From positions 27,414 to 91,413 of the forward strand of contig JBEKAC010000008.1 of assembly GCA_050018395.1 (NCBI GenBank): 64,000 bases of DNA, in the 5' to 3' direction. A program made the position numbers and the translations under genes. The stretch is from Dehalococcoidales bacterium (lineage in GTDB: Bacteria; Chloroflexota; Dehalococcoidia; Dehalococcoidales; RBG-16-60-22). Position 1 is the first letter of the stretch, and each line of letters starts with the position of its first letter. The notes under the pieces were generated by a model. The model worked only from the letters and a program-made list of their open reading frames with translations, was not told the origin of the DNA and did no database searches. Shown here piece after piece: positions 1 through 64,000 of the stretch.

Positions 1-2
1 CT

Positions 3-272
3 CTCGTCGGCCTCTATCTGACCTTCGAAAAGGGGTACACCGGCCGGGCTGTCCAATTGGCTCACGTGAAGCTTGGCCGAAAGCACATCAACTGGCCGCG
101 TTTCCAGGCACCTGACGCCAAAGCCGACGTAACCGTTAGAGATGTTCTTCAAAGAATTACCGCGTCTAATTACAATGAGCAGCTTCAGAGATGGGGTCAC
201 TCGGTCTGGGCCATCTGGCAATCAGACCACGCTAAAATCTCCAACCTGGTAAACTCGTATTTGAAAGATTGA
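3..272 (+). CDS. hypothetical protein, 3' part of a gene that starts left of the window
   Basis: Frame 3 is open from nt 3 (LVGLYLTFEKGYTGRAVQLAHVKLGRK...) to the TGA at 270-272. The tracked 57..272 ORF is only its tail from an internal TTG. No family recognised. Confidence 0.4.
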   Translation, partial: LVGLYLTFEKGYTGRAVQLAHVKLGRKHINWPRFQAPDAKADVTVRDVLQRITASNYNEQLQRWGHSVWAIWQSDHAKISNLVNSYLKD

Positions 273-378
273 GTCAACAGTTCAAAGACGGGGCATCGTC
301 TCCCTGATAGGAACGGAGAAGGATTTAGTTTTTAGCTTTTATTTGCGGTTTTGCTTTTTGAGGTTTGAGTTTTAAAAT

Positions 379-408
379 TTGATTTACCCCCCCACCTCCC
401 CCTATAAT
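379..408 (+). promoter_or_regulatory. sigma70-like promoter for the URO-D family gene
   Basis: TTGATT (379-384), an 18-nt C-rich spacer, then TATAAT (403-408). The -10 box overlaps the ATG at 407, which argues that the ATG at 443 is the true start. Confidence 0.45.
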
Positions 409-442
409 GCCCCTTAGTATACTTGCATTGCAGGAGTGTGAA

Positions 443-1783
443 ATGGTCAAAAAAGACTGGTCCGCCATGACCCCCGATGAAAAACGCGAGGAACGCTTTA
501 ACCGCTGGCTCAACCCCGCGCACGTAAAATTCAAGGATGCCGCGGCGGAAAAAGCCTATAAAGAGCGTGTTACCCGCTTTATTAAGGTCATCAAGCTGGA
601 GGAGCCGGACCGTGTGCCGGTCATGCTGCCCACGGGAACGTTCCCGCTATATAACGCCGGCATGACGCTCAAGGACGCCATGTTCGATAATAAGCGCGCC
701 GTGGCGGCCTACCGCAAGTTCTTTAAAGAGTTCGAGTCGGACACTTTCACCGGGCCGGGCATGTCCGCCTGCGGCCGCGCCATGGATATCGCCAACAGCA
801 TATCGATGAAGTGGCCGGGGCACGGTTTACCGGATGACGCCGCGATGAACCAGTTTGTCGAAGGGGAGTACATGAAGGCCGAGGAGTACGACATTTTCAT
901 GGATGACCTTTCGGATTTCATTTACCGCTTTTACCTGCCCCGCTCGGTGGGCCTGCTGGCGCCACTCGCCAAAATGTCCCCCCTCTCCCACCTGCTCGGC
1001 TTTTCCAACAATTTCATGACCCCGGCCATGATGCCGGAAGTCCGGGCGATGTACCAGGGGATGATCGAGTATGGTAAAGAAACGGCGGATTGGGGTAAAC
1101 CGGCGATGGAGTTTGCCCGCGAGGGACTGGAGGCGGGTTACCCGTCTTTAATGGGCGGCTTCGGGCACGCCCCCTTTGATATTCTAGGCGATACGTTAAG
1201 GGGCACCAAAGGCATTATCACCGATATGTACCGCCGGCCGCAGAAAATCCACGCCGCCCTGGAAAAACTGGTGCCCATCCTGGTCGCCACCGGCATCGAG
1301 GCGGCCGAGTCGATGGGCGGGGTGATGGTGATGTTCCCCCTGCACAAGGGCGACGATACCTTTATGTCGGACGCGCAGTATGAGGAGTTTTACTGGCCTA
1401 CGTTCAAGAAGGTCATCCTCGGCATCATCGAGGCGGGACTGGTGCCTTACCTCTTTGCCGAGGGTAAATATACCAAGCGCCTCAAGACCATCCAGGAACT
1501 GCCCAAAGGCAAAGTAGTCTGGCTCTTCGACCAGACAGACATGAACAAGGCTAAAGAAGTGCTGGGCGGCAAGGCCTGCATCGCCGGCAACGTGCCCACC
1601 TCTTTGTTGCAGGTCGGGGCGGCTAAAGACGTTAAGGCATACTGCCGCCAGCTCATCGAGGTCTGCGGCAAAGGCGGCGGCTTTATTCTGACCGCCGGCG
1701 CCTCGATTGATAAAGGCAAAGGCAAAAACCTGAAAGCCATGTGGGCAGCGGGACAGGAATACGGGGTTTATAAGAAAAAATAG
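443..1783 (+). CDS. uroporphyrinogen decarboxylase (URO-D) family protein, MtaA/CmuA-like methyltransferase fold
   Basis: Tracked ORF 407..1783, trimmed to the ATG at 443 (GGAG at 433-436). Family-typical layout: EEPDRVPV near the N-terminus and ...CIAGNVPTSLLQVGAAKDVKAYCRQLIEVCGKGGGFILTAGASI...NLKAM at the C-terminus. Confidence 0.6.
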   Translation: MVKKDWSAMTPDEKREERFNRWLNPAHVKFKDAAAEKAYKERVTRFIKVIKLEEPDRVPVMLPTGTFPLYNAGMTLKDAMFDNKRAVAAYRKFFKEFESDTFTGPGMSACGRAMDIANSISMKWPGHGLPDDAAMNQFVEGEYMKAEEYDIFMDDLSDFIYRFYLPRSVGLLAPLAKMSPLSHLLGFSNNFMTPAMMPEVRAMYQGMIEYGKETADWGKPAMEFAREGLEAGYPSLMGGFGHAPFDILGDTLRGTKGIITDMYRRPQKIHAALEKLVPILVATGIEAAESMGGVMVMFPLHKGDDTFMSDAQYEEFYWPTFKKVILGIIEAGLVPYLFAEGKYTKRLKTIQELPKGKVVWLFDQTDMNKAKEVLGGKACIAGNVPTSLLQVGAAKDVKAYCRQLIEVCGKGGGFILTAGASIDKGKGKNLKAMWAAGQEYGVYKKK

Positions 1784-1785
1784 CT

Positions 1786-2523
1786 TTATTTCCGCCGTCT
1801 TACCAGCAGGTAGGTGCACGCGAACCCGGCCACGAACCACCCGCCAACCACGGCGAAGGCCAGCCCCAGTTTAACCGGCAGGTCAGTCAGCGTGCCGCGC
1901 ATCAGGTCGGCCATGTACTGTATCGGCAGCACTTTGTGCAGGCCCTGCAGCCAGCCGGGCAGCTGTGAAGACGGGTACATCACCGGTGAGAACATCATCA
2001 CGAAGAATATCATCAGCTGTGTCAGTATTTGCGTCATCATCGGCTTGGGGACGGCAAAAGCCAGGGAATAGCCGGCAAAGGTGGCGCAGGAAGCAATCAA
2101 CAGGACAGCCGGGACTACCAGCCAGCTGACCTGTAAATTGAACCCGAAGTGGAACTTGCCGAGGATAATCGAAAGTAAAATGCCCGGTATCATCGTCCCG
2201 AACATATTGGTGGCGTCCGCGGCGATGTGCGCCATGCGCGGCACCGGCAGCGACCATACATAATCGAAAGTCCCTTCCGACCGCATGCTGGAGATTACCT
2301 GGGGAACTACCACCAGGCCTACCGTTAACAGGACGATGGTCGGCGAGCCGGTCGTGAGGAATTTGGCTATCGTGGCGGTTGTCTGCGGGTAAAAATAACC
2401 GATGCCGTAAATGAAGGCCACGGAAATCCCCAGTTGGACGGCCAGGTTAAGCGTCAGCCAGGGCCGGTTGCTTAAAAAGACCCATTTCAGCATCAGGAAA
2501 TAGCTTCTGAACCACTTAGCCAT
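1786..2523 (-). CDS. ABC-2 type transporter permease
   Basis: 245 aa with about six hydrophobic helices. It starts 2 nt after the stop of the upstream ATPase gene on the same strand. Confidence 0.75.
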   Translation of the reverse strand: MAKWFRSYFLMLKWVFLSNRPWLTLNLAVQLGISVAFIYGIGYFYPQTTATIAKFLTTGSPTIVLLTVGLVVVPQVISSMRSEGTFDYVWSLPVPRMAHIAADATNMFGTMIPGILLSIILGKFHFGFNLQVSWLVVPAVLLIASCATFAGYSLAFAVPKPMMTQILTQLMIFFVMMFSPVMYPSSQLPGWLQGLHKVLPIQYMADLMRGTLTDLPVKLGLAFAVVGGWFVAGFACTYLLVRRRK

Positions 2524-2525
2524 CG

Positions 2526-3476
2526 CTAGGCGTCCTTCCCGTGGTTGCCGTTGTTTTCATGGTTTTTCACCAGCTGCACATAGACGTCTTCCAGCGTCGC
2601 CGGGCCGAGGTAAAATTCCTCGATGATACGGTTTTCTTTTAAGCCGCGCGCCCAGGTTATGGCGGTCGAGACATTTGCCGGAGAAATGTCGCTCAGAATG
2701 CGGCGATTAACCACCAGCGGCTTTTTTAGATAATCAGGTAAAAGCGGCGCGGCGGCTTTCGGCTCCAATATCAATTCCAGCCGCATGTCGTCCCCCTCGG
2801 ATTCTTTAAGGTCGGCGGGCGTGCCCATACCTTTTACCTGCCCCTGGTCGATAATCGCCAGGCGGTCGACGACGCGCTCGGCTTCGAGGATATTATGGGT
2901 AACCAGCAGGACCGCCGAGCCCCGTTTGGCTAAAGCCTGAACTTCCTGCCAGATAGCCCGCCGCCGCAGGGGATCGACGTCGTTCGTAGGCTCATCGAGG
3001 ATAACGATTCTCCCCGGCACTACCGCCGCCATGGAAAACGCAACCAGGCGGCGCACACCGCCAGATACGTTCAAACCGAGCGTTTTCTTCCATTCGGTCA
3101 GCTCCAGCTTATCGATTAACTCCATCGCCCGCTGGTGAACGTCGGCTTTTTTACCGCCCCGTATCCGCCCGGCAAGCTCGATGGCCTGCATCGAGCTAAG
3201 GCCGGCAATGGGCGCCTGTACCTGCGCCTGGAAGGAGCAGACCTCCCGGGCATAATCCGGTTTAGCGACCACGTCCATCCCGGAAATGGTAATTGTGCCG
3301 GAAGTGGGCATGGTAAGGCCGATAATCTGGTTGACCAGGGTCGTTTTGCCCGCCCCATTAGGTCCCAGTAGCCCGAAGACCTCGCCCTCGTTCACGGCCA
3401 GGCTGATGTCATCGTTGGCTTTGACCTTGCTCTTGCCCTTGTAGATTTTGGTGACGTTCTTTATTTCCAGCAGCAT
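2526..3476 (-). CDS. ABC transporter ATP-binding protein
   Basis: Walker A GPNGAGKTT, signature LSGGVRRL-like (VSGGVRRLV), Walker B ILDEPT, H-loop VTHN. Confidence 0.9.
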   Translation of the reverse strand: MLLEIKNVTKIYKGKSKVKANDDISLAVNEGEVFGLLGPNGAGKTTLVNQIIGLTMPTSGTITISGMDVVAKPDYAREVCSFQAQVQAPIAGLSSMQAIELAGRIRGGKKADVHQRAMELIDKLELTEWKKTLGLNVSGGVRRLVAFSMAAVVPGRIVILDEPTNDVDPLRRRAIWQEVQALAKRGSAVLLVTHNILEAERVVDRLAIIDQGQVKGMGTPADLKESEGDDMRLELILEPKAAAPLLPDYLKKPLVVNRRILSDISPANVSTAITWARGLKENRIIEEFYLGPATLEDVYVQLVKNHENNGNHGKDA

Positions 3477-3667
3477 ATTTATCCCGGATAAGGCGATTTA
3501 GATAATTTACTATAACCCGCCCCGCCGCCGCGCCACAATGGACATCAGGCTAGTCGGCCACTGGCCATTCGGGCAGGTTTGTTGCCTAAAATGGCATGTG
3601 ATATACTCGAAATAGGGGAGTGTGCAATCGGAGTCTTGACTCGACCCCAGGAGCGGGAGGGGAAAAA

Positions 3668-4648
<981 letters not shown>

Positions 4649-4682
4649 ATCCCCCCGCCTTTTCCCCTTGGGCTGATAAAAG

Positions 4683-5930
4683 ATGAAAATTCGCTGGTTT
4701 CTCCTTACCATACTCATTCTCTCTTTCGTCCTGGCTTTGCTGGGCGGCTATACCATGCTGTGGAAGCTCTTCGTCTTCCTGGTCGTCCTGCTTTTGTTGA
4801 GCTATATCTGGCTGCGCCTCAATGTACGTTACATCGACGGCCGGGTGGAGAATCTCCCGAAGTATTGCCGCGTCGGCGAGCAGTTTGACGAGGAGTTTAT
4901 CTTCGTCAACCACGGCCTGATACCCACCGCCCTCATCGAGGCGCGGCAGGATACGGACATGCCGGGCAACCGTAACGTGGCGGCCTTCCATCTTACGTCC
5001 CAGGGTTCTTACCGCTGGCAGACCAGGATGTCCTGCACGCGCCGCGGCGAGTACAGCCTGGGCAACATCAACGCCCGCATTACCGACCCGCTGGGTTTCC
5101 TTACGATTAACCGGCGTTTCGGCTGGGGGCAGTATGTCATCGTTTTCCCGGACACCATTGAGGTGCCGTATTTCCAGGCGATACCGCACCAGGAACCGGG
5201 CTCGAGCCCGCGGCGTTGGTTCGCCGCCCAGACCAGCAATGCTTCCCGCGTCCGCGAATACGCCAGCGGCGATAGCCTGCGTTATATCCACTGGCCTACC
5301 ACGGCCCATACCGGCAACCTCATGGTCAAGGACTTTGACCCGGACCGCACCAATTACACCTATAAAGATATCTGGATTATCCTGGATATGGCGCGCTCTG
5401 CCCAGTCCGGGCAGGGCGATGAATCCACCGGCGAATACGCCGTGACCATCGCCGCCTCGCTGGCCAAGAAATACCTGGACAGCGGTAAAAAGGTGGGGCT
5501 GCTGGCCTCCGGCGACCGTTCGTATCTGCACCTGCCGGACTCCGGCGAGGCACAGACGGAGGACGTGATGCGCTCGCTGGCGCTCATCAAGCCGGGAGGC
5601 GAGGTCTCGGTGGAGGCTTTGCTTTTCACCCAGGAGGAGCGCTTTAACGCGGGTTCCGCCGTCATCGTCATCACTTCCTCGGATATTAAGCGGGTGGGGC
5701 CGGCGCTGCGCCGCATCGTCAAGCGGGGCACCGCGGTGACGGCCATCCTGCTTGATGCCGTCAGCTTCGGCGGCAATATCAGCGCCGCGGAAACAGCGCG
5801 CGGCCTGGCCGCCAGCAGCGTTCACGCCTATATCGTCCGCCGCGGCGCCAATATCGCCAGGGCACTGGACAGCCGTTTTATGGCTACATCCATGCAGGAC
5901 ACGGGAGTAAAGGACAGAAATGAACGGTAA
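4683..5930 (+). CDS. DUF58 (vWA-like) domain protein, MoxR partner
   Basis: Two N-terminal TM helices, then the DUF58-typical block REYASGDSLRYIHWPTTAHTGNLMVKDF. It sits directly downstream of moxR and overlaps the next gene by 11 nt. Confidence 0.8.
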   Translation: MKIRWFLLTILILSFVLALLGGYTMLWKLFVFLVVLLLLSYIWLRLNVRYIDGRVENLPKYCRVGEQFDEEFIFVNHGLIPTALIEARQDTDMPGNRNVAAFHLTSQGSYRWQTRMSCTRRGEYSLGNINARITDPLGFLTINRRFGWGQYVIVFPDTIEVPYFQAIPHQEPGSSPRRWFAAQTSNASRVREYASGDSLRYIHWPTTAHTGNLMVKDFDPDRTNYTYKDIWIILDMARSAQSGQGDESTGEYAVTIAASLAKKYLDSGKKVGLLASGDRSYLHLPDSGEAQTEDVMRSLALIKPGGEVSVEALLFTQEERFNAGSAVIVITSSDIKRVGPALRRIVKRGTAVTAILLDAVSFGGNISAAETARGLAASSVHAYIVRRGANIARALDSRFMATSMQDTGVKDRNER

Positions 5931-8158
5931 CGTGAAAAAACCGGTGCTTTCCCCGGAAGAGCTGAAAAAACTGCTGGTGCCGGAAGCCCCTGTAGTGATA
6001 CCCCGGCTGGGCAACTGGTGGCAGTGGGTCAACCTCGCCCTGCTTTTCCTCACGCTGGAAGTGGCGGTCTATTCCATCGAGCGGGCGCAGTGGATATACC
6101 CCCAGCCCGCTTTCACACTGCTGCTTTTCCTCTCGATGCTGCTGGTCTGGCTGCTCGTGGTAGCACGCCTGCATTGGGCGCTGACACATGGCATCGCGGT
6201 AGTCACCGGCGTCCTGGTGACCATATGGCAGTCTATCATCCTGCTGCCAGGCACGCACAGCATCGGTCATTTGTTTAACGTATTTCAATTATGGTGGCAG
6301 GGGTCCGCCGGCGCTTTGCTCCCGGAGGAGCAAAAAGTCGTTTTCGCCGCCGTGCTCACGCTGCTGACCTGGCTGCTCGGCTATCTTGCCACGTGGTTCG
6401 TGCTGCGCAAGAATAATCCCTGGGTGGCGATCTGCCTGGGAGCGCTGATCCTCATCGCCAATTTAAGCAATCTGCCCGCCCGTTACTATTTCTTTTTCCC
6501 CGCCTTCTTCATCGCGGCGGTTTTCCTCATTATCCAGACGCGCATCGCCGGGCAGTTCGTCAGGTCCGGGCGCGGCTCGGGCTATTCCTTCAAGAGCGTA
6601 ATTTACCTTTTCGCCTCGCTCGTCTGCATCATCTCCCTGGCGGCTTCACTGGCCTGGTATTCGCCGCAGGCGCGGGCCTCCGGCCTGCAAAGCTATATCT
6701 CCGCCAGGTTTACCTGGAAGCAGAATTTAACTGACTCTAAAATCAATATCTTCAACGTGATACCGGCCAAGCAGGTAATGAACACCTCCTCCACGCTTAA
6801 AGAAGTGGATTTTGAGAAAGGCTGGAACCAGGGACAGACCCTCCATTTCACCATCAAATCGGACCGCCCCGCCTACTGGCCCATCGATATTTATGATAGC
6901 TATACGGCCCAGGGCTGGATAAATGGCCCCACTACCAGCCAGCTGGTGGACGCCAAAAAGCCCTTTACGGACCTCGGCCCCAACCTGGACGACGTCATGA
7001 ACTACGAAGTTACCACGGAAATCAACACGGACGTGCTGGCGGTCGCCGGTAATTTTGTTGCCTCGAGCGAGCCGGTGCAGGTGCACCAGAACGCCGCCGG
7101 TGATGTTACCGAGGTCACTATCCCCCGCATCCTCGCCCCGGGTGAGCACTATACTGTAGAAACAGTCCTGCCCAACCCCACGGCGGACCAGCTGGCCGCC
7201 GCCGGCACCGGCTACCCCCAAAATATCCTGGATTCCTATCTCCAGTTGCCGGCTAATTATTCGCCGGAAGTCCAGGCTTTGAGTGAAAATGTGACCGCCG
7301 CGGCGGCTACACCCTATGAAAAGGCCCGGGCAGTGGTCAAGTACCTTTCGGCTTTTCCTTATCAAGCTATCATAAACGCTCCGCCCGCGGGGAGCGACGG
7401 CGTTGCCTACTTCCTCCCCCGGCGACCCCGGCAGCGTCCCGGGGACTTACCTGGTGCGGGACTGGCACTATCACGCCTGGGCGCAGGTCTATTTCCCCGG
7501 CTACGGATGGGTGAACTTCGAGGCTACGCCCGGCGGCGGCGGCGGCAGCGGGAGCCAGGTGTCCGCACAGACGTCGCTGGTATCCGTCCCCGCCATCAGG
7601 GACCTGCCGCAGTGGAACGTCTGGAATTATCCGCTGCCCAGCGGCAGTATTCCGCCCGGCAGCGCCCCCCCGCTCTATCCCACCGCCTCGCCAACCAAGT
7701 ATCACTCCTCAGAGTTCTTTTTTGCCAGGGCGCTGGGCCGCACCATTGCGGTTTTTATCTTTGTCGTGCTGCTCCTCGGGGTGCTCTTCGCTTTGTTCGT
7801 GATCACGCGGCGGGTCTTTAACCGCCGTTTATGGTTCGTGGACCGGGATGACCTGGCCTATACCACTTACGCCGGGCTGTGCCGGCTGGCGGCGCTGGCT
7901 AAAATAACGCCCCACCCCCAGCAGACCCCGCTGGAGTTTGCCGCCGAGCTCAAGGCGGCCCTGCCGGAAGAAACGGAAAACATCGATACGCTGATACGTG
8001 CTTACCAGGAAAACCGCTTTGGAAATAGGGAGGGCAAGCCGGCGCTTTACCAGGAAGCGCAGTTGCTCAAGGCCCGCCGTGTCCTCTACGATAAGCTGCT
8101 CCGGCTGATGGGGAAGAGGACGTGGGGACTTAAAATTTTTACCCCCGGGGGCAACTAG
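5920..8158 (+). pseudogene. transglutaminase-domain membrane protein (TgpA-like), disrupted by a deletion and frameshift near nt 7417
   Basis: Frame 1 (5920..about 7416) encodes a multi-TM N-terminus and ...AIINAPPAGSDGVAYFL, then turns into Arg/Pro-rich nonsense. Frame 2 resumes at PGDPGSVPGTYLVRDWHYHAWAQVYFPGYGWVNFEATP (the His/Asp part of the TGase core), followed by a TM helix and a DUF4129-like tail ending at 8158. No frame contains the Cys-bearing segment. Confidence 0.7.
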
Positions 8159-8243
8159 GGATTGAGACTGGATTACAAGAGGCAGCCGCAAGAGCTTTTG
8201 ATAAATATCTACTGCCTGCGAATTGAGCTTAAATCAACTATTT

Positions 8244-9077
8244 TCAATGACCGCCTTGTCGTAGAAATAGTGGGTGAATTCTTGTTGCAAATGATTGAGC
8301 GAATCCGTCAAGTCCTGGGAATAGTGTGATTCTACTAATATTCATAATGTCTAGAGCTTGAAGTGCTTCAATTGTTACCTCATTATTTTCACCAGTTGGA
8401 ATAATATATTTCCGGACTTTATTTTTCAAATCCTTCATTTCTGTATAATTTGTCAAGGTATCCATTATATTTGTTTCAATGTCTCCTGGACAAAGAAAAA
8501 CTCCCCTTTGATATGATAGCCTTTCATTCATGCGAAGAGGGGTTACACTTAATAAAAATTTTTCGAACCTTCTTGTTCTAAAAATTAATTTGAAATCCTT
8601 TCCATTCCTGATGTCTCTATAAGATTTATATTCCTTATATAAGTGATTTGCAATTTCTTTTAAATGTTCCTTACACCATTCATAATTAATTGCCCAAATA
8701 GCAACTTTGGATTTAGGCTCTGCAGCTTCAAAAGCAAAATAAGCCGCTACGTGGGGAGAATATGTGAAATCTAGAAGGCGAGTTGGAGCACCGTGATGTT
8801 GCATTAATGCTAAACACTCGTCATCATCATTTGGAGAAAACCTTTCATATTGATGAACCCTTCTCTGGAACTCACGAATCATGTTTGTTTCAACTTGCCT
8901 TTTCTTATTTTGGGGTACGTTAAATTGCCCGCAAGCTCTTTCAAAAGATGTTTTTAATTCCCAAGAACCATTTTTTTGGCCACGAAACATCCAACCGTTG
9001 TTAACGAGAGAATCAACTTTACCTAAAAAATCATTTAGACTAGTACATTTTTGTTTAAAATAAGGATAACGCACCAT
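8244..9077 (-). CDS. FRG domain-containing protein
   Basis: Motifs NGWMFRGQKNGSWELKTSFER and LALMQHHGAPTRLLDFTYSPHVAAYFAFE match my memory of the FRG domain. Start trimmed to the ATG at 9077 (GAGGAGGG 5 nt upstream). The gene and its flanks are clearly AT-richer than the neighbours. Confidence 0.75.
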   Translation of the reverse strand: MVRYPYFKQKCTSLNDFLGKVDSLVNNGWMFRGQKNGSWELKTSFERACGQFNVPQNKKRQVETNMIREFQRRVHQYERFSPNDDDECLALMQHHGAPTRLLDFTYSPHVAAYFAFEAAEPKSKVAIWAINYEWCKEHLKEIANHLYKEYKSYRDIRNGKDFKLIFRTRRFEKFLLSVTPLRMNERLSYQRGVFLCPGDIETNIMDTLTNYTEMKDLKNKVRKYIIPTGENNEVTIEALQALDIMNISRITLFPGLDGFAQSFATRIHPLFLRQGGH

Positions 9078-9099
9078 TATTCCCTCCTCGTAAATCTGG

Positions 9100-9117
9100 A
9101 TTAGCAAAAGATTAGCA
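9100..9117 (-). promoter_or_regulatory. paired heptamer TGCTAAT-N4-TGCTAAT (site 1)
   Basis: The plus strand reads ATTAGCAaaagATTAGCA (9100-9106 and 9111-9117). On the minus strand this is TGCTAAT repeated with an 11-nt period. The same paired heptamer occurs at 20820-20837 and 42008-42025. Confidence 0.5.
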
Positions 9118-9174
9118 GAAATATTGACATAAAGCAAGCAACCGGAAAACTGAATAGAAACCGAAGCTAGAATC

Positions 9175-9214
9175 AAGTACCCCTGCCGGGACTCTAACCC
9201 GGGCACGCGGTTTA
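9175..9214 (-). other. relic 3' half of a tRNA-Arg(CCT) gene (att-like direct repeat)
   Basis: 39 of 40 nt identical to 20681-20720, i.e. tRNA positions 37-73 plus 3 nt downstream. The single mismatch (9195) changes the invariant C56 of the T loop. Confidence 0.85.
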
Positions 9215-9286
9215 TTAGTCCATGGCACTTCCACCTTTTAACTACCTCTCTTTCCCCGGATGTAATACTTTCGTGATTATTCGCCG

Positions 9287-9308
9287 CGGCATTTTATGAT
9301 TTTTCCAG
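9287..9308 (+). promoter_or_regulatory. shared upstream motif GCGGCATTTTATGATTTTTCCA (copy 1)
   Basis: It ends 83 nt before the cupredoxin ATG. A near-identical copy (one extra A) lies in the same orientation 89 nt before the start of the PQQ/cox operon (20565-20587, minus strand). Confidence 0.5.
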
Positions 9309-9391
9309 ATATCATACTTTACAATTTAGATGTATTGGTCGGTTTATGTCCGGGCTTTGTCTTAATGCATTAGTGAAAAGGAGAAAAAATT

Positions 9392-9871
9392 ATGAGCAAA
9401 ATCTTTTCCGCGGGCCGCAGGTATTTCCTGGTTTTTGCGGCATTAACGGCCCTCCTGGTCCTCTCGGCCTGTTCGTCATCCACGGCGACCACCACCACCC
9501 AACCCCCGCTCACCACCACCACCCCGCCGGTAACGACTACCACGCCGCCGGTGACGACTACCACCCCGCCGGTCGGCCAGCCGGTCACTATCAATCTGGT
9601 TGCCCAGAACATGGCTTTTGACCAGAGTACCATTACAGTTTCCGCCGGCGCCCAGGTGACCATCAACTTTAATAACAAAGACAGCGGCATACCGCATAAC
9701 TTTTCCCTCTACACGGATTCCTCCGCCTCCAAATCGCTGTTTATCGGGCAGACCATCACCGGTCCCAAGACCATTACTTATACGTTTACCGCGCCCGCCA
9801 CGCCCGGCAATTACTTTTTCCGGTGCGATGTGCATCCTACCATCATGACCGGCACATTCGCGGTGCAATAG
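9392..9871 (+). CDS. type-1 (blue) copper cupredoxin lipoprotein
   Basis: Signal peptide with lipobox LSAC, a Thr/Pro-rich linker, then a 95-aa cupredoxin module carrying a His...Cys-x2-His-x3-Met ligand set (IPHNF ... FFRCDVHPTIM). Confidence 0.8.
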   Translation: MSKIFSAGRRYFLVFAALTALLVLSACSSSTATTTTQPPLTTTTPPVTTTTPPVTTTTPPVGQPVTINLVAQNMAFDQSTITVSAGAQVTINFNNKDSGIPHNFSLYTDSSASKSLFIGQTITGPKTITYTFTAPATPGNYFFRCDVHPTIMTGTFAVQ

Positions 9872-9872
9872 C

Positions 9873-10868
9873 ATGGTGAATACACAGACAGTCGCGACTG
9901 ATATCGACAGCGCCCAGCCCGCCGGTGACGAGGTCATCCGCTGCGAGCGGCTGACGAAAAAGTACCCGGAGAACATCCTGGCGGTGGACGGGCTCGATAT
10001 GGTGGTGCATTGCGGGGAGATCTTTGGGCTGCTCGGGCCCAACGGCGCCGGCAAGACGACTACCGTCGGCATGCTGACTTCCCTGGTCGTGCCTACCGCC
10101 GGCAAGGCTCTGGTGGCCGGGATCGACGTTGTGGCTCACCCGGCCCTGGTCAGACAGCTCATCGGCGTCGTCTCGCAGACCAACAACCTGGACCGGGCGC
10201 TGACCGTCTGGGAAAACCTTTATTATCACGGGCGTTTTTTCGGTATGAGCGCCCGGCAGAGCCGCGAAGCGGCAGACCGGCTGCTCGTCGAGTTTCGTCT
10301 CACCGAACGCGCCAAGGCGGATGTGATGACCATCTCCGGCGGCATGGCCAAGCGGCTCCAGGTGGCGCGCGCTTTAATGCACAGCCCCTCCGTCCTTTTC
10401 CTGGATGAGCCCACCGCCGGGCTTGACCCGCAGAGCCGCCTCGCTTTGTGGGAAGTACTCAATAAAGCGCACACGGAAGGACAGACCATCCTGATGACGA
10501 CCCATTATATGCAGGAGGCGGATACCGTCTGCGAACGCATCGCTATCATGGACCACGGGCGCATCCTGGCTTCGGACTCCCCGAAGAACCTCAAGCAATC
10601 GGTCGGGGCGGACAGCATCATGACGATATCGGCCACGGGCAACCTCGAGGCCCTGGCCAAGCTGCTTAAAGAGCGTGTCGAAGGTGTCACCGGGAGCCAG
10701 CAGCTCGACGGCACGATACAGCTCCGGCTCAAAGGCGCCTGGGGCGTTTTACCCAGGGTCGTCTCCGTCGCCGAGCAGGGGGGCTATAATATCACCGATC
10801 TATCCGTCACTGAGCCTACCCTGGAAACCGTCTTCATCGGCCTGACCGGAAAGGAATTGCGTGACTGA
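9873..10868 (+). CDS. ABC transporter ATP-binding protein (DrrA/NodI-like)
   Basis: Walker A GPNGAGKTT, signature ISGGMAKRL, Walker B LFLDEPT. Its ATG lies 1 nt after the cupredoxin stop. Confidence 0.9.
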   Translation: MVNTQTVATDIDSAQPAGDEVIRCERLTKKYPENILAVDGLDMVVHCGEIFGLLGPNGAGKTTTVGMLTSLVVPTAGKALVAGIDVVAHPALVRQLIGVVSQTNNLDRALTVWENLYYHGRFFGMSARQSREAADRLLVEFRLTERAKADVMTISGGMAKRLQVARALMHSPSVLFLDEPTAGLDPQSRLALWEVLNKAHTEGQTILMTTHYMQEADTVCERIAIMDHGRILASDSPKNLKQSVGADSIMTISATGNLEALAKLLKERVEGVTGSQQLDGTIQLRLKGAWGVLPRVVSVAEQGGYNITDLSVTEPTLETVFIGLTGKELRD

Positions 10869-11740
10869 TGAACACTAAAGCCTGCGTGAGAACATTCCCC
10901 GTGCCGGAACCCGGGAAATCGATGGCGGCGGCCAGCAGTACCGCGTTCGGCGCCCTCCTGTTACGGGATTTAGTCGTCTTGAGGAAAAGCCTGGGCATTT
11001 TCATCGCGCGCACGCTGATCCAGCCTTTCCTGCTGGTCTTTGTTTTCCTTTATGTATTTCCGCTGATCGGCGAGGGCGTGGGCGGCGGGTCGGCGGGCGG
11101 CGAATCGCTTTTCGCGACGATACTGGTGGCCGGCGTGGTGGGGCTCTCAATAATGTTCCAGGGCATCCAGGCCGTGGCGCTGCCGCTGGCTACCGAGTTC
11201 GGCTACACCAAGGAAATCGAAGACCGGGTGCTGGCGCCGCTGCCGGTATCGCTGGTAGCGATGGGCAAAGTAGTGGCCGGCGCCATCCAGGGCATCGTCG
11301 CGGCGGTCATCGTTTTCCCGATAGCGTCAATTATTCATGCCCACGGCGTGCACCCCAACCTGGTTGTGGACTGGCCCGTCCTGCTCACCCTCATTCCCCT
11401 TTCTGCTGTCATGACGTCCGGTCTCGGCCTGGTGCTCGGCACCGTCATTCAGCCGCGCAATATCAGCGCGATGTTCGGCTTCATCATCCTACCCATGACC
11501 TTCCTCGGCGGCACCTATTACCCGTGGACGGCGCTGGAGGCAGTCAAGGTGGGCGGTTTTTCCTGGCTGCAGGCCCTGGTCTGCGTCAACCCCCTGATCT
11601 ACGTCACCGAGGGGTTCCGTGCCGCCCTGACCCGGGCGCCGCACATGCCGCTGTACGTCGTTTACCCGGTGCTCACCGGGTTCTGTGTTGTGCTTTTAGG
11701 CGTTGGCTGCCGGGCCTTCCGCCGCCGGGTCATCAGCTAA
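10868..11740 (+). CDS. ABC-2 type transporter permease
   Basis: Multi-pass hydrophobic protein. Its start overlaps the ATPase stop (TGATG). The exact start is uncertain. Confidence 0.7.
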   Translation: MNTKACVRTFPVPEPGKSMAAASSTAFGALLLRDLVVLRKSLGIFIARTLIQPFLLVFVFLYVFPLIGEGVGGGSAGGESLFATILVAGVVGLSIMFQGIQAVALPLATEFGYTKEIEDRVLAPLPVSLVAMGKVVAGAIQGIVAAVIVFPIASIIHAHGVHPNLVVDWPVLLTLIPLSAVMTSGLGLVLGTVIQPRNISAMFGFIILPMTFLGGTYYPWTALEAVKVGGFSWLQALVCVNPLIYVTEGFRAALTRAPHMPLYVVYPVLTGFCVVLLGVGCRAFRRRVIS

Positions 11741-11970
11741 TCCCACCATCCGGTGATAAAAGTCACAGAATTACGCTCCGGCTAAGGCTAAAATGAAAAT
11801 AAGGGTGGAGGGGAGAGAGGGAAAAGGAAGAAGGTGATGTGGCAGTGAGAATGGACTTAAGAGAAAGCGAAGGTTCCTGAGCTCCTCGCGAAAGACAAAA
11901 AGCCCCGGCTGATTTACAACGGGCATTTGGCGATGGAAACCAAAACGGAGGAGTAATGGAACGAAGCCCA

Positions 11971-12010
11971 GGGGCAGGCGCTCCAGCTAAAGAGGCCTGC
12001 TCCTTTTTTA
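11971..12010 (+). terminator. possible intrinsic terminator
   Basis: GGGGCAGGC ... GCCTGCTCC forms an imperfect stem followed by TTTTTT (12004-12009). It lies about 230 nt beyond the permease stop, so the assignment is weak. Confidence 0.3.
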
Positions 12011-12053
12011 TACGCTTTTATTAAAAGAACAGGCGTTAGTTATTGATATCGTT

Positions 12054-12935
12054 TTATATCTGGAAAACAATACGGTCGATAATCATCATGCCGTACAGGG
12101 CGGCAATGTAAAAAATGGAATAGACGTAAAGCCGCCGCGCCGCCCCGGAAGACCCTTTAAAATTCATACGCAGCGCCAGGTAAAGAAAACCGGCACCCAG
12201 GCAGCCCGCCGTCCCCGCATAGATAAAGCCCATCCCCGCCGCCGGTACGAGCAGCAGCGTCGTGATGACCAGCAGCACCGCACAGCCGGTTATCCAGATG
12301 TTCACGCCCTTTTCCGGCAGCATTTTCAGCCCCGCCCGTGCGTAATCCTCCCGGCGGAAGGCGGCCAGCGTCCAGAAATGGGGCAGTGTCCAGAGGGCGA
12401 TGATGGCCGCCAGCAGCAACGGCGTCAGCCCGATGCCCTGTTTTACCGCCACCCAACCAATCAGCGGCGGCATGGCCCCGATACCGCTGCTGATGACGGC
12501 GCTCCAATAGGTACGCCGTTTCAACCAGATGGTATAAGGCAGGACATAATAAACTAGCGCCGCCGCAGCCAGCAAGGCTGCCGTCCGGTTGACCATCGCG
12601 TTAAGGATAAGCACACCGGCCAGGCCCAGCCCCAGCCCGAATGCCAGCGCGTAGCCGGGCCTGACGTGGCCGGAGGGTAAAGGCCGCTGGCAGGTGCGCG
12701 CCATCAACGCGTCGATGTCCCGGTCGAAGTAAGAGTTGAACGTGTTGGCGGCCGCCGCCACGCAGCCTCCGCCCAGCAGCGTGTAAAACAGCGTCAGCGG
12801 CGGCGGCGTGCCCTTAACGGCCAGGAACATCGCCGCGGCGGCGGTGATGAGGTGGGGGAAAATCGCCCGCGGCTTGGCCAGGCTCAGGTAAGCCGTCCAC
12901 GGCCTTTGCGTCAGTTTTAGCGTTATTGTCGCCAA
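12054..12935 (-). CDS. ctaB: protoheme IX farnesyltransferase (heme O synthase)
   Basis: UbiA-family membrane protein with NSYFDRDIDALMARTCQRPLPSG. It is the last gene of the cox operon. Confidence 0.85.
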   Translation of the reverse strand: MATITLKLTQRPWTAYLSLAKPRAIFPHLITAAAAMFLAVKGTPPPLTLFYTLLGGGCVAAAANTFNSYFDRDIDALMARTCQRPLPSGHVRPGYALAFGLGLGLAGVLILNAMVNRTAALLAAAALVYYVLPYTIWLKRRTYWSAVISSGIGAMPPLIGWVAVKQGIGLTPLLLAAIIALWTLPHFWTLAAFRREDYARAGLKMLPEKGVNIWITGCAVLLVITTLLLVPAAGMGFIYAGTAGCLGAGFLYLALRMNFKGSSGAARRLYVYSIFYIAALYGMMIIDRIVFQI

Positions 12936-12953
12936 TTTTTTACCTCGCCATCG

Positions 12954-13520
12954 TTAACGGACGATGAAAATCGTCGTGAAAACCAGCAGCCAGATCAAAT
13001 CGATAAAATGCCAGTAAAGCGACCCTATCTCCACGCCGACCGAGTTGCCGGCGGTAAAGCGGTGCCGCGCCGTGCGCGCCAGAAGCGCCAGCATCAGTAA
13101 TACTCCCCCGAAAACATGCAGCGCGTGCACGCCGGTCAGCAGGAAGAAGATGGAGCCGTAGGCGTTGGTCCAGGGCCGGAAAGACTCGTGCAGCCACTCC
13201 CAGCCGGTTATCCCCAGGAAAGACGCCCCCAGCAGGACCGTAACCAGTAGGCCGATGAACAGCCCCTTTTCCCGTCCCTTTTTTATCATGTAGCCGCCCA
13301 GCCAGACCGCGATGCTGGAAAGCAGCAACAGGCCGGTATTTATGGCCGGCAGCGTTGCCAGCGGGTGCTGCGGCGGCCAGGGGGTATCGTGCCCCCGCAG
13401 GTAATAATAGGTCCAGAACAAAGCCCCGAAGAGAAACGTCTCGGAGATGAGAAAGAGTACGATGCCCATGCGCATCGGGGAGGAAGGCGCTTTTTCCCGG
13501 GCAACCGTCGTATCTTTCAT
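12954..13520 (-). CDS. ctaE: cytochrome c oxidase subunit III
   Basis: Tracked ORF 12954..13706, trimmed to the ATG at 13520 (MKDTT...), which lies 1 nt after the coxI stop. Contains the hydrophobic FLISETFLFGALFW and HALHVFGG motifs. Confidence 0.8.
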   Translation of the reverse strand: MKDTTVAREKAPSSPMRMGIVLFLISETFLFGALFWTYYYLRGHDTPWPPQHPLATLPAINTGLLLLSSIAVWLGGYMIKKGREKGLFIGLLVTVLLGASFLGITGWEWLHESFRPWTNAYGSIFFLLTGVHALHVFGGVLLMLALLARTARHRFTAGNSVGVEIGSLYWHFIDLIWLLVFTTIFIVR

Positions 13521-13521
13521 A

Positions 13522-15561
13522 TCAGGCTTCTCCCTGGTTCTGCGCGCTGTCGGCGTCGTCCGGCTTTCCCAGGCGGGCGTGCGGCGCGCTGGATACGCCG
13601 TGGAGGTGCGGCCTGTCCAGCACCTCCGGGATCTCCTTAAAGTTATCCTCCGGCGGCGGCGAGGACACCATCCATTCCAGCGTCCGCGAGCCCCAGGGGT
13701 TGTCACCGGCGATAACGTTGCGCTTGAAGCTCGACCGTATATTCATTACGAGCACCACCAGCCCGGCAAAGACCAGGAACCCTCCCACGGCCGTGGCGAT
13801 ATGCAACGGCTGGAAATTGGAAGAGAGGTCATACGCGGCGGTGCGCCGCCGCATCCCTTCCAGTCCCAGCCCCAGCATCGGCAGGACCAGCAGGAACGTC
13901 CCCAGCGTCATTAAAAGCCACTGGATTTTACCCAGCCCTTCACGCAGCATCCGGCCGGTCACCTTGGGGAACCAGTAGTAAAAGGCCGCCATGACCGGCA
14001 TTAAAAAACCGCCGAAGAACATGGCGTGAAAATGCCCCACCACCCAGTAGGAATCGTGCAGGTAAAGGTCGACGGGCACGATGCCCAGCGGCACGCCGGT
14101 CAGCCCCCCGATGAGGAACAATATCACCGCGGAAAACACGAAAATCAGCGGGGTTTGCAGCCGCATCTTGCCCATCCAGGTAGTGGCCACCCAGGCAAAG
14201 ACCTTCACGCCGGTCGGCACGGCCACCAGCAGCGTGGTGACCATGAAAGGTATGCGCAGCATCGCCGGCATGCCGGAAGCGAACATATGATGGGCGAAGA
14301 CCACCGTCCCGCCGAAGGCAATCCCCAGGGTGGATATCGCCACGCCTTTGTAGCCGAAAAGCGGTTTGCGCACGAAAACGGGGATAATATCGCTGATCAT
14401 CCCCAGCCCGATAAGCACAAAAACATACACGGCGGGATGGGAATAGAACCAGAAAAGATACTGGTAAAGCAGCGGCTGGCCCCCCATCGCCGTATTGAAA
14501 AACCCGAAGCCGAGGGTCCGCGAAAGCAGCAGCATGATGAACGCCATGCTGATGAACTGCGTAAAGACCAGCGTCAGCCCCACCGTGCCAAATGTCGCCC
14601 AGATGAAAATGGGCATGCGGAAAAAGGTCATGCCGGGGGCGCGCATTTTCATGATGGTGGTGATGATGTTGACCGCCGTCAGGATTGAGGAAATGCCGAT
14701 TAAGAATACCGCGATGAGTATCAGGCTCATGCCCGCCGGCTCGTAGCTGGTGCTTAAAGGCGGGTAAGCCGTCCAGCCGGTATCGAAGCCGCCCGCCATG
14801 AAGCTGAACATCGCCAGCAGCGCGGCCGGCGGCGTCAGCCAATAGGTAAAAGCGTTCAGCCGCGGGAAAGCTACGTCGCGCGCCCCGATCTGGAGCGGGA
14901 CGAAGTAGTTCATCATACCGGAAAATATCGGCAGGACGACCATGAACAGCATGATGATGCCGTGGTCGCTGATGACCGACTCGTAGGCGGTGCTGTTCAG
15001 CAGCCCCAGGTGCGGGTCGGCCATGTGGATGCGCCCGATGAGCTGGAGCACTACCGCGAAAGGCAGCAGGCCCAGCCCGGTTACGAAATACTGGATACCG
15101 ATGACTTTATGATTGGTATCCACGCTGAAATAGCGCTGCCAGCCGCTTTTAGGCGGCTCAACAGTTTCTTTGGGCGCGGCGCCGATAGCCCAGCGCCACC
15201 AGTGGTTGAAAACGCCCAGGGCTATCAGGTAGGCGATGACGCCGGTCATGATGCCGATGGTCAGCACGCCGTCGGCGGACCAGGCCGGCCGCCCTATCAG
15301 GACGCGAACCAGCATTGTTAACCCTACCCCGACGCCCGTACCCGCCAGGCCGGTCAGAGCACCCCGGGCGGCGTCAAGACTCAAAAGCTTCTTCAGGCCC
15401 AGCGCCGCAAGGATATAGGTAAACAGGCCGGCCAGCCCTCCCACGACCAGCACCGGCACCGGTTTCCAGACCGCCATGCCCAGCGCCAGCCGCGCCAGCA
15501 ACACGATGCCCGCCCCGATTACCCCGCCCCCCAGAGCTTTTAATATGTTTACATTACGCAA
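13522..15561 (-). CDS. ctaD: cytochrome c oxidase subunit I (A2-type, YSHP motif) with an N-terminal extension of about 145 aa
   Basis: Motifs FWFYSHPAVYVFVL (CuB His and cross-linked Tyr), FAHHMF, and HFHAMFFGG. The conserved core begins near WQRYFSVDTNHKVIGIQYF at about residue 140. Confidence 0.95.
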   Translation of the reverse strand: MRNVNILKALGGGVIGAGIVLLARLALGMAVWKPVPVLVVGGLAGLFTYILAALGLKKLLSLDAARGALTGLAGTGVGVGLTMLVRVLIGRPAWSADGVLTIGIMTGVIAYLIALGVFNHWWRWAIGAAPKETVEPPKSGWQRYFSVDTNHKVIGIQYFVTGLGLLPFAVVLQLIGRIHMADPHLGLLNSTAYESVISDHGIIMLFMVVLPIFSGMMNYFVPLQIGARDVAFPRLNAFTYWLTPPAALLAMFSFMAGGFDTGWTAYPPLSTSYEPAGMSLILIAVFLIGISSILTAVNIITTIMKMRAPGMTFFRMPIFIWATFGTVGLTLVFTQFISMAFIMLLLSRTLGFGFFNTAMGGQPLLYQYLFWFYSHPAVYVFVLIGLGMISDIIPVFVRKPLFGYKGVAISTLGIAFGGTVVFAHHMFASGMPAMLRIPFMVTTLLVAVPTGVKVFAWVATTWMGKMRLQTPLIFVFSAVILFLIGGLTGVPLGIVPVDLYLHDSYWVVGHFHAMFFGGFLMPVMAAFYYWFPKVTGRMLREGLGKIQWLLMTLGTFLLVLPMLGLGLEGMRRRTAAYDLSSNFQPLHIATAVGGFLVFAGLVVLVMNIRSSFKRNVIAGDNPWGSRTLEWMVSSPPPEDNFKEIPEVLDRPHLHGVSSAPHARLGKPDDADSAQNQGEA

Positions 15562-15588
15562 TACTAAATCCTTTTAAGATTCTTCTTG

Positions 15589-16716
15589 TTATTGCACGAT
15601 AAATTCGCCGGTCATGGTGGTGGGGTGGACGTCACAGCGGAAGAAGTACTTGCCCGGCGTAGTGGGCGCCTGGAACATGTACATCGCGCTGTTAACGCCG
15701 GTAATAATCTTCCCGGTAAATATCGCTTTGGTCGCGGTGCTGTCGGTATAGACCGAGAAATTGTGGGGCACGTTGTTGTCCTTGTTGAAGAAATTAATCA
15801 TCACTCCGGCGCCGGCGGGCACAGTGATGGTGCTTTTATCAAAGGCCAGGTTTTGCGCCGTCAGGTCTATGGTGACCTCCTGGGTGGTCGGCGTCGGCGT
15901 GGCAGTGACGGCGGGTTGATGCTGTTTAACCCAGTCGGCAAACTGGGCGGCAGTGACCACATAGACCGGCGCCGTCATCCCGGTATGGTTGAAGCCGCAG
16001 AGCTGGCTGCACTGTACCAGGAAATTCCCCAACGCCGTCGGTGTAATGCGCAGCATCGGGTTAAGCCCGGGCACCGCGTCCTGCTTCGGTCCCCACTGCT
16101 GCACCCAGAAGGAATGGATAACATCCTCCGACTTGATGTTGAACATTAGCGTCTGGTTGTCCGGCACTTCCAGCGCGTAGGAGGTTATATTGTAATCGGG
16201 ATAATCGAACTGCCAGGCGAATCTGGAGGCCGTCACGTTGATGACCAGCGTGTTCTGCTGGGTAACGTTGCCCCCGGCCGCTGTGCCCGGCACCGTCGCG
16301 CCCAGGGAATAAACGCTCTGCGTACCGCCCGCCATCAAGTCCGGCGGAGAGATTTCGTTGAGTACCCGCGCCCCGTAAAAGCTTAACGTCACCACGATAA
16401 TCAGCGGGATGATCGTCCAAGTTATTTCCAGCGGCGCGTTGCCCCGTATCGGGCGGGCGTCGGTATCGTCGCCTTTGGCGCGGCGGAAGAAAATCAGGGC
16501 GTAGACGAATATCGTCACCACCACCACGAAGACCACACCCGCGATGGCCAGCAGGACCTTGATGAAGTTATCGACGTAGGTCCTTTCCTGGCTGGCGGGG
16601 TGAGGTATGAAATTGAAATGCAGGAAGAAATAGGCAACGGCGCCGGAGACCAACACTATCACCAGGCACATGATGAGCATGTGGTGCCAATCTTCCAGGC
16701 GCCGTCGGGGTTCCAT
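15589..16716 (-). CDS. ctaC: cytochrome c oxidase subunit II fused to a C-terminal type-1 copper cupredoxin domain
   Basis: N-terminal TM helices. CuA centre: DVIHSFWV ... CSQLCGFNHTGM. After a Thr/Pro linker comes a 95-aa module (15592-15876) paralogous to the 9392 protein (NVPHNF ... FFRCDVHPTTM). There is no CxxCH motif. Confidence 0.9.
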   Translation of the reverse strand: MEPRRRLEDWHHMLIMCLVIVLVSGAVAYFFLHFNFIPHPASQERTYVDNFIKVLLAIAGVVFVVVVTIFVYALIFFRRAKGDDTDARPIRGNAPLEITWTIIPLIIVVTLSFYGARVLNEISPPDLMAGGTQSVYSLGATVPGTAAGGNVTQQNTLVINVTASRFAWQFDYPDYNITSYALEVPDNQTLMFNIKSEDVIHSFWVQQWGPKQDAVPGLNPMLRITPTALGNFLVQCSQLCGFNHTGMTAPVYVVTAAQFADWVKQHQPAVTATPTPTTQEVTIDLTAQNLAFDKSTITVPAGAGVMINFFNKDNNVPHNFSVYTDSTATKAIFTGKIITGVNSAMYMFQAPTTPGKYFFRCDVHPTTMTGEFIVQ

Positions 16717-16778
16717 CCCGTTTCCCTCCGAGATGCAAAATTAACAGGGCTGCTTAACCGGATATCGTACGGTTCTTT

Positions 16779-17996
16779 CTATTGTACTACAAAAGTCCCT
16801 ATCATCGAAGTGGGATGCACGTCACACCGGAAGAAATAACTACCGGGCGTGCTCGGCGCGGTAAAAGTATACGTTACGGTATTCGTCCCCCGGATTATCT
16901 GCCCGATGAAGATGGATTTTGAAGCGGTGGAGTCCGTATACAGGGCGAAGTTGTGCGGTATGCCGGTGTCTTTGTTGGTAAAAACCAGCGTCACGCTGGC
17001 GCCGGCCGGCACCGTGATGGTGCTAAGGTCGAAGGCCATGCCTTGCGCCGTCAGGTTTATCGTCACGCTCTGCGGCGCAGCGGTGGGGGTAGGCGTGCCC
17101 GTGGCGGTCGGAGTGGGCGTTGGCGTCGATGTGCCCTGTACCAGGAAGTTGACCTTGGCCACTACCGGCGGGTTGAGGGGTGTCGAATCGTTATTGACGA
17201 GCTCGATAGCGATGAAGTGCGAGCCCACGCCCACGCCACCGAAGGTGTAGCTGGTCGTGGTGGCATGCGCGAAGATGCCGTGGTCCGGCTCGGCCGGGAC
17301 GCCCTGGGTGGTGGGCGCGTCAACATCCAGGTAATAATGAATATGCCCCTCGCCCGGGACATTGGCCTGGTCAATCTTGTCCACCAGGTTGAAATTGGAT
17401 ATCTGGACCGTCGCGGTGATATCTCCGGGCGGCAGGACGGAGCCTTCTTTAGGCGAGGTAATGACCGCGGTAGCCGGGCCGATTTCCGGCAGCACCGTGT
17501 CCGTCACCGAGGTCACGACCGCCGGGCTTAAAGGCGCGTGGTCGTTGTTCACCAGCTCCACGTAGAACGTGTGCGGCCCACCGCCCACGTTGTGCCAGGT
17601 GTAAGATGTGGCGATGGTGGCGGCATAGGTCCCGGGTGCGGTGACCGCGGCCTTGGTCGGGTCGGTCGGCGGCTGTACGTCGAGGAAGTAGTGGATATGT
17701 CCCTCGCCGGCGACTTTCGCCTGGCCCATTTTATCCACGATGGAGAAATTGCTCACCTGGACGGTGACCGTGACATCACCGATTTGGGGTATCACCCCGC
17801 CCGTCGGCGAGGTTATCGTGATGCCGGGAGCCGGCGCAGAGGTCGTCGGCGGCGGCGTGGTCGTCGGCGGAGTGGTCGATGGCGGTGTGGTCGTCGGCGG
17901 CAGCGTAATAGGACTGCTGCTGGAACAGGCCGTCAGCGCCAGGGCGATGCAGAGCAGTATCGCGGGGAGCAGTAAAAACAATTTTTTCATCCTCAT
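16779..17996 (-). CDS. lipoprotein with two GEGHIHY-repeat (DUF4399-like) modules and a C-terminal cupredoxin
   Basis: Tracked ORF trimmed to MRMKKLF... (lipobox LTAC). Thr/Pro linker, two modules of about 100 aa each carrying GEGHIHYFLDV / GEGHIHYYLDV, then a cupredoxin (16782-17066; IPHNF ... FFRCDVHPTSM). Confidence 0.75.
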   Translation of the reverse strand: MRMKKLFLLLPAILLCIALALTACSSSSPITLPPTTTPPSTTPPTTTPPPTTSAPAPGITITSPTGGVIPQIGDVTVTVQVSNFSIVDKMGQAKVAGEGHIHYFLDVQPPTDPTKAAVTAPGTYAATIATSYTWHNVGGGPHTFYVELVNNDHAPLSPAVVTSVTDTVLPEIGPATAVITSPKEGSVLPPGDITATVQISNFNLVDKIDQANVPGEGHIHYYLDVDAPTTQGVPAEPDHGIFAHATTTSYTFGGVGVGSHFIAIELVNNDSTPLNPPVVAKVNFLVQGTSTPTPTPTATGTPTPTAAPQSVTINLTAQGMAFDLSTITVPAGASVTLVFTNKDTGIPHNFALYTDSTASKSIFIGQIIRGTNTVTYTFTAPSTPGSYFFRCDVHPTSMIGTFVVQ

Positions 17997-18093
17997 TTTC
18001 TTCCTCTCAAACCGGGGCAGGTGCGGGTGGGACCCTGAAAAACCCCCCGTCCGCACCTGCCCGTGCTTTACCCGTGTTTGGAACCGTTTAGCT

Positions 18094-20475
18094 TTAGGGG
18101 CCGCCTCCTGTGGACGCCGTCACGGTGACCACTACCTGGATCACCACCGGCGTGGTCAGCGGCGTATTATCGTTGTTCACCAGTTCCACGAAGAAGGTGT
18201 GCGTGCCCGCCGCTACGTTCTGCCAGGTGTAGGAGGTCGCGGCCGTGGCGGCGTAAGTGCCCGCGGCGGTCGTGGCGGCCTGGGTCGGGTCGGTCGGCGG
18301 TACCACGTCCATGTAGTAGATGATATGGCCTTCGCCGCTGGCGATGGCCTGACCGATTTTATCCACCAGGTTGAAGTTGCTCACGCTGACACTGATGGTG
18401 ATGTCGCCGGGCTTTATGGATGCGCGGTTTTGCGGCGACGTGATCGTTATTTTCGGCGTCGGCGCCGTCACGGTAACGGTCACCTTAGCCACCACCGGCG
18501 GGTTAAGCGGCGTATGGTCGTTATTCACCAGCTCAACCGAGAAGGTATGCGTCCCCGGCGTGACGTTGCTGAAGGTATAGGTCGTATTGGCCGTGGCGGT
18601 ATAAACACCCGTGGACGTAACAGCCGGCTGGCCCTGGACGGTAGGGGCATCCACGTCCATGAAATAGTGCAGGTGCCCTTCGCCGGCCACGTTAGTATCG
18701 CCAAGCAGCGCGACCAGCTTGAAGTTAAGCGCCATCGCGGAAACGGTGATGTTCCCCGATTCGAGGCTGGTCCCGTCCAGCGGCGTCATCGCCAGGGCGG
18801 GAGAATTAGCGCCCAGTTTTAAGGCCAGCACTACCGAGAAAGGAGAACCGAGACCCACCGGCAGGAGCATGGTATCACCGGCGAAAGCCGGCCAGGCATT
18901 GACCCCGCCCGGCGCCTGGTAGCTCCACACCTGAGCGCCGGTGGTGCGGTTCAAGGCGTAGACCATACCGTCGAGGGTGGAAGTAAATACCAGGTCGTTG
19001 ACGACGGTCGCCCCGCCGACATCGAGGGAGTTGAAAGATTTATCCCAGAGGATTTTACCGGTATTCACGTCGAGGGCTACCAGTTCCCCGGTGCCCTGGT
19101 TAAAGGGTTGTGTGCCGGTCACGGCGCCCGGCGTTAAGTTGGCATACAGGTTGACGACCGGCACGTAAACAACGCCGCCGGCATAGGCCATGGGCGTCTC
19201 CACGCCGCCGAAGATGCCGGGATATACCTGGGCACCGGCAGCCGGGATGTTGACCAGCTGGTCGTTCTGGTGCATGCCCACGGGGGTCATCCAGAGAATG
19301 GCGCCGGTCTGGCGGTTGAAGGCCACCACTTTACCCAGCTTGCCGGCGCCGATGACGACGTCCTGCTGCTTGCCGCTGACGGTGGCGCTGGCGAGGATGG
19401 GCGATGCCTCGAAGTCGGCATCCGAATTATCGTGTTGATTAACCTGGGTAAACCAGGCGAGATTACCATTGGTGTCATTCAAGGCAACCAGAGAATCGGT
19501 ATAAAGGTTCGGGCCGGGCCGACTCGAGCCGTTGGGGTAGGTGGGGGTCCCCGGCCAGGGAGCCGGATTGCCGATACCCCAGAAAGACGTACCGGTACTG
19601 GTGTCTACAGCCGGGGGATACCAGGCCCCGCCGCCGCTGTTCACATCTTTGTTGCCCCAGATATCCGCGGAATCGACGGTATCAAAATTCCACATTATCT
19701 TGCCTGAAGTCTGGTCAAGAGCATAAATCGCCCCGAAGCCGCCGCCGGTATAGAAATCACCGCCGCCGGTGCCGGGTACAGTAGAGACCAGCACGAGGTT
19801 GCCGTAGACGTTCGGCTGGATATCGATGCCGCTGGTCGGCTGCTGGGATATCCGCGTGGACCATAGCTGCGCGCCGGTGTTCACATCCAGTGCTACGATG
19901 GTGTACGGGTCCGAGTTGCCGAAGATTTTACCCCATCCTACGGCGATACCGTTGGGCCCGATGTTCGATTCGTTAAAGAGGTGTTTCCACTTAATTTTGC
20001 CCGTCGCCAGATCGACGGCGAAGATGTTGTTGCCCAGGTCCTGGAAGTAGGCCGTGTTGCCCATGATAATGGGCGTGGTTGACGCCGAGCCGAAGGCGCC
20101 GACCCCGGGCAGCGGTACCGCCCAGGCGGCCCCGAGGGTATTCACGTTGGCCGCGTTAATCGTTGAATCAGTAGTGGCGCGGCTGTTGGTATAGTCGCGG
20201 TTTGGCAGCGGCCAGTCTTTCACGTACTGGCTTACCTCGGGGGGTATTGCCGGTGAGGTCACCGGCGGTGTAGTCGTGGGTGGCGTAGTGGTGGGTGGCG
20301 TTGTCGTGGGTGGCGTTGTTTTAGTTGGCGTAGTCGCAGGTGGACTGGTCGTAGGCGGGGTGGTGGTGGGGGGAGTGGTAGTGTTGGAACTCGATGTGCA
20401 GGACGTTACCAGCAGCATCACTACCATTAACAGGGATGCCAGAACGATGGTTGGCCGTCGCCAATCTTTGAACAT
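18094..20475 (-). CDS. PQQ-like beta-propeller lipoprotein with two C-terminal GEGH-repeat modules
   Basis: Lipobox VTSC and a Thr/Pro linker. Seven to eight blade signatures of the form (A/V)(L/V)D..TG...W (FAVDLATGKIKW, VALDVNTGAQLW, YALDQTSGKIMW, ...). Two C-terminal modules carry GEGHLHYFMDV and GEGHIIYYMDV. Confidence 0.75.
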   Translation of the reverse strand: MFKDWRRPTIVLASLLMVVMLLVTSCTSSSNTTTPPTTTPPTTSPPATTPTKTTPPTTTPPTTTPPTTTPPVTSPAIPPEVSQYVKDWPLPNRDYTNSRATTDSTINAANVNTLGAAWAVPLPGVGAFGSASTTPIIMGNTAYFQDLGNNIFAVDLATGKIKWKHLFNESNIGPNGIAVGWGKIFGNSDPYTIVALDVNTGAQLWSTRISQQPTSGIDIQPNVYGNLVLVSTVPGTGGGDFYTGGGFGAIYALDQTSGKIMWNFDTVDSADIWGNKDVNSGGGAWYPPAVDTSTGTSFWGIGNPAPWPGTPTYPNGSSRPGPNLYTDSLVALNDTNGNLAWFTQVNQHDNSDADFEASPILASATVSGKQQDVVIGAGKLGKVVAFNRQTGAILWMTPVGMHQNDQLVNIPAAGAQVYPGIFGGVETPMAYAGGVVYVPVVNLYANLTPGAVTGTQPFNQGTGELVALDVNTGKILWDKSFNSLDVGGATVVNDLVFTSTLDGMVYALNRTTGAQVWSYQAPGGVNAWPAFAGDTMLLPVGLGSPFSVVLALKLGANSPALAMTPLDGTSLESGNITVSAMALNFKLVALLGDTNVAGEGHLHYFMDVDAPTVQGQPAVTSTGVYTATANTTYTFSNVTPGTHTFSVELVNNDHTPLNPPVVAKVTVTVTAPTPKITITSPQNRASIKPGDITISVSVSNFNLVDKIGQAIASGEGHIIYYMDVVPPTDPTQAATTAAGTYAATAATSYTWQNVAAGTHTFFVELVNNDNTPLTTPVVIQVVVTVTASTGGGP

Positions 20476-20526
20476 TTAGACCTCCTCATCCGTTTTGTAT
20501 TTGCCGCGATATCCTTACCGCGACAA

Positions 20527-20587
20527 AAATTACTAATCTCTTTTAAATAATGTCAAACGCATAATGGAAAAATCATAAAATTGCCGC
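20527..20587 (-). promoter_or_regulatory. promoter plus shared upstream motif (copy 2) of the PQQ/cox operon
   Basis: On the minus strand: GCGGCAATTTTATGATTTTTCCA (20587-20565), 8 nt, TTGACA (20556-20551), 18 nt, TAATTT (20532-20527). The start codon is at 20475. Confidence 0.45.
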
Positions 20588-20683
20588 CAAAGAAATTACA
20601 AAACTATGACGTTTCCCGGGCCGGGAGGAGAAACGATGATATTGCGCGCAGTGCAAATAAGGAAAGTAAAGTAAAGAATTAAG

Positions 20684-20756
20684 TACCCCTGCCGGGACTC
20701 GAACCCGGGCACGCGGTTTAGGAAACCGCTGCTCTATCCGCCTGAGCTACAGGGGC
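20684..20756 (-). tRNA. tRNA-Arg (anticodon CCT)
   Basis: GCCCCTGTAGCTCAGGCGGATAGAGCAGCGGTTTCCTAAACCGCGTGCCCGGGTTCGAGTCCCGGCAGGGGTA. It folds as a cloverleaf: 7-bp acceptor stem (G1-U72), D stem GCTC/GAGC, anticodon stem GCGGT/ACCGC with loop TTCCTAA, T stem CCGGG/CCCGG with loop TTCGAGT. CCA is not encoded. Confidence 0.9.
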
Positions 20757-20818
20757 TTGTTCTATTTTGAAGCTAAAACAACGACATTAAGCCGTGACAT
20801 AGAGGTGTAAAATAGATA

Positions 20819-20841
20819 TTGCTAATAATTTGCTAATAGAC
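20819..20841 (+). promoter_or_regulatory. paired heptamer TGCTAAT-N4-TGCTAAT (site 2)
   Basis: TTGCTAATAATTTGCTAATAGAC. It spans the stop codon of the integrase remnant, lies 62 nt from the tRNA 5' end, and is 22/23 identical to 42007-42029. Confidence 0.5.
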
Positions 20842-21075
20842 CTTTTCATTTGCATCGTTTTCATGCCTTGCCATATCAGCCATTCTATTATACTTGGGAC
20901 TAAATGCTTCGTCAAAATGACGGGCTGACGCCTCTTGAAGTCCAGGAGCAACATGGCTGTAGAGGTCGAGCGTTGTAGAGATGGTGGCATGGCCTAGCCT
21001 TTCCTGAACTATTTTAGGGTGTATACCTTGCTTTAGCATAACAGAAGCGTGAGTATACTTGACCTTCCCCCATCT
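20833..21075 (-). pseudogene. tyrosine recombinase (phage-type integrase), C-terminal fragment only
   Basis: ...KYTHASVMLKQGIHPKIVQERLGHATISTTLDLYSHV... is the box II / catalytic Tyr region. The frame opens only about 12 codons upstream of the listed Met, directly after the IS remnant. Confidence 0.7.
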
Positions 21076-21091
21076 TTAGTATCACCATAGA

Positions 21092-21900
21092 CTAGAATCC
21101 AGTCGCTGCTTCAGCATACTCCTTTGGTGTAGATCCTTTCAATGAACTGTTTGGTCTGACCTCGTTATAATCCCTTCGCCATTCTTTTGCAAAGAGTCAT
21201 CAATTTGTACACGCGCGAGCTGGTGGTCTCTTCTGCGGTTAGCCTTGCGAACCCAGGGTATTCATCTGTTTGGTTACTCTTGCTTTTAATCGAGCCTGAC
21301 GTCCTTTAGCAGTCCGCTGTAGCAAACTGTTGGCAACAGACTTGGTTTACTAGAAGTCGTCCCATCCGTAGTCGGCACACTACCGAATCCCTTCCCAGAG
21401 ATATTGCTTTAAGATAAGATGGTCACGACCGTAAAAACAGATGAAGCGAGCGCCATCTGGCAGTCACATCTGCCGCAACGCCTCACATCCCTATCGTTTC
21501 TTTATCAGTAAAAGAAAGATGAGACCAGCTGTTTGATAGCAGCCTGTGGGCATTCCTATCGCCTCCGTGAAATACCAGAGTAATGATGTGGTATTTTCTG
21601 CCAAGTAGAGAACTTTGCTTTGTTCACAGAACTGGTGAGACAGTAGATGTACAATGTGCGTTGCCACATTCTCTTGAGTTGCTGGTTACTGACGAATGGT
21701 GCCGTGTAGAAAATATCGCAAGCGCGCTGGTTGTCCAGACCGGCATCGCGGCGACATAGATACATCTCGGTGTTGGCCGTAAAATGACCGGTCTTCTCTC
21801 TGATAAGTTGCCCGAGGTGTGTTAACCACGGTCGTAGGGCGCGGATGAGAAGTACCTCCGGTAGGCCGAGCGCACTAACGACAACTCCTTAACTATTTGT
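21092..21900 (-). mobile_element. decayed IS3-family element (transposase OrfB remnants with stops and frameshifts)
   Basis: The minus strand reads AKEWRRDYNEVRPNSSLKGSTPKEYAEAATGF* (21190-21092). Upstream, in shifted frames, it reads ...KSNQTDEYPGFARLTAEE... and ...TTDGTTSSK.... These resemble the P-QNG-ESFN-RLR and DNG-EF-SK blocks of DDE (rve) transposases. There is no intact ORF. The left limit is firm and the right limit approximate. Confidence 0.45.
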
Positions 21901-22030
21901 AGTAGGGCCGGCATCCCCCCTAAGCGCACATCATAAGTTTATCGGCGGATAAAGAGCCCAAATCGACGCATACTATTTTTACCATAGCCTGTCTTGAAAC
22001 TACCCACGTTATCTTCCACTGCGCTATTCC

Positions 22031-23281
22031 TTAAATTTCAAGCGGTGCTACGGATGAAGGTAGCTTATTGATACAAAGGTAGTGATACGGAGTGCCCCAT
22101 AGATTTCTTACGTGTTTCGTCCTGTGATAGGTGGAAATCAAATCTTGCAACTGGGATGATCTTGCTGCCTGAAACAAACCCTTCATCTCAATATTAAAAC
22201 GCCGCACTCTTGAATCCCGGCTTTTCCCCAGGTAGTCATCAAGCGCAGAGGGGTAAGATACCGGGTTTATGGAACGGCCGGCGGCTGTTGTATATTCTGA
22301 AATCTGCGCTATCACCTCGGCTATTGCCGCAACGACTTCATTAGTTGCCGGTTCACCTTCTGCGCTTGATACAGGAAATCCTGTCAAGAAGAAGGGAAAA
22401 GACCTGGACCACTCTTTCAGGAGTTGACCATGGCGGCTCCTTGTGTCAAAAACATTTTTATACCAGTTATAGTGTTCGCTCAAGTTCCACATGGGTGAGG
22501 AAGAATAGAATTCACAGCCTGCCTTTTCTACTAATGAGAGCAGTTCTGGGTAACTCCAGAGATATGCCGAAACTAATAGCGGATTGACAAGCACATCCTT
22601 CCACCATGCATAGAAAGGCCGGGAGGCATTCAACTTCGCGAAATCCTCCCCGAACAGTTGCTGGGCGAGATGCAAAGAAGCTTCGCTGTGGACATCATTG
22701 ATTCCCGCCAGTTGACAGGCCCGCCATAGCAGCAGCCTCTTCGTCAGTTCAAGGAGACAGCCGTACCGGTCGTTAAATGAAATTACAGCCAGGCCTCCCG
22801 GTATCAAAAGTTTACAGATTTTTTTAAACATCTCATCACGGTTGGGCAGCGTATATAAAAATCCCTCGGCAAGTACGATGTCATAAAGCCTGGTAGACTT
22901 AAAGCTGTCAATACTTTCAGATGACAACTCCACAATACGCCCCTCAAGCTTGAACTCCTTAAACCGCATCTTCAATTGTGGCAAAACCTGATCATTCGGT
23001 TCCACCAGGGTGAGGTTGGCGCCAAAAGACGCAAGGACCAGGGAGTTTTCGCCGGAGTTGCAACCGAATTCCAGCACTGAGCGGTCACGTAGCATTGCGA
23101 GCGGAATTCCCAAGTGCCTCTGGTATAGATTAAGGCGCTTTGCGCGGTGAGATTCCCAGGCCGCCTGGTTCTCCAGTGCGATAGGTACCGGGTTGAACCT
23201 GTTCTGCTGGTAATAGTCTAAAAGCGATCCCGGCAAGGCCGCCGGATTCTGTTTCGCCTGTTTTTTATTGGTTTGAGCCAA
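22031..23281 (-). CDS. class I SAM-dependent methyltransferase with a C-terminal domain of unknown function
   Basis: Motif I VLEFGCNSGENS. TTG start with AGGAGG 6 nt upstream. Last gene of the glycan operon. Confidence 0.7.
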   Translation of the reverse strand: MAQTNKKQAKQNPAALPGSLLDYYQQNRFNPVPIALENQAAWESHRAKRLNLYQRHLGIPLAMLRDRSVLEFGCNSGENSLVLASFGANLTLVEPNDQVLPQLKMRFKEFKLEGRIVELSSESIDSFKSTRLYDIVLAEGFLYTLPNRDEMFKKICKLLIPGGLAVISFNDRYGCLLELTKRLLLWRACQLAGINDVHSEASLHLAQQLFGEDFAKLNASRPFYAWWKDVLVNPLLVSAYLWSYPELLSLVEKAGCEFYSSSPMWNLSEHYNWYKNVFDTRSRHGQLLKEWSRSFPFFLTGFPVSSAEGEPATNEVVAAIAEVIAQISEYTTAAGRSINPVSYPSALDDYLGKSRDSRVRRFNIEMKGLFQAARSSQLQDLISTYHRTKHVRNLWGTPYHYLCINKLPSSVAPLEI

Positions 23282-23385
23282 ATCATGCCTCCTTTTTTAG
23301 CCCGGAACTGCCGTACTACTGTTTATTGGAAGAACGGCGGCGGTAAATAGCATTTAAAACGGTACTTACTTTCTTCCATGCGTGC

Positions 23386-24474
23386 TTATATACTTTTAGC
23401 TATTCCTGGCGTCAGGGCTAAGTATACATGGCTGCCGTTGGGGACGTTTTGAGGAAGATAGATAGGTATTCCCATATGGTTCTTGCCGGCCCGCTGTACG
23501 TCCTCGTCTACGAAGAAACGCACTGATTCCCTTAATTCTTGAAAAAGCCAGGTGGCGCCGATAGCTGTGCCGAACAGGCCGAATTCACCGTTTTTTGCTG
23601 TAGCCCGCGCTGTCTCCACGACTGATTTGAGCCACTGTAAACACTTCATCGCAGACTCGAACGAGGAAAATGCCGTATCTGTTCTGCCCCGATATTGACC
23701 TTTAGCCTTAAGCGCTACAATTGTCAGCTCTTTTGGTACCCAGTCGGTAGCTGTGAGTACTACTTCGTATCCTGTGCTTCGGAGCAATTCTATTACCGTT
23801 GCCGCAGAAAAATGCGTGCAATGGTCGGTGATTAACAGATCGAACGGATTCTGGAGAAATTCAGGCACCTCCACCACGAGCAGTCCGCCGTCCGTTAGTT
23901 TATTTCGCAGGCTATTGAGAAGCCTCTTTGGCGTGATGATATGCTCCAGTACGTGAATCATTGTAATGAGATCATAGGTGCCTGGAATCTGGGCCGGCGG
24001 AATGGTAAAAAAGGCTTCAACGTGGTCGATACCCTCAACTACGGAACGGGATTTATCATCCAGCTCGGTCCGGGCAAGTGACCAGCGCGGCGCGATGCGG
24101 CCGAAAGCACGAAGCAGGGCGCCGTTACCCCATCCTATATCCAGCAGCCGTCCTGTTTCCGGCCAAGGCGTATGGGATGCCAGGCACTTAAGCAGACGTT
24201 CGGAGCGGGCGGAAGGCGCCCCGGAAACCACATCAAAAACGGGCTGCTCGGCTCCGGCACTCTGGTGATATATAGTATAGTCCCGGTAAATTTTATCAGT
24301 ATCGGACTGCCATGCGGAGTCGATGACTTTCTGCACGCCGCCGCAGGCGGGGCATACGCCGAGACGCCCGCCTTTGCGCCATGGTTTACAGTCTGAAGTT
24401 ACGCCGTGAAATGATTCATAGCCGGGTAATGCTTCAACCGCTGATTCGCCACACAAATGGCAGATGATATCCAG
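23386..24474 (-). CDS. SAM-dependent methyltransferase with an N-terminal zinc ribbon (sugar C-/O-methyltransferase-like)
   Basis: Motif I LLDIGWGNGALL and CxxC...CxxC (CHLCG ... CPACGG). The tracked ORF starts at the TTG at 24456. A CTG at 24474-24472 sits 6 nt after AAGGAGG and would include the first Cys, so the start is uncertain. Confidence 0.7.
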   Translation of the reverse strand: MDIICHLCGESAVEALPGYESFHGVTSDCKPWRKGGRLGVCPACGGVQKVIDSAWQSDTDKIYRDYTIYHQSAGAEQPVFDVVSGAPSARSERLLKCLASHTPWPETGRLLDIGWGNGALLRAFGRIAPRWSLARTELDDKSRSVVEGIDHVEAFFTIPPAQIPGTYDLITMIHVLEHIITPKRLLNSLRNKLTDGGLLVVEVPEFLQNPFDLLITDHCTHFSAATVIELLRSTGYEVVLTATDWVPKELTIVALKAKGQYRGRTDTAFSSFESAMKCLQWLKSVVETARATAKNGEFGLFGTAIGATWLFQELRESVRFFVDEDVQRAGKNHMGIPIYLPQNVPNGSHVYLALTPGIAKSI

Positions 24475-24507
24475 AGACGGCCTCCTTAGATTCTGTTTTC
24501 TCTGGCT

Positions 24508-25371
24508 CTATAAGCTGAATACCGTGTCAATTGTCAACCAAACATCCGGCGGCTTAATGCCGAACTCCTTGCGTAAACGGGTTGTATCCAGGGTAGTGTG
24601 CCGCGGTACGGTTTCAAGCTGGACACCTCCATTCTTTGACTCTATTGGTTGGACCAGGTCCGGGCTGGCGCCGATACGGTGGGCAATATGACGCGCCACC
24701 TCCGCGTAAGTGACGTCTTTATCGCCGGATACCTGGAAAATCCCCGGTGAACGCGCTTTGGCAATATGGTGAAGGACTTCGACCGAGAAAGAGACAGGTA
24801 TAGGCGCTATTACCATATCCGAGTAAGGATGAATAACTTCATGGTTCCGGAGTTTCTTGAGCCAGTCTTTGGCTAGAGCCATATTAGGGTCAAGGACCTT
24901 GGTAAATCGCACGACCGAAGCCGGATTACCCAGGGTAAGCAGTTGTCTTTCAGCTTCTGCTTTTTGCCGGCCGTATTCCGTCACGGGACACACCGCGTCA
25001 TCGGCCTTGCGCCGGGGAACGGAACCATCATAAACCAGGTTGGTAGAGAGAAAAATAACGAAAGCGCCGGTCTGGGCGAGCTTCTTTGTTAGGGCAACAG
25101 TCTGGTGCACATTTACTCTGGCGGTGGCTGCCGGCTCTTTCCGGCATTTCTCGAGGGAAGTCACCGAAGCACAAAGATAGGCGACTGAAATATGGTCCGG
25201 CGGCTGCCAGTTTGCAGTGTCCTCATTAAGATCAAGGAAGACCCTGTTTTTTGACATAGCGTCAATCCTGCGAGTTGTTTCCACGATGGACTCTCCACCG
25301 CTCATCAGGTAATCGGCAAGGGCCCGGCCGATTAACCCATCAGCACCGACGATAAGTGATACGCCTTTCAT
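24508..25371 (-). CDS. RmlD-like NAD(P)-dependent sugar-nucleotide reductase (SDR fold)
   Basis: N-terminal Rossmann motif VGADGLIGRAL. About 290 aa, the size of the dTDP-4-dehydrorhamnose reductase family. Confidence 0.6.
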   Translation of the reverse strand: MKGVSLIVGADGLIGRALADYLMSGGESIVETTRRIDAMSKNRVFLDLNEDTANWQPPDHISVAYLCASVTSLEKCRKEPAATARVNVHQTVALTKKLAQTGAFVIFLSTNLVYDGSVPRRKADDAVCPVTEYGRQKAEAERQLLTLGNPASVVRFTKVLDPNMALAKDWLKKLRNHEVIHPYSDMVIAPIPVSFSVEVLHHIAKARSPGIFQVSGDKDVTYAEVARHIAHRIGASPDLVQPIESKNGGVQLETVPRHTTLDTTRLRKEFGIKPPDVWLTIDTVFSL

Positions 25372-26075
25372 TATTTACTTTTTGGGGCACGGTCGCCATG
25401 CTTCTTGGAGGAACACAGCGCCATATAATATTGGGCCATCGGGTAAAAACCGGTATGCACTACCTCATCATTCATAGAGAAGAGAAAAACGTTGTGGAAA
25501 TAGCGCAGCATCAGGTCTTTTAGTTCTTGATGGTTTTTACAGTTGACATGCCCTTCCTTACTGGGTGGGGAGGCATATGCTTGAGACTGGATGGATGGCG
25601 TGCCGATTATCAGGGTGCCGCTGTCAGTCAGCGAGTCGGTAATATTAGATATAAAGAGTTCCTCATGCTCCTGTGGGATGTGTTCCAGGACATCCATGGC
25701 GTAGGCGCCGTCAAACCCGCCTTTTACCGGACCCTCAAGCATGTCGTGGACCTTGCAGTCGAACTCCCAGCGCTTTTCCATGCGGTCAAGTACGTCTTTA
25801 ACAAAAACAGAATCAAAGTCCACGGCGGTTACTTTACCCACCTCCTGAAGGACAATACGCGTGCCGAACGCGTCTCCGCAACCGACCTCTAATACGTTTT
25901 GCTTCCCGCTTAACATCTTGGCGACGAATTTGTAGCGGGAGAGTATAAAAACCAGGCGTTTTGGGTCGTCGTGCCAGACCTGGTTGGTAGTTAATCCCAG
26001 CCGTGTCAGTCCCTTGGTGTTACGCAGATTGACGACGATTTGATACTGCGGCTCTCTGGTCTTTTCTTCATCCAT
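25371..26075 (-). CDS. class I SAM-dependent methyltransferase
   Basis: Motif I VLEVGCGDAFGTRI and post-I VTAVDFD. Confidence 0.75.
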   Translation of the reverse strand: MDEEKTREPQYQIVVNLRNTKGLTRLGLTTNQVWHDDPKRLVFILSRYKFVAKMLSGKQNVLEVGCGDAFGTRIVLQEVGKVTAVDFDSVFVKDVLDRMEKRWEFDCKVHDMLEGPVKGGFDGAYAMDVLEHIPQEHEELFISNITDSLTDSGTLIIGTPSIQSQAYASPPSKEGHVNCKNHQELKDLMLRYFHNVFLFSMNDEVVHTGFYPMAQYYMALCSSKKHGDRAPKSK

Positions 26076-27144
26076 GTTTTTTAGCCCCTGTCCGGGAAGG
26101 TTCCGTACCCATTGAAATTATACACCGCCCGGCCTTACCGCTTTTGACCGTCTCGATAGCCTGGTTTATCTGCTCCAGGGTGAATTCGTGCGTAATCAAT
26201 CCGTCCAGTTTCAGTTTTCCTGCGCGGTAGAGCCGGATATAGCGGGGGATATCGATATGAGGGCGGGCGCCGCCGCCGTGAGAGCCCTTCAAGACTTTAT
26301 CGAAATGCAGCGGCAGCGAATATATCGAGATATTATCCCCCTTCTTCGGCACACCAACGAGGATGGTCTTACCGTCCGGGTGTGTCAACTCATAGGCCAA
26401 CTCTATTACCCTGGCGCTACCCGTGGTATCGAATACCACATCAGCGCCGGCCTGACCGACAATCCCGCGTATTTTCCCGGCAAGGTCGGAGGCAGTCTTT
26501 GAGTTGAAACAATATGTAGCCCCGAAGAGCTTGGCCATCTTGACTTTGGCTTCGTTAATATCAATGCCGATGATGGGGTAAGCCGAGACCATCTCCGCCG
26601 CCTGAACGATATTAAGGCCGACACCACCCACGCCGAAGACCACCACAGATTGCCCGATGTTCACATGTGCGTCATTGTTGATAGTACCCATCGCGGTGGT
26701 CACCGCACAACCGAACAGCGTGGCCAGCTTCATATCAAAATCCTCGGGTATGGTTGTAAGTCGGTTCTCGGAAACCACGGCATAATCATTGAAAGTGGTC
26801 ACCCACCCGGCGTTAACTTTCCGTCCGTCCCAGAGGTAGGTGGGAGTATCAGACTGCAAACCATTACTTGGTCGCCAGTGCATGACCACAGTGTCGCCCT
26901 TCTTCACTGTCTTTACGCCCGGGCCGATATCCATAACAACGCCGGACCCCTCATGGCCCAGCAGGTGCGGCAGAAACTTGTCCGGACCTTTAGCGCCCTG
27001 TATCTCGTTAATCTGCGCGCCGCAGATGCCGCTATATTCAACTTTAACCAGCACCTGACCGAAGGATAATTTTTCCGGCAACTCAAGGTCTGCCACCACC
27101 AGCGGCTGGTTTTGCTCCACCAGGATAGCTGCTTTCATGGTCAC
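26068..27144 (-). CDS. zinc-binding medium-chain alcohol/polyol dehydrogenase
   Basis: GICGAQINE...GHEGSGVV zinc site and the GVGGVGL Rossmann motif. Confidence 0.8.
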   Translation of the reverse strand: MTMKAAILVEQNQPLVVADLELPEKLSFGQVLVKVEYSGICGAQINEIQGAKGPDKFLPHLLGHEGSGVVMDIGPGVKTVKKGDTVVMHWRPSNGLQSDTPTYLWDGRKVNAGWVTTFNDYAVVSENRLTTIPEDFDMKLATLFGCAVTTAMGTINNDAHVNIGQSVVVFGVGGVGLNIVQAAEMVSAYPIIGIDINEAKVKMAKLFGATYCFNSKTASDLAGKIRGIVGQAGADVVFDTTGSARVIELAYELTHPDGKTILVGVPKKGDNISIYSLPLHFDKVLKGSHGGGARPHIDIPRYIRLYRAGKLKLDGLITHEFTLEQINQAIETVKSGKAGRCIISMGTEPSRTGAKKHG

Positions 27145-27184
27145 TCTCCATCCAGGCTTTACGGTTAAAACCCTGGATTACTAT

Positions 27185-27847
27185 CTATTCAAAATAAATA
27201 AACTCATAGTCGCCGGTATAGCCAAAATGGTTATAAATCCAGATCCATGCAGCCGTATCGAAGAACGCCTCGCATGTCAGCGCCCAGCATTGCAGATTGA
27301 ACAGCTCTTGCTCATTCCGGTAGCTTTCAACGGTGATGTATTGATTCTTGCCAACCCGTTCGATTTCACTCAAGGCTGTCTGTAACTCAAAGAGGCGCAG
27401 GTTATGCAGGCAGGTTAGTGAGATAACCAGGTCAAAATATTTATCGCCGAACGGATAAACATCCTGCGCCCGGTAGCGGAACAAATAGTCCCGTATCGGT
27501 TCGGGTGCATCGCTTAGCCCATGTTTGGAAATATCAAAGCCGCAAATCTCTGCCTGCGGCAGCAGTTTCTTCAATTCGTAGAGGAGGTGAGCCTTACCGC
27601 AACCCACGTCCAGAATCTTGGCATCGGGTTTAAGATGGTAAATCTCGATCAGCTTTTCGGCTACCACTTTCCATCGGCCGTCATATTTATAGCCGCCATA
27701 GCCGTAGCGCCGGTCGCCATCCCAGTAGTCAAACTCATATTCCTTGCCCTTAAGCATGCAGTGGACTTTATCGTCCGTCATCCGGGCGATGTAATCTCTC
27801 TTGATCCTTTTATGGAGAGGGGTGACGATATTTAATAACCTGCCCAC
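27185..27847 (-). CDS. class I SAM-dependent methyltransferase
   Basis: Motif I ILDVGCGKAHLLYEL, preceded by the conserved YWDGDRRYGYGGYKYDGRW block that I recall from glycan-cluster methyltransferases. Confidence 0.75.
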   Translation of the reverse strand: MGRLLNIVTPLHKRIKRDYIARMTDDKVHCMLKGKEYEFDYWDGDRRYGYGGYKYDGRWKVVAEKLIEIYHLKPDAKILDVGCGKAHLLYELKKLLPQAEICGFDISKHGLSDAPEPIRDYLFRYRAQDVYPFGDKYFDLVISLTCLHNLRLFELQTALSEIERVGKNQYITVESYRNEQELFNLQCWALTCEAFFDTAAWIWIYNHFGYTGDYEFIYFE

Positions 27848-27891
27848 GTAATTCCTCCTTAAACCTATGGCCAGCTTAACGCGGCCGGTGG

Positions 27892-28818
27892 CTATGCTCC
27901 CAGGGATTGCCTGACGGCGGTGACAATAGCGCCGGATGTAATGCCGTACCGCTCCATCAGGCTTGCCTGCGAGCCATATTTATCCGGGAAGATATCAGGT
28001 ATACCAATCCGTTTAAATCGTTTGGCGGGATTGAAACTCGCCTCGGCGATAATTTCAGCGACGGCGCTCCCCAGCCCTCCGGTAATCATGTGTTCCTCGA
28101 TGGTGACAATGGCTTTTACATCGGCTGCATAATCAAGGATGGCCTCTGTGTCCAGCGGTTTGATAGTGGGGACGTGCAGCACGGCGGCGCTGATTCCCTG
28201 CTCGTTCAAATCGTCCGATGCCTCCAGTGCGTTCTTCAGGGTGATGCCGGTGGTCACAATCAGTGCATCTTTCCCCTCCCGCATGGGAATTGCCTTACCG
28301 ATTTCAAAAGGCCGGCTACTATTTGTCACAATCGGATCGCCCCCTTTGGCCACCCTGATATAGATGGGACCCCGGTAATCTACCGTCAAGGGCATGAATC
28401 GGCGCATCTCTTCAGCATCAGCCGGAGCGACGATGGTCATGTTCGGCAGCACCCGGAGAATCGCCAGGTCTTCAATCATCTCATGCGTCGGTCCCAACGG
28501 CGCATATACCATCCCGCCGCCGTTACCGATTAACCGGACGTTGGCTTTATGCAAGCACAAATCCAGCACAATCTGGTCAAAGCAACGCCGTGTCAGGAAG
28601 GTGGCAATGGTATTGACGTAGACGATTTTTCCTTCCAGCGCCAACCCGGTAGCCATACCGATGATGTTGGCCTCGCTTACGCCTTCCATGAAAAACCGGT
28701 CCGGCATTTCTTCCTTAAATTGCCGCATGGTGCCGAATCCCAGGTCTGACCCGATGAAGAAGATCCGCTTGTTCTTCTTGGCGAGTTCGTAGACCATATC
28801 CAGGCACGTTCTCCGCAT
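27892..28818 (-). CDS. transketolase, C-terminal (pyrimidine-binding) subunit
   Basis: FFMEGVSEANIIGMATGLALEGKIVYVNTIATF. The size and pairing with the N-terminal subunit gene directly upstream fit a split transketolase. Confidence 0.85.
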   Translation of the reverse strand: MRRTCLDMVYELAKKNKRIFFIGSDLGFGTMRQFKEEMPDRFFMEGVSEANIIGMATGLALEGKIVYVNTIATFLTRRCFDQIVLDLCLHKANVRLIGNGGGMVYAPLGPTHEMIEDLAILRVLPNMTIVAPADAEEMRRFMPLTVDYRGPIYIRVAKGGDPIVTNSSRPFEIGKAIPMREGKDALIVTTGITLKNALEASDDLNEQGISAAVLHVPTIKPLDTEAILDYAADVKAIVTIEEHMITGGLGSAVAEIIAEASFNPAKRFKRIGIPDIFPDKYGSQASLMERYGITSGAIVTAVRQSLGA

Positions 28819-28821
28819 CGG

Positions 28822-29682
28822 TTAGTTTCCTCCTAATGCGGCCAGGAGTGATTTAATCTCCTCATCCGTGACATTGCTCTTGTGATGCCAGTTTAGGTTA
28901 TTCTCGACAAATCCGACACCTTTACCCTTCACGGTATGGCAGATGATGGCGCTCGGTTTATCAGGCTCGAGCGGCAGGGCGGAAAGAACGGATTTTAATT
29001 CAGCGATATTATGACCATCGACTTCAGTCGTGGCCCAGCCGAAGGCTTGCCACTTCGCGGCAAACGGCTCCATGTTTTGAACTGCGGCAGTCGTATCATA
29101 TGATTGCTGCTTGTTGTAGTCTACCAGCACGGTCAAATTGCTTAAATGGTGCTTGCCGGCGGACATAGCTGCCTCCCAGACGGAGCCTTCGTTAGACTCA
29201 CCATCGCCGATGATAACGAAAATACGGTGACCGGCTTTCTCATATTTGGCGTTAAGCGCAAACCCGACACCAATGGGCAAACCGTGACCTAGGCTGCCGG
29301 TCGAGGCTTCGATACCGGGTACCTTGCCGTATTCAGGGTGTCCGCCCAGGATACCGTCGCTTTTACAGAACTTCTGCAGCTCGGAACGGGGAAAAAAGCC
29401 CTTTTCAGCCAGGAGTACATAGAGAGCAAGGCAGCCATGGCCTTTGCTCAAGATAAATCTGTCCCGCTGCTCCCATTTCGGATTCTTCGGGTCGTAACGC
29501 AGAATATCGTCGTAGAGGACTCTTAATATCTCCACCAGTGAAAAAGCCGCGCCGACATGCCCCCTCCTCCCCGCTGCCAATGTCTCAATAATTGTCCGGC
29601 GCAGGTCTTTAGACCTGGCATCCAGGCTGGGCGAACGTTGTCCCGAACGTTTAGGTATGATAGGGGAAGTGTCCATATTCAT
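28822..29682 (-). CDS. transketolase, N-terminal (ThDP-binding) subunit
   Basis: GHVGAAFSLVEIL, SKGHGCLALY, and GDGESNEGSVWEA (the ThDP GDG-x-NEG motif). Confidence 0.85.
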   Translation of the reverse strand: MNMDTSPIIPKRSGQRSPSLDARSKDLRRTIIETLAAGRRGHVGAAFSLVEILRVLYDDILRYDPKNPKWEQRDRFILSKGHGCLALYVLLAEKGFFPRSELQKFCKSDGILGGHPEYGKVPGIEASTGSLGHGLPIGVGFALNAKYEKAGHRIFVIIGDGESNEGSVWEAAMSAGKHHLSNLTVLVDYNKQQSYDTTAAVQNMEPFAAKWQAFGWATTEVDGHNIAELKSVLSALPLEPDKPSAIICHTVKGKGVGFVENNLNWHHKSNVTDEEIKSLLAALGGN

Positions 29683-30721
29683 TCATGACCGTAGCTAACA
29701 TCCGCCTGGACTTGACTAACTGTGCGGTTTGCAATTTATCTTTATCGATTGTTTGTTTTACCGCAAAACCGCGCCTCATCAGAAACTCGGGTACGAATTC
29801 GTTGAGCAATATAAGGCACCACTTGAGTCCAAATAGAGGATAAGCAATTCCCACTCTCTTGTCAAGGAATCGGATATCTTTAAAGTGCGTTAAAATACCT
29901 GCCAGGAACCTTTGTTTCAAGGTCTCACCCAGTTCCATGCCGGGGTGAAGCAGGAAATCAGCTGTCATCTTGGCCGGGTCATCCCACCCGAAATATTCAA
30001 AGTCGAGAAAGACAATATCGCCACCGGGACGTTTCAAAGCGTTATGAAACCCGAAGTCCGATGGGCTAAGAGTCCTTTCATTAAAGGGAAGCTCGGTGTC
30101 ATAGGACATGCCTGTATCGTGAAGATTATCCTTGCACCAATCTGTAATCTCCTTAAAAGAGGGGACAAAGTCGTTTTTCAGAAACGCGCTAAGCTCTCGA
30201 TAAGGTGCTTCCATATTCTGGAGGGTCAATAACCTGTCAAGCCGCCGTGAGACACTATCGACCACTTCCCGAGTCGTAAAATAGGCTTCCGCCGCCATCG
30301 ACAAAGAGCGGCTGTTTTCTATCAAACTAAGCTGCCGTAATTTTCCCAGGAAATCAACGGAACGGTCAATATCAGCGTCGGTGATTTTTGCGGATGGTAT
30401 TTTCCGGCCGCTGATATATTCGTAAATCGCCATGCCGCCTGACCTGTTCGCCGCTATCGGCCTGGGTATGCATCTAATACCGTTCTCCCAGAGAAAGTGC
30501 AGGCCGGAAAACTCGGCCTCCAGGCGGTCCCGGTCTTCTGAACTGTGGCGGAAATATAGTTTGGCGGTATAAACACCGGCACCCTCACAGGTCAAACGAT
30601 ATACTTGGCTATTGCGCCCGCCGCTTATCCTTCTCATTGAAGCGACACTTTGGCCTAGCAGCCTGGACAATTCCAGCTTCAGGGCTGCGGGACGCACGTT
30701 AGTCTTTTGTGCCGAATACAT
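29651..30721 (-). CDS. APH/choline-kinase family phosphotransferase
   Basis: Kinase-fold catalytic loop LSPSDFGFHNAL and metal-binding FLDFEYFGWDDP. Confidence 0.7.
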   Translation of the reverse strand: MYSAQKTNVRPAALKLELSRLLGQSVASMRRISGGRNSQVYRLTCEGAGVYTAKLYFRHSSEDRDRLEAEFSGLHFLWENGIRCIPRPIAANRSGGMAIYEYISGRKIPSAKITDADIDRSVDFLGKLRQLSLIENSRSLSMAAEAYFTTREVVDSVSRRLDRLLTLQNMEAPYRELSAFLKNDFVPSFKEITDWCKDNLHDTGMSYDTELPFNERTLSPSDFGFHNALKRPGGDIVFLDFEYFGWDDPAKMTADFLLHPGMELGETLKQRFLAGILTHFKDIRFLDKRVGIAYPLFGLKWCLILLNEFVPEFLMRRGFAVKQTIDKDKLQTAQLVKSRRMLATVMNEYGHFPYHT

Positions 30722-31406
30722 CGTCGCTTATATCCTTCCAGGCAGCAAAAACCCTGGCGTTACTTAAGCTTGAACGGGGCGGATGCGGCGAGTAGAGAAT
30801 CCTCTCGACGTTATCCGGAAACGAATCCTCCAGGAAAGTTTCTTCCAGGTCATCGATGAAGTGGGTGCATCTTCGCTGCCTGATTTGGTCGATCTTTTCC
30901 TGCCGCGTCGATGCAAAATATACGTCCCTTGGAGATAGCCCCAGCCCTTGAGCCTTGAAAAAATCGTGCTCCCGCATCCAGTCCATTGCTGCTGTGCGCA
31001 GGTTGGTACCGGTCTCATCATAAGCGGCGTATTCGGTTTTATGGCTGATGATGTACACTGGTGCCTGGTGCATTTTACAGAGTTTAAAAAAGGCGGTGGC
31101 ACCTTCGGCAAGCGTAGCCTCTTTCATTCTCGGCCCGTAGAGGATGGCCTGCAGCCGCTGCCAATCTATCTCGCCGTCTGGTAACTGGCGAATCACGTCA
31201 CGGATAGTTTTCTTGTTTTTCCTGACATTTTTCCGGATTAGACCTCGCTCTATGGCCACGGCATGTAAAAGCTCATCATAATTGACGAGTGTATTATCGA
31301 AATCGACGCCGATTATTTTGCCCATATTGTTCGGGGCTTGGCCTTTTAATGACTTCATTATAGGGTTGGGGATTTTATCTGCCCGGTAAGTTGCTGCAGA
31401 TAGCAC
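30699..31406 (-). CDS. HAD-superfamily hydrolase/phosphatase
   Basis: Motif I IIGVDFDNTL, with a later FIDD motif. The real start is probably an internal Met (31358 or 31325). Confidence 0.65.
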   Translation of the reverse strand: MLSAATYRADKIPNPIMKSLKGQAPNNMGKIIGVDFDNTLVNYDELLHAVAIERGLIRKNVRKNKKTIRDVIRQLPDGEIDWQRLQAILYGPRMKEATLAEGATAFFKLCKMHQAPVYIISHKTEYAAYDETGTNLRTAAMDWMREHDFFKAQGLGLSPRDVYFASTRQEKIDQIRQRRCTHFIDDLEETFLEDSFPDNVERILYSPHPPRSSLSNARVFAAWKDISDDVFGTKD

Positions 31407-31619
31407 AGGGTTCGCTCCTGGCGGTTGTGGCAGGCCTGCGGCTTACAGGTATATTGGCTGCCTCAATCCCTCGTTTCTGCCTTATGTAATTTTAACACGT
31501 TCCCTGAGCCTTTTGCACATTCTGCGGATTGTTTTTAACGTATACGTCAGGATATCATTAGTGTTTCATCAAAATAGGTTGCTCGGTGATACTGCGGCAA
31601 AGAAAAAGGCTATTCAGCC

Positions 31620-33098
31620 CTATAAAAGGTGGGTGTATTTTTGGAGAAACGCCCGCCCGATGCGGTCGGCGCTGGTGCCGAACTGATTGGTGAAAGGCAG
31701 CTTGAGACTCTTGAACCGCTTCTGGAGTTCCTCGTCTTCGGCGGAATAAACTATCTTGCCTTCCAGCCGCTCCATTATCTCCAGTACCACGTCATTGATT
31801 TCTTCCGGCGTATTGTCCACGAGCCTGACCCCTGTTGACGATATGTATTTGAGGGATTCAGCCAGCTCTACCCGTGATGCGCAGGCTTCACTAAAGGTCA
31901 TGAGCCGGTTCTCTTTTTCAGACCGGTATAGTTTGTAAATACTGATATTCTGATAAGGCATGGACAGCGCCATGGGAAACGAGTTGATCATCACACAGGG
32001 GACGCCGAAGGTAGACGGCACCAGGTAGGGTCCCGACTGTGTTCCGATGAAGAAGCGGCAGCGTGCCCAGAGGAAGACATCCATCGAATCGCAACGGGCT
32101 TCGCTGTGGGCATAGTCTATTACCCGCGGCATAGTCGCCAAAGGGGGCATAGACGGATTACCCATGCGGATAACCCAGCCACCGCGCGCTGTTATGGACT
32201 CTATCGCCATCCGGTAGGTATCGATATCCGAGTCCCGGGCGTTTTTGGAGGCGGTAGCGCGAACGTGCAAGCCTACGAACCAGTCGCCTTCTTTCATGCC
32301 GAAACGCTTTAGGCATTCCCAGCCCCATTCGTGGTCGGAATCCTTCAGGGTAAGGAGCGGCCCCCTGCCTTCCTTTTCCCACTGCTGCTGGACTTCCAGG
32401 ATGGCGGCAAGGTAATTTAGCCTCCGTCCGTCCGCGAAAGTGATCACCCGCAGGTGGTCTTCGAGGCGCGTAGCCAGCGGGGTCAGCAACTTCACTCCTA
32501 CCGGGTCTGTAATCATATATGGCAGGTATTGCCGCCAGTAGTCCAGGTAGCACCTGTTGGCCGGTTTATCGTCCAGCACGATAGGGCGAAATTGATTTCG
32601 CCAGCCGAGGATACCCATTTTTACATAAATATCTAGGAGAGCCATGTGGCCGATGGCGTAAGTCCATTCGCGCAGGAAGCGGATACCGAGCTTGTCCAGT
32701 TGATGCTTCCGGGCAAATTCATCTTGCGCCTCTGCCCCCATGCGTAGCGCACTTATCATCGTATCCCACTGCCCCCGGTGCAGGAGGGCAACAGATTGTT
32801 TAAACAACTCCGGATACCTGTCATCCGTTTGGAGCGATATAGCTTTCTTCCAGAGGGTAAGGCCTTCTTCAAAACGGTTGAGGCTGAATAACGTGCTGCC
32901 TAATCTTTCATAAGCCTTGGCCGAATCCGGTTTGAAGGCAACTGCCAGTGTGTTGATAAAATAGGCAAACAGAATACCCACTTTACTATCGGAAATTTTA
33001 CTCCCCAGCCATTGAGGAAATGCGCTTATTTTTCGCCACAGCACTGGCAGGCCGCCGGAGTGAATTTGCTTGATTTGTTGGTGTACGAAACTCATCAT
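31620..33098 (-). CDS. TPR-like N-terminal domain plus conserved C-terminal domain, putative glycosyltransferase (paralog A)
   Basis: Shares with paralog B the blocks WFVGLHVR, TYRMAIESI.ARGGWV.RMG.PSM.PL, VIDYAHSEAR.D.MDVFLWARC.FFIG.QSGP, and TFGVPCV. Calling it a glycosyltransferase is a tentative recollection, not shown by the sequence. Confidence 0.45.
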   Translation of the reverse strand: MMSFVHQQIKQIHSGGLPVLWRKISAFPQWLGSKISDSKVGILFAYFINTLAVAFKPDSAKAYERLGSTLFSLNRFEEGLTLWKKAISLQTDDRYPELFKQSVALLHRGQWDTMISALRMGAEAQDEFARKHQLDKLGIRFLREWTYAIGHMALLDIYVKMGILGWRNQFRPIVLDDKPANRCYLDYWRQYLPYMITDPVGVKLLTPLATRLEDHLRVITFADGRRLNYLAAILEVQQQWEKEGRGPLLTLKDSDHEWGWECLKRFGMKEGDWFVGLHVRATASKNARDSDIDTYRMAIESITARGGWVIRMGNPSMPPLATMPRVIDYAHSEARCDSMDVFLWARCRFFIGTQSGPYLVPSTFGVPCVMINSFPMALSMPYQNISIYKLYRSEKENRLMTFSEACASRVELAESLKYISSTGVRLVDNTPEEINDVVLEIMERLEGKIVYSAEDEELQKRFKSLKLPFTNQFGTSADRIGRAFLQKYTHLL

Positions 33099-33146
33099 GA
33101 CCTTAATAAAAAGTTAAGAATATTGCCTTTATTGTGCTCCGGCGGT

Positions 33147-34631
33147 TCAAATAAGATAAGACCATTTACGCAAAAAGTCCCGTCCTGCCCGCGTATTGGC
33201 ATTTTTAGAACTGCTGACGCTTGCCCGGCTAAACCGCTCCTTGAGTTCTTCATCTTCTTTTGAGTACTTTATCGTTCCGTCCAGTCGGTCCATCATTTCT
33301 ACGACCACATCGTTTATTTCCTCCGGGGTATTATCGACGAGCTTAATCCCCCTCGATGCCAGGTATGCCCCGGATTCTGTCGTTGCCAGCGCCGAGGAGC
33401 TTACTTCAGAAAATTTCAAATACCGCGCCTCCGCCTCCAACCAGTGAAGTTTATAAATGTAAAGATCCTGGGTGAACCACTGGCGTAACCCGATGGAAGA
33501 CCAGTTTGTTGCCACGCACGGGACACCGAATGTAGGCGGTATCATCAGCGGCCCGGATTGAACTCCGATAAAGAAGCTGCAGCGTGCCCAGAGGAAGACA
33601 TCCATCCAATCACGGCGGGCTTCGCTGTGGGCATAGTCTATTACGTGCTTCATAGGCGGCAGTGGTTCCATGGACGGGTCGCCCATACGGAAAACCCAGC
33701 CGCCCCTTGCGACTATCGACTCGATCGCCATGCGGTAAGTGGCGATATCGGCATTACGGGCGCTCCGTGCTTTCTCCCTTCCACCTCTGACATGCAGCCC
33801 TACAAACCAGACATCGGCCGGGACGCCGAGGCTCTGCAAACACTCCTGCCCGCGTTTCAGATCCGCATCTGTCAAGGTGAGCAGGGGGCCGCGGCCTTCT
33901 GCATCCCATTGCTCCTGGATAGTCACTTCCCTGGAGTAAGGATCATAAACCTGGCTGCCGGAAGAATCCTTGACCGCAGAAATATAGTCTTCAAGGTATT
34001 TTGTGATAGGCTCCAGCAGGCCGATGGCCACCGGGTCTGAAATCATATCGGGTAGGTAGCGCCGCCAGTAGTCCAGGTAACTGGGATTAGCTAACCTGTG
34101 ACTTACCAGCAGAATGGGGTGGGCAGGCGAGCGCTGGCCTAAGATATCCATTTTTACATAAAAATCCAGGAGGCCGGTATGGCCGATAAAACTCGGGTAC
34201 TCGCGTAACAGCCGGATGCCCAGATTATCCAGCTGGTGGGCCCTGGCGAAGTCGTTTCGCATATCCAGGACCTTTTGCATAATGGCTTTTGCCGACTCGA
34301 ACTGACCGCATAAGTAAAAGGCGCTCTGAATCCGGTTGTGGCCTTGTGCCCAGTCGGGCTTAAGTTGGAACAACTTCTTCCAGACGGCAAACGCCTCATC
34401 GAAATGCCCTAATTCTATGAGTGTCTCGGCTAACAGTACCTGTGCTTCGGCAAAATCCGGTTTTAGCTTAGTGATTAGCTTGTAGATGCGAAGAGTAGTG
34501 CCCAGGCAGTATCTATTGACGAGCAGCCATCTCGGCAGGGCACAGACTTTACGCCATAATGCCGGTGGGCCGCCCTTGAAGAAATCTTTAATCTGTCGCC
34601 AAACAAAGTTCAAAATTACTTTGTTTTTCAT
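33147..34631 (-). CDS. TPR-like N-terminal domain plus conserved C-terminal domain, putative glycosyltransferase (paralog B)
   Basis: Tracked ORF 33147..34778, trimmed to MKNKVILNFVWRQIK... by alignment with the N-terminus of paralog A. The longer form would overlap the upstream SDR gene. Confidence 0.45.
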   Translation of the reverse strand: MKNKVILNFVWRQIKDFFKGGPPALWRKVCALPRWLLVNRYCLGTTLRIYKLITKLKPDFAEAQVLLAETLIELGHFDEAFAVWKKLFQLKPDWAQGHNRIQSAFYLCGQFESAKAIMQKVLDMRNDFARAHQLDNLGIRLLREYPSFIGHTGLLDFYVKMDILGQRSPAHPILLVSHRLANPSYLDYWRRYLPDMISDPVAIGLLEPITKYLEDYISAVKDSSGSQVYDPYSREVTIQEQWDAEGRGPLLTLTDADLKRGQECLQSLGVPADVWFVGLHVRGGREKARSARNADIATYRMAIESIVARGGWVFRMGDPSMEPLPPMKHVIDYAHSEARRDWMDVFLWARCSFFIGVQSGPLMIPPTFGVPCVATNWSSIGLRQWFTQDLYIYKLHWLEAEARYLKFSEVSSSALATTESGAYLASRGIKLVDNTPEEINDVVVEMMDRLDGTIKYSKEDEELKERFSRASVSSSKNANTRAGRDFLRKWSYLI

Positions 34632-34686
34632 CCATTTGTTTCCATCTTGGTAGGCTTTAAAAAATACCTCGTTTAGCCGCTCCGTG

Positions 34687-35688
34687 TTATTTAAGTTTTT
34701 TGGCCAGCATGGTCTTGATATTGTAATACTTGATGTCATCCATGGGGTTGGGAATCTTGCCGGCGGCAAAAGCATCACGCAGGTCTTTGATGGCTTCTTC
34801 TACAGTGTACTTTGGTTTTATGCCCAGTTCATGTTCGATCTTGGCGGAGGAGATATGGTATGACCGGTTATCGTCGGTCGGGGTGGTGACGATTTCCACT
34901 CCCTCTTTCCCGACTACATCGCGCACCATGTCTGCCAGTTCTGCAATTTGATGGTTTTCAAATCCGAAGTTAAATGTTTTACCGGCTATCTTTTTATCGG
35001 GCACCTCAAGGAGTTTGACATAAAGGTCGGTAATATCTTCGATATGCACGTTGGGGCGCTTTTGCTTACCGCCGAATACGGATATTTTCCCTGTGTTGAT
35101 TGCCAGGTTAGTCAGGATATTTACCGCCAGGTCCAGCCTTAGCCGTGGAGAGTAGCCGCACACTGTTGCCGGGCGGATGATTACCCACGTGAAAATTTTA
35201 GTAGATTCTTTCTGCAGCACTTCCTCACAGAGAGCCTTGTACTTGGAATAATCCGTCAGTGGCTCCAGTGGCAGGTCTTCCGTAACGTTTTCTACTTCCT
35301 TGATCCCGTAGACGCTGGAAGAAGAAGCGTAAATGAACCGCTTGACTTTATTTTTTTTAGACACCGCCACAAGGTCTAAAAAGGCATCATAATTGATGGA
35401 TTTGCCAAGTTGCGGATTCAGTTCAAAACTGGGGTCGTTGGAGATACAGGCAAGGTGTATTACGGCGTCCGTGCCCGGGATTACTTTTTCCAGAAGGGTC
35501 CTATCTCTGATGTCCCCTTTGATTTGTTCCAGGTTGGGATTACTTTTAACGGCATCAAGAACATTATCTCCGTATAAATAGAGGTCAAGGCACTTGACCT
35601 TATAGCCCTTATTCAGCAACTTGGGCACAAGGACAGACCCGACATAGCCGGCGCCGCCTGTAACCAGAACGCTTTTTATAGGCTTCAT
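34687..35688 (-). CDS. NAD-dependent sugar-nucleotide epimerase/dehydratase (extended SDR)
   Basis: VTGGAGYVGS Rossmann motif and the YSKYK (YxxxK) catalytic motif. Confidence 0.8.
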   Translation of the reverse strand: MKPIKSVLVTGGAGYVGSVLVPKLLNKGYKVKCLDLYLYGDNVLDAVKSNPNLEQIKGDIRDRTLLEKVIPGTDAVIHLACISNDPSFELNPQLGKSINYDAFLDLVAVSKKNKVKRFIYASSSSVYGIKEVENVTEDLPLEPLTDYSKYKALCEEVLQKESTKIFTWVIIRPATVCGYSPRLRLDLAVNILTNLAINTGKISVFGGKQKRPNVHIEDITDLYVKLLEVPDKKIAGKTFNFGFENHQIAELADMVRDVVGKEGVEIVTTPTDDNRSYHISSAKIEHELGIKPKYTVEEAIKDLRDAFAAGKIPNPMDDIKYYNIKTMLAKKLK

Positions 35689-35720
35689 ACTTTGCTCCTC
35701 GGAATATAGTAGCCTGCTAT

Positions 35721-37247
35721 CTATTTCATTAGAGAAACGATGTACTTATATAACGAAGCACGCTCGATCGGGGTCTTGTTGCCGACGGTCATTACCGCCT
35801 CGGCGCCTACTACGTTTCCGACGAAGACAACCACTTCCATAGGCACTTTCTTGGCGACGCATAAGGCTGTAATTGAGAGTACTGCGTCCCCCGCTCCTAC
35901 CCTGTCTACGGTCCGCTGCACGAATGCCGGAATCTGGAAGAAACCGGTTTTTTGGCTATAGCCCATGGAGCCGTTTTTACCGCTGGTAACGATGATTTTA
36001 TCACACTTAAGCTCCCTGGAAAGCTGGAGCATGATATCCCGCACGTCATCTTTCTGGTTGCGGAACTCCAGCCGGATTTCATGTTCCGCCACGCTGACAA
36101 AATCAGCGCGGGGGTATTTTAATATGGTATTAAATCCGCGGTTGCCCGCGTTAGCCTGCGTATTCACCGCCAGGAAACGCGCTTCATTACAGATAATTTC
36201 AATAGCTTCTTTAGAAATCATGCCGTGCCCATAGTCCGCCACGATGACTACATCATACTGCGGGAGAACCTGATGCAGCTTGCGGCATAATGACTTGTTT
36301 TCTTTCTGGCTGATCTCTTCTCCGTTCATCACATATACTTCGAACAGCTTCGTTAAAGAGTAGTTCTCGATAAAACGGCGTTTGACAATGGTCGGCGACT
36401 TGTCTTTATACAGGAACATGTTTTCCACATTAACCTTCATGCGTTCGCGGACAAAATCTTCCTGGGAATCTTCTGTGCCCAGAAAGGTAAGCAAACCGGC
36501 ATGGTCACAAAAATTAGCCACATTGTTACAGATGGCCAGGCTCCCGCCCGCATACTTCTCCGAGAAAACAAGCTGAGCTGCCAGTACCGGTTCTTTTGTT
36601 GATTTACCGATGACATCACAATAATGATAGTCATCGATAATCGTTTCCCCTATAACCAGCACTTTAAGGGAACGGATACTATCCAGGTATTGCACGACTT
36701 TTTCCGCTGAATACCTTTTGGTAAAGTCCACCAGAAAATCGCTGACGTCTTTCGTAAAAGGCGTTATGTATTTATTGATGAGGCTGGAAGAACTAAAGGT
36801 AATATCATCGGTGAGCGCCAGCTCTCCGCCGATAGACCGGACGGCAGCCTCTTCATCAATGATTTTCCCGGTAAAATCTTTACTGGCATCCTTATAATCT
36901 GAACCTTTAGCATAAAAATCCGGTTTTAAAAGTTTTATCGTTTCTACGGAAGTGGGCCAGTTATTAATAGCTACGTAATTAACACAGTCAAGGGCGGCAA
37001 TGGATTCAGCTCGTAGGTCTTCAGAAAACGCTGGGCGGTGCGGTCCCTTGTTGACAAACCTGTCCGGGGTTAAAGTAACCACCAGGATATCGCCGAGTTT
37101 CCTGGCCTGTTCAAAGTGACGGATATGACCGATATGCAGCAGGTCAAAAACCCCGTGGCAGAGGACAATCTTCTTTTTCTTAGCTCTTAATGCATCAAGG
37201 GTTTTTGCCAGTTCTTCAAGATTTTTTATCTTGGAGCTCTTTTCCAT
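35721..37247 (-). CDS. bifunctional nucleotidyltransferase (N-terminal) and PfkB sugar kinase (C-terminal), HldE-like with reversed domain order
   Basis: N-terminus: VLCHGVFDLLHIGHIRHFEQARKLGD (the HxGH cytidylyltransferase-like fold). C-terminus: PfkB kinase with VGAGDAVLS. It sits in an operon with gmhA and gmhB. Confidence 0.75.
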   Translation of the reverse strand: MEKSSKIKNLEELAKTLDALRAKKKKIVLCHGVFDLLHIGHIRHFEQARKLGDILVVTLTPDRFVNKGPHRPAFSEDLRAESIAALDCVNYVAINNWPTSVETIKLLKPDFYAKGSDYKDASKDFTGKIIDEEAAVRSIGGELALTDDITFSSSSLINKYITPFTKDVSDFLVDFTKRYSAEKVVQYLDSIRSLKVLVIGETIIDDYHYCDVIGKSTKEPVLAAQLVFSEKYAGGSLAICNNVANFCDHAGLLTFLGTEDSQEDFVRERMKVNVENMFLYKDKSPTIVKRRFIENYSLTKLFEVYVMNGEEISQKENKSLCRKLHQVLPQYDVVIVADYGHGMISKEAIEIICNEARFLAVNTQANAGNRGFNTILKYPRADFVSVAEHEIRLEFRNQKDDVRDIMLQLSRELKCDKIIVTSGKNGSMGYSQKTGFFQIPAFVQRTVDRVGAGDAVLSITALCVAKKVPMEVVVFVGNVVGAEAVMTVGNKTPIERASLYKYIVSLMK

Positions 37248-37334
37248 GGCATCACCTCGGTATTAATTCTTTTCCCGGCTGCCCGAGCGTATCACGCGGG
37301 AATACTCAAGCAGGTTTCTTAACTCTTTTTTACG

Positions 37335-38354
37335 TTATTTACGCCGTCCCAGATATTTAAACCAGTCGTTGGTGGCTTTGGCTATCGACTTTTCGTCCCA
37401 TACCGGAGCAGCCCGCCAGTAGTCAATATTTTCCAGGAGTATTTTTACCCCTGTTTCCAGGCTTATTTTAGGAGACCAGCCGAGTTCAGCCTTAATGCGG
37501 GTAATGTCCGCCAGTGTGCAATCAGGCTCGCCGGGACGCTTGGGGATATGTATCACGCCGGTCTTATTATCCAGTAGCTCAACCAGGCGGTTAACGCTGT
37601 AGGTGTGGTCGCTGCCCACATTAAATACCTTGCCGGTCACAGATGACTTTGCCGCAGTCATAAACGCCTCGACGACGTCGGTCACGAAAGTGAAGTCCCG
37701 CGTCTGCGTGCCGTCCCCCACGATGGTAAACGGCTTACTCGCCAGCTTCTGCGCCAGGAAAACGCCGAAGACGGCGCCGTAAGTGCCTGACGTCCGTGAG
37801 CGGGGCCCGTAAACATTGAACAGGCGGAGTGAGACACAAGGCATCCCATATAACTGGCTCCAGTGCCGCACGTATTCTTCGCCGATATACTTCGTAAGCG
37901 CGTAGGGATACATCGGCTTGATGGGTGAGTTTTCAGGTGTGGGGTATTTATCAGGAATCCCATAACATGAAGACGAAGCGGCATAAAGGAAACGTTTAAC
38001 GCCGGCCGCGCGGGCGGCTTCCAGTACGGCAACCGTGCCTTCTACATTGGCATGGTGGTAAGATTGCGGCTGCTGGATTGACGGTACAATGTCAGCCAAG
38101 GCGGCGATATGAAATACCCAGTCAATACCTTTAAAGTAAGATTCAATAGCCCCAAAATCGGCAATATCAACCTCATGGATCCGCAAGCGAGCATTGCCTG
38201 CCAGGTGGGCCAAGTTCGCCGGCCGTCCTGTAGAGAAGTTATCCAGCACGATGACCTCTTGCCCTTCTTTTAATAACCTCTCTACCAGGTGGCTGCCGAT
38301 GAAGCCGGCGCCGCCGGTGACGATAACCCGTTTTGTCATCTCTGTATTCTTCAT
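37335..38354 (-). CDS. NAD-dependent sugar-nucleotide epimerase/dehydratase (UXS/GalE-like extended SDR)
   Basis: VTGGAGFIGSHLVERL, YALTK catalytic motif, and a characteristic LDNFSTG. Confidence 0.8.
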   Translation of the reverse strand: MKNTEMTKRVIVTGGAGFIGSHLVERLLKEGQEVIVLDNFSTGRPANLAHLAGNARLRIHEVDIADFGAIESYFKGIDWVFHIAALADIVPSIQQPQSYHHANVEGTVAVLEAARAAGVKRFLYAASSSCYGIPDKYPTPENSPIKPMYPYALTKYIGEEYVRHWSQLYGMPCVSLRLFNVYGPRSRTSGTYGAVFGVFLAQKLASKPFTIVGDGTQTRDFTFVTDVVEAFMTAAKSSVTGKVFNVGSDHTYSVNRLVELLDNKTGVIHIPKRPGEPDCTLADITRIKAELGWSPKISLETGVKILLENIDYWRAAPVWDEKSIAKATNDWFKYLGRRK

Positions 38355-38358
38355 ATTT

Positions 38359-39636
38359 TTAACCGAGAGATTTTATTCGCCAATCCAGCACTGGATGCAC
38401 GGAGCCGGGGAACGTCAGCCAAGGAGTATCCTTTTGACTTAAACTAAACATGGTGAACGATAGGACGTTGATCTCAACGATGTCATCAGGCTGCCTTCTG
38501 GCCAGTTTTAACTGAATCGATAAATCGACTGAATAAGTCAGGGTATTAAAAAATCTTGGCGGGAAACGGCACTCCGCCTCGTAAAGCCCGATGGCGCCGT
38601 GAGAATTATCTTCGGTGATATTTTCCTCCGGTATACAGCTGGAATAACAAACGATCTCCTCCATGGGGCCTCTGATGGTAAAGGAGGCGATAGGGTGCTG
38701 TCCTTCCTGCAAGCTCCAGTATCTGACTTGAAGCACCATCTCGCTGTGGACGTCAAGCTCACCTCTTATCTTACCATCGGGCGAGAGGCTGCATACAGAA
38801 TGCAGCCTTATCTTATCATTGCCCGGGGCGGTCTGCGGATCATCCCAGATAATTTTCCCTGTGCTCTGGCGTGATGTCGCCAAATAGTGTTCTATTACCT
38901 TACTCGTTTCTCCGGACATGACAATCTGTCCTTTATCAAGCATTATAGTGCGCGAGCATAGACTGGAGATATTGTTAAGCTGGTGCGATACTACCAGCAC
39001 GGTGCGTCCCTGTTTCCCCACCTCTCTCATCTTGCCGAAGCACTTCTGCTGAAACTCGTAATCGCCCACTGCCAACACCTCGTCTATTAACAAAATATCC
39101 GGCTCAAGATGGGCTGCCACGGCGAATGCAAGGCGTACCTGCATACCGCTGGAGTATCTTTTCAGGGGCGTATTCATGAACTTTTCCACCCCGGAAAATG
39201 CTACAATTTCATCAAATTTACGGTCGATTTCTTTTTTCTTCATGCCCAGGATAGCGCCGTTTAACAGGACGTTCTCGCGGCCGGTGAGTTCGGGATGGAA
39301 GCCGGTGCCAACTTCAAGCAAAGAGCTTACCCGGCCGCTCACTTCGGCAAAGCCCTCGGTCGGCGTAGTGACGCGGGTAAGGATTTTCAACAGGGTTGTT
39401 TTTCCGGCCCCGTTACGGCCGATAATGCCCAGCACTTCGCCTTCTTCGACCTGGAAGGAGGCATTTTTTAGCGCCCAAATATAATCCCGGCCGGAGCTTT
39501 CAGGGTTGTCGTGCTTGCGCCGGAAAGGTGCGAGGAGGGTATTTGTCAGGCTTTCCCGCAAGGTCTGATAGGATACTATATTACCCAACTGGTAGCGCTT
39601 ACCTATGTTTTCTGCACGAATGGCTATTTTACCCAA
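38359..39636 (-). CDS. wzt: polysaccharide ABC exporter ATP-binding protein with a C-terminal extension of about 170 aa (Wzt/TagH-like)
   Basis: Walker A GRNGAGKTT, signature YSSGMQVRL, Walker B LLIDEVL. A non-ABC tail follows residue 250 or so. Confidence 0.8.
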   Translation of the reverse strand: MGKIAIRAENIGKRYQLGNIVSYQTLRESLTNTLLAPFRRKHDNPESSGRDYIWALKNASFQVEEGEVLGIIGRNGAGKTTLLKILTRVTTPTEGFAEVSGRVSSLLEVGTGFHPELTGRENVLLNGAILGMKKKEIDRKFDEIVAFSGVEKFMNTPLKRYSSGMQVRLAFAVAAHLEPDILLIDEVLAVGDYEFQQKCFGKMREVGKQGRTVLVVSHQLNNISSLCSRTIMLDKGQIVMSGETSKVIEHYLATSRQSTGKIIWDDPQTAPGNDKIRLHSVCSLSPDGKIRGELDVHSEMVLQVRYWSLQEGQHPIASFTIRGPMEEIVCYSSCIPEENITEDNSHGAIGLYEAECRFPPRFFNTLTYSVDLSIQLKLARRQPDDIVEINVLSFTMFSLSQKDTPWLTFPGSVHPVLDWRIKSLG

Positions 39637-39658
39637 TTTGCGGTGTCCTCATTCGTGA

Positions 39659-40552
39659 TTATATCACGTCAGCGAAAGACTTCTCCATGCGCCGGAAGTA
39701 AAACGCTCCTGAAGTAAGCACGATTACCATAATAACCGCCGAAACAGCCAGTAAGCCGCCCGGCGGATTTGTGCCCAGGATAGCCCAGCGGAAGCCTTCT
39801 ATTACTCCTGTCATGGGATTTAGCCCGTAGAATATCTGAAACCGCTTAGGTAAAAGGCTGCTGGAATAGACCACCGGCGAGGCCAAGAGCCAGAGCTGGA
39901 TGAGAAACGGCACAATATACTGGACGTCACGGTAACGCACATTTATCGCCGAGAGCCATAATCCGACTCCCAGGGAGGTAATGACAGCCAGAAGTAAAAA
40001 AACTGGCAGCAATAGTATTCTTAACGTGGGGGCATAGCTAAAGTAAAACATCAAGCCGATTAAAATGAGGAAGGCAATGGTAAAATCGACAATAGGCGAG
40101 AGAATCCCCGACACAGGCATAATCAACCGGGGGCAGTAGACTTTTTGAACGAGAGCGTAACCTGAAATCAGGCTGGCGGTCGACCGGCTGAGACCTTCGG
40201 CAAACAGTGTCCAGGGAAGCAGCGCGGTGTAAGTGAAGAGAGGGTAGGGGATTCCTTCCGAGGGTACCTTGGCTAAAGTCCCAAAGAACAGGGTAAACAC
40301 TATCATCATCATCAGGGGTTGAATAATGGCCCAGGCAAACCCTAAAAGGGTCTGTTTGTAGCGTAACTTGACCTCACGCCAGGTCAGGAAGTAAAGTAAC
40401 TCACGATACTCCCAGAGCTCTCGGAAATTGACCGGTACCCATCCGGACAAAGGTCGGATAACGGTGACGGGAGGCGTATCTCTACCCAAATGATGCTTTG
40501 AGACATCTGCCGCCCTGGCCGATGGCGAATTTGTTTTATTCTGACCTCTCAT
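39659..40552 (-). CDS. wzm: polysaccharide ABC-2 exporter permease (Wzm/TagG-like)
   Basis: ABC-2 permease with the typical ELWEYRELLYFLTWREVKLRYKQTLLGFAWAI N-terminal motif. Confidence 0.8.
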   Translation of the reverse strand: MRGQNKTNSPSARAADVSKHHLGRDTPPVTVIRPLSGWVPVNFRELWEYRELLYFLTWREVKLRYKQTLLGFAWAIIQPLMMMIVFTLFFGTLAKVPSEGIPYPLFTYTALLPWTLFAEGLSRSTASLISGYALVQKVYCPRLIMPVSGILSPIVDFTIAFLILIGLMFYFSYAPTLRILLLPVFLLLAVITSLGVGLWLSAINVRYRDVQYIVPFLIQLWLLASPVVYSSSLLPKRFQIFYGLNPMTGVIEGFRWAILGTNPPGGLLAVSAVIMVIVLTSGAFYFRRMEKSFADVI

Positions 40553-41127
40553 CTCTCGATGTTCACTTCCGTGTTTCCGTCATTATCCCCCCACCCAAGT
40601 ATAGCGTCGCTTACTGCCGCCAAGCTAGCAACAATGGCGTCCGGTGTTACCCCATCGCTTTCTGTCGGTGAAGGACCCCCTATCAGGATAGTCTTACAAC
40701 CCGCAACTTTGCCTAATTCCATGTCTTTCTGAAGGTCTCCTACCACAAATGATTGTTCCAGGTCGATATTCAAATCTCTGGCTGCCTGGAGTACCAGGGC
40801 TGGCTTTGGTTTACGACACTCGCAATTATCATCGGGATGATGAGGACAATAATAAACGCCATCAATATAGGCGCCTTTGCGGGCAAGTTCTTCCTGCATT
40901 TTCTTATGGATTCTATTCAAGACTTCCTCGTCGAAATAGCCCCTTGCAATACCCGATTGGTTCGTAATAATAATCACCTTGAAGCCACACTTATTCAGCT
41001 TTTTAATAACCTTCGCCGCCTCGGGAAAGAGCACGAAGTCTTCGGGGCGGCGGCAATAGTTTACGTCTTTGGCTATGGTACCATCACGGTCAAAGAACAC
41101 TGCCCTATTCATAGGATTACGTACCAT
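40549..41127 (-). CDS. gmhB: D-glycero-D-manno-heptose 1,7-bisphosphate phosphatase
   Basis: HAD motif VFFDRDGTI, the zinc-finger-like CPHHPDDNCECRKPKP, and GDLQKD. Confidence 0.8.
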   Translation of the reverse strand: MVRNPMNRAVFFDRDGTIAKDVNYCRRPEDFVLFPEAAKVIKKLNKCGFKVIIITNQSGIARGYFDEEVLNRIHKKMQEELARKGAYIDGVYYCPHHPDDNCECRKPKPALVLQAARDLNIDLEQSFVVGDLQKDMELGKVAGCKTILIGGPSPTESDGVTPDAIVASLAAVSDAILGWGDNDGNTEVNIER

Positions 41128-41145
41128 GAGTCCGGGACTTCCGAT

Positions 41146-41709
41146 TTATAGTGCCTCAATTTTTTCTTTAATCCGGCAGGGTATGATATGGGCAAGAACC
41201 ATGTGCGCGTCTTCAACCTGCTGGTAGTTCTTTTTGGACAGGACAATTGATTTATCCGCGAGGTCTTTCAGTTTACCGCCGCCGAAGCCGATGAAACCGA
41301 TGGTTACCGCTCCATTCTTGCGGGCATACTCTATGGCCCGGAGAACGTTAGGGGAATTACCAGAAGCGCTGATACCGATAACCACATCTCCTTTTACTAG
41401 TTGGTCTATGAGTTGCTCTTCAAAAATCCGATCATAGCCAATATCGTTAGCCAGGGAGGTAATGAAAGCCATGTTATCGGCTATGCAGTTTGCCCGGACG
41501 CGGGGCTTGCCCGCTACGGCTGTCCCAATCTGGAGGTCGCGGGCAAAGTGTATCGCCGTGGTGGCGCTGCCACCGTTGCCCATAATGAAGATTCGTTTAC
41601 GCTTCCTGTAAGCATCGAAGATTATATTTGCCGCTTCTTCGATATCGTGCGTGGAAAGCTCCTCAAGGCACTCTTGCAGTCCCGCTAAATATTCCTCAAT
41701 CAGTGCCAT
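41146..41709 (-). CDS. gmhA: sedoheptulose 7-phosphate isomerase (SIS domain)
   Basis: IFIMGNGGSATTAIHFARDL and GISASGNSPNVLRAIEYARKNG. First gene of the operon. Confidence 0.8.
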   Translation of the reverse strand: MALIEEYLAGLQECLEELSTHDIEEAANIIFDAYRKRKRIFIMGNGGSATTAIHFARDLQIGTAVAGKPRVRANCIADNMAFITSLANDIGYDRIFEEQLIDQLVKGDVVIGISASGNSPNVLRAIEYARKNGAVTIGFIGFGGGKLKDLADKSIVLSKKNYQQVEDAHMVLAHIIPCRIKEKIEAL

Positions 41710-42006
41710 ATTGCCTTACCTGTCTTACACTCGAACTGATTATTCTCATTTTCCACCAGGTAAATCTAGGTTGTTAGCCCTTATTTAGAATAGGTATCAA
41801 CCCTCAATTGGGATGGTAAATTCGTTTCGTTTTAAAAAATTGTTACGATAGATATTCACTGTCAGTATATTACAAACACCAATATTTGCCAACGGTCCAT
41901 AGATACCAGCTAAAAGCCGGATATATCATTTAGATAGGTAACAATCGCTGTTTTGTGGTGTTCCTTTCTATTATCACTAGGTTACGCGTAAAATGAAGCG
42001 GGAATC

Positions 42007-42029
42007 TTGCTAATAATTTGCTGATAGAC
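42007..42029 (+). promoter_or_regulatory. paired heptamer TGCTAAT-N4-TGCTGAT (site 3)
   Basis: TTGCTAATAATTTGCTGATAGAC, 22/23 identical to 20819-20841. It ends 114 nt before the tRNA 5'-half relic. A 12-nt direct repeat ACCATTTGGTAT (42048-42059 and 42120-42131) lies between them. Confidence 0.5.
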
Positions 42030-42143
42030 GGAATGAACCGTGTTAACACCATTTGGTATTTTACGAACAAAACAGGATTTTCACTATTGATACAAACATT
42101 CTAATTTGTACGTAGAACTACCATTTGGTATGGTGGCAACAGA

Positions 42144-42182
42144 TTAGGAAACCGCTGCTCTATCCGCCCGAGCTACAGGGGC
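42144..42182 (-). other. relic 5' half of a tRNA-Arg(CCT) gene
   Basis: 38 of 39 nt identical to 20718-20756 (tRNA positions 1-39). Identity stops exactly at the tRNA 5' end. The one mismatch (42169) changes the invariant A14. Confidence 0.85.
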
Positions 42183-42261
42183 GTACTAGTAATTCTAACA
42201 ACTGGTCGGGTATACTGCAACCAATTATCGCTGATAGCCAGTCATAGGCTGTTCCCAGGGT

Positions 42262-43065
42262 TTATAGCACGCTCCTGAAGGCAGTTCCGGAAACGTCCAC
42301 TACCGCCGAGCCGCCGTCGATAAGCAGGGCCGAGCCGGTCATAAAGGAAGATTCGTCGCTGGCCAGGTAGCTGCAGAGGCCGGTAATATCCGAAGGCTTG
42401 GAAACGCGCCGCAGCGGTACATCCCTGGCAAAGTAGTCCAGCGCTTCCTGTTTGGTTTTGCCCAGTTTCTCCGCGATGGGCAGGATCATTTCATCGAGCA
42501 GCTCGGTATCGATACCGCCGGGGCAGACCGCGTTGACCCGTATCCCGTACGGCCCGTAGTCCAGTGCGGCCTGCTGGGTGAGCATGATCAAGCCGGCTTT
42601 GGAGGTGCAGTAGGCCGGGCAGATGGGCAGGCAGCGCATGCCGCCCAGCGAAGCGATGTTGATTATCGAGCCCGTTTTGGCTTTTTTCATGTAAGGCAGC
42701 GCTTCCCGCATCATCAGGAAGGGCCCCGTCAGGTTGATATCGATGACCTTACGCCAGTCGTCCGGGGCAAGGTCGGCGACCGCCCCTTTGATGTCGTGGG
42801 CGGCGTTGTTGACCAGCACATCTATTTTCCCGCCGAACTTCACGGTCTCCGCCACCATCCTTTTAGCGTCTTCTTCTTTAGAAACATCCCCCGGGCAGAC
42901 CAGCACCGACCCTTTGGGCAGGGTTTGCGCCGTCTTTTCCAGCATTTCGCGGCGGCGGCCGGAGATGCAGACTTTTGCCCCGTCCTTGACGAACCTTTGC
43001 GCAATGGCTACCCCCAGCCCCCTGCCGCCGCCGGTAATCAGCGCAACTTTCCCTTTCAGGTCCAT
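42262..43065 (-). CDS. SDR-family oxidoreductase (FabG-like)
   Basis: TGGGRGLG Rossmann motif, NNAA, and YCTSK (YxxxK). Confidence 0.85.
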   Translation of the reverse strand: MDLKGKVALITGGGRGLGVAIAQRFVKDGAKVCISGRRREMLEKTAQTLPKGSVLVCPGDVSKEEDAKRMVAETVKFGGKIDVLVNNAAHDIKGAVADLAPDDWRKVIDINLTGPFLMMREALPYMKKAKTGSIINIASLGGMRCLPICPAYCTSKAGLIMLTQQAALDYGPYGIRVNAVCPGGIDTELLDEMILPIAEKLGKTKQEALDYFARDVPLRRVSKPSDITGLCSYLASDESSFMTGSALLIDGGSAVVDVSGTAFRSVL

Positions 43066-43100
43066 GGTGTGTTTCCTCCTAAAATATTTTAAGGTTTTAG

Positions 43101-43514
43101 CTAATCTTCTCTCTCGCCGGTAAGCGATACCGCCATGCAGACGTAGGGCGTGGTTATTTTATTAGTGACTATCGGGCAATGCCACAAACCGGCGGGTGCG
43201 ATTAAAACGAAGGGCTTATCGAATGTATATTTTTCTTCTTTGCCCAGCTCGCCGATGGATATTTCCACCTCTGCTCCCAGCTCATCCAGGTGGTGCGGGT
43301 CGGTCCCGATGAAGAACACCGCCTCATCATATTTATGCACATGCGGTTTCCGGGACATACCGGTGATGCCGGTGTTGTAGCCGCAAGCGTAAATGACGTG
43401 AAGTTTTAAGCCCCCAAGCTCCTTCGCCCCCACCCCGAATAACGCTCCTGCCGGCGTCTTATGAAAAGGTATCTCGGTCACATATTTCGCGTATTTTTGC
43501 TTTGCCGTTGCCAT
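43101..43514 (-). CDS. single-domain cupin metalloprotein, function unknown
   Basis: Cupin motif 1 HVHKYDE (HxHx3E) and motif 2 PAGLWH. Paralogous to both halves of the 44344 protein. Confidence 0.6.
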   Translation of the reverse strand: MATAKQKYAKYVTEIPFHKTPAGALFGVGAKELGGLKLHVIYACGYNTGITGMSRKPHVHKYDEAVFFIGTDPHHLDELGAEVEISIGELGKEEKYTFDKPFVLIAPAGLWHCPIVTNKITTPYVCMAVSLTGERED

Positions 43515-43567
43515 GATTACTCCTTTCCTGATTATTAGTTATTGTATCTTGGTTATCGGTTTTTTCG

Positions 43568-44326
43568 TTACCCCCCTATCTTTTTTCTCATTTCTGCCAT
43601 CTGTTGATTAACCCGCTTGCGGTGCGCGGCGCCGCCGGGCCCGGGTGGAGGGTTCGGGTCGTAGGGCATTTCCTTGAGGTTTTCCAGCATAGTAGGCAGG
43701 CGCTGGAAGGGCACCGATATCAGGAACAACCCCGGCGGAAACATATTCATGGCCTGCATGCCCATCCCCAGGCCGGTGATGTAATAGTTCAGTTCCCCGC
43801 TAACGATAGGATAGACGTAAATCCAGGCGCAGGCCACCACCGGCGTCGCCACGCTGGTGAAAGGCTTGCCGGTGGAGTAGTTAATCGACCGCAGCAATGT
43901 CTGCGCCTGGGTGGTATTGGCGGTTAAAACCAGCAAATCCGGGTCGAAGGTGAGCTTGTCCACCGGTGCAAAGGCCACGTACTTTACAGAGCCTTTCTGC
44001 AGCCGCGGCAGGTAGTCGTACATAGCGCGGCAGGCGTTGGCTCCTTTGAAAAGCCCCTCCTCCCCTCCGAACGCCCCGCTGGTGAGCAGCGGCTCGGCGT
44101 CTTTGATGCCCAGAATCATCTGTTCCACGCCTACACAGACCCAGTCCTCCGGCCCCACGTAAAAAACATTGCCTTCCTGCGCTTCCTTGAGCATTTCGCA
44201 GAAATTCAGCTCTTTGGCGAGTTTTTTGATGCCCGCCGGCCGCGTTATCATGTATTTCACGCCCACCGGCTTTTTCTCGAAGTTGAATTTGTCCAGTACG
44301 GAGTAGTCCTGCTTTTTAGCGGCCAT
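43568..44326 (-). CDS. DUF169 (COG2043-like) family protein
   Basis: Tracked ORF trimmed to MAAKKQDYSVLDKFNFEKKPVGVKY... (17 nt after the upstream stop). Paralogous to 45224..45967 along its full length (FCEM..EAQ.GN.FYV ...). Confidence 0.6.
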   Translation of the reverse strand: MAAKKQDYSVLDKFNFEKKPVGVKYMITRPAGIKKLAKELNFCEMLKEAQEGNVFYVGPEDWVCVGVEQMILGIKDAEPLLTSGAFGGEEGLFKGANACRAMYDYLPRLQKGSVKYVAFAPVDKLTFDPDLLVLTANTTQAQTLLRSINYSTGKPFTSVATPVVACAWIYVYPIVSGELNYYITGLGMGMQAMNMFPPGLFLISVPFQRLPTMLENLKEMPYDPNPPPGPGGAAHRKRVNQQMAEMRKKIGG

Positions 44327-44343
44327 AACGTTCTCCTGTTGCT

Positions 44344-45219
44344 CTACTTGGGCTTGTGCCCGCCCGGCATCGCTTCTTTGACGTCGCCGGTGCCCAGCAT
44401 GATGGACATCTGGATGTGCGGCCGGGTGAATTTCAGCCATCTTACCGGCCCGTGCGGTACGTTTTTCGGAATGTAGACGGCCGACGTCGTGTCGGTCACC
44501 TGTTTTTCTCCGCCCAGGTAAGCCTCGATTTCTGCCCCCAGGTCGGCGGGGTTTTCCGGGTCGGAGCCTACATTAAGGACGATTTCATCATAGCTATGGC
44601 TGTGGCTCCCCTCGATGGAGCTGGGATTGGGCATTTCCCACACCCACATGTATTCCATATAGGTGTTGCAGCCGGGGACCAGGCTGTTGCTCATGTAGGT
44701 CAGGGTAGGGTTGGTGCGCCCCGTAATTTTAAAAGGCGGCGTTATTTCGCGGGCCGGCTGGTCCACTGCATACTTATCGCATTCGCCGGGTTTGGTGGCC
44801 CTGAGGGTCTTTCTGGCCCCTTTTTTCTCCTCGAACTCGCCGCTGAACTTGATGGCCATCTGCATGTGCGGTTTCTCGAAGCTTTTCCATGATACTTTCC
44901 CGTGCTCCACGCCTTCCGGGATCCACAGCGCGGTCGTTTTGGTGGTCAACTGCCGGTCCTGCCCCAGGTACCCTTCGATTTCCCCGCCCAGATATTCCGG
45001 ATTATGCGGGTCCATCCCGAGCGTAAAAATAATCTCCGGGTAGCTATGGAATTCCATGGCCAGGTGCATCGGGTTCGGCTTGGGTTTGTCTTTAATCCAG
45101 CTGAACATGATGTTCATGTTGCAGCCGGGCAGCAGCTCATCGCTCATCAGCCACCCGCCGGGAAACCCCGTTTTCTTGCGGGACATTTTAATCATGTTTT
45201 TTTCGTATTTCGCCACCAT
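44344..45219 (-). CDS. bicupin protein, function unknown
   Basis: Two cupin modules. The first has EFHSYPE ... PEGVEH and the second has HSHSYDE ... PKNVPH. Confidence 0.6.
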   Translation of the reverse strand: MVAKYEKNMIKMSRKKTGFPGGWLMSDELLPGCNMNIMFSWIKDKPKPNPMHLAMEFHSYPEIIFTLGMDPHNPEYLGGEIEGYLGQDRQLTTKTTALWIPEGVEHGKVSWKSFEKPHMQMAIKFSGEFEEKKGARKTLRATKPGECDKYAVDQPAREITPPFKITGRTNPTLTYMSNSLVPGCNTYMEYMWVWEMPNPSSIEGSHSHSYDEIVLNVGSDPENPADLGAEIEAYLGGEKQVTDTTSAVYIPKNVPHGPVRWLKFTRPHIQMSIMLGTGDVKEAMPGGHKPK

Positions 45220-45223
45220 GTAG

Positions 45224-45967
45224 CTAATCCTCCTCTTTCAGTTCGGCAACTATTTTTTTCGATTTCTTTTTATGCCCCTCCGCCCCCAGCGTATAGGATT
45301 CCGGCACCCACGGCATCTCTTCCAGGCTTTTAATGATCTGCGGGAGCTTGTCCCAGGGGATGGAAAGCAATATCCGCCCCTCCGGGAAAAGCCGCCGCGC
45401 CCTCATCCCGAAGCCGAAACCGGTGACGGTCAGGTTCATCTCCCCGCTAAGCAGGGGGTAGAGGTAAATCCAGGCGCAGCCCGCCGCCGCCGTGCCGCGG
45501 GCCTGCCACATTTCGCCGGTAGAATAGCTCTTGGCGCGGATAAAAATCTCCGCCTGCGTCACGCTGGCCAGGACGATGAGCAAATCGGGCTCGAAGTTGA
45601 GCTTGTCCAGCGGCGCGAAGGCGAGGTACTTAACGCTGTTTTTCGCCAGCCGGGGCAGGTACTGATAAATGCGGCGGTTGGCGCGCGCGTCCCGAAAGAC
45701 CCCCAGCTTCGGTCCCACCCGCCCGCTTTCGTATATCGGGTCTTCGTCAATCATGCCCAGCAGCAGCGGCCCGATGCAGGTAAAGTCCTCCTGCGCCACG
45801 TAAAACTCGTTGCCCTGCTGCGCCTCGACGAGCATTTCACAAAAGTCCAGTTGCTTGCCCGGTTTTTCCAACCCCTTAGGCCGCGTGGCGAGGAATTTCA
45901 CACCCACCGGCGGTCTCTCGAAATCGAATTTCTCCAGCACAGCCAGTTCTTTGGGTATCGGGCTCAT
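45224..45967 (-). CDS. DUF169 (COG2043-like) family protein
   Basis: MSPIPKELAVLEKFDFERPPVGVKF...FCEMLVEAQQGNEFYV. Ends 4 nt before the start of the bicupin gene. Confidence 0.6.
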   Translation of the reverse strand: MSPIPKELAVLEKFDFERPPVGVKFLATRPKGLEKPGKQLDFCEMLVEAQQGNEFYVAQEDFTCIGPLLLGMIDEDPIYESGRVGPKLGVFRDARANRRIYQYLPRLAKNSVKYLAFAPLDKLNFEPDLLIVLASVTQAEIFIRAKSYSTGEMWQARGTAAAGCAWIYLYPLLSGEMNLTVTGFGFGMRARRLFPEGRILLSIPWDKLPQIIKSLEEMPWVPESYTLGAEGHKKKSKKIVAELKEED

Positions 45968-46115
45968 GGCGGTCTCCTTGAAAACAACGATGGAATTGTG
46001 CTATCCCCTATAATAAGATTGTCGGCGGGGATATTCAAGTCAATCACAAGTTTGACCGCCCCGCTTTAATTACCTATAATTGCTGATTGCCGGGGAATTT
46101 TGAAAGAGGGAAACT

Positions 46116-46901
46116 ATGGAACATCAATGTTTAAAAGATAAAGTGGCTATCGTGACGGGGGCAAGGCAGGGCATCGGCCGGGCGGTAGCATTAGCGCTGG
46201 CGGACGCCGGAGCCAGCCTCGTTCTCGCGGACGTCGTTGCCGATGACGGTAAACTGGACGGGGTAGCGGCGGAGATCGGCAGACTGAACCAGGACGCTTT
46301 AACCGTCAAAGTGGACATCTCGCAAAACGCCGACGTTGAAAAAATGGTCAGCCATGCCCTTGAGCTTTACGGCCGGATCGATATTTTAGTTAACTGTGCC
46401 GGCGTCTGGATTCCCGGCCAGACGCTTTTAGAGACTCCGGAGAAAAACTGGGACAAGGTCATCGATACCAACCTCAAAGGCACCTGGTTCTGCTGCCGGG
46501 CGGTCGGCCGGGTCATGGCTAGGCAGGGGGGCGGCAGCATCGTTAATCTTTCCTCGCAGGTGGGCATCAATCCCGGCACGGGCGCGGGCGCCTATTCCGT
46601 TTCCAAGGCGGGGATTATTATGATGACGCGCGTGCTGGCGCTGGAGCTGGCCGGAAAAAACATCCGGGTCAACGCCATCGCGCCCGGCATCGTTAAAACG
46701 GACTTTAACATCGCTTTATGGCGCGATGAGGCCGGGGCTAAACAGATGGGACGGATGGTGCCGCTGGGCCGGCTGGCCGAAGCGGAAGACATCGCCCGGG
46801 CGGCTTTGTTCCTGGCTTCGGACGACTCTAACTACATTACGGGTGTGGTGATACCGGTGGACGGCGGGTGGCAGGTAGGGCCACCGCGCCGGCCGGACTA
46901 G
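46116..46901 (+). CDS. SDR-family oxidoreductase
   Basis: TGARQGIGRA, NCAG, and YSVSK (YxxxK). Confidence 0.85.
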   Translation: MEHQCLKDKVAIVTGARQGIGRAVALALADAGASLVLADVVADDGKLDGVAAEIGRLNQDALTVKVDISQNADVEKMVSHALELYGRIDILVNCAGVWIPGQTLLETPEKNWDKVIDTNLKGTWFCCRAVGRVMARQGGGSIVNLSSQVGINPGTGAGAYSVSKAGIIMMTRVLALELAGKNIRVNAIAPGIVKTDFNIALWRDEAGAKQMGRMVPLGRLAEAEDIARAALFLASDDSNYITGVVIPVDGGWQVGPPRRPD

Positions 46902-47596
46902 GCCAGGTATTGCTTTTGTAGCTCCGGGTCGTACTTGGCCCGGCGGCCGGGACATTTCAGTTGCGTACACAGCAGGCAGGTCTCGAAGCCGCTTTCGTTG
47001 GGGAAGACGATGCCGGAGCGCGATTTTATCGGGTGCATCACGCCGCCCGCCGTCAGCGTTACCCCGATGCGCTTTTCGGCGTCGGGAAACAGACGGAAAA
47101 GCGGCCGCTGCTCGCCGATGCGCCAGTCCTCGATTTCCCCGGGATTCATCAAAGCGGCCCGGGGCATATCATGTTTTTCTTTCACGTATTCCTTGAGGTA
47201 GTTGACCGCGTTGACCAGCAGGAAAGTTTTGATATTATCCAGGTAAAAGCTCTTCATCATGTCCCCGCGGGCTACCGCCAGTTCGTCCAGCTCTTTACCG
47301 ATGGTGACGATGAACGGTATCACCGTGTCCCGCCCATTGAGGAGCTTGTTCAGTACCCGGCTCGTAAAGACGGTGCCCTCGATGTCCACCGCCGCGCCAT
47401 CGATAGCACATGCGTGCGCCAGCCGGTAAATCCCTTGCGGCCGAGCTATATTTTTAACGGTTTCCGCCAGCTCCAGGACCATTGCTTCCAGCCGGGCGTC
47501 CATGCGGACGGTTTTCAGCCGCTTGACGGCCGCCGCCGCGTCCAGTTGGGCCGGGATGTCCAGCTGATATATATTTTTATCCTCGGGGTTTGCCAA
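46898..47596 (-). CDS. methionine-synthase activation-domain-like protein (possible corrinoid reactivation)
   Basis: MNPGEIEDWRIGEQRPLFRLFPDAEKRIGVTLTAGGVMHPIKSRSGIVF resembles the sPGygdW..eQ..lF.lL...iGv.Lt...mM.P.KS.SGi.F block of that domain. There is a Cys-rich tail, CLLCTQLKCPG. Confidence 0.45.
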   Translation of the reverse strand: MANPEDKNIYQLDIPAQLDAAAAVKRLKTVRMDARLEAMVLELAETVKNIARPQGIYRLAHACAIDGAAVDIEGTVFTSRVLNKLLNGRDTVIPFIVTIGKELDELAVARGDMMKSFYLDNIKTFLLVNAVNYLKEYVKEKHDMPRAALMNPGEIEDWRIGEQRPLFRLFPDAEKRIGVTLTAGGVMHPIKSRSGIVFPNESGFETCLLCTQLKCPGRRAKYDPELQKQYLA

Positions 47597-47683
47597 GTTT
47601 AACTCTCCACAATTTTAGCTGCTCATTTAAGCATAGATAATAGCTACAAGAGTGTCAAGAATAAACCAAGAGAATACCGCTCA

Positions 47684-47746
47684 TGGTGAGCCTGTCGAAC
47701 CATAGCGGCGTGTGTAACTCACCCTTCGACAAGCTCAGGGTGAGCG
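47684..47746. repeat. REP-like palindromic repeat, copy 1
   Basis: GGTGAGCCTGTCGAACCATAGCGG...CCCTTCGACAAGCTCAGGGTGAGCG. The arms are an imperfect inverted repeat. It shares the GAACCATAGCGG and CCCTTCGACAAGCTCAGGGTGAGCG blocks with 50058-50145. Confidence 0.7.
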
Positions 47747-47853
47747 AATGGAGGGCGTTTTTCCCCATTGTTTATAACCAGAATTTGACGTTGCTTGCCC
47801 TGGCGCTTAAGGGGTAAAATCAGTTACGGTCTTTTTGTAAGGAGGAACCCGTC

Positions 47854-48834
47854 ATGAAAGCTGCCTTTATCGTTGCCCCCCGCGAGTTTGAAATCAGGGA
47901 CATTCCTATGCCCAAAATCAGCCCCGATGAGATGCTGGTCAAAATCGCCGCCTGCGGGGTCTGCTCCTCGGATATGCCCAACTACCTTGATACCAGCGTC
48001 ATGCACGCACCCTTTCCGCGCCGCGCCGGCCACGAGCCCGCCGGTACGGTGGTGGAGGTGGGGAAAAACGTTAAGGGTTACAAGGAGGGCGACCGGATTA
48101 CCGGTTTCTGGCCGGCGGAATGTTACGCCGAATATACCGCCTGCAATCCCACCGACCGCGTTGCCCGCGGCCACGGTTCCGTCATTGAAAAGATACCGGA
48201 CCGCATCCCCTTCGAATATGCGCTGGGCGAGCCGCTGATGAGCCTGGTCTCTATCACCCGCACCGCGACGCCTGAGTTCGGCGACTTCGTTTTCCAGATT
48301 GGCGCCGGCTTCATGGGGCTGGGCGTTATCTGCGGGGTGGCCAGCCCTAAAATACGTGAATATATCGTCGCCGACCTCGATGAAGGCCGTTTGAAGCTGG
48401 CCAAAGAGCTCGGCGCCACCATCACCCTCAACCCGTCCAAGGTCGACGTCGTCCAGGAAGTCAATAAAATCACCGGCGGCCGCGGCGTCGATGTCGCTAT
48501 CGAGGTAGTCGGACACCCGCCGGGCGTTAAAATGGTCGGCGAAGTCATCAAAAACAACCGGGCGAAAATCATTATGGTCGGCTGGCACCAGGCCCCGGAC
48601 ACCTACGAGCTTTTCAACTGGATAAAGTCACCCATCATCTACAGCCCGCAGGGCATCGGCATGTCCACGGACTACCAGAGCGAGCTGCGCCGCGCCATGT
48701 GGGCCGTGCAGAAGGGCGTTTTCCCCATGCCGAAGCTGGTGACGCATAAATATAAGCTGGAGGATATCGATAAAGCTTTCCAGGACAACGTCAACCGCAC
48801 CCCCGGCTACATCAAAGGCGTGGTCATGCCCTGA
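47854..48834 (+). CDS. zinc-dependent medium-chain dehydrogenase/reductase
   Basis: CGVCSSDM ... GHEPAGTVVEVG zinc site and GAGFMGLG Rossmann motif. Confidence 0.8.
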   Translation: MKAAFIVAPREFEIRDIPMPKISPDEMLVKIAACGVCSSDMPNYLDTSVMHAPFPRRAGHEPAGTVVEVGKNVKGYKEGDRITGFWPAECYAEYTACNPTDRVARGHGSVIEKIPDRIPFEYALGEPLMSLVSITRTATPEFGDFVFQIGAGFMGLGVICGVASPKIREYIVADLDEGRLKLAKELGATITLNPSKVDVVQEVNKITGGRGVDVAIEVVGHPPGVKMVGEVIKNNRAKIIMVGWHQAPDTYELFNWIKSPIIYSPQGIGMSTDYQSELRRAMWAVQKGVFPMPKLVTHKYKLEDIDKAFQDNVNRTPGYIKGVVMP

Positions 48835-48849
48835 GCTTGTCGAAGGGGG
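48830..48849. repeat. REP-like repeat, half copy (inverted)
   Basis: CCTGAGCTTGTCGAAGGGGG is the reverse complement of the CCCTTCGACAAGCTCAGG arm. It overlaps the stop codon of the dehydrogenase gene. Confidence 0.6.
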
Positions 48850-48965
48850 ACACGAGGGGGTTTTTACACTAATTGCCAGCGGCGGCTTTTTAAGCTACAC
48901 TTTTTAATGTCCGGTAAAGTATAATTTAGCATAAAGCAAATCAATGAATAATCAGGAGCTTTAAA

Positions 48966-50045
48966 TTGGCATATAATATCACCCTCATACCCGGGGACGG
49001 CGTGGGGCCGGAAATCTCCACGGCGACGCGCCAGGTGCTGGAAGCCACCGGCGTGAAGTTCAACTGGGAGTACGCCTACGCCGGGGCGGAGGTCATGGCT
49101 AAAGAGGGCACCCCTCTGCCGGACGCGGTGCTGGCCTCGATTAAAAAGAATAAGGTGGCTATCAAGGGCCCGGTAACCACGCCCATCGGCACGGGCTTCA
49201 GAAGCGTTAACGTCGCCCTGCGCAAAGCCCTGGACCTCTATGCCTGTGTGCGCCCCTGCAAGACCTATCCCGGCGTCCCCTCGCCGTATGAAGGGGTGAA
49301 CATCGTTATCGTGCGGGAAAATACGGAAGACCTCTACGCCGGCGTCGAGTACGAAAAAGGCACCTCAGAAGCTAAAGGGCTGATTGCTTTTATCAATAAC
49401 CAGAAAGGCAATGTCATCCGGCCGGATGCCGGCATCAGCATCAAGATGATTACCGAGTTTTGTACACGGCGTATCGTGAAATACGCCTTCGAGTACGCCC
49501 GCAAATACGGCCGCAAAAAAGTCACCGCCACCCATAAAGCCAACATCATGAAGTTCTCGGACGGGCTTTTCCTGGCGGTGGCGCGGGAGGTGGCTAAAGA
49601 CTATACGGACATCGAGTTCCAGGACGCCCTCATCGATAACCTGTGCATGCTGCTGGTGCGCCGCCCGCAGGAGTTCGATGTCATCGTCGCGCCCAACCTC
49701 TACGGAGACATTATTTCGGACCTCTGCGCTGGACTGGTCGGCGGCCTGGGATTAGCGCCCGGGGCCAACATCGGGGAGGGGATTGCGCTCTTCGAGCCTA
49801 CCCACGGCAGCGCGCCCAAGTACACCGGCCAGAATAAGGTCAACCCCATGGCGATGATGCTCTCCGGCGTGCTCATGCTGCGGCACCTCGGGGAAACTAA
49901 AGCCGCCGACCGGCTGGAAAACGCCATCGCCGCCGTCATTAGGGAAGGTAAAAGCGTCACTTACGATATGAAGCTCCGCCGCGATGACCCCACCGCCGTA
50001 GGCACGTCCCAGGTGGCGGACGCCGTCATTAAAAAACTGAAATAG
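48966..50045 (+). CDS. icd: isocitrate dehydrogenase (isocitrate/isopropylmalate dehydrogenase family)
   Basis: ITLIPGDGVGPEI, KGPVTTPIGTGFRSVNVALRKALDLYACVRPC, and NLYGDIISDL. TTG start. Confidence 0.7.
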   Translation: MAYNITLIPGDGVGPEISTATRQVLEATGVKFNWEYAYAGAEVMAKEGTPLPDAVLASIKKNKVAIKGPVTTPIGTGFRSVNVALRKALDLYACVRPCKTYPGVPSPYEGVNIVIVRENTEDLYAGVEYEKGTSEAKGLIAFINNQKGNVIRPDAGISIKMITEFCTRRIVKYAFEYARKYGRKKVTATHKANIMKFSDGLFLAVAREVAKDYTDIEFQDALIDNLCMLLVRRPQEFDVIVAPNLYGDIISDLCAGLVGGLGLAPGANIGEGIALFEPTHGSAPKYTGQNKVNPMAMMLSGVLMLRHLGETKAADRLENAIAAVIREGKSVTYDMKLRRDDPTAVGTSQVADAVIKKLK

Positions 50046-50057
50046 CAATATGCGGCC

Positions 50058-50145
50058 GCTCAGGGTGAGCCGAGTTTACCCTGAGTCCATCGAAGGGAAC
50101 CATAGCGGAGGGTCAACTCGCCCTTCGACAAGCTCAGGGTGAGCG
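50058..50145. repeat. REP-like palindromic repeat, copy 2 (extended)
   Basis: GCTCAGGGTGAGCCGAGTTTACCCTGAG hairpin, then CATCGAAGGGAACCATAGCGG ... CCCTTCGACAAGCTCAGGGTGAGCG. It lies directly after the icd stop. Confidence 0.7.
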
Positions 50146-50223
50146 GGGCGGACAAGCACATTGCAGTAGTAGTATATTTGTGTTACAATTTCCCCTACGA
50201 TAATTAAAAGAAGGAGTATTTTC

Positions 50224-50628
50224 ATGGACAAAACAGAAATCCTCAAGTTCATTACCGAGAACCCGGTAGGCTACCTGGCGACGGTAGAAGGCAAATCTGC
50301 CAGGGTGCGCGGCATGGAGACCTTCCGTGCCGATGAAAAGGGCCTGATTTTCTACACCAGCAAGATGAAAAACGTCTTCCAGCAGATCGCTGACAACCCG
50401 AATGTCGAAGTCTGCTATTTCGCCAAGGGCACACAGGTGAGGGTGCGGGGCAAAATGGAGGTGCTGGAAGACCTGGCGCTGAAAAAAGAAATCGTGGGCA
50501 AGCGGCCGTTTTTAAAAACGGCCTACGAAAAAAGCTTTGACGGCATGGCTGTCTGTCGCCTCAAGGGCAAAGCCACCACCTGGAGCATGCAGGACATGAC
50601 CGCCCCCACTGTTTTCATCGACTTATAA
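50224..50628 (+). CDS. pyridoxamine 5'-phosphate oxidase-like FMN-binding split-barrel protein
   Basis: EILKFITENPVGYLATVEGKSARVRGM...NPNVEVCYF pattern. Tandem paralog of the next gene. Confidence 0.65.
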   Translation: MDKTEILKFITENPVGYLATVEGKSARVRGMETFRADEKGLIFYTSKMKNVFQQIADNPNVEVCYFAKGTQVRVRGKMEVLEDLALKKEIVGKRPFLKTAYEKSFDGMAVCRLKGKATTWSMQDMTAPTVFIDL

Positions 50629-50647
50629 ATAGCGAAGGAGTAGCACC

Positions 50648-51070
50648 GTGGATAAAAAGGAAATCCTGGATTTTATCACTAAAAACCCGACCGCTTACAT
50701 GGCGACCGTCGAGGGGAAAAAACCGCACGTGCGCGGTATGGGAACGTACCGGGCGGATGAAAATGGTATTATCTTTTCCATGCAAACACCTAAAGATGTT
50801 TATAAACAGCTGGTTAAAAACCCTGAAACAGAATTATGCTATTTCGCAGCGGGCGTCCAGATTAGAGTCGCCGGAAGAATGCAGCTGGTAACCGACCTGG
50901 CGCTTAAAAAGGAAATAACGGAAAAACGCCCGTTTTACAAACCGGGAGTGGAAAAGGAAGGGTGGGACTACGTGGGTGTTTTTATCTTGAAGAACGGCAA
51001 AGCTACCGTCCTCGATATGAAAGGGCCTCCGCCTCCCCCCGGCGCTCCCAAGGTCTGGGTTGAACTTTAA
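50648..51070 (+). CDS. pyridoxamine 5'-phosphate oxidase-like FMN-binding split-barrel protein
   Basis: EILDFITKNPTAYMATVEGKKPHVRGM...NPETELCYF. Paralog of 50224..50628. Confidence 0.65.
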   Translation: MDKKEILDFITKNPTAYMATVEGKKPHVRGMGTYRADENGIIFSMQTPKDVYKQLVKNPETELCYFAAGVQIRVAGRMQLVTDLALKKEITEKRPFYKPGVEKEGWDYVGVFILKNGKATVLDMKGPPPPPGAPKVWVEL

Positions 51071-51130
51071 AGTTTATTGATATAATTTTCCCCTCTCCAC
51101 CGCGCGGGGAGGGGAAAAGGAATACTGCCG

Positions 51131-51490
51131 ATGAGCCCCAAACAAAGCCAAGTGGATTGCATTTTTTGCAGAATCGTTGCGGGAGAAATTCCCACGAAGA
51201 TTATCTATCGCGACGAGGATGTGGTCGTTTTCCCGGATATCGCCCCGGCGGCGCCGGTGCACCTGCTGGTCATCCCGGTAAAGCATATCCCTTCCATCGC
51301 CGCTCTCACGGACGCCGATGTCCCGCTGGTAGGCAAAATGGTGGCGGCGGCCAACCGCGCGGCTAAAGCCCGGGGCCTGGCGGGAACTGGCTACCGCCTC
51401 GTAATCAATAACGGCGCGCAGGCCGGACAGGTAGTACCCCATCTGCACCTGCACGTCCTCGGCGGCCGGCCGCTGACTACCATGGGGTAG
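51131..51490 (+). CDS. HIT-family (histidine triad) nucleotide hydrolase/transferase
   Basis: CIFCRIVAGEIP and the histidine triad HLHLHVLGG. Confidence 0.9.
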   Translation: MSPKQSQVDCIFCRIVAGEIPTKIIYRDEDVVVFPDIAPAAPVHLLVIPVKHIPSIAALTDADVPLVGKMVAAANRAAKARGLAGTGYRLVINNGAQAGQVVPHLHLHVLGGRPLTTMG

Positions 51491-51595
51491 CCGGTGGAAC
51501 AATGTTGATGTTTTTTGGTAAAAGGATTATATTATCTCCAAAAGTGCTTGTAATGCTTTAACGGGCTTCGCCATTACAAAGAATAGTGAATTTTA

Positions 51596-51624
51596 TAGAC
51601 AATCAAAAAATATCATGGTATACT
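51596..51624 (+). promoter_or_regulatory. sigma70-like promoter upstream of oppDF
   Basis: TAGACA (51596-51601), 17 nt, TATACT (51619-51624). This implies a 5' leader of about 130 nt before the ATG at 51760. Confidence 0.4.
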
Positions 51625-51759
51625 CTGTTGAGTAGTTTGGAAAATCAATCGTAAAAAGACTCAAAAAACCATTTTTTGCAACCGTCAATCTGTTATCTGG
51701 AATTAAAGAGAGTCAACGAGGCAAGAACGCTAAAAATAGCCTGAAACAAGGACTTTAAT

Positions 51760-52752
51760 ATGACGGAACTATTAAGAGTAACAGACCTCAAGACCCAGTT
51801 CAAGACCGAAAGCGGCGTGGTGAAAGCCGTCGATGGAGTGTCCTACTACATCGATGAAAAGGAGATCGTGGGGCTGGTGGGGGAAAGCGGCTGCGGCAAA
51901 TCGGTCAGCCAGCTTTCCATCATGCAGCTTATCAGCGCTCCCGGCAAGATTACCGGCGGCGAAGTTGATTTCCAGGGGCAAAACCTGCTGGCCTACAAAG
52001 CCAACGGCCCGGAGATGCGCTCCGTGCGCGGCGCCAGGATCGCCATGATCTTCCAGGAGCCCATGACCTCGCTCAACCCGGTCCTGACCATCGGCCAGCA
52101 GCTGACGGAAATGCTGATGCTGCATCTTAAGATGAACGACGAGGCTGCCCGCAAGCGGGCCATCGAGCTCATGACCATGGTGGGCATCTCCGGCGCGGAA
52201 AGGCGTATCGACGATTACCCCCACCATTTCAGCGGCGGTATGCGGCAGCGCGTCATGATCGCGATGGGGCTCTCCTGTAACCCCAAAATCCTTATCGCAG
52301 ACGAGCCCACCACCGCCCTTGATGTCACCACCCAGGCACAGCTGCTGGAAATGATGAAAGAAATGGTGCAGCACTTCAGCGCCTCGCTCGTCATCGTCAC
52401 GCACAACCTGGGCGTGGTCGCCCGCTATGCCCAGCGGATTTACATCATGTACGCCGGCCGTATCGTGGAATCCGGCACCACCAAGGACATCTTCGGCCAT
52501 CCGCGGCACCCCTACACCATCGGCCTGCTCAAGTGCATCCCGCGTCTCGACGAAGAGGAAGGGACCAAGCTCGTGCCCATCGTCGGCTTGCCGCCCAACC
52601 TTATCAATATGCCCCCCACCTGCGCTTTCCTGCCCCGGTGCTCGTATAAAATTGAAAAGTGTTTCAAAGAGCCGTGGCCGGACCTCGCTCCGGTTGACGG
52701 CGTAAATCATTTTATTCGGTGCTATGCTGATACCAGGGAGAAGAAGTCATGA
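51760..52752 (+). CDS. oppD: oligopeptide/dipeptide ABC transporter ATP-binding protein
   Basis: Walker A GESGCGKS, FSGGMRQRVMIA, ADEPTTALD, and the C-terminal oligopeptide-type tail HPYT..LL.C.P. Confidence 0.85.
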   Translation: MTELLRVTDLKTQFKTESGVVKAVDGVSYYIDEKEIVGLVGESGCGKSVSQLSIMQLISAPGKITGGEVDFQGQNLLAYKANGPEMRSVRGARIAMIFQEPMTSLNPVLTIGQQLTEMLMLHLKMNDEAARKRAIELMTMVGISGAERRIDDYPHHFSGGMRQRVMIAMGLSCNPKILIADEPTTALDVTTQAQLLEMMKEMVQHFSASLVIVTHNLGVVARYAQRIYIMYAGRIVESGTTKDIFGHPRHPYTIGLLKCIPRLDEEEGTKLVPIVGLPPNLINMPPTCAFLPRCSYKIEKCFKEPWPDLAPVDGVNHFIRCYADTREKKS

Positions 52753-53738
52753 ATCAGGTACAAGATGAATTTTTGCTGAATGTATCCGACCTGAAAATGT
52801 ATTTCCCCGTTACCCGCGGTCTGCTGCGCCGCAAGGTGGCCGATGTCAAGGCTGTCGACGGCGTATCCTTCAAACTTAAGAAGGACGAAACGCTGGGGCT
52901 GGTGGGAGAAAGCGGCTGCGGCAAGACCACCATCGGCCGCTGCGTCATCGGACTCTACCGTCCTACCGCGGGCAAGGTGTTGTTCCAGGACAAAGATATC
53001 GCCGCCCTGCCGGAAAAGAAACTACGGGATATCCGCCGCAGCATGGCGCTGATCTTTCAGGACCCTTATTCCTCGCTGGACCCCCGCCAGAGCGCCGGCA
53101 GCATCGTCGGCGAGCCGCTGAAAATCCATCACATGGTCTTCGGCAAGGGCGAGTACCGCGATAAAGTGGAACAGCTTTTCCGCATCGTCGGCCTTGACCC
53201 CGCCATGTCCGACCGCTTCCCGCATGAATTTTCCGGCGGCCAGCGCCAGCGCATCGGCGTGGCCCGCGCCCTGGCCTGCGACCCTTCGCTGATCGTTTGC
53301 GATGAGCCCATTTCCGCGCTGGACGTTTCCATTCAGGCCCAGATCATCAACCTGCTGGAGGAGCTCCAGAGCCGTGTTCAGGGTTTGAGCTATCTATTTA
53401 TCGCCCATGACCTTTCCGTGGTGCGGCATATCAGCGACCGCGTGGCGGTCATGTACCTGGGACGCATCATGGAAATCTGCAAGTCGAGGGTGCTTTACGA
53501 AAACCCCCTGCACCCCTATACCCGGGCGCTGCTTTCCGCCGTGCCCATCGCCGACCCGTTCGTGGAAGAAACGCGGGAACGCATTATCCTCAAGGGCGAA
53601 GTGCCCAGCCCGCTGAACCCCCCACCCGGCTGTCCCTTCCACCCGCGCTGCTTCATGGCGATTCCGGAGTGCAGTCAGGCCGTACCGCCGCTGCGTACCA
53701 TTACCGAGGGACACGAGGTCGCCTGCATCAGGGTATAG
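52749..53738 (+). CDS. oppF: oligopeptide/dipeptide ABC transporter ATP-binding protein
   Basis: Walker A GESGCGKTT, FSGGQRQRIGVA, CDEPISALD, and the HPYTRALLSAVP tail. It overlaps oppD by 4 nt. Confidence 0.85.
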   Translation: MNQVQDEFLLNVSDLKMYFPVTRGLLRRKVADVKAVDGVSFKLKKDETLGLVGESGCGKTTIGRCVIGLYRPTAGKVLFQDKDIAALPEKKLRDIRRSMALIFQDPYSSLDPRQSAGSIVGEPLKIHHMVFGKGEYRDKVEQLFRIVGLDPAMSDRFPHEFSGGQRQRIGVARALACDPSLIVCDEPISALDVSIQAQIINLLEELQSRVQGLSYLFIAHDLSVVRHISDRVAVMYLGRIMEICKSRVLYENPLHPYTRALLSAVPIADPFVEETRERIILKGEVPSPLNPPPGCPFHPRCFMAIPECSQAVPPLRTITEGHEVACIRV

Positions 53739-53756
53739 TTTCCAGATTTTTCGGCA

Positions 53757-53801
53757 ACAAAAAAGCGGCCGGCGATTTTACTCGCCAGGCCGCTTTCTTT
53801 T
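53757..53801. terminator. bidirectional intrinsic terminator between oppF and satP
   Basis: An 11-bp GC-rich stem, AGCGGCCGGCG / CGCC(A)GGCCGCT, with an 8-nt loop. It is flanked by an A run (53756-53764) and a T run (53794-53801). Confidence 0.7.
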
Positions 53802-53816
53802 ATTCCCTTTATTTTC

Positions 53817-54395
53817 TTATTTGGACCAGGGTCCCAGCGGCAGCAGGGTGTGTCCATAGACGCTGTTAATTGCCACCGCGATACCGCCGTAAGCCGCGGA
53901 AGCGCCGCAGAACAGGCCCTCGACGCCGGCGATCTTGGGAGACCAGCCGCCGATGAAGTGCCCCGCCAGAAGGATGAAGAGGATGGTCAACGAACCGAAG
54001 ACGAACGAATGGACAAAAGTGAGTTTAAGGGTGCCGATGAACATGAGGCCGGTGAAAATAGCGAAGAAGATGCACATCCAGCCCAGCGCCTTGGGTTCCG
54101 CCGGTACCAGGTGGGTCCATACCAGCAGGAAATAACCGCCTAACGCCATCCAGAACAGCCCATAGGAGGTGAAAGCCGCCAGCCCGAAGGTATCGCCGCG
54201 TTTGGCTTCTACCGTGCCGACGATTACCTGGGCGAGGCCGCCCCAGAAAAACCCGAACACGAGCGGAACCGGATTACCGATGATCCCCAGGTTGAAAATT
54301 TGGAGCAGCATCGTGCTGAACCCGAATGCTATCAGACCCAGGGCGCCCGGATTGGCCATTTTCATTTGTACATTAGTCGAGTCTTGTGTCACCAA
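53817..54395 (-). CDS. satP: GPR1/FUN34/YaaH-family acetate (succinate-acetate) channel
   Basis: Signature NPGALGLIAFGFSTMLLQ and six TM helices. Located downstream of acs. Confidence 0.85.
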   Translation of the reverse strand: MVTQDSTNVQMKMANPGALGLIAFGFSTMLLQIFNLGIIGNPVPLVFGFFWGGLAQVIVGTVEAKRGDTFGLAAFTSYGLFWMALGGYFLLVWTHLVPAEPKALGWMCIFFAIFTGLMFIGTLKLTFVHSFVFGSLTILFILLAGHFIGGWSPKIAGVEGLFCGASAAYGGIAVAINSVYGHTLLPLGPWSK

Positions 54396-54463
54396 ATACC
54401 TCCAAAAAAATTATAATTAACGGCCGGAGAGGAAATCACCGCCCCGGCCGTTTTTCCCGTGGT

Positions 54464-56491
54464 TTATTTCTTTTTACCGGCGACCAGCGTCTGCACGACC
54501 GACGGGTCGGCCAGTGTGGAAGTATCACCCAGGTTATCCGTATTGCCGGCGGCGATTTTCACCAGGATGCGGCGCATGATCTTGCCGCTACGGGTCTTGG
54601 GCAGGCCGTCAGCGAACTGGATGACGTCCGGCGTGGCGATGGGCCCGATTTGCTTGCGGACGTGCGCTTTCAGTTCGGCTTCCAGTTCCGGGCTCGGCTT
54701 TTCGCCGGTTTTCAGTGTGACGTAGGCATAGATGCCTTCGCCCTTCAGCGAGTGGGGCATCGGGACGACGGCGGCTTCAGCTACCCTGTGATGGGACACC
54801 AGGCTGCTTTCCACCTCGGCGGTGCCGATGCGGTGGCCGGAGACTTTAATTACATCGTCGATGCGTCCCATCAGCCAGTAGTAGCCGTCTTTATCCTTGC
54901 GGGCGCCGTCACCCGTGCAGTAAACGCCCGGGAACTTGCTGAAATAGGTCTCCTTGAACCGGGCGGGATCGCCCCAGATGGTGCGCATCATGCCGGGCCA
55001 GGGTTTCTTGATGCAGAGCCAGCCGCCTTCATTCTCCCCGACCGGCTTGCCGTCTTCGGCAAGAATAACAGGTTCGACGCCGGGGAAGGGCAGAGAAGCG
55101 GAACCGGGCTTGATGGGCATGGCGCCGGGGAGTGGGGTGATCAGGATGCCGCCGGTTTCCGTCTGCCACCAGGTATCCACGATGGGGCATTTCTCTTTAC
55201 CGATAACGCGGTAGTACCACATCCACGCTTCGGGGTTAATGGGTTCGCCCACGCTGCCGAGGAGGCGGAGGCTGGAAAGGTCGCGTTTATTGGGTAATTC
55301 CTCGCCCTCTCTCATCAAAGCACGGATGACCGTGGGTGCGGTATAGAAAACATTGACTCTGTATTTCTCTACGATTTGCCAGAACCTGTCCGCGGCGGGA
55401 TAGGTGGGGACGCTTTCGAACATAAGGCTGGTAGCGCCGGAGGATAAAGGCCCGTAAACGATATAGCTATGGCCGGTAATCCAGCCAACGTCGGCGGTGC
55501 ACCAGTAGACATCCTCATCCTTGATATCGAAGATCCATTTCATGCTCAAATAGCAGTGGAGCAGGTACCCGGCCTGCGTGTGGAGGACGCCTTTGGGCTT
55601 ACCGGTGCTGCCGCTGGTGTAAAGCACGAAAAGCGGCTCGTCGGCATCCATTTGCTCCGGCTCGCACTTGGCAGACAAATCGGGGGCATTCATCAGCTCA
55701 TGCCACCAGGAGTCTCTGCCGGCCGTCATGTTGATTTCAATGCCGAGCCTTTTTACGATAATTGCCTTTTTAATGGTAGGACAAACAGCCATAGCAGAAT
55801 CGGCGCCGTCTTTGCTCTTGATCTGCTTGCCGCTGCGCCAGTAACCATCCGCCGTGATGAGTAATGACGATTTGAGGTCGAGAATACGGTCCCTCAGAGC
55901 TTCAGCGCTGAAACCGCCGAATACCACGCTGTGGATCGCCCCGATGCGGGCGCAGGCCAGCATGGCTATCGCCAGCTCCGGAATCATCGGCAGATAGATG
56001 GAAACAGAATCGCCTTTCTTAATGCCCATTTTCTTCAGCACATTGGCGAATTTGCATACTTCGTGGTGAAGCTGCTGGTAGGTAAATGTCCGCACATCGC
56101 TGTCCGGTTCACCCTGCCAGATGAGGGCGGCTTTGTTCTTGCGTGCCGTCTTGAGATGCCGGTCGAGGCAGTTATAGGCTATGTTTATTTTCCCGCCGAC
56201 GAAGTGCCTTACATCCGGCTTGTCTTTAAAATCAGCTATCTCGTACTTGTCCCATTTCTTGTACCATTCCAGCTCTTCCGCCCATTTTCCCCAGAACTTG
56301 TCCGGGTTTTTGATGGACTCGTCATACAGCGCCTTGTACTCGGCCATACTTTTTACCGCGGCCTTTTTAGCGAACTCCGGCGGCACGGGGAATACGCGGT
56401 TCTCTTCCATCATGGAGGAGATAGCCTGGTCGGATATTTGCCCCAGGATTTCTTCTTTGGCCTTGGTCTCTTTGTTGTCCTTGGTACTCAC
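54464..56491 (-). CDS. acs: acetyl-CoA synthetase (AMP-forming)
   Basis: 675 aa with [27 protein letters not shown], and [20 protein letters not shown]...[15 protein letters not shown] start with AAGGAG upstream. Confidence 0.95.
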
Positions 56492-56573
56492 TTGTATCTA
56501 ACTCCTTTTCTCTTTGTGGCTGTTCACTTCATGATTCCCGGTACTGAGTAATCATGTTAAGTATACCACTTTA

Positions 56574-56855
56574 TTACCATCTTTCCTTAATGAGCCAGCG
56601 TAAAAGCCGGGTGGCATGGTTTTTGTCCAGATTGCTGACCCATCTCTCCAGGGTTTCCATGTCGCCGTTGATCAGGGCATCCATCTCGGCGTGGGAAAGG
56701 GTGTAGTAGTTATCCGGTTCGTTGGCGGGCACACCCATATCGCCTTCCAGCAGCTGGTGGTCATCGGTGACTTTAGCCAGGGCGGCCAGGACGGCTTTTC
56801 TCTTTTCCTGCCGGTCTTCCTGACCTGCCTGTTTGCTTTCTCTTCTGCGCCCCAA
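56574..56855 (-). CDS. small hypothetical protein (LigA-subunit/NHLP-like helical motif)
   Basis: 93 aa. Basic N-terminus, then YYTLSHAEMDALINGDMETLERWVSNL. The family assignment is tentative. Confidence 0.35.
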   Translation of the reverse strand: MGRRRESKQAGQEDRQEKRKAVLAALAKVTDDHQLLEGDMGVPANEPDNYYTLSHAEMDALINGDMETLERWVSNLDKNHATRLLRWLIKERW

Positions 56856-57006
56856 ACGGTCTCCCCGGTAATACCCAACACTTTCTATTATAATGCTAGC
56901 ACCCGCCCGAATCCACCAAACCGCCCGGCCGATATATCTTGGCCGTCATTAAGTCGTACGCAGATATGCCCCTTAGTACTAGTCCTCCGGTGCTAGTCCC
57001 CCGCAA

Positions 57007-57035
57007 TTGCGAATTTATACGGAACGTTCTAAAAT
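57007..57035 (+). promoter_or_regulatory. sigma70-like promoter of the two-component operon
   Basis: TTGCGA (57007-57012), 17 nt, TAAAAT (57030-57035). GGAG precedes the ATG at 57079. Confidence 0.45.
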
Positions 57036-57078
57036 ATAGGTGAGCGCCCCCGCTTAAAACCGGGACTCCAGGAGCAGG

Positions 57079-57741
57079 ATGAAAACCAGGATTTTAATCG
57101 CCGACGACCACGCCATGCTTAGAGAGGGGATGCGCAACCTCCTTGAGCAGGAAAAAGACTTTGAACTGGTAGGCGAGGCCACCGACGGCGAAGAAGCCGT
57201 GCGCCTGGCCAAAGAGCTGAAGCCGGATATCGTTATCATGGATATCGTCATGCCCAAGCTCAACGGCGTCGAGGCCACCAAGCAGATCAAGCAGGTGGCT
57301 CCCCCCACCGCCCTGCTGATTCTCACCGCCTACAGCGATATCCGCTATATCATCGGCCTGCTGGAAGCCGGCGCCTGCGGCTACCTGCTGAAAAACTCGC
57401 CCGGCCGGGACGTCGTGAAAGCGATACGCGCCGTGCGCTCCGGCGAATCCGTGCTCGACCCGGAGGTGACGCGCAAGCTGGTGCAGCGTCTGGCCAATAT
57501 CTCCAAGAGCCAGGACGAGCGGGAAACCGGCGGGCAGCTTACCTCGCGGGAAATGGAGATCCTGAAATGGGCGTCCCGCGGATTGAGCAACAAGGAAATG
57601 TCGGAAAAGCTGTTCATCAGCCTGCGCACCGTCAAGGCCCACATGACCAATATCTTCAACAAGCTCGGCTGCTCCAGCCGCACGGATGCCATCATTAAAG
57701 GACTCAAGCAGGGATACATTGACCTTGACGATATACAGTAG
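57079..57741 (+). CDS. NarL/LuxR-family response regulator
   Basis: REC domain (ILIADDH ... DIVIMDIVMPKLNG ... LTAYSD) plus a LuxR HTH (LTSREMEILKWASRGLSNKEMSEKLFISLRTVKAHMTNIF). Confidence 0.9.
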   Translation: MKTRILIADDHAMLREGMRNLLEQEKDFELVGEATDGEEAVRLAKELKPDIVIMDIVMPKLNGVEATKQIKQVAPPTALLILTAYSDIRYIIGLLEAGACGYLLKNSPGRDVVKAIRAVRSGESVLDPEVTRKLVQRLANISKSQDERETGGQLTSREMEILKWASRGLSNKEMSEKLFISLRTVKAHMTNIFNKLGCSSRTDAIIKGLKQGYIDLDDIQ

Positions 57742-57774
57742 CTTTTATTTGAATATATTCCCTCCCTTCCCCTC

Positions 57775-58854
57775 TTGAAAACAGATATGGACGCAGCCGA
57801 GAAAAACCACAACGTCTCCGAACAGAAGTACCGCCACCTCTTCGAGTGCGCCTCGGACGCCATTTGGATTCAGGACGTCGGCGGCCACTTCGAGGATGGC
57901 AATAAGGGCTGGGAAAAGCTGACCGGCTTTACGGTGGCGGAAATCAAGGGCAAACACCTCTCCCGGTTCCTGGCCCCGGAAGCGCTGGCACTGGCGAGGG
58001 AGGTGCGTAAAAAGCTGGTCAGGGGGGAGGACTTTGAGCAGCCGTACGAGCAGCAGGTGCTGGTCAAAGGCGGCGCCGCCAAGACGGTCAAAATGTCCAC
58101 CAACGCTATTATCTCCAACGGGAGAATTACCGGCTTCGAGCACGTAGCCCGGGACGTGACGCAAGAAAAACAAACCCAGGAAAACATGCGCGCCTACCTC
58201 CAGCAGATAACCCGCGCCCAGGAGGAAGAACGCAAACGCATCTCGCGCGACCTGCACGATGATGTCTCGCCGGACCTCATCATCCTCATCCAGAAACTGG
58301 ATCAATTAGCCGCGGCCCCCCGCCTGAAACTGGCGACGATTAAAGAAAACCTCGAGGATATCCGCGGCCAGGCTGTGAAAGCGCTGGAAGGACTGCGTGC
58401 GACGGCCCAGGGACTGCGCCCCCGCGTAATCGACGACCTCGGGCTGGTGGCCGCCCTCGAGTGGATCGCCGAGGAGCTGGAAAGGGCGCAGCACATCCGT
58501 ACCCGGGTGGAGACGAAAAACATGGAGCGGACGCTCCCGCCGGAGACGCAAATATTGCTTTTCCGCATCGCCCAGGAGGCGCTGAACAACATCCGTAAAT
58601 ACGCCAGAGCTGCTAACGTATCCATCCGGCTGGATGGCGGCGAAAAGAACATCCGCATGACGGTCACCGATGACGGGCAGGGCTTCGAGGCCCCCGGTAA
58701 AATTGAGAAAATGGTCAGCGCCGGCCGGCTGGGGCTGATGGGTATGCACGAGCGGGCCAGGCTGCTGAACGGCACTTTGCAGATAAAATCGGCGCCGGGG
58801 AAGGGCACGGTCATTACCATTATGCTGCCCTGGCCGGCCAATGACTATGCATGA
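57775..58854 (+). CDS. cytoplasmic PAS-domain sensor histidine kinase (HisKA_3 type)
   Basis: PAS region, H-box RISRDLHDDVSPDL, and a HATPase (N-box EALNNIRKYA, G-boxes DDGQGF and GLMGMHERA). No TM helices. The start could be the TTG at 57775 or the ATG at 57787. Confidence 0.85.
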   Translation: MKTDMDAAEKNHNVSEQKYRHLFECASDAIWIQDVGGHFEDGNKGWEKLTGFTVAEIKGKHLSRFLAPEALALAREVRKKLVRGEDFEQPYEQQVLVKGGAAKTVKMSTNAIISNGRITGFEHVARDVTQEKQTQENMRAYLQQITRAQEEERKRISRDLHDDVSPDLIILIQKLDQLAAAPRLKLATIKENLEDIRGQAVKALEGLRATAQGLRPRVIDDLGLVAALEWIAEELERAQHIRTRVETKNMERTLPPETQILLFRIAQEALNNIRKYARAANVSIRLDGGEKNIRMTVTDDGQGFEAPGKIEKMVSAGRLGLMGMHERARLLNGTLQIKSAPGKGTVITIMLPWPANDYA

Positions 58855-60031
58855 TGTAATCATCATCGGCGGCGGCCCCGCCGGGAGCCATACCGCCCGC
58901 CGCCTGGCGGAACACGGCCACCGGGTGCTGGTGCTGGAGAAAAACGCCCGGGCAGGAGAAAAGTCCTGCTGCACGGGCCTCGTCGGCATGGAGTGCGTAA
59001 AAACTTTTGAAATCGATGATAAAGTCATTCTCCGCCGGCTGAACAGCGCCACGCTTTATGCGCCTTCGGGTACCAATTTCCGTTTATACCGCGACGAGCC
59101 GCAGGCCTGCGTGCTGGACCGGCGGGCTTTTGACGTGGCGATGGCGGAACGGGCGCAGCACGCCGGGGCGGAATACCGCTTTCAAAGCCGGGCAACCGGC
59201 ATCACGATGGAAAGCGACTGTGCCCTCGTGACCGTGTCTTACGGCGATAAAGAAACTCAAATTCAAGCCAGGGCCGTTGTTATCGCCAGCGGCTTTACGC
59301 CGGGCTTAGTTGAACGGGCGGGGCTGGGGGTCTTTAAAGACCATGTTACCGGCGTCCAGGTAGAAACCGAAACCCCCGGGCTGGAAGAAACGGAGGTCTA
59401 CTTCGGGGACATGGCGCCGGGTTTCTTCAGCTGGCTGGTGCCTACCTCGCCCGGCATGGGGCGGGTCGGGCTTTTAGCGCGCCGGGACGCGGGGCAGCAC
59501 CTGAAAAAGTGGCTGCAATTCCTGGCTGCCCAGGGGAAAATAGCTTCCGCGGATATGTCGCTGAACTACGGCGCCATACCCTTGAGGCCGCCGGCGCGCA
59601 CCTATGGAGAAAGACTAATCGCCGTCGGCGATGCCGCCGGACAGGTAAAGCCTACCAGCGGCGGCGGTATTTTTTACGGCCTGCTGGGGGCGGATATTGC
59701 GGCGGAAACCCTGCACCGGGCGCTTGTAAATGATGACCTTTCCGCTCAAAGTCTGGAGCATTACGAGCGCGCCTGGCGGAAAAGGCTGGGCGGGGAAATC
59801 AGGACGGGTTACTGGGCGCGTAAAATCTTCGAGAAAATGAGCGACCGGCAAATCGACCGGCTTTTTAGTGTGATCAAAAAAAGCGGCATCGATGCCGCCC
59901 TGCTCAAAGCCGATGACGTGTCCTTCGACTGGCACGGCCGGACGATAAAGAAGGTGCTGAAGTACCAGGTGGTCACCAAAACCCTGGGCATCGTCCGGCT
60001 GCCTTTCCGGTCAAGAAGCATTGACCCCTGA
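58841..60031 (+). CDS. geranylgeranyl-reductase-family FAD-dependent oxidoreductase
   Basis: DVIIIGGGPAGSHTARRLAEHGHRVLVLEK dinucleotide fold and GDAAGQVKPTSGGGI. It overlaps the kinase gene by 14 nt. Confidence 0.75.
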   Translation: MTMHDVIIIGGGPAGSHTARRLAEHGHRVLVLEKNARAGEKSCCTGLVGMECVKTFEIDDKVILRRLNSATLYAPSGTNFRLYRDEPQACVLDRRAFDVAMAERAQHAGAEYRFQSRATGITMESDCALVTVSYGDKETQIQARAVVIASGFTPGLVERAGLGVFKDHVTGVQVETETPGLEETEVYFGDMAPGFFSWLVPTSPGMGRVGLLARRDAGQHLKKWLQFLAAQGKIASADMSLNYGAIPLRPPARTYGERLIAVGDAAGQVKPTSGGGIFYGLLGADIAAETLHRALVNDDLSAQSLEHYERAWRKRLGGEIRTGYWARKIFEKMSDRQIDRLFSVIKKSGIDAALLKADDVSFDWHGRTIKKVLKYQVVTKTLGIVRLPFRSRSIDP

Positions 60032-60078
60032 CGCCCATAACGTTTAGAATGAAGCAGAATAAAAACAGGGAGAGGCAG

Positions 60079-60891
60079 ATGGCAGACACGACCGAACACA
60101 TCCCCAGCCTGGGCGAGGCGGTAACGCTTTACCTGGGCAAACTCACGCCTAAAGTCCGGGAAAACAGCCAGCCGGAGGTATACAGATTCGCCCGGTGGTA
60201 CGGCTGGGAAAGCTCCTTTGAAAAGCTGGCCGGGCCCGCCGTGGCCAGCTACGCCGAACAGCTCGATGTATCTGATTTGGACTATGAAAAAAAGTTCGGA
60301 GTCCTGCGCGCTTTCCTCGCTTACGCCAAAAAAGCCGGCTGGAGCCAGTCTAACCTGGCCACGCACCTCAAGACCAAGAAAAGCAAAACCGGCGCTGCGG
60401 TGACGGCCGGCGGTAAAAACCAGCCGGAAACCGTGGCTTTGACGCAGCAGCGCTACGATGAAATGAAAGCGGAGCTGGAAACGCTGAAAAAGCGGAGCCG
60501 CGAACTAATGGCGGAAATCCAGCGGGCCGCCGCGGATAAAGACTTCCGGGAAAACGCGCCGCTGCACGCCGCCAGGGAAGAGCGGGGACACGTGGACGGG
60601 CGTATCAAAGAGCTTGAGCAGACGGTGAAAGCGGCGAGCATTATCGAGGAGAAAAAGGAACCCACCAAAAAATCGACGATTGGAGATAGCATCGTCATAT
60701 GTGAGATGGCTTCCGGCGAGGAATCCCGCTATATGATCGTCGACCCGCGGGAGGTCAACATCGCCAAGGGGAAAATATCCATCGCCTCGCCGCTGGGCAA
60801 GCAGCTCCTGGGAAGGTGTGACGGGGATATCGTGGAGATAACGGCGCCCGTCGGCAAGGTGCGCTATCAGATCAAGCACGTCGAGCGCTAG
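60079..60891 (+). CDS. greA: GreA-family transcript cleavage factor with an N-terminal extension of about 115 aa
   Basis: C-terminal 155 aa: a coiled-coil (RYDEMKAELETLKK...DFRENAPLHAAREERGHVDGRIKELE) plus a globular domain (ISIASPLGKQLLGRCDGDIVEI). The ATG at 60079 follows GGGAGAGG. Confidence 0.75.
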   Translation: MADTTEHIPSLGEAVTLYLGKLTPKVRENSQPEVYRFARWYGWESSFEKLAGPAVASYAEQLDVSDLDYEKKFGVLRAFLAYAKKAGWSQSNLATHLKTKKSKTGAAVTAGGKNQPETVALTQQRYDEMKAELETLKKRSRELMAEIQRAAADKDFRENAPLHAAREERGHVDGRIKELEQTVKAASIIEEKKEPTKKSTIGDSIVICEMASGEESRYMIVDPREVNIAKGKISIASPLGKQLLGRCDGDIVEITAPVGKVRYQIKHVER

Positions 60892-60921
60892 CCCGTATAT
60901 GCTATAATAGTCTTGTCACAC

Positions 60922-60997
60922 GGGGATATAGCTCAGCCGGGAGAGCGCCGCGTTCGCATCGCGGAGGTCGGGGGTTCGAATCCCCCTATCTCCACCA
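60922..60997 (+). tRNA. tRNA-Ala (anticodon CGC)
   Basis: GGGGATATAGCTCAGCCGGGAGAGCGCCGCGTTCGCATCGCGGAGGTCGGGGGTTCGAATCCCCCTATCTCCACCA. Clean cloverleaf with the G3:U70 Ala identity pair, anticodon loop TTCGCAT, and an encoded CCA. Confidence 0.9.
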
Positions 60998-61007
60998 TAA
61001 TTTATAA

Positions 61008-61093
61008 AGCTGGGAGAGCGTCCCGATTATATCGGGAAGGTCGGTGGTTCGCCCGTCCCGAGACACGCTAAGGGAAATCCCCCTATCTCCACC
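61008..61093 (+). pseudogene. tRNA-like relic (no acceptor stem, 24-nt insertion in the T loop)
   Basis: It shares GGGAGAGCG and the last 18 nt (AATCCCCCTATCTCCACC, 61076-61093 = 60979-60996) with tRNA-Ala. It differs in the anticodon arm (TCCCG-ATTATAT-CGGGA, anticodon TAT), lacks a 5' acceptor strand, and has 24 nt inserted between GGTTCG and AATCC. Confidence 0.6.
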
Positions 61094-61409
61094 TAACGAT
61101 TTCTTGCTACCGGAGCCTGATTTAGCTTCAACTATTTACAATTACCCGGTTTTGGGTATATATTTAAAGTATAGTTCCAGTTTAGGTTAATTAAGCCTCC
61201 TTGAGATACTTCTAGTTTTACATCAAGCGTTGGATGACCCGAGCTCTAACTAAATTTCAATAGAGAGAGGCATCCAATATATATCCAGGATAAAACCCTC
61301 ACCCATTTCAACTGCAATAGTTTCTTTATCTTCAGAATTGAAGAACAGAGCTGCCGTTCTTTATCCACGCTTGCTACCACTTGGAAACTACGCCTTATGG
61401 AGAACTAAT

Positions 61410-62927
61410 ATGAAAATACTGCTCGTATATCCCCGGTACCCGGATACTTTCTGGAGCTTCAGGCACGCTTTGAAGTTCTTATCGAAAAAAGCCACCTTCC
61501 CGCCGTTGGGACTGCTTACCGTGGCCGCCATGCTTCCCTCCGAATGGGAGAAAAGAGTGGTAGACCTGAACGTGAAACCGGTGAGCGACGAAAATCTTAA
61601 ATGGGCTGACTACGTTTTCGTCAGTGCCATGGTGGTGCAGAAGGATTCCGCCAGGGAAGTGATAGAAAGTTGCCGGCGTTTGAATATCAAAGTAGTGGCC
61701 GGCGGGCCCCTTTTCACGACCGGCTATGAAGATTTCCCCGGAGTTGACCACTTTGTACTGGGCGAAGCTGAAGTTACCCTCCCGGTATTTTTAAGAGACC
61801 TGGCTCAAGGGCATCCGCAGCACATTTATGCATCCGATGAACGCCCTGATATCAATAACACGCCCATCCCGTTGTGGTCGCTGCTGAACATGAAAGATTA
61901 TTCGGCGATGAGCCTGCAGTATTCCCGGGGATGCCCTTTTGATTGTGACTTTTGCGATATTGTCGTGCTTAACGGCCATACGCCCAGGACCAAGGGCAGC
62001 CAGCAAATGGTTGATGAACTTGAAGCGTTATACGACCACAACTGGCGGGGCAGCCTGTTTATCGTCGATGACAATTTCATCGGCAATAAGAAAAAACTGA
62101 AAGAGGAAACCCTGCCGGCGATGATCGAATGGTCGAAGAAGAAAAAGAACCCCTTCACGTTTTTCACCGAAGCATCCATTAATCTCGCCGATGATGATGC
62201 TTTGATGGATCTAATGACCGAGGCAGGTTTTAATCGGGTTTTTATTGGTATTGAAACTCCAGATGAAGACAGCCTGCTGGAGTGTAACAAGCTGCAAAAC
62301 AGAAACCGTGATTTGGCCGAAGCCGTGAAAAAAATCCAGAACCACGGTCTGGAGGTACAGGGAGGCTTTATCCTCGGTTTTGATAGCGACCCGGCTTCCA
62401 TCTTCAAGAAACAGATTAACTTTATTCAAAAGACCGGCATCGTGACCGCGATGGTCGGCTTGCTTAATGCTCCTAACGGCACAAAACTCTACCAGCGGCT
62501 CAAGAAAGAGAACCGCCTGCTGAAAAATTTCTCCGGGGATAATACGGACTTTTCCCTGAACTTTGTTCCCAAGATGAAATATGAAACGCTGGTAACCGGC
62601 TATAAACAAGTCCTGGATACAATCTATTCCCCGCGCCAATATTACGAGCGTGTCGTGGCTTTCCTTAAAGAATTTAAGCCGCGTAAGACGGCCGGAATAT
62701 CCCAGCTGCGGCTCTCCCATGTCACTAGTTTTATCAGATCCGTCTGGTTTTTAGGTGTCCAGCATAAAGGGAGAAGATATTTCTGGAGACTCCTTATTAC
62801 GACGTTACTGAAGCGGCCGCGTCACTTCCCCTTATCCATCAGCTTATCCGTCTCGGGTTTCCATTTCCGCAAGGTGACCGAGAGCTATAATAAGACCATT
62901 CTCGCGTTACACGGTCAAAACACGTAA
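61410..62927 (+). CDS. B12-binding radical SAM protein (class B, DUF4070-type C-terminus)
   Basis: MKILLVYPRYPDTFWSF...PPLGLLTVAAMLP (B12-binding region) and CPFDCDFC (CxxxCxxC). Tracked ORF trimmed to the ATG at 61410. The gene is visibly AT-richer than its flanks. Confidence 0.8.
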   Translation: MKILLVYPRYPDTFWSFRHALKFLSKKATFPPLGLLTVAAMLPSEWEKRVVDLNVKPVSDENLKWADYVFVSAMVVQKDSAREVIESCRRLNIKVVAGGPLFTTGYEDFPGVDHFVLGEAEVTLPVFLRDLAQGHPQHIYASDERPDINNTPIPLWSLLNMKDYSAMSLQYSRGCPFDCDFCDIVVLNGHTPRTKGSQQMVDELEALYDHNWRGSLFIVDDNFIGNKKKLKEETLPAMIEWSKKKKNPFTFFTEASINLADDDALMDLMTEAGFNRVFIGIETPDEDSLLECNKLQNRNRDLAEAVKKIQNHGLEVQGGFILGFDSDPASIFKKQINFIQKTGIVTAMVGLLNAPNGTKLYQRLKKENRLLKNFSGDNTDFSLNFVPKMKYETLVTGYKQVLDTIYSPRQYYERVVAFLKEFKPRKTAGISQLRLSHVTSFIRSVWFLGVQHKGRRYFWRLLITTLLKRPRHFPLSISLSVSGFHFRKVTESYNKTILALHGQNT

Positions 62928-63140
62928 AGATTATAGGTGCCTTCGGTAAAGCGGCGGACTTAAAGCGACAGAAGTATAACCAGACTTCTTTGTGCGTTCA
63001 TCTTTAGTGATTTTTCGCGTGCTGTAAATAGGGCTAGCAAAAACAATCGCCTTTAAACTCATTTCACCTTATATTTTCATCTTTTCATAATCGATGGCTA
63101 AATTCCCCGGCATAAGTTATCATATCAGGGGATAATACCG

Positions 63141-63968
63141 ATGTTGGACATGCTCTGGCTGGGGCTGATCGCGCTGCCGGTGGGCTTCCTGGGGTCGCTT
63201 ATCGGCCTGGGCGGCGCCGCCATGATTATTCCGCTGCTGGTCCTCGCCGGCGTACCGGTTAAAGAAGCTATCGCTTCTGCCATGGTGACCATCATTGCCA
63301 CCTCGAGCGGGTCGGCCTCGTCTTACGTGCGGCAGCGTATCGCCAATATCAAAATCGCCATGTTCCTGGAGATGTTCACCATCACCGGGGCCATCGCCGG
63401 CGCTATTATTACCACCAAAATCAGCCCCGTGTACCTCTATTTTTTCTTCGCCGCTTTCCTGATGACCTCATTCCTCAAATTGAGAGAGCCGAAAGACGGC
63501 TATGTAACGCCCGTCAAGCAGGACCGGGTCTCGCGGTGGCTGGAGCTTCACGGCAGCTATTACGATGAAGCCCACGATAAACTGTTGGAATATAAAGTTA
63601 ACAATGCGCTCTGGGGAGGGGCCGGTATGCTGGTGGCCGGCGTGGCGGCGGGGATGCTGGGCATCGGGGCGGGGGCGTTCAAGGTGACGGTACAGGAGAA
63701 TGTCCTGCGTATGCCGCCCAAGGTCGCCAGCACCACCAGTAATTTCATCATCGGCATGACGGCCCTGGCCGGCACCAGCATCTACCTTTTTTCCGGTCTG
63801 CTGAATCTCACTTTAATGGCCCCGGTCGCGGTGGGCGCCACCATCGGCGCGATAATCGGCGGGCGGATTCTCAATAAAATCAGTAATAGCGTCTTAAGGG
63901 TATTGTTCCTGGTGGTTGTTTTTCTGATGATAAGTCAAATGTTGTACAAAGGGATCAGCGCTTTATGA
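63141..63968 (+). CDS. TauE/SafE-family (DUF81) anion exporter permease
   Basis: Eight hydrophobic helices. The two halves are internally repeated, each with a GxGGG-type motif (LGGAAMIIP ... GIGAGAFKV). Confidence 0.75.
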   Translation: MLDMLWLGLIALPVGFLGSLIGLGGAAMIIPLLVLAGVPVKEAIASAMVTIIATSSGSASSYVRQRIANIKIAMFLEMFTITGAIAGAIITTKISPVYLYFFFAAFLMTSFLKLREPKDGYVTPVKQDRVSRWLELHGSYYDEAHDKLLEYKVNNALWGGAGMLVAGVAAGMLGIGAGAFKVTVQENVLRMPPKVASTTSNFIIGMTALAGTSIYLFSGLLNLTLMAPVAVGATIGAIIGGRILNKISNSVLRVLFLVVVFLMISQMLYKGISAL

Positions 63969-64000
63969 ATATGACACAGAGGGGCAGCGGCGAGTCTAAA
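63965..64000 (+). CDS. start of an unidentified gene (runs off the window)
   Basis: An ATGA overlap with the TauE stop (ATG at 63965) opens a frame, MNMTQRGSGESK..., that continues to the window edge. It is too short to classify. Confidence 0.2.
   Translation, partial: MNMTQRGSGESK

Follow-up and report, generated by a model that had tools for sequence, protein, structure and literature searches.

The window, a stretch of 64,000 nucleotides from the genome of an uncultured Dehalococcoidia bacterium, contains one tRNA-Arg gene with foreign DNA on both of its sides, and the old halves of this gene lie 33 kb apart. The main pieces are:

9169-9214, minus strand: 3' relic, the displaced 3' part of the tRNA gene, from position 36 to 9 nt past the tRNA 3' end
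9215-20682: left (cox/copper) block, 11.5 kb, from Pfam scans and composition
20683-20756, minus strand: intact tRNA-Arg(CCT) gene, the only intact one called (ARAGORN and Rfam)
20757-42143, minus strand: right (glycan) island, 21.4 kb, from Pfam scans and composition
42144-42182, minus strand: 5' relic, the displaced original 5' half (tRNA positions 1-38), at the far junction of the right island

The relics were located by BLAST, with the tRNA plus 300 nt on either side as the query against the window. All three tRNA pieces lie on the same strand, and both partial copies are far above chance. The 5' relic is identical to the intact gene at 38/39 positions (E = 4e-14), carries the substitution A14G and loses identity at the last base of the anticodon loop. 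The 3' relic is identical at 44/46 positions (E = 6e-16) and carries C56A; its second mismatch lies 4 nt past the tRNA end, where the relic has G and the DNA downstream of the intact gene has A, and no similarity to the intact copy extends past +9. A first-pass annotation had described split halves around an intact copy, which ARAGORN, Rfam and BLAST confirm, and both substitutions are as it gave them, although the 3' match proved 6 nt longer. The intact gene itself is 100% identical to the tRNA of L032, L033, L035 and L042.

The genes of the right island all lie on the tRNA strand and serve heptose and glycan synthesis or encode methyltransferases and a wzm/wzt-type ABC exporter. With a GC content of 0.50 and a GC3 of 0.58, against a GC3 of 0.74-0.75 in the flanks, its base composition is foreign. 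The left block comprises genes for a PQQ beta-propeller protein, a cupredoxin, cox2-cox1-cox3 and heme O synthase (UbiA family), followed on the opposite strand by ABC2, ABC and cupredoxin genes. Its GC3 of 0.78 is host-like, and the composition scan that the annotation had proposed separates the two segments. Pfam scans of all main open reading frames of the cox block returned respiratory, copper-binding and ABC transporter genes only and no integrase, which bears out the earlier description of a native-looking block free of mobility genes.

The ends of the right island carry the following features:

20820-20836, minus strand: integrase-side arm pair, TTAGCA-AATTA-TTAGCA, overlapping the integrase stop codon
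20833-21048, minus strand: C-terminal remnant of a tyrosine integrase, about 70 aa, with the catalytic Tyr region LGHATISTTLDLYSH, pointing to the tRNA 5' end
20887-20915, minus strand: sigma-70-like promoter, TTGACG-17-TATAAT, within the integrase remnant
21095-21196, minus strand: C-terminal remnant of an rve-type (IS) transposase (Pfam rve_3, E = 3e-6), adjoining the truncated integrase
42008-42024, minus strand: far-end arm pair, TCAGCA-AATTA-TTAGCA, within the island at 120-136 nt from the 5' relic
42192-42220, minus strand: candidate native tRNA promoter, TTGCAG / 17 nt / TAGAAT, still attached to the 5' relic

The window retains no full-length integrase. The remnant covers positions 137-169 of the 172 of the Pfam Phage_integrase profile (E = 5.5e-5) with 23.5 bits, slightly below the Pfam cut-off of 27.1 bits, and is homologous to the full-length integrases of L031 (71% identity) and L100 (78%). 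On the strand that also carries the tRNA, its stop codon at 20833 is followed after 76 nt by the tRNA 5' end. An integrase of the SSV type, with attP inside the gene, was rejected because the frame stops before reaching the tRNA and because the integrated relatives L031, L019 and L050 keep intact integrase genes.

The window has three pairs of the form TTAGCA-N5-TTAGCA, where chance predicts 0.22, and all three stand at predicted att-arm places. The integrase-side pair lies upstream of the tRNA, at a distance of 64-80 nt from the gene and 95-111 nt from the loop centre; it also follows the integrase stop codon in L022, L028, L042 and L100 and is present in inverted form in L031. The far-end pair occupies the same relative position as in the complete elements L091, L092 and L101. 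In the attP of the right island the arms stand at about -90 and +120 nt, the overlap matches at 7/7 positions, with identity through all seven loop bases, and the core half-site is perfect. L091 is a complete, independent element of 7.8 kb with the same layout: a full-length integrase immediately upstream of the tRNA, 5' polarity, and a 5' relic of tRNA positions 1-43.

Because of the paired arm sites at both ends, the C-terminal integrase remnant and the layout of L091, a normal insertion that replaced the 5' half of the tRNA gene is well supported for the right island. It was inserted by a Dehalococcoidia family of tyrosine integrases whose crossover site is the 7-nt anticodon loop. The first reading in the annotation, two islands that both crossed over in this loop, therefore holds for the right island, an insertion in its own right, but only partly for the left block. 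The annotation had also called the replacement of a 5' half unusual; it is a minority configuration, but one already known, since 159 of the 3919 islands in Islander have a 5' tDNA fragment and 3760 a 3' fragment (Hudson, Lau & Williams 2015, PMC4383910, Table 1). As in those 5'-fragment islands, an intact tRNA gene is accompanied by an upstream 5' fragment in the same orientation and by island-borne integrase sequence, and the replaced part of the tRNA gene is supplied by the island. Unlike them, the window retains only an integrase stub and has, in addition, a displaced 3' fragment on the other side of the tRNA.

The sigma-70-like promoter inside the integrase remnant agrees with the consensus at 11/12 positions, and its -35 and -10 elements do not vary among the window, L022, L048 and L028, four genomes in which the integrase remnants are truncated at different points; in L028, homology starts right at the -35 element. 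The counterpart in L100 is TTGACG-17-TACAAT. We propose that this promoter, located in the 3' end of the integrase gene, drives the rebuilt tRNA, and the remnant has probably survived an IS insertion and deletions because this promoter-like site lies inside it. The probable retention of the remnant for its promoter had escaped the first-pass annotation. The candidate native promoter would have been left behind with the original 5' half. Its -10 element, read by eye, ends 9 nt before the 5' relic, and relatives have comparable TAnAAT elements 15-25 nt upstream of their tRNA; it scores under the threshold of the promoter scan.

Two further features lie beyond the 3' relic:

8244-9080, minus strand: FRG-domain gene (Pfam FRG, E = 1e-27; PADLOC PDC-S15, E = 5.5e-48)
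9101-9117, plus strand: inverted arm pair of an older island, 52-68 nt downstream of the 3' relic

L100 has exactly the 20-nt sequence found at this arm, TGCTAATCTTTTGCTAATCC, and L031 has a similar one, with the integrase gene coming next after it. The inverted pair is the integrase-side arm of an older island with the usual 3' polarity, and the FRG gene, which has a very low GC content (GC3 0.24), is what remains of its cargo. The PADLOC match makes this gene a candidate anti-phage defence gene. L100 shows the order integrase, arm pair, tRNA, spacer, inverted arm pair and FRG gene, with no cox block. This third island, reduced to an FRG gene and an arm on the 3' relic, had also been missed before.

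The position of the cox block between the two tRNA copies is less simply explained. A 46-bp direct repeat brackets it, with the 3' fragment (position 36 to +9) downstream on the same strand, and L100 and L048 lack the block; these observations agree with the annotation's idea of a loop-crossing left island. However, the block has no integrase, no TTAGCA pair and a host-like composition, and at its far junction CTAATAA stands where the loop has TTCCTAA, the junction with the 3' relic reading GGACTAATAA followed by ACCGC. Without an integrase, arm sites and the proper junction, its insertion was not the normal reaction of this integrase family. In L138 the same block (73% nucleotide identity) occurs in another genomic context, without any tRNA.

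CIMEs are att-flanked, integrase-free elements that take part in tandem accretion, as with ICESt1 and ICESt3 of Streptococcus thermophilus. The locus resembles CIME accretion in its successive occupants, in an integrase-free block between att-derived direct repeats and in older arms pushed outward. The cox block has the direct repeats and lacks recombination genes, but it is not a demonstrable CIME because one of its att-like junctions, the far one, has neither an intact overlap nor arm sites; moreover, CIME arrays are one-sided, whereas here both sides of the gene are occupied.

Taken together, the tRNA-Arg(CCT) gene is probably an integration hotspot that has experienced at least three mobile-DNA events on both of its sides. 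In a first step, an island of the usual polarity, carrying a tRNA 3' half, would have integrated downstream through the same tyrosine integrase family by exchange in the 7-nt loop and then decayed to its integrase-side arm (spacer and inverted TTAGCA pair) and the FRG gene. In a second, the 11.5-kb cox/copper block would have entered by a single crossover in the 3' part of the tRNA gene, duplicating position 36 to +9 and shifting the old 3' half and the arm downstream as the 3' relic. The crossover may be the work of RecA at the 46-bp identity, of an integrase from another element, or of an integrase of the block's own that has since been deleted. In a third, the 21.4-kb glycan island, using the same integrase family with opposite polarity and an attP with tRNA positions 1-38, would have integrated upstream, rebuilding the gene with its own 5' half and stranding the original 5' half and promoter 21 kb upstream. 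The last two steps are numbered without a fixed order. The intact gene is accordingly composed of a 5' half from the right island and a 3' half plus 9 nt from the cox block.

Since the two relics share only T36-A37-A38 (TAA) in their identity blocks, both junctions could also be the products of one reciprocal crossover. The annotation's second reading was of this kind, a 32.9-kb insert carrying its own tRNA. It would take the form of a composite circle (right island, integrase, complete tRNA-Arg and cox block) inserted once at the shared TAA. Such a circle could arise if, in a close relative, a 5'-polarity island were excised aberrantly with the help of a false att site, ATGGA-CTAATAA, on the downstream side of the neighbouring cox block, in the way that lambda picks up gal or bio. 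One exchange, GCGGT-TTCCTAA-ACCGC x ATGGA-CTAATAA-TCTGT, would reproduce both junctions and the relic overlap of exactly 3 nt, and would account for a cox block of host-like composition with no mobility genes or arms of its own. However, the attP required for this would be flanked by an arm-site pair on a single side and its overlap would match the target at only 4/7 positions, whereas the right island by itself already has a well-formed attP and the layout of L091. Six other loci have an integrase upstream of tRNA-Arg(CCT), and the cox block follows the tRNA in none of them; in L100 an intact tRNA stands between the same arms and the block is absent, and the L138 copy is beside no tRNA at all. 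A single composite insertion is therefore unlikely.

We give still less credence to the cox block as the remnant of a normal 3'-polarity island whose integrase and both arms were lost in two internal deletions near the att sites. The direct repeat, from the anticodon loop to +9, does bracket the block as in islands of that polarity, the family's integrase-side spacer begins with a sequence similar to the 9 nt that follow the intact tRNA, and L092 also shows related islands in succession at one tRNA. Yet the two deletions would have to be independent and to end 9 nt after the tRNA and inside the loop, removing TTCC; homology with L138 extends to about 30-40 nt from both boundaries, which leaves no room for element DNA; and the composition is that of the host.

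Very improbable is an assembly artefact, in which a chimeric contig joined the cox block to the 3' relic and the split halves are partly illusory. The junction of upstream flank, 5' relic and right island is reproduced in 10 independent contigs, and that of right island, tRNA and cox block by independent metagenome contigs, which come from several samples; an independent contig across 9215, the junction of cox block and 3' relic, was sought and none was found, and one conspecific contig stops near window position 10045. All conspecific contigs that were found match the window exactly, and none of them shows an empty site; the annotation's search for empty sites was answered outside the species, by L100 and L048, which lack the cox block. 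Against an artefact, two positions distinguish the relic from the intact copy, which makes it a genomic copy in its own right; an assembler would not be led astray by a 46-bp repeat when the join offers no shared sequence; the 3' relic runs straight into the spacer, arm pair and FRG gene, as in the real locus L100; and the flank on the transglutaminase side is the tRNA's ancestral neighbour in L048. Finally, insertion of the whole 32.9 kb by a transposon or IS with a 3-bp target duplication was rejected, because its ends (9215 and 42143, read inward) are not inverted repeats and the only transposase trace is the internal rve stub at 21095-21196.

Among metagenomic loci of the integrase family, 40/57 have 3' polarity and 17/57 (30%) have 5' polarity, compared with about 4% in Islander. 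A tree of 58 integrases requires at least seven switches of polarity, and places L100, of 5' polarity, as sister to the 3'-polarity L031 and L058; the target of all three is Arg-CCT. Integrase homologs or remnants lie immediately upstream of tRNA-Arg(CCT) in L022, L028, L036, L042, L048 and L100, and downstream of it and convergent with it in L019, L031, L039 and L050. The complete elements L092 and L101, of the usual 3' polarity, have identity blocks that begin at loop position 32.

Tyrosine integrases with crossover in the tRNA anticodon loop were reportedly described by Williams in 2002. The family resembles them in identity blocks bounded at the loop edges (position 32 in L092 and L101, 38 in the window) and in arm-type sites on both sides, and the inverted repeat of the anticodon stem could provide the two core binding sites. 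It differs from them in that close relatives, such as L100 and its sisters, use both polarities on one tRNA. The half-site GCGGT on the integrase side and the acceptor-stem spacing are equal in both orientations, and only the central 3 overlap bases differ. The chances are about even that one Dehalococcoidia integrase lineage repeatedly reverses polarity at a single tRNA through the two-fold symmetry of the anticodon stem-loop. Elements of 5' polarity would supply a replacement promoter within the 3' coding end of the integrase gene, and the host would retain the promoter-bearing piece as a fossil once the island decays. With both polarities and a replacement promoter, a single tRNA could be loaded from both sides; here the load would be a glycan island and a complete terminal oxidase operon.

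The tRNA-Arg locus is an unusually complete case of an already known process rather than a new one. McMurdie et al. are said to have described, in 2011, ssrA-specific genomic islands of Dehalococcoides mccartyi at the 3' end of tmRNA, with reductive dehalogenase cargo. These belong to the same class, with a small-RNA-gene target, direct repeats and repeated occupancy; unlike the present islands, they have the tmRNA 3' end as target, only 3' polarity is reported for them, and their cargo is different.

Several loci preserve ancestral flanks. In L048 the tRNA lies 75 nt from a transglutaminase-like gene, in L015 and L042 it is followed by an ABC transporter pair, and in L033 upstream DUF169 genes precede it; L035 retains a short homologous piece.

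The cox block also contains a pair of short motifs:

9291-9307, plus strand, with an inverted copy at 20565-20581: 17-bp motif, each copy about 90 nt upstream of one of the outermost operons of the block

Both copies are conserved in L138, which has no att site, and the motif was rejected as an att arm for this reason. It may instead be a shared operator or promoter of the outer operons.

The intact tRNA-Arg(CCT) gene is flanked by two partial copies of itself on the same strand, as the first-pass annotation had claimed, and both were recovered when the tRNA with 300 nt on each side was searched against the window by BLAST. Read on the tRNA strand, the 5' relic (42182-42144) comprises tRNA positions 1-38 with 38/39 nucleotides identical (E = 4e-14), and the 3' relic (9214-9169) runs from position 36 to 9 nt past the 3' end with 44/46 identical (E = 6e-16), 6 nt further than the annotation had it. 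The two identity blocks overlap only in T36-A37-A38, and the relic substitutions noted earlier, A14G and C56A, are both present. Downstream, the intact tRNA and the 3' relic cease to be similar after +9 nt. The features of the locus are as follows.

9101-9117: inverted arm pair TGCTAATCTTTTGCTAATCC, 52-68 nt downstream of the 3' relic, after a spacer
9169-9214, minus strand: 3' relic of tRNA-Arg(CCT)
20683-20756, minus strand: tRNA-Arg(CCT), the single intact copy (ARAGORN and Rfam)
20820-20836: arm pair that overlaps the integrase stub's stop codon and lies 64-80 nt before the tRNA 5' end
20833-21048: C-terminal stub of a tyrosine recombinase (Pfam Phage_integrase positions 137-169 of 172), beside an rve transposase stub
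20915-20887: promoter-like TTGACG-17-TATAAT within the integrase stub (11/12 consensus positions)
42008-42024: arm pair in the same orientation as 20820-20836, inside the right island, 120-136 nt from the 5' relic
42144-42182, minus strand: 5' relic of tRNA-Arg(CCT)

Related loci from other genomes and metagenomes place the tRNA beside genes of the window's flanks. The tRNA lies 75 nt from an ortholog of the window's transglutaminase-like gene (5920-8158) in locus L048; in L015 and L042 the genes after it are orthologous to the window's ABC pair (1786-3476; ~70% amino-acid identity); DUF169 genes of the upstream flank (69-76% identity) precede it by ~2 kb in L033, and L035 keeps a short homologous piece of that flank at its edge. 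Judged by these contexts, both relics occupy the ancestral tRNA position, and all DNA between them is therefore inserted. The transglutaminase-like gene itself consists of two overlapping frames in the window (5920-7821 and 7403-8158) and of one intact 718-aa ORF in L048; the split points either to a frameshift, and hence a pseudogene, or to a sequencing error. A scan for the 5'-half pattern in 185,579 species genomes (one per species) found 41 loci, mostly in Chloroflexota/Dehalococcoidia MAGs; all were intact tRNAs, with no displaced 5'-half relic among them. Within the species no empty site was found, all contigs from exact-protein look-ups being identical to the window.

The integrase stub scores 23.5 bits, just below the Pfam cut-off of 27.1 bits. 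Its full-length relatives adjoin tRNA-Arg(CCT) in three related loci (L031, L019 and L050), where they lie downstream of and convergent with the tRNA, the usual 3' polarity in which the island carries the tRNA 3' half. Elements of this family have a tandem pair of arm sites, TTAGCA-N5-TTAGCA, directly after the integrase stop codon and a second pair at the far end, ~110-155 nt past the crossover, which is clear in complete metagenomic elements. The 3' relics of two such elements, at tRNA-Lys(TTT) in L092 and tRNA-Lys(CTT) in L101, begin exactly at loop position 32, and the 5' relic of a complete 7.8-kb element at tRNA-Ser(CGA), L091, spans positions 1-43. Because of these relic ends, the crossover segment is placed in the 7-nt anticodon loop, bounded by the inverted-repeat stem. 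L091 has a full-length integrase directly upstream of, and in tandem with, the intact tRNA. An integrase split as in SSV was rejected: the integrase frame stops before the tRNA, and integrated relatives have intact integrase genes.

The cargo of L091 includes a MEDS-PAS sensor, a response regulator and a further integrase, a tyrosine recombinase with a zinc ribbon; the coordinates noted for this cargo are 3516-4406 and 5050-5739. MEDS-PAS/response regulators are often linked to dehalogenase loci in Dehalococcoidia. At 1-127 of L092, the 32 nt after the 3' relic are the same as in the integrase-side spacer of the resident element and include one TTAGCA site. L092 is thus another case in which related elements have occupied one tRNA in succession.

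Allowing one mismatch, the paired TTAGCA motif was observed 3 times in the whole window against 0.22 expected by chance. The right-island identity block ends exactly at loop position 38 and, together with the pairs at 20820-20836 and 42008-42024, reconstructs a well-formed putative attP: integrase, arm pair, spacer, tRNA 1-31, GCGGT-TTCCTAA-TCTGT, ~115 nt and arm pair, the same layout as in L091. The right island, which encodes a heptose/glycan pathway, methyltransferases and a wzm/wzt-type exporter, is foreign in composition (GC3 0.58 versus 0.74-0.75 in the flanks). From the attP and this composition, 20757-42143 is concluded to be a normal integration of 5' polarity, in which the island carries the tRNA 5' half. 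The polarity is as the first-pass annotation had read it but is not new: Islander records a 5' tDNA fragment in 159/3919 islands (PMC4383910). A literature search for 5'-half integration, as phrased, returned no match. Several independent metagenome contigs break off at ~39930-39952, within the wzm-like gene (39659-40552): L001 and L006 begin at 39951-39952, and the 29.9-kb contig to which L056 belongs stops at ~39927. These breaks may reflect strain-level variation or a repeat within the glycan island.

On the other side of the locus, the inverted arm pair beyond the 3' relic is followed by an FRG-domain gene with a GC3 of 0.24 and a match to PADLOC PDC-S15 (E = 5.5e-48). In L031 the same spacer and inverted pair are followed by an integrase gene; the arm next to the 3' relic therefore comes from the integrase side of an earlier island that had the usual polarity. 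The related locus L100, on contig SDBU01006978.1, has the order integrase, pair, tRNA-Arg(CCT), spacer, identical inverted pair and FRG gene, which is the window's arrangement minus the cox block. An exact look-up of the window's FRG protein matched no contig. The FRG genes (window 8244-9080; L100 975-1733) directly follow the inverted arm pair in two different organisms, and PDC-S15 is a candidate defence family; since the two proteins share only 26% identity at the same arm-adjacent position, they suggest a recurrent slot for defence cargo.

The cox block (9215-20682) encodes, in tRNA-strand order, a PQQ beta-propeller protein, a cupredoxin, cox2-cox1-cox3 and heme O synthase, followed by a conserved 180-nt spacer and, on the opposite strand, ABC2, ABC and a cupredoxin. 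Its GC3 of 0.78 is host-like, its best CoxI matches are from Dehalococcoidales, and neither an integrase nor an arm pair was found within 9215-20682. A Dehalococcoidales MAG (L138) has the block at 73% nucleotide identity between unrelated genes, with no tRNA or relic beside it, and the homology extends to ~30-40 nt from both window boundaries. Sub-modules occur in other locations in other relatives, and the ABC pair (80% identity) stands alone in another context in other Dehalococcoidales. Homologs of the PQQ protein (70-76% identity; L052, L053, L055) and of CoxI (L138-L141 and the contigs carrying P0125 and P0128) have other contexts with no tRNA-Arg adjoining, the tRNA scans covering L052, L053, L055 and L138. 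The block was not found as a native downstream neighbour of tRNA-Arg in relatives.

The cox block is bracketed by a 46-bp direct repeat, and its structure corresponds to a single-crossover (Campbell-type) insertion within the 3' part of the tRNA. The far junction reads ATGGA-CTAATAA-ACCGC, not TTCCTAA, which rules out a normal reaction of this integrase family as the source of the insertion. The crossover could have been made by RecA acting on the 46-bp identity, by an integrase from another element, or by an integrase of the block's own that was later deleted. A 17-bp inverted repeat (9291-9307 / 20565-20581) was rejected as att arms: its copies lie ~90 nt upstream of the outermost operons of the block, and both are kept in the att-free L138 (about 1070-1090 and 12140-12160). 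The motif, GGCA(A)TTTTATGATTTTTCCA, may serve the respiratory block as a shared operator or promoter. The purine-rich, apparently non-coding stretch of ~180 nt at 11802-11983, between the ABC2 and heme O synthase genes, has no Rfam match; it recurs in L138 and, at 75% identity, in L022 (7684-7859), ~7 kb downstream of the tRNA-Arg of that locus. L022 is part of contig MGNQ01000009.1.

At this locus tRNA-Arg(CCT) is an integration hotspot with three layers, which clearly exemplifies a known process. Both outer junctions could also be the product of one exchange, had a 32.9-kb circle with a hypothetical ATGGA-CTAATAA-TCTGT site recombined with the tRNA. This is unlikely: the composite attP would be flanked by arm sites on just one side and match at 4/7 overlap positions, the attP of the right island is complete by itself, and other 5'-polarity loci at tRNA-Arg(CCT), including L100, have no cox block. 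A transposon with TAA target duplication was rejected, there being neither terminal inverted repeats nor a transposase at the ends. Of the compound hotspot with oxidase cargo proposed at first, the hotspot stands, with three layers, and the oxidase operon as integrase cargo is unproven. Dehalococcoidia are usually regarded as anaerobic. Here a recombination hotspot holds a complete aa3-type oxidase and copper block, an 11-kb unit that recurs elsewhere in another Dehalococcoidales genome; these contexts agree with aerobic respiration genes moving as modules in the class, the mobility of the block being putative. One tRNA gene can accept DNA from both sides, and such two-sided loading leaves complementary front and back relics that can be mistaken for a split gene.

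A tRNA lies no more than 350 nt from the stop codon of 57 metagenomic integrases; 40 of these genes are convergent with it and 17 run in tandem. The tandem (5'-polarity) cases are mostly at tRNA-Ser, with others at Arg(TCG), Arg(CCT), Trp and Thr. With ~30% of sampled loci in this family of 5' polarity, tools seeking only 3' fragments would miss these. At least seven polarity switches are needed in a neighbour-joining tree of 58 integrases, in which L100 groups as sister to L031 and L058; all three sit at Arg-CCT, L100 with 5' polarity and the other two with 3' polarity. Frequent switching is a family-level lead. Outward from the integrase, both polarities present the arm pair, the spacer motif ttttagcttcaaaa, the xCCCCTG acceptor strand, a stem-loop arm of ~17 nt, and then GCGGT and TTnnnAA; only the overlap middle and the identity of the arm (D or T) differ. 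This shared symmetry may be what lets the integrases switch.

Six loci have a C-terminal integrase remnant directly upstream of tRNA-Arg(CCT); the truncation points differ, leaving about 70 residues in the window, 50 in L022, 45 in L048, 25 in L028 and 90 in L036, and 286 in L042. Within the promoter-like site of the stub, TTTGACGA and GTATAATA are invariant in an alignment of the window, L022, L048 and L028, and homology with L028 starts right at the -35 element. The L100 counterpart is TTGACG-17-TACAAT, and the L031 integrase, of 3' polarity, lacks a -10 element at the matching spacing. A TAGAAT element, read by eye, lies 9 nt upstream of the 5' relic. Insertion of 5' polarity cuts the tRNA off from its native promoter; the island probably brings a replacement, and selection would then keep the promoter-bearing piece of the integrase gene. 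The putative promoter inside the integrase gene is a family-level lead. It offers a simple and testable account of the persistence of integrase stubs beside tRNA genes, namely that they would have been turned into the gene's promoter.

A tRNA-Ala(CGC) gene at 60922-60997 is followed by a lower-GC stretch (0.49) to 64000 that contains a TauE-family gene and a gene for a B12-binding radical SAM protein, weakly matched by PADLOC PDC-M51A, and 60922-64000 may be another tRNA-associated island. In the related locus L061, tRNA-Arg(CCT) and tRNA-Ala(CGC) are only 31 nt apart.
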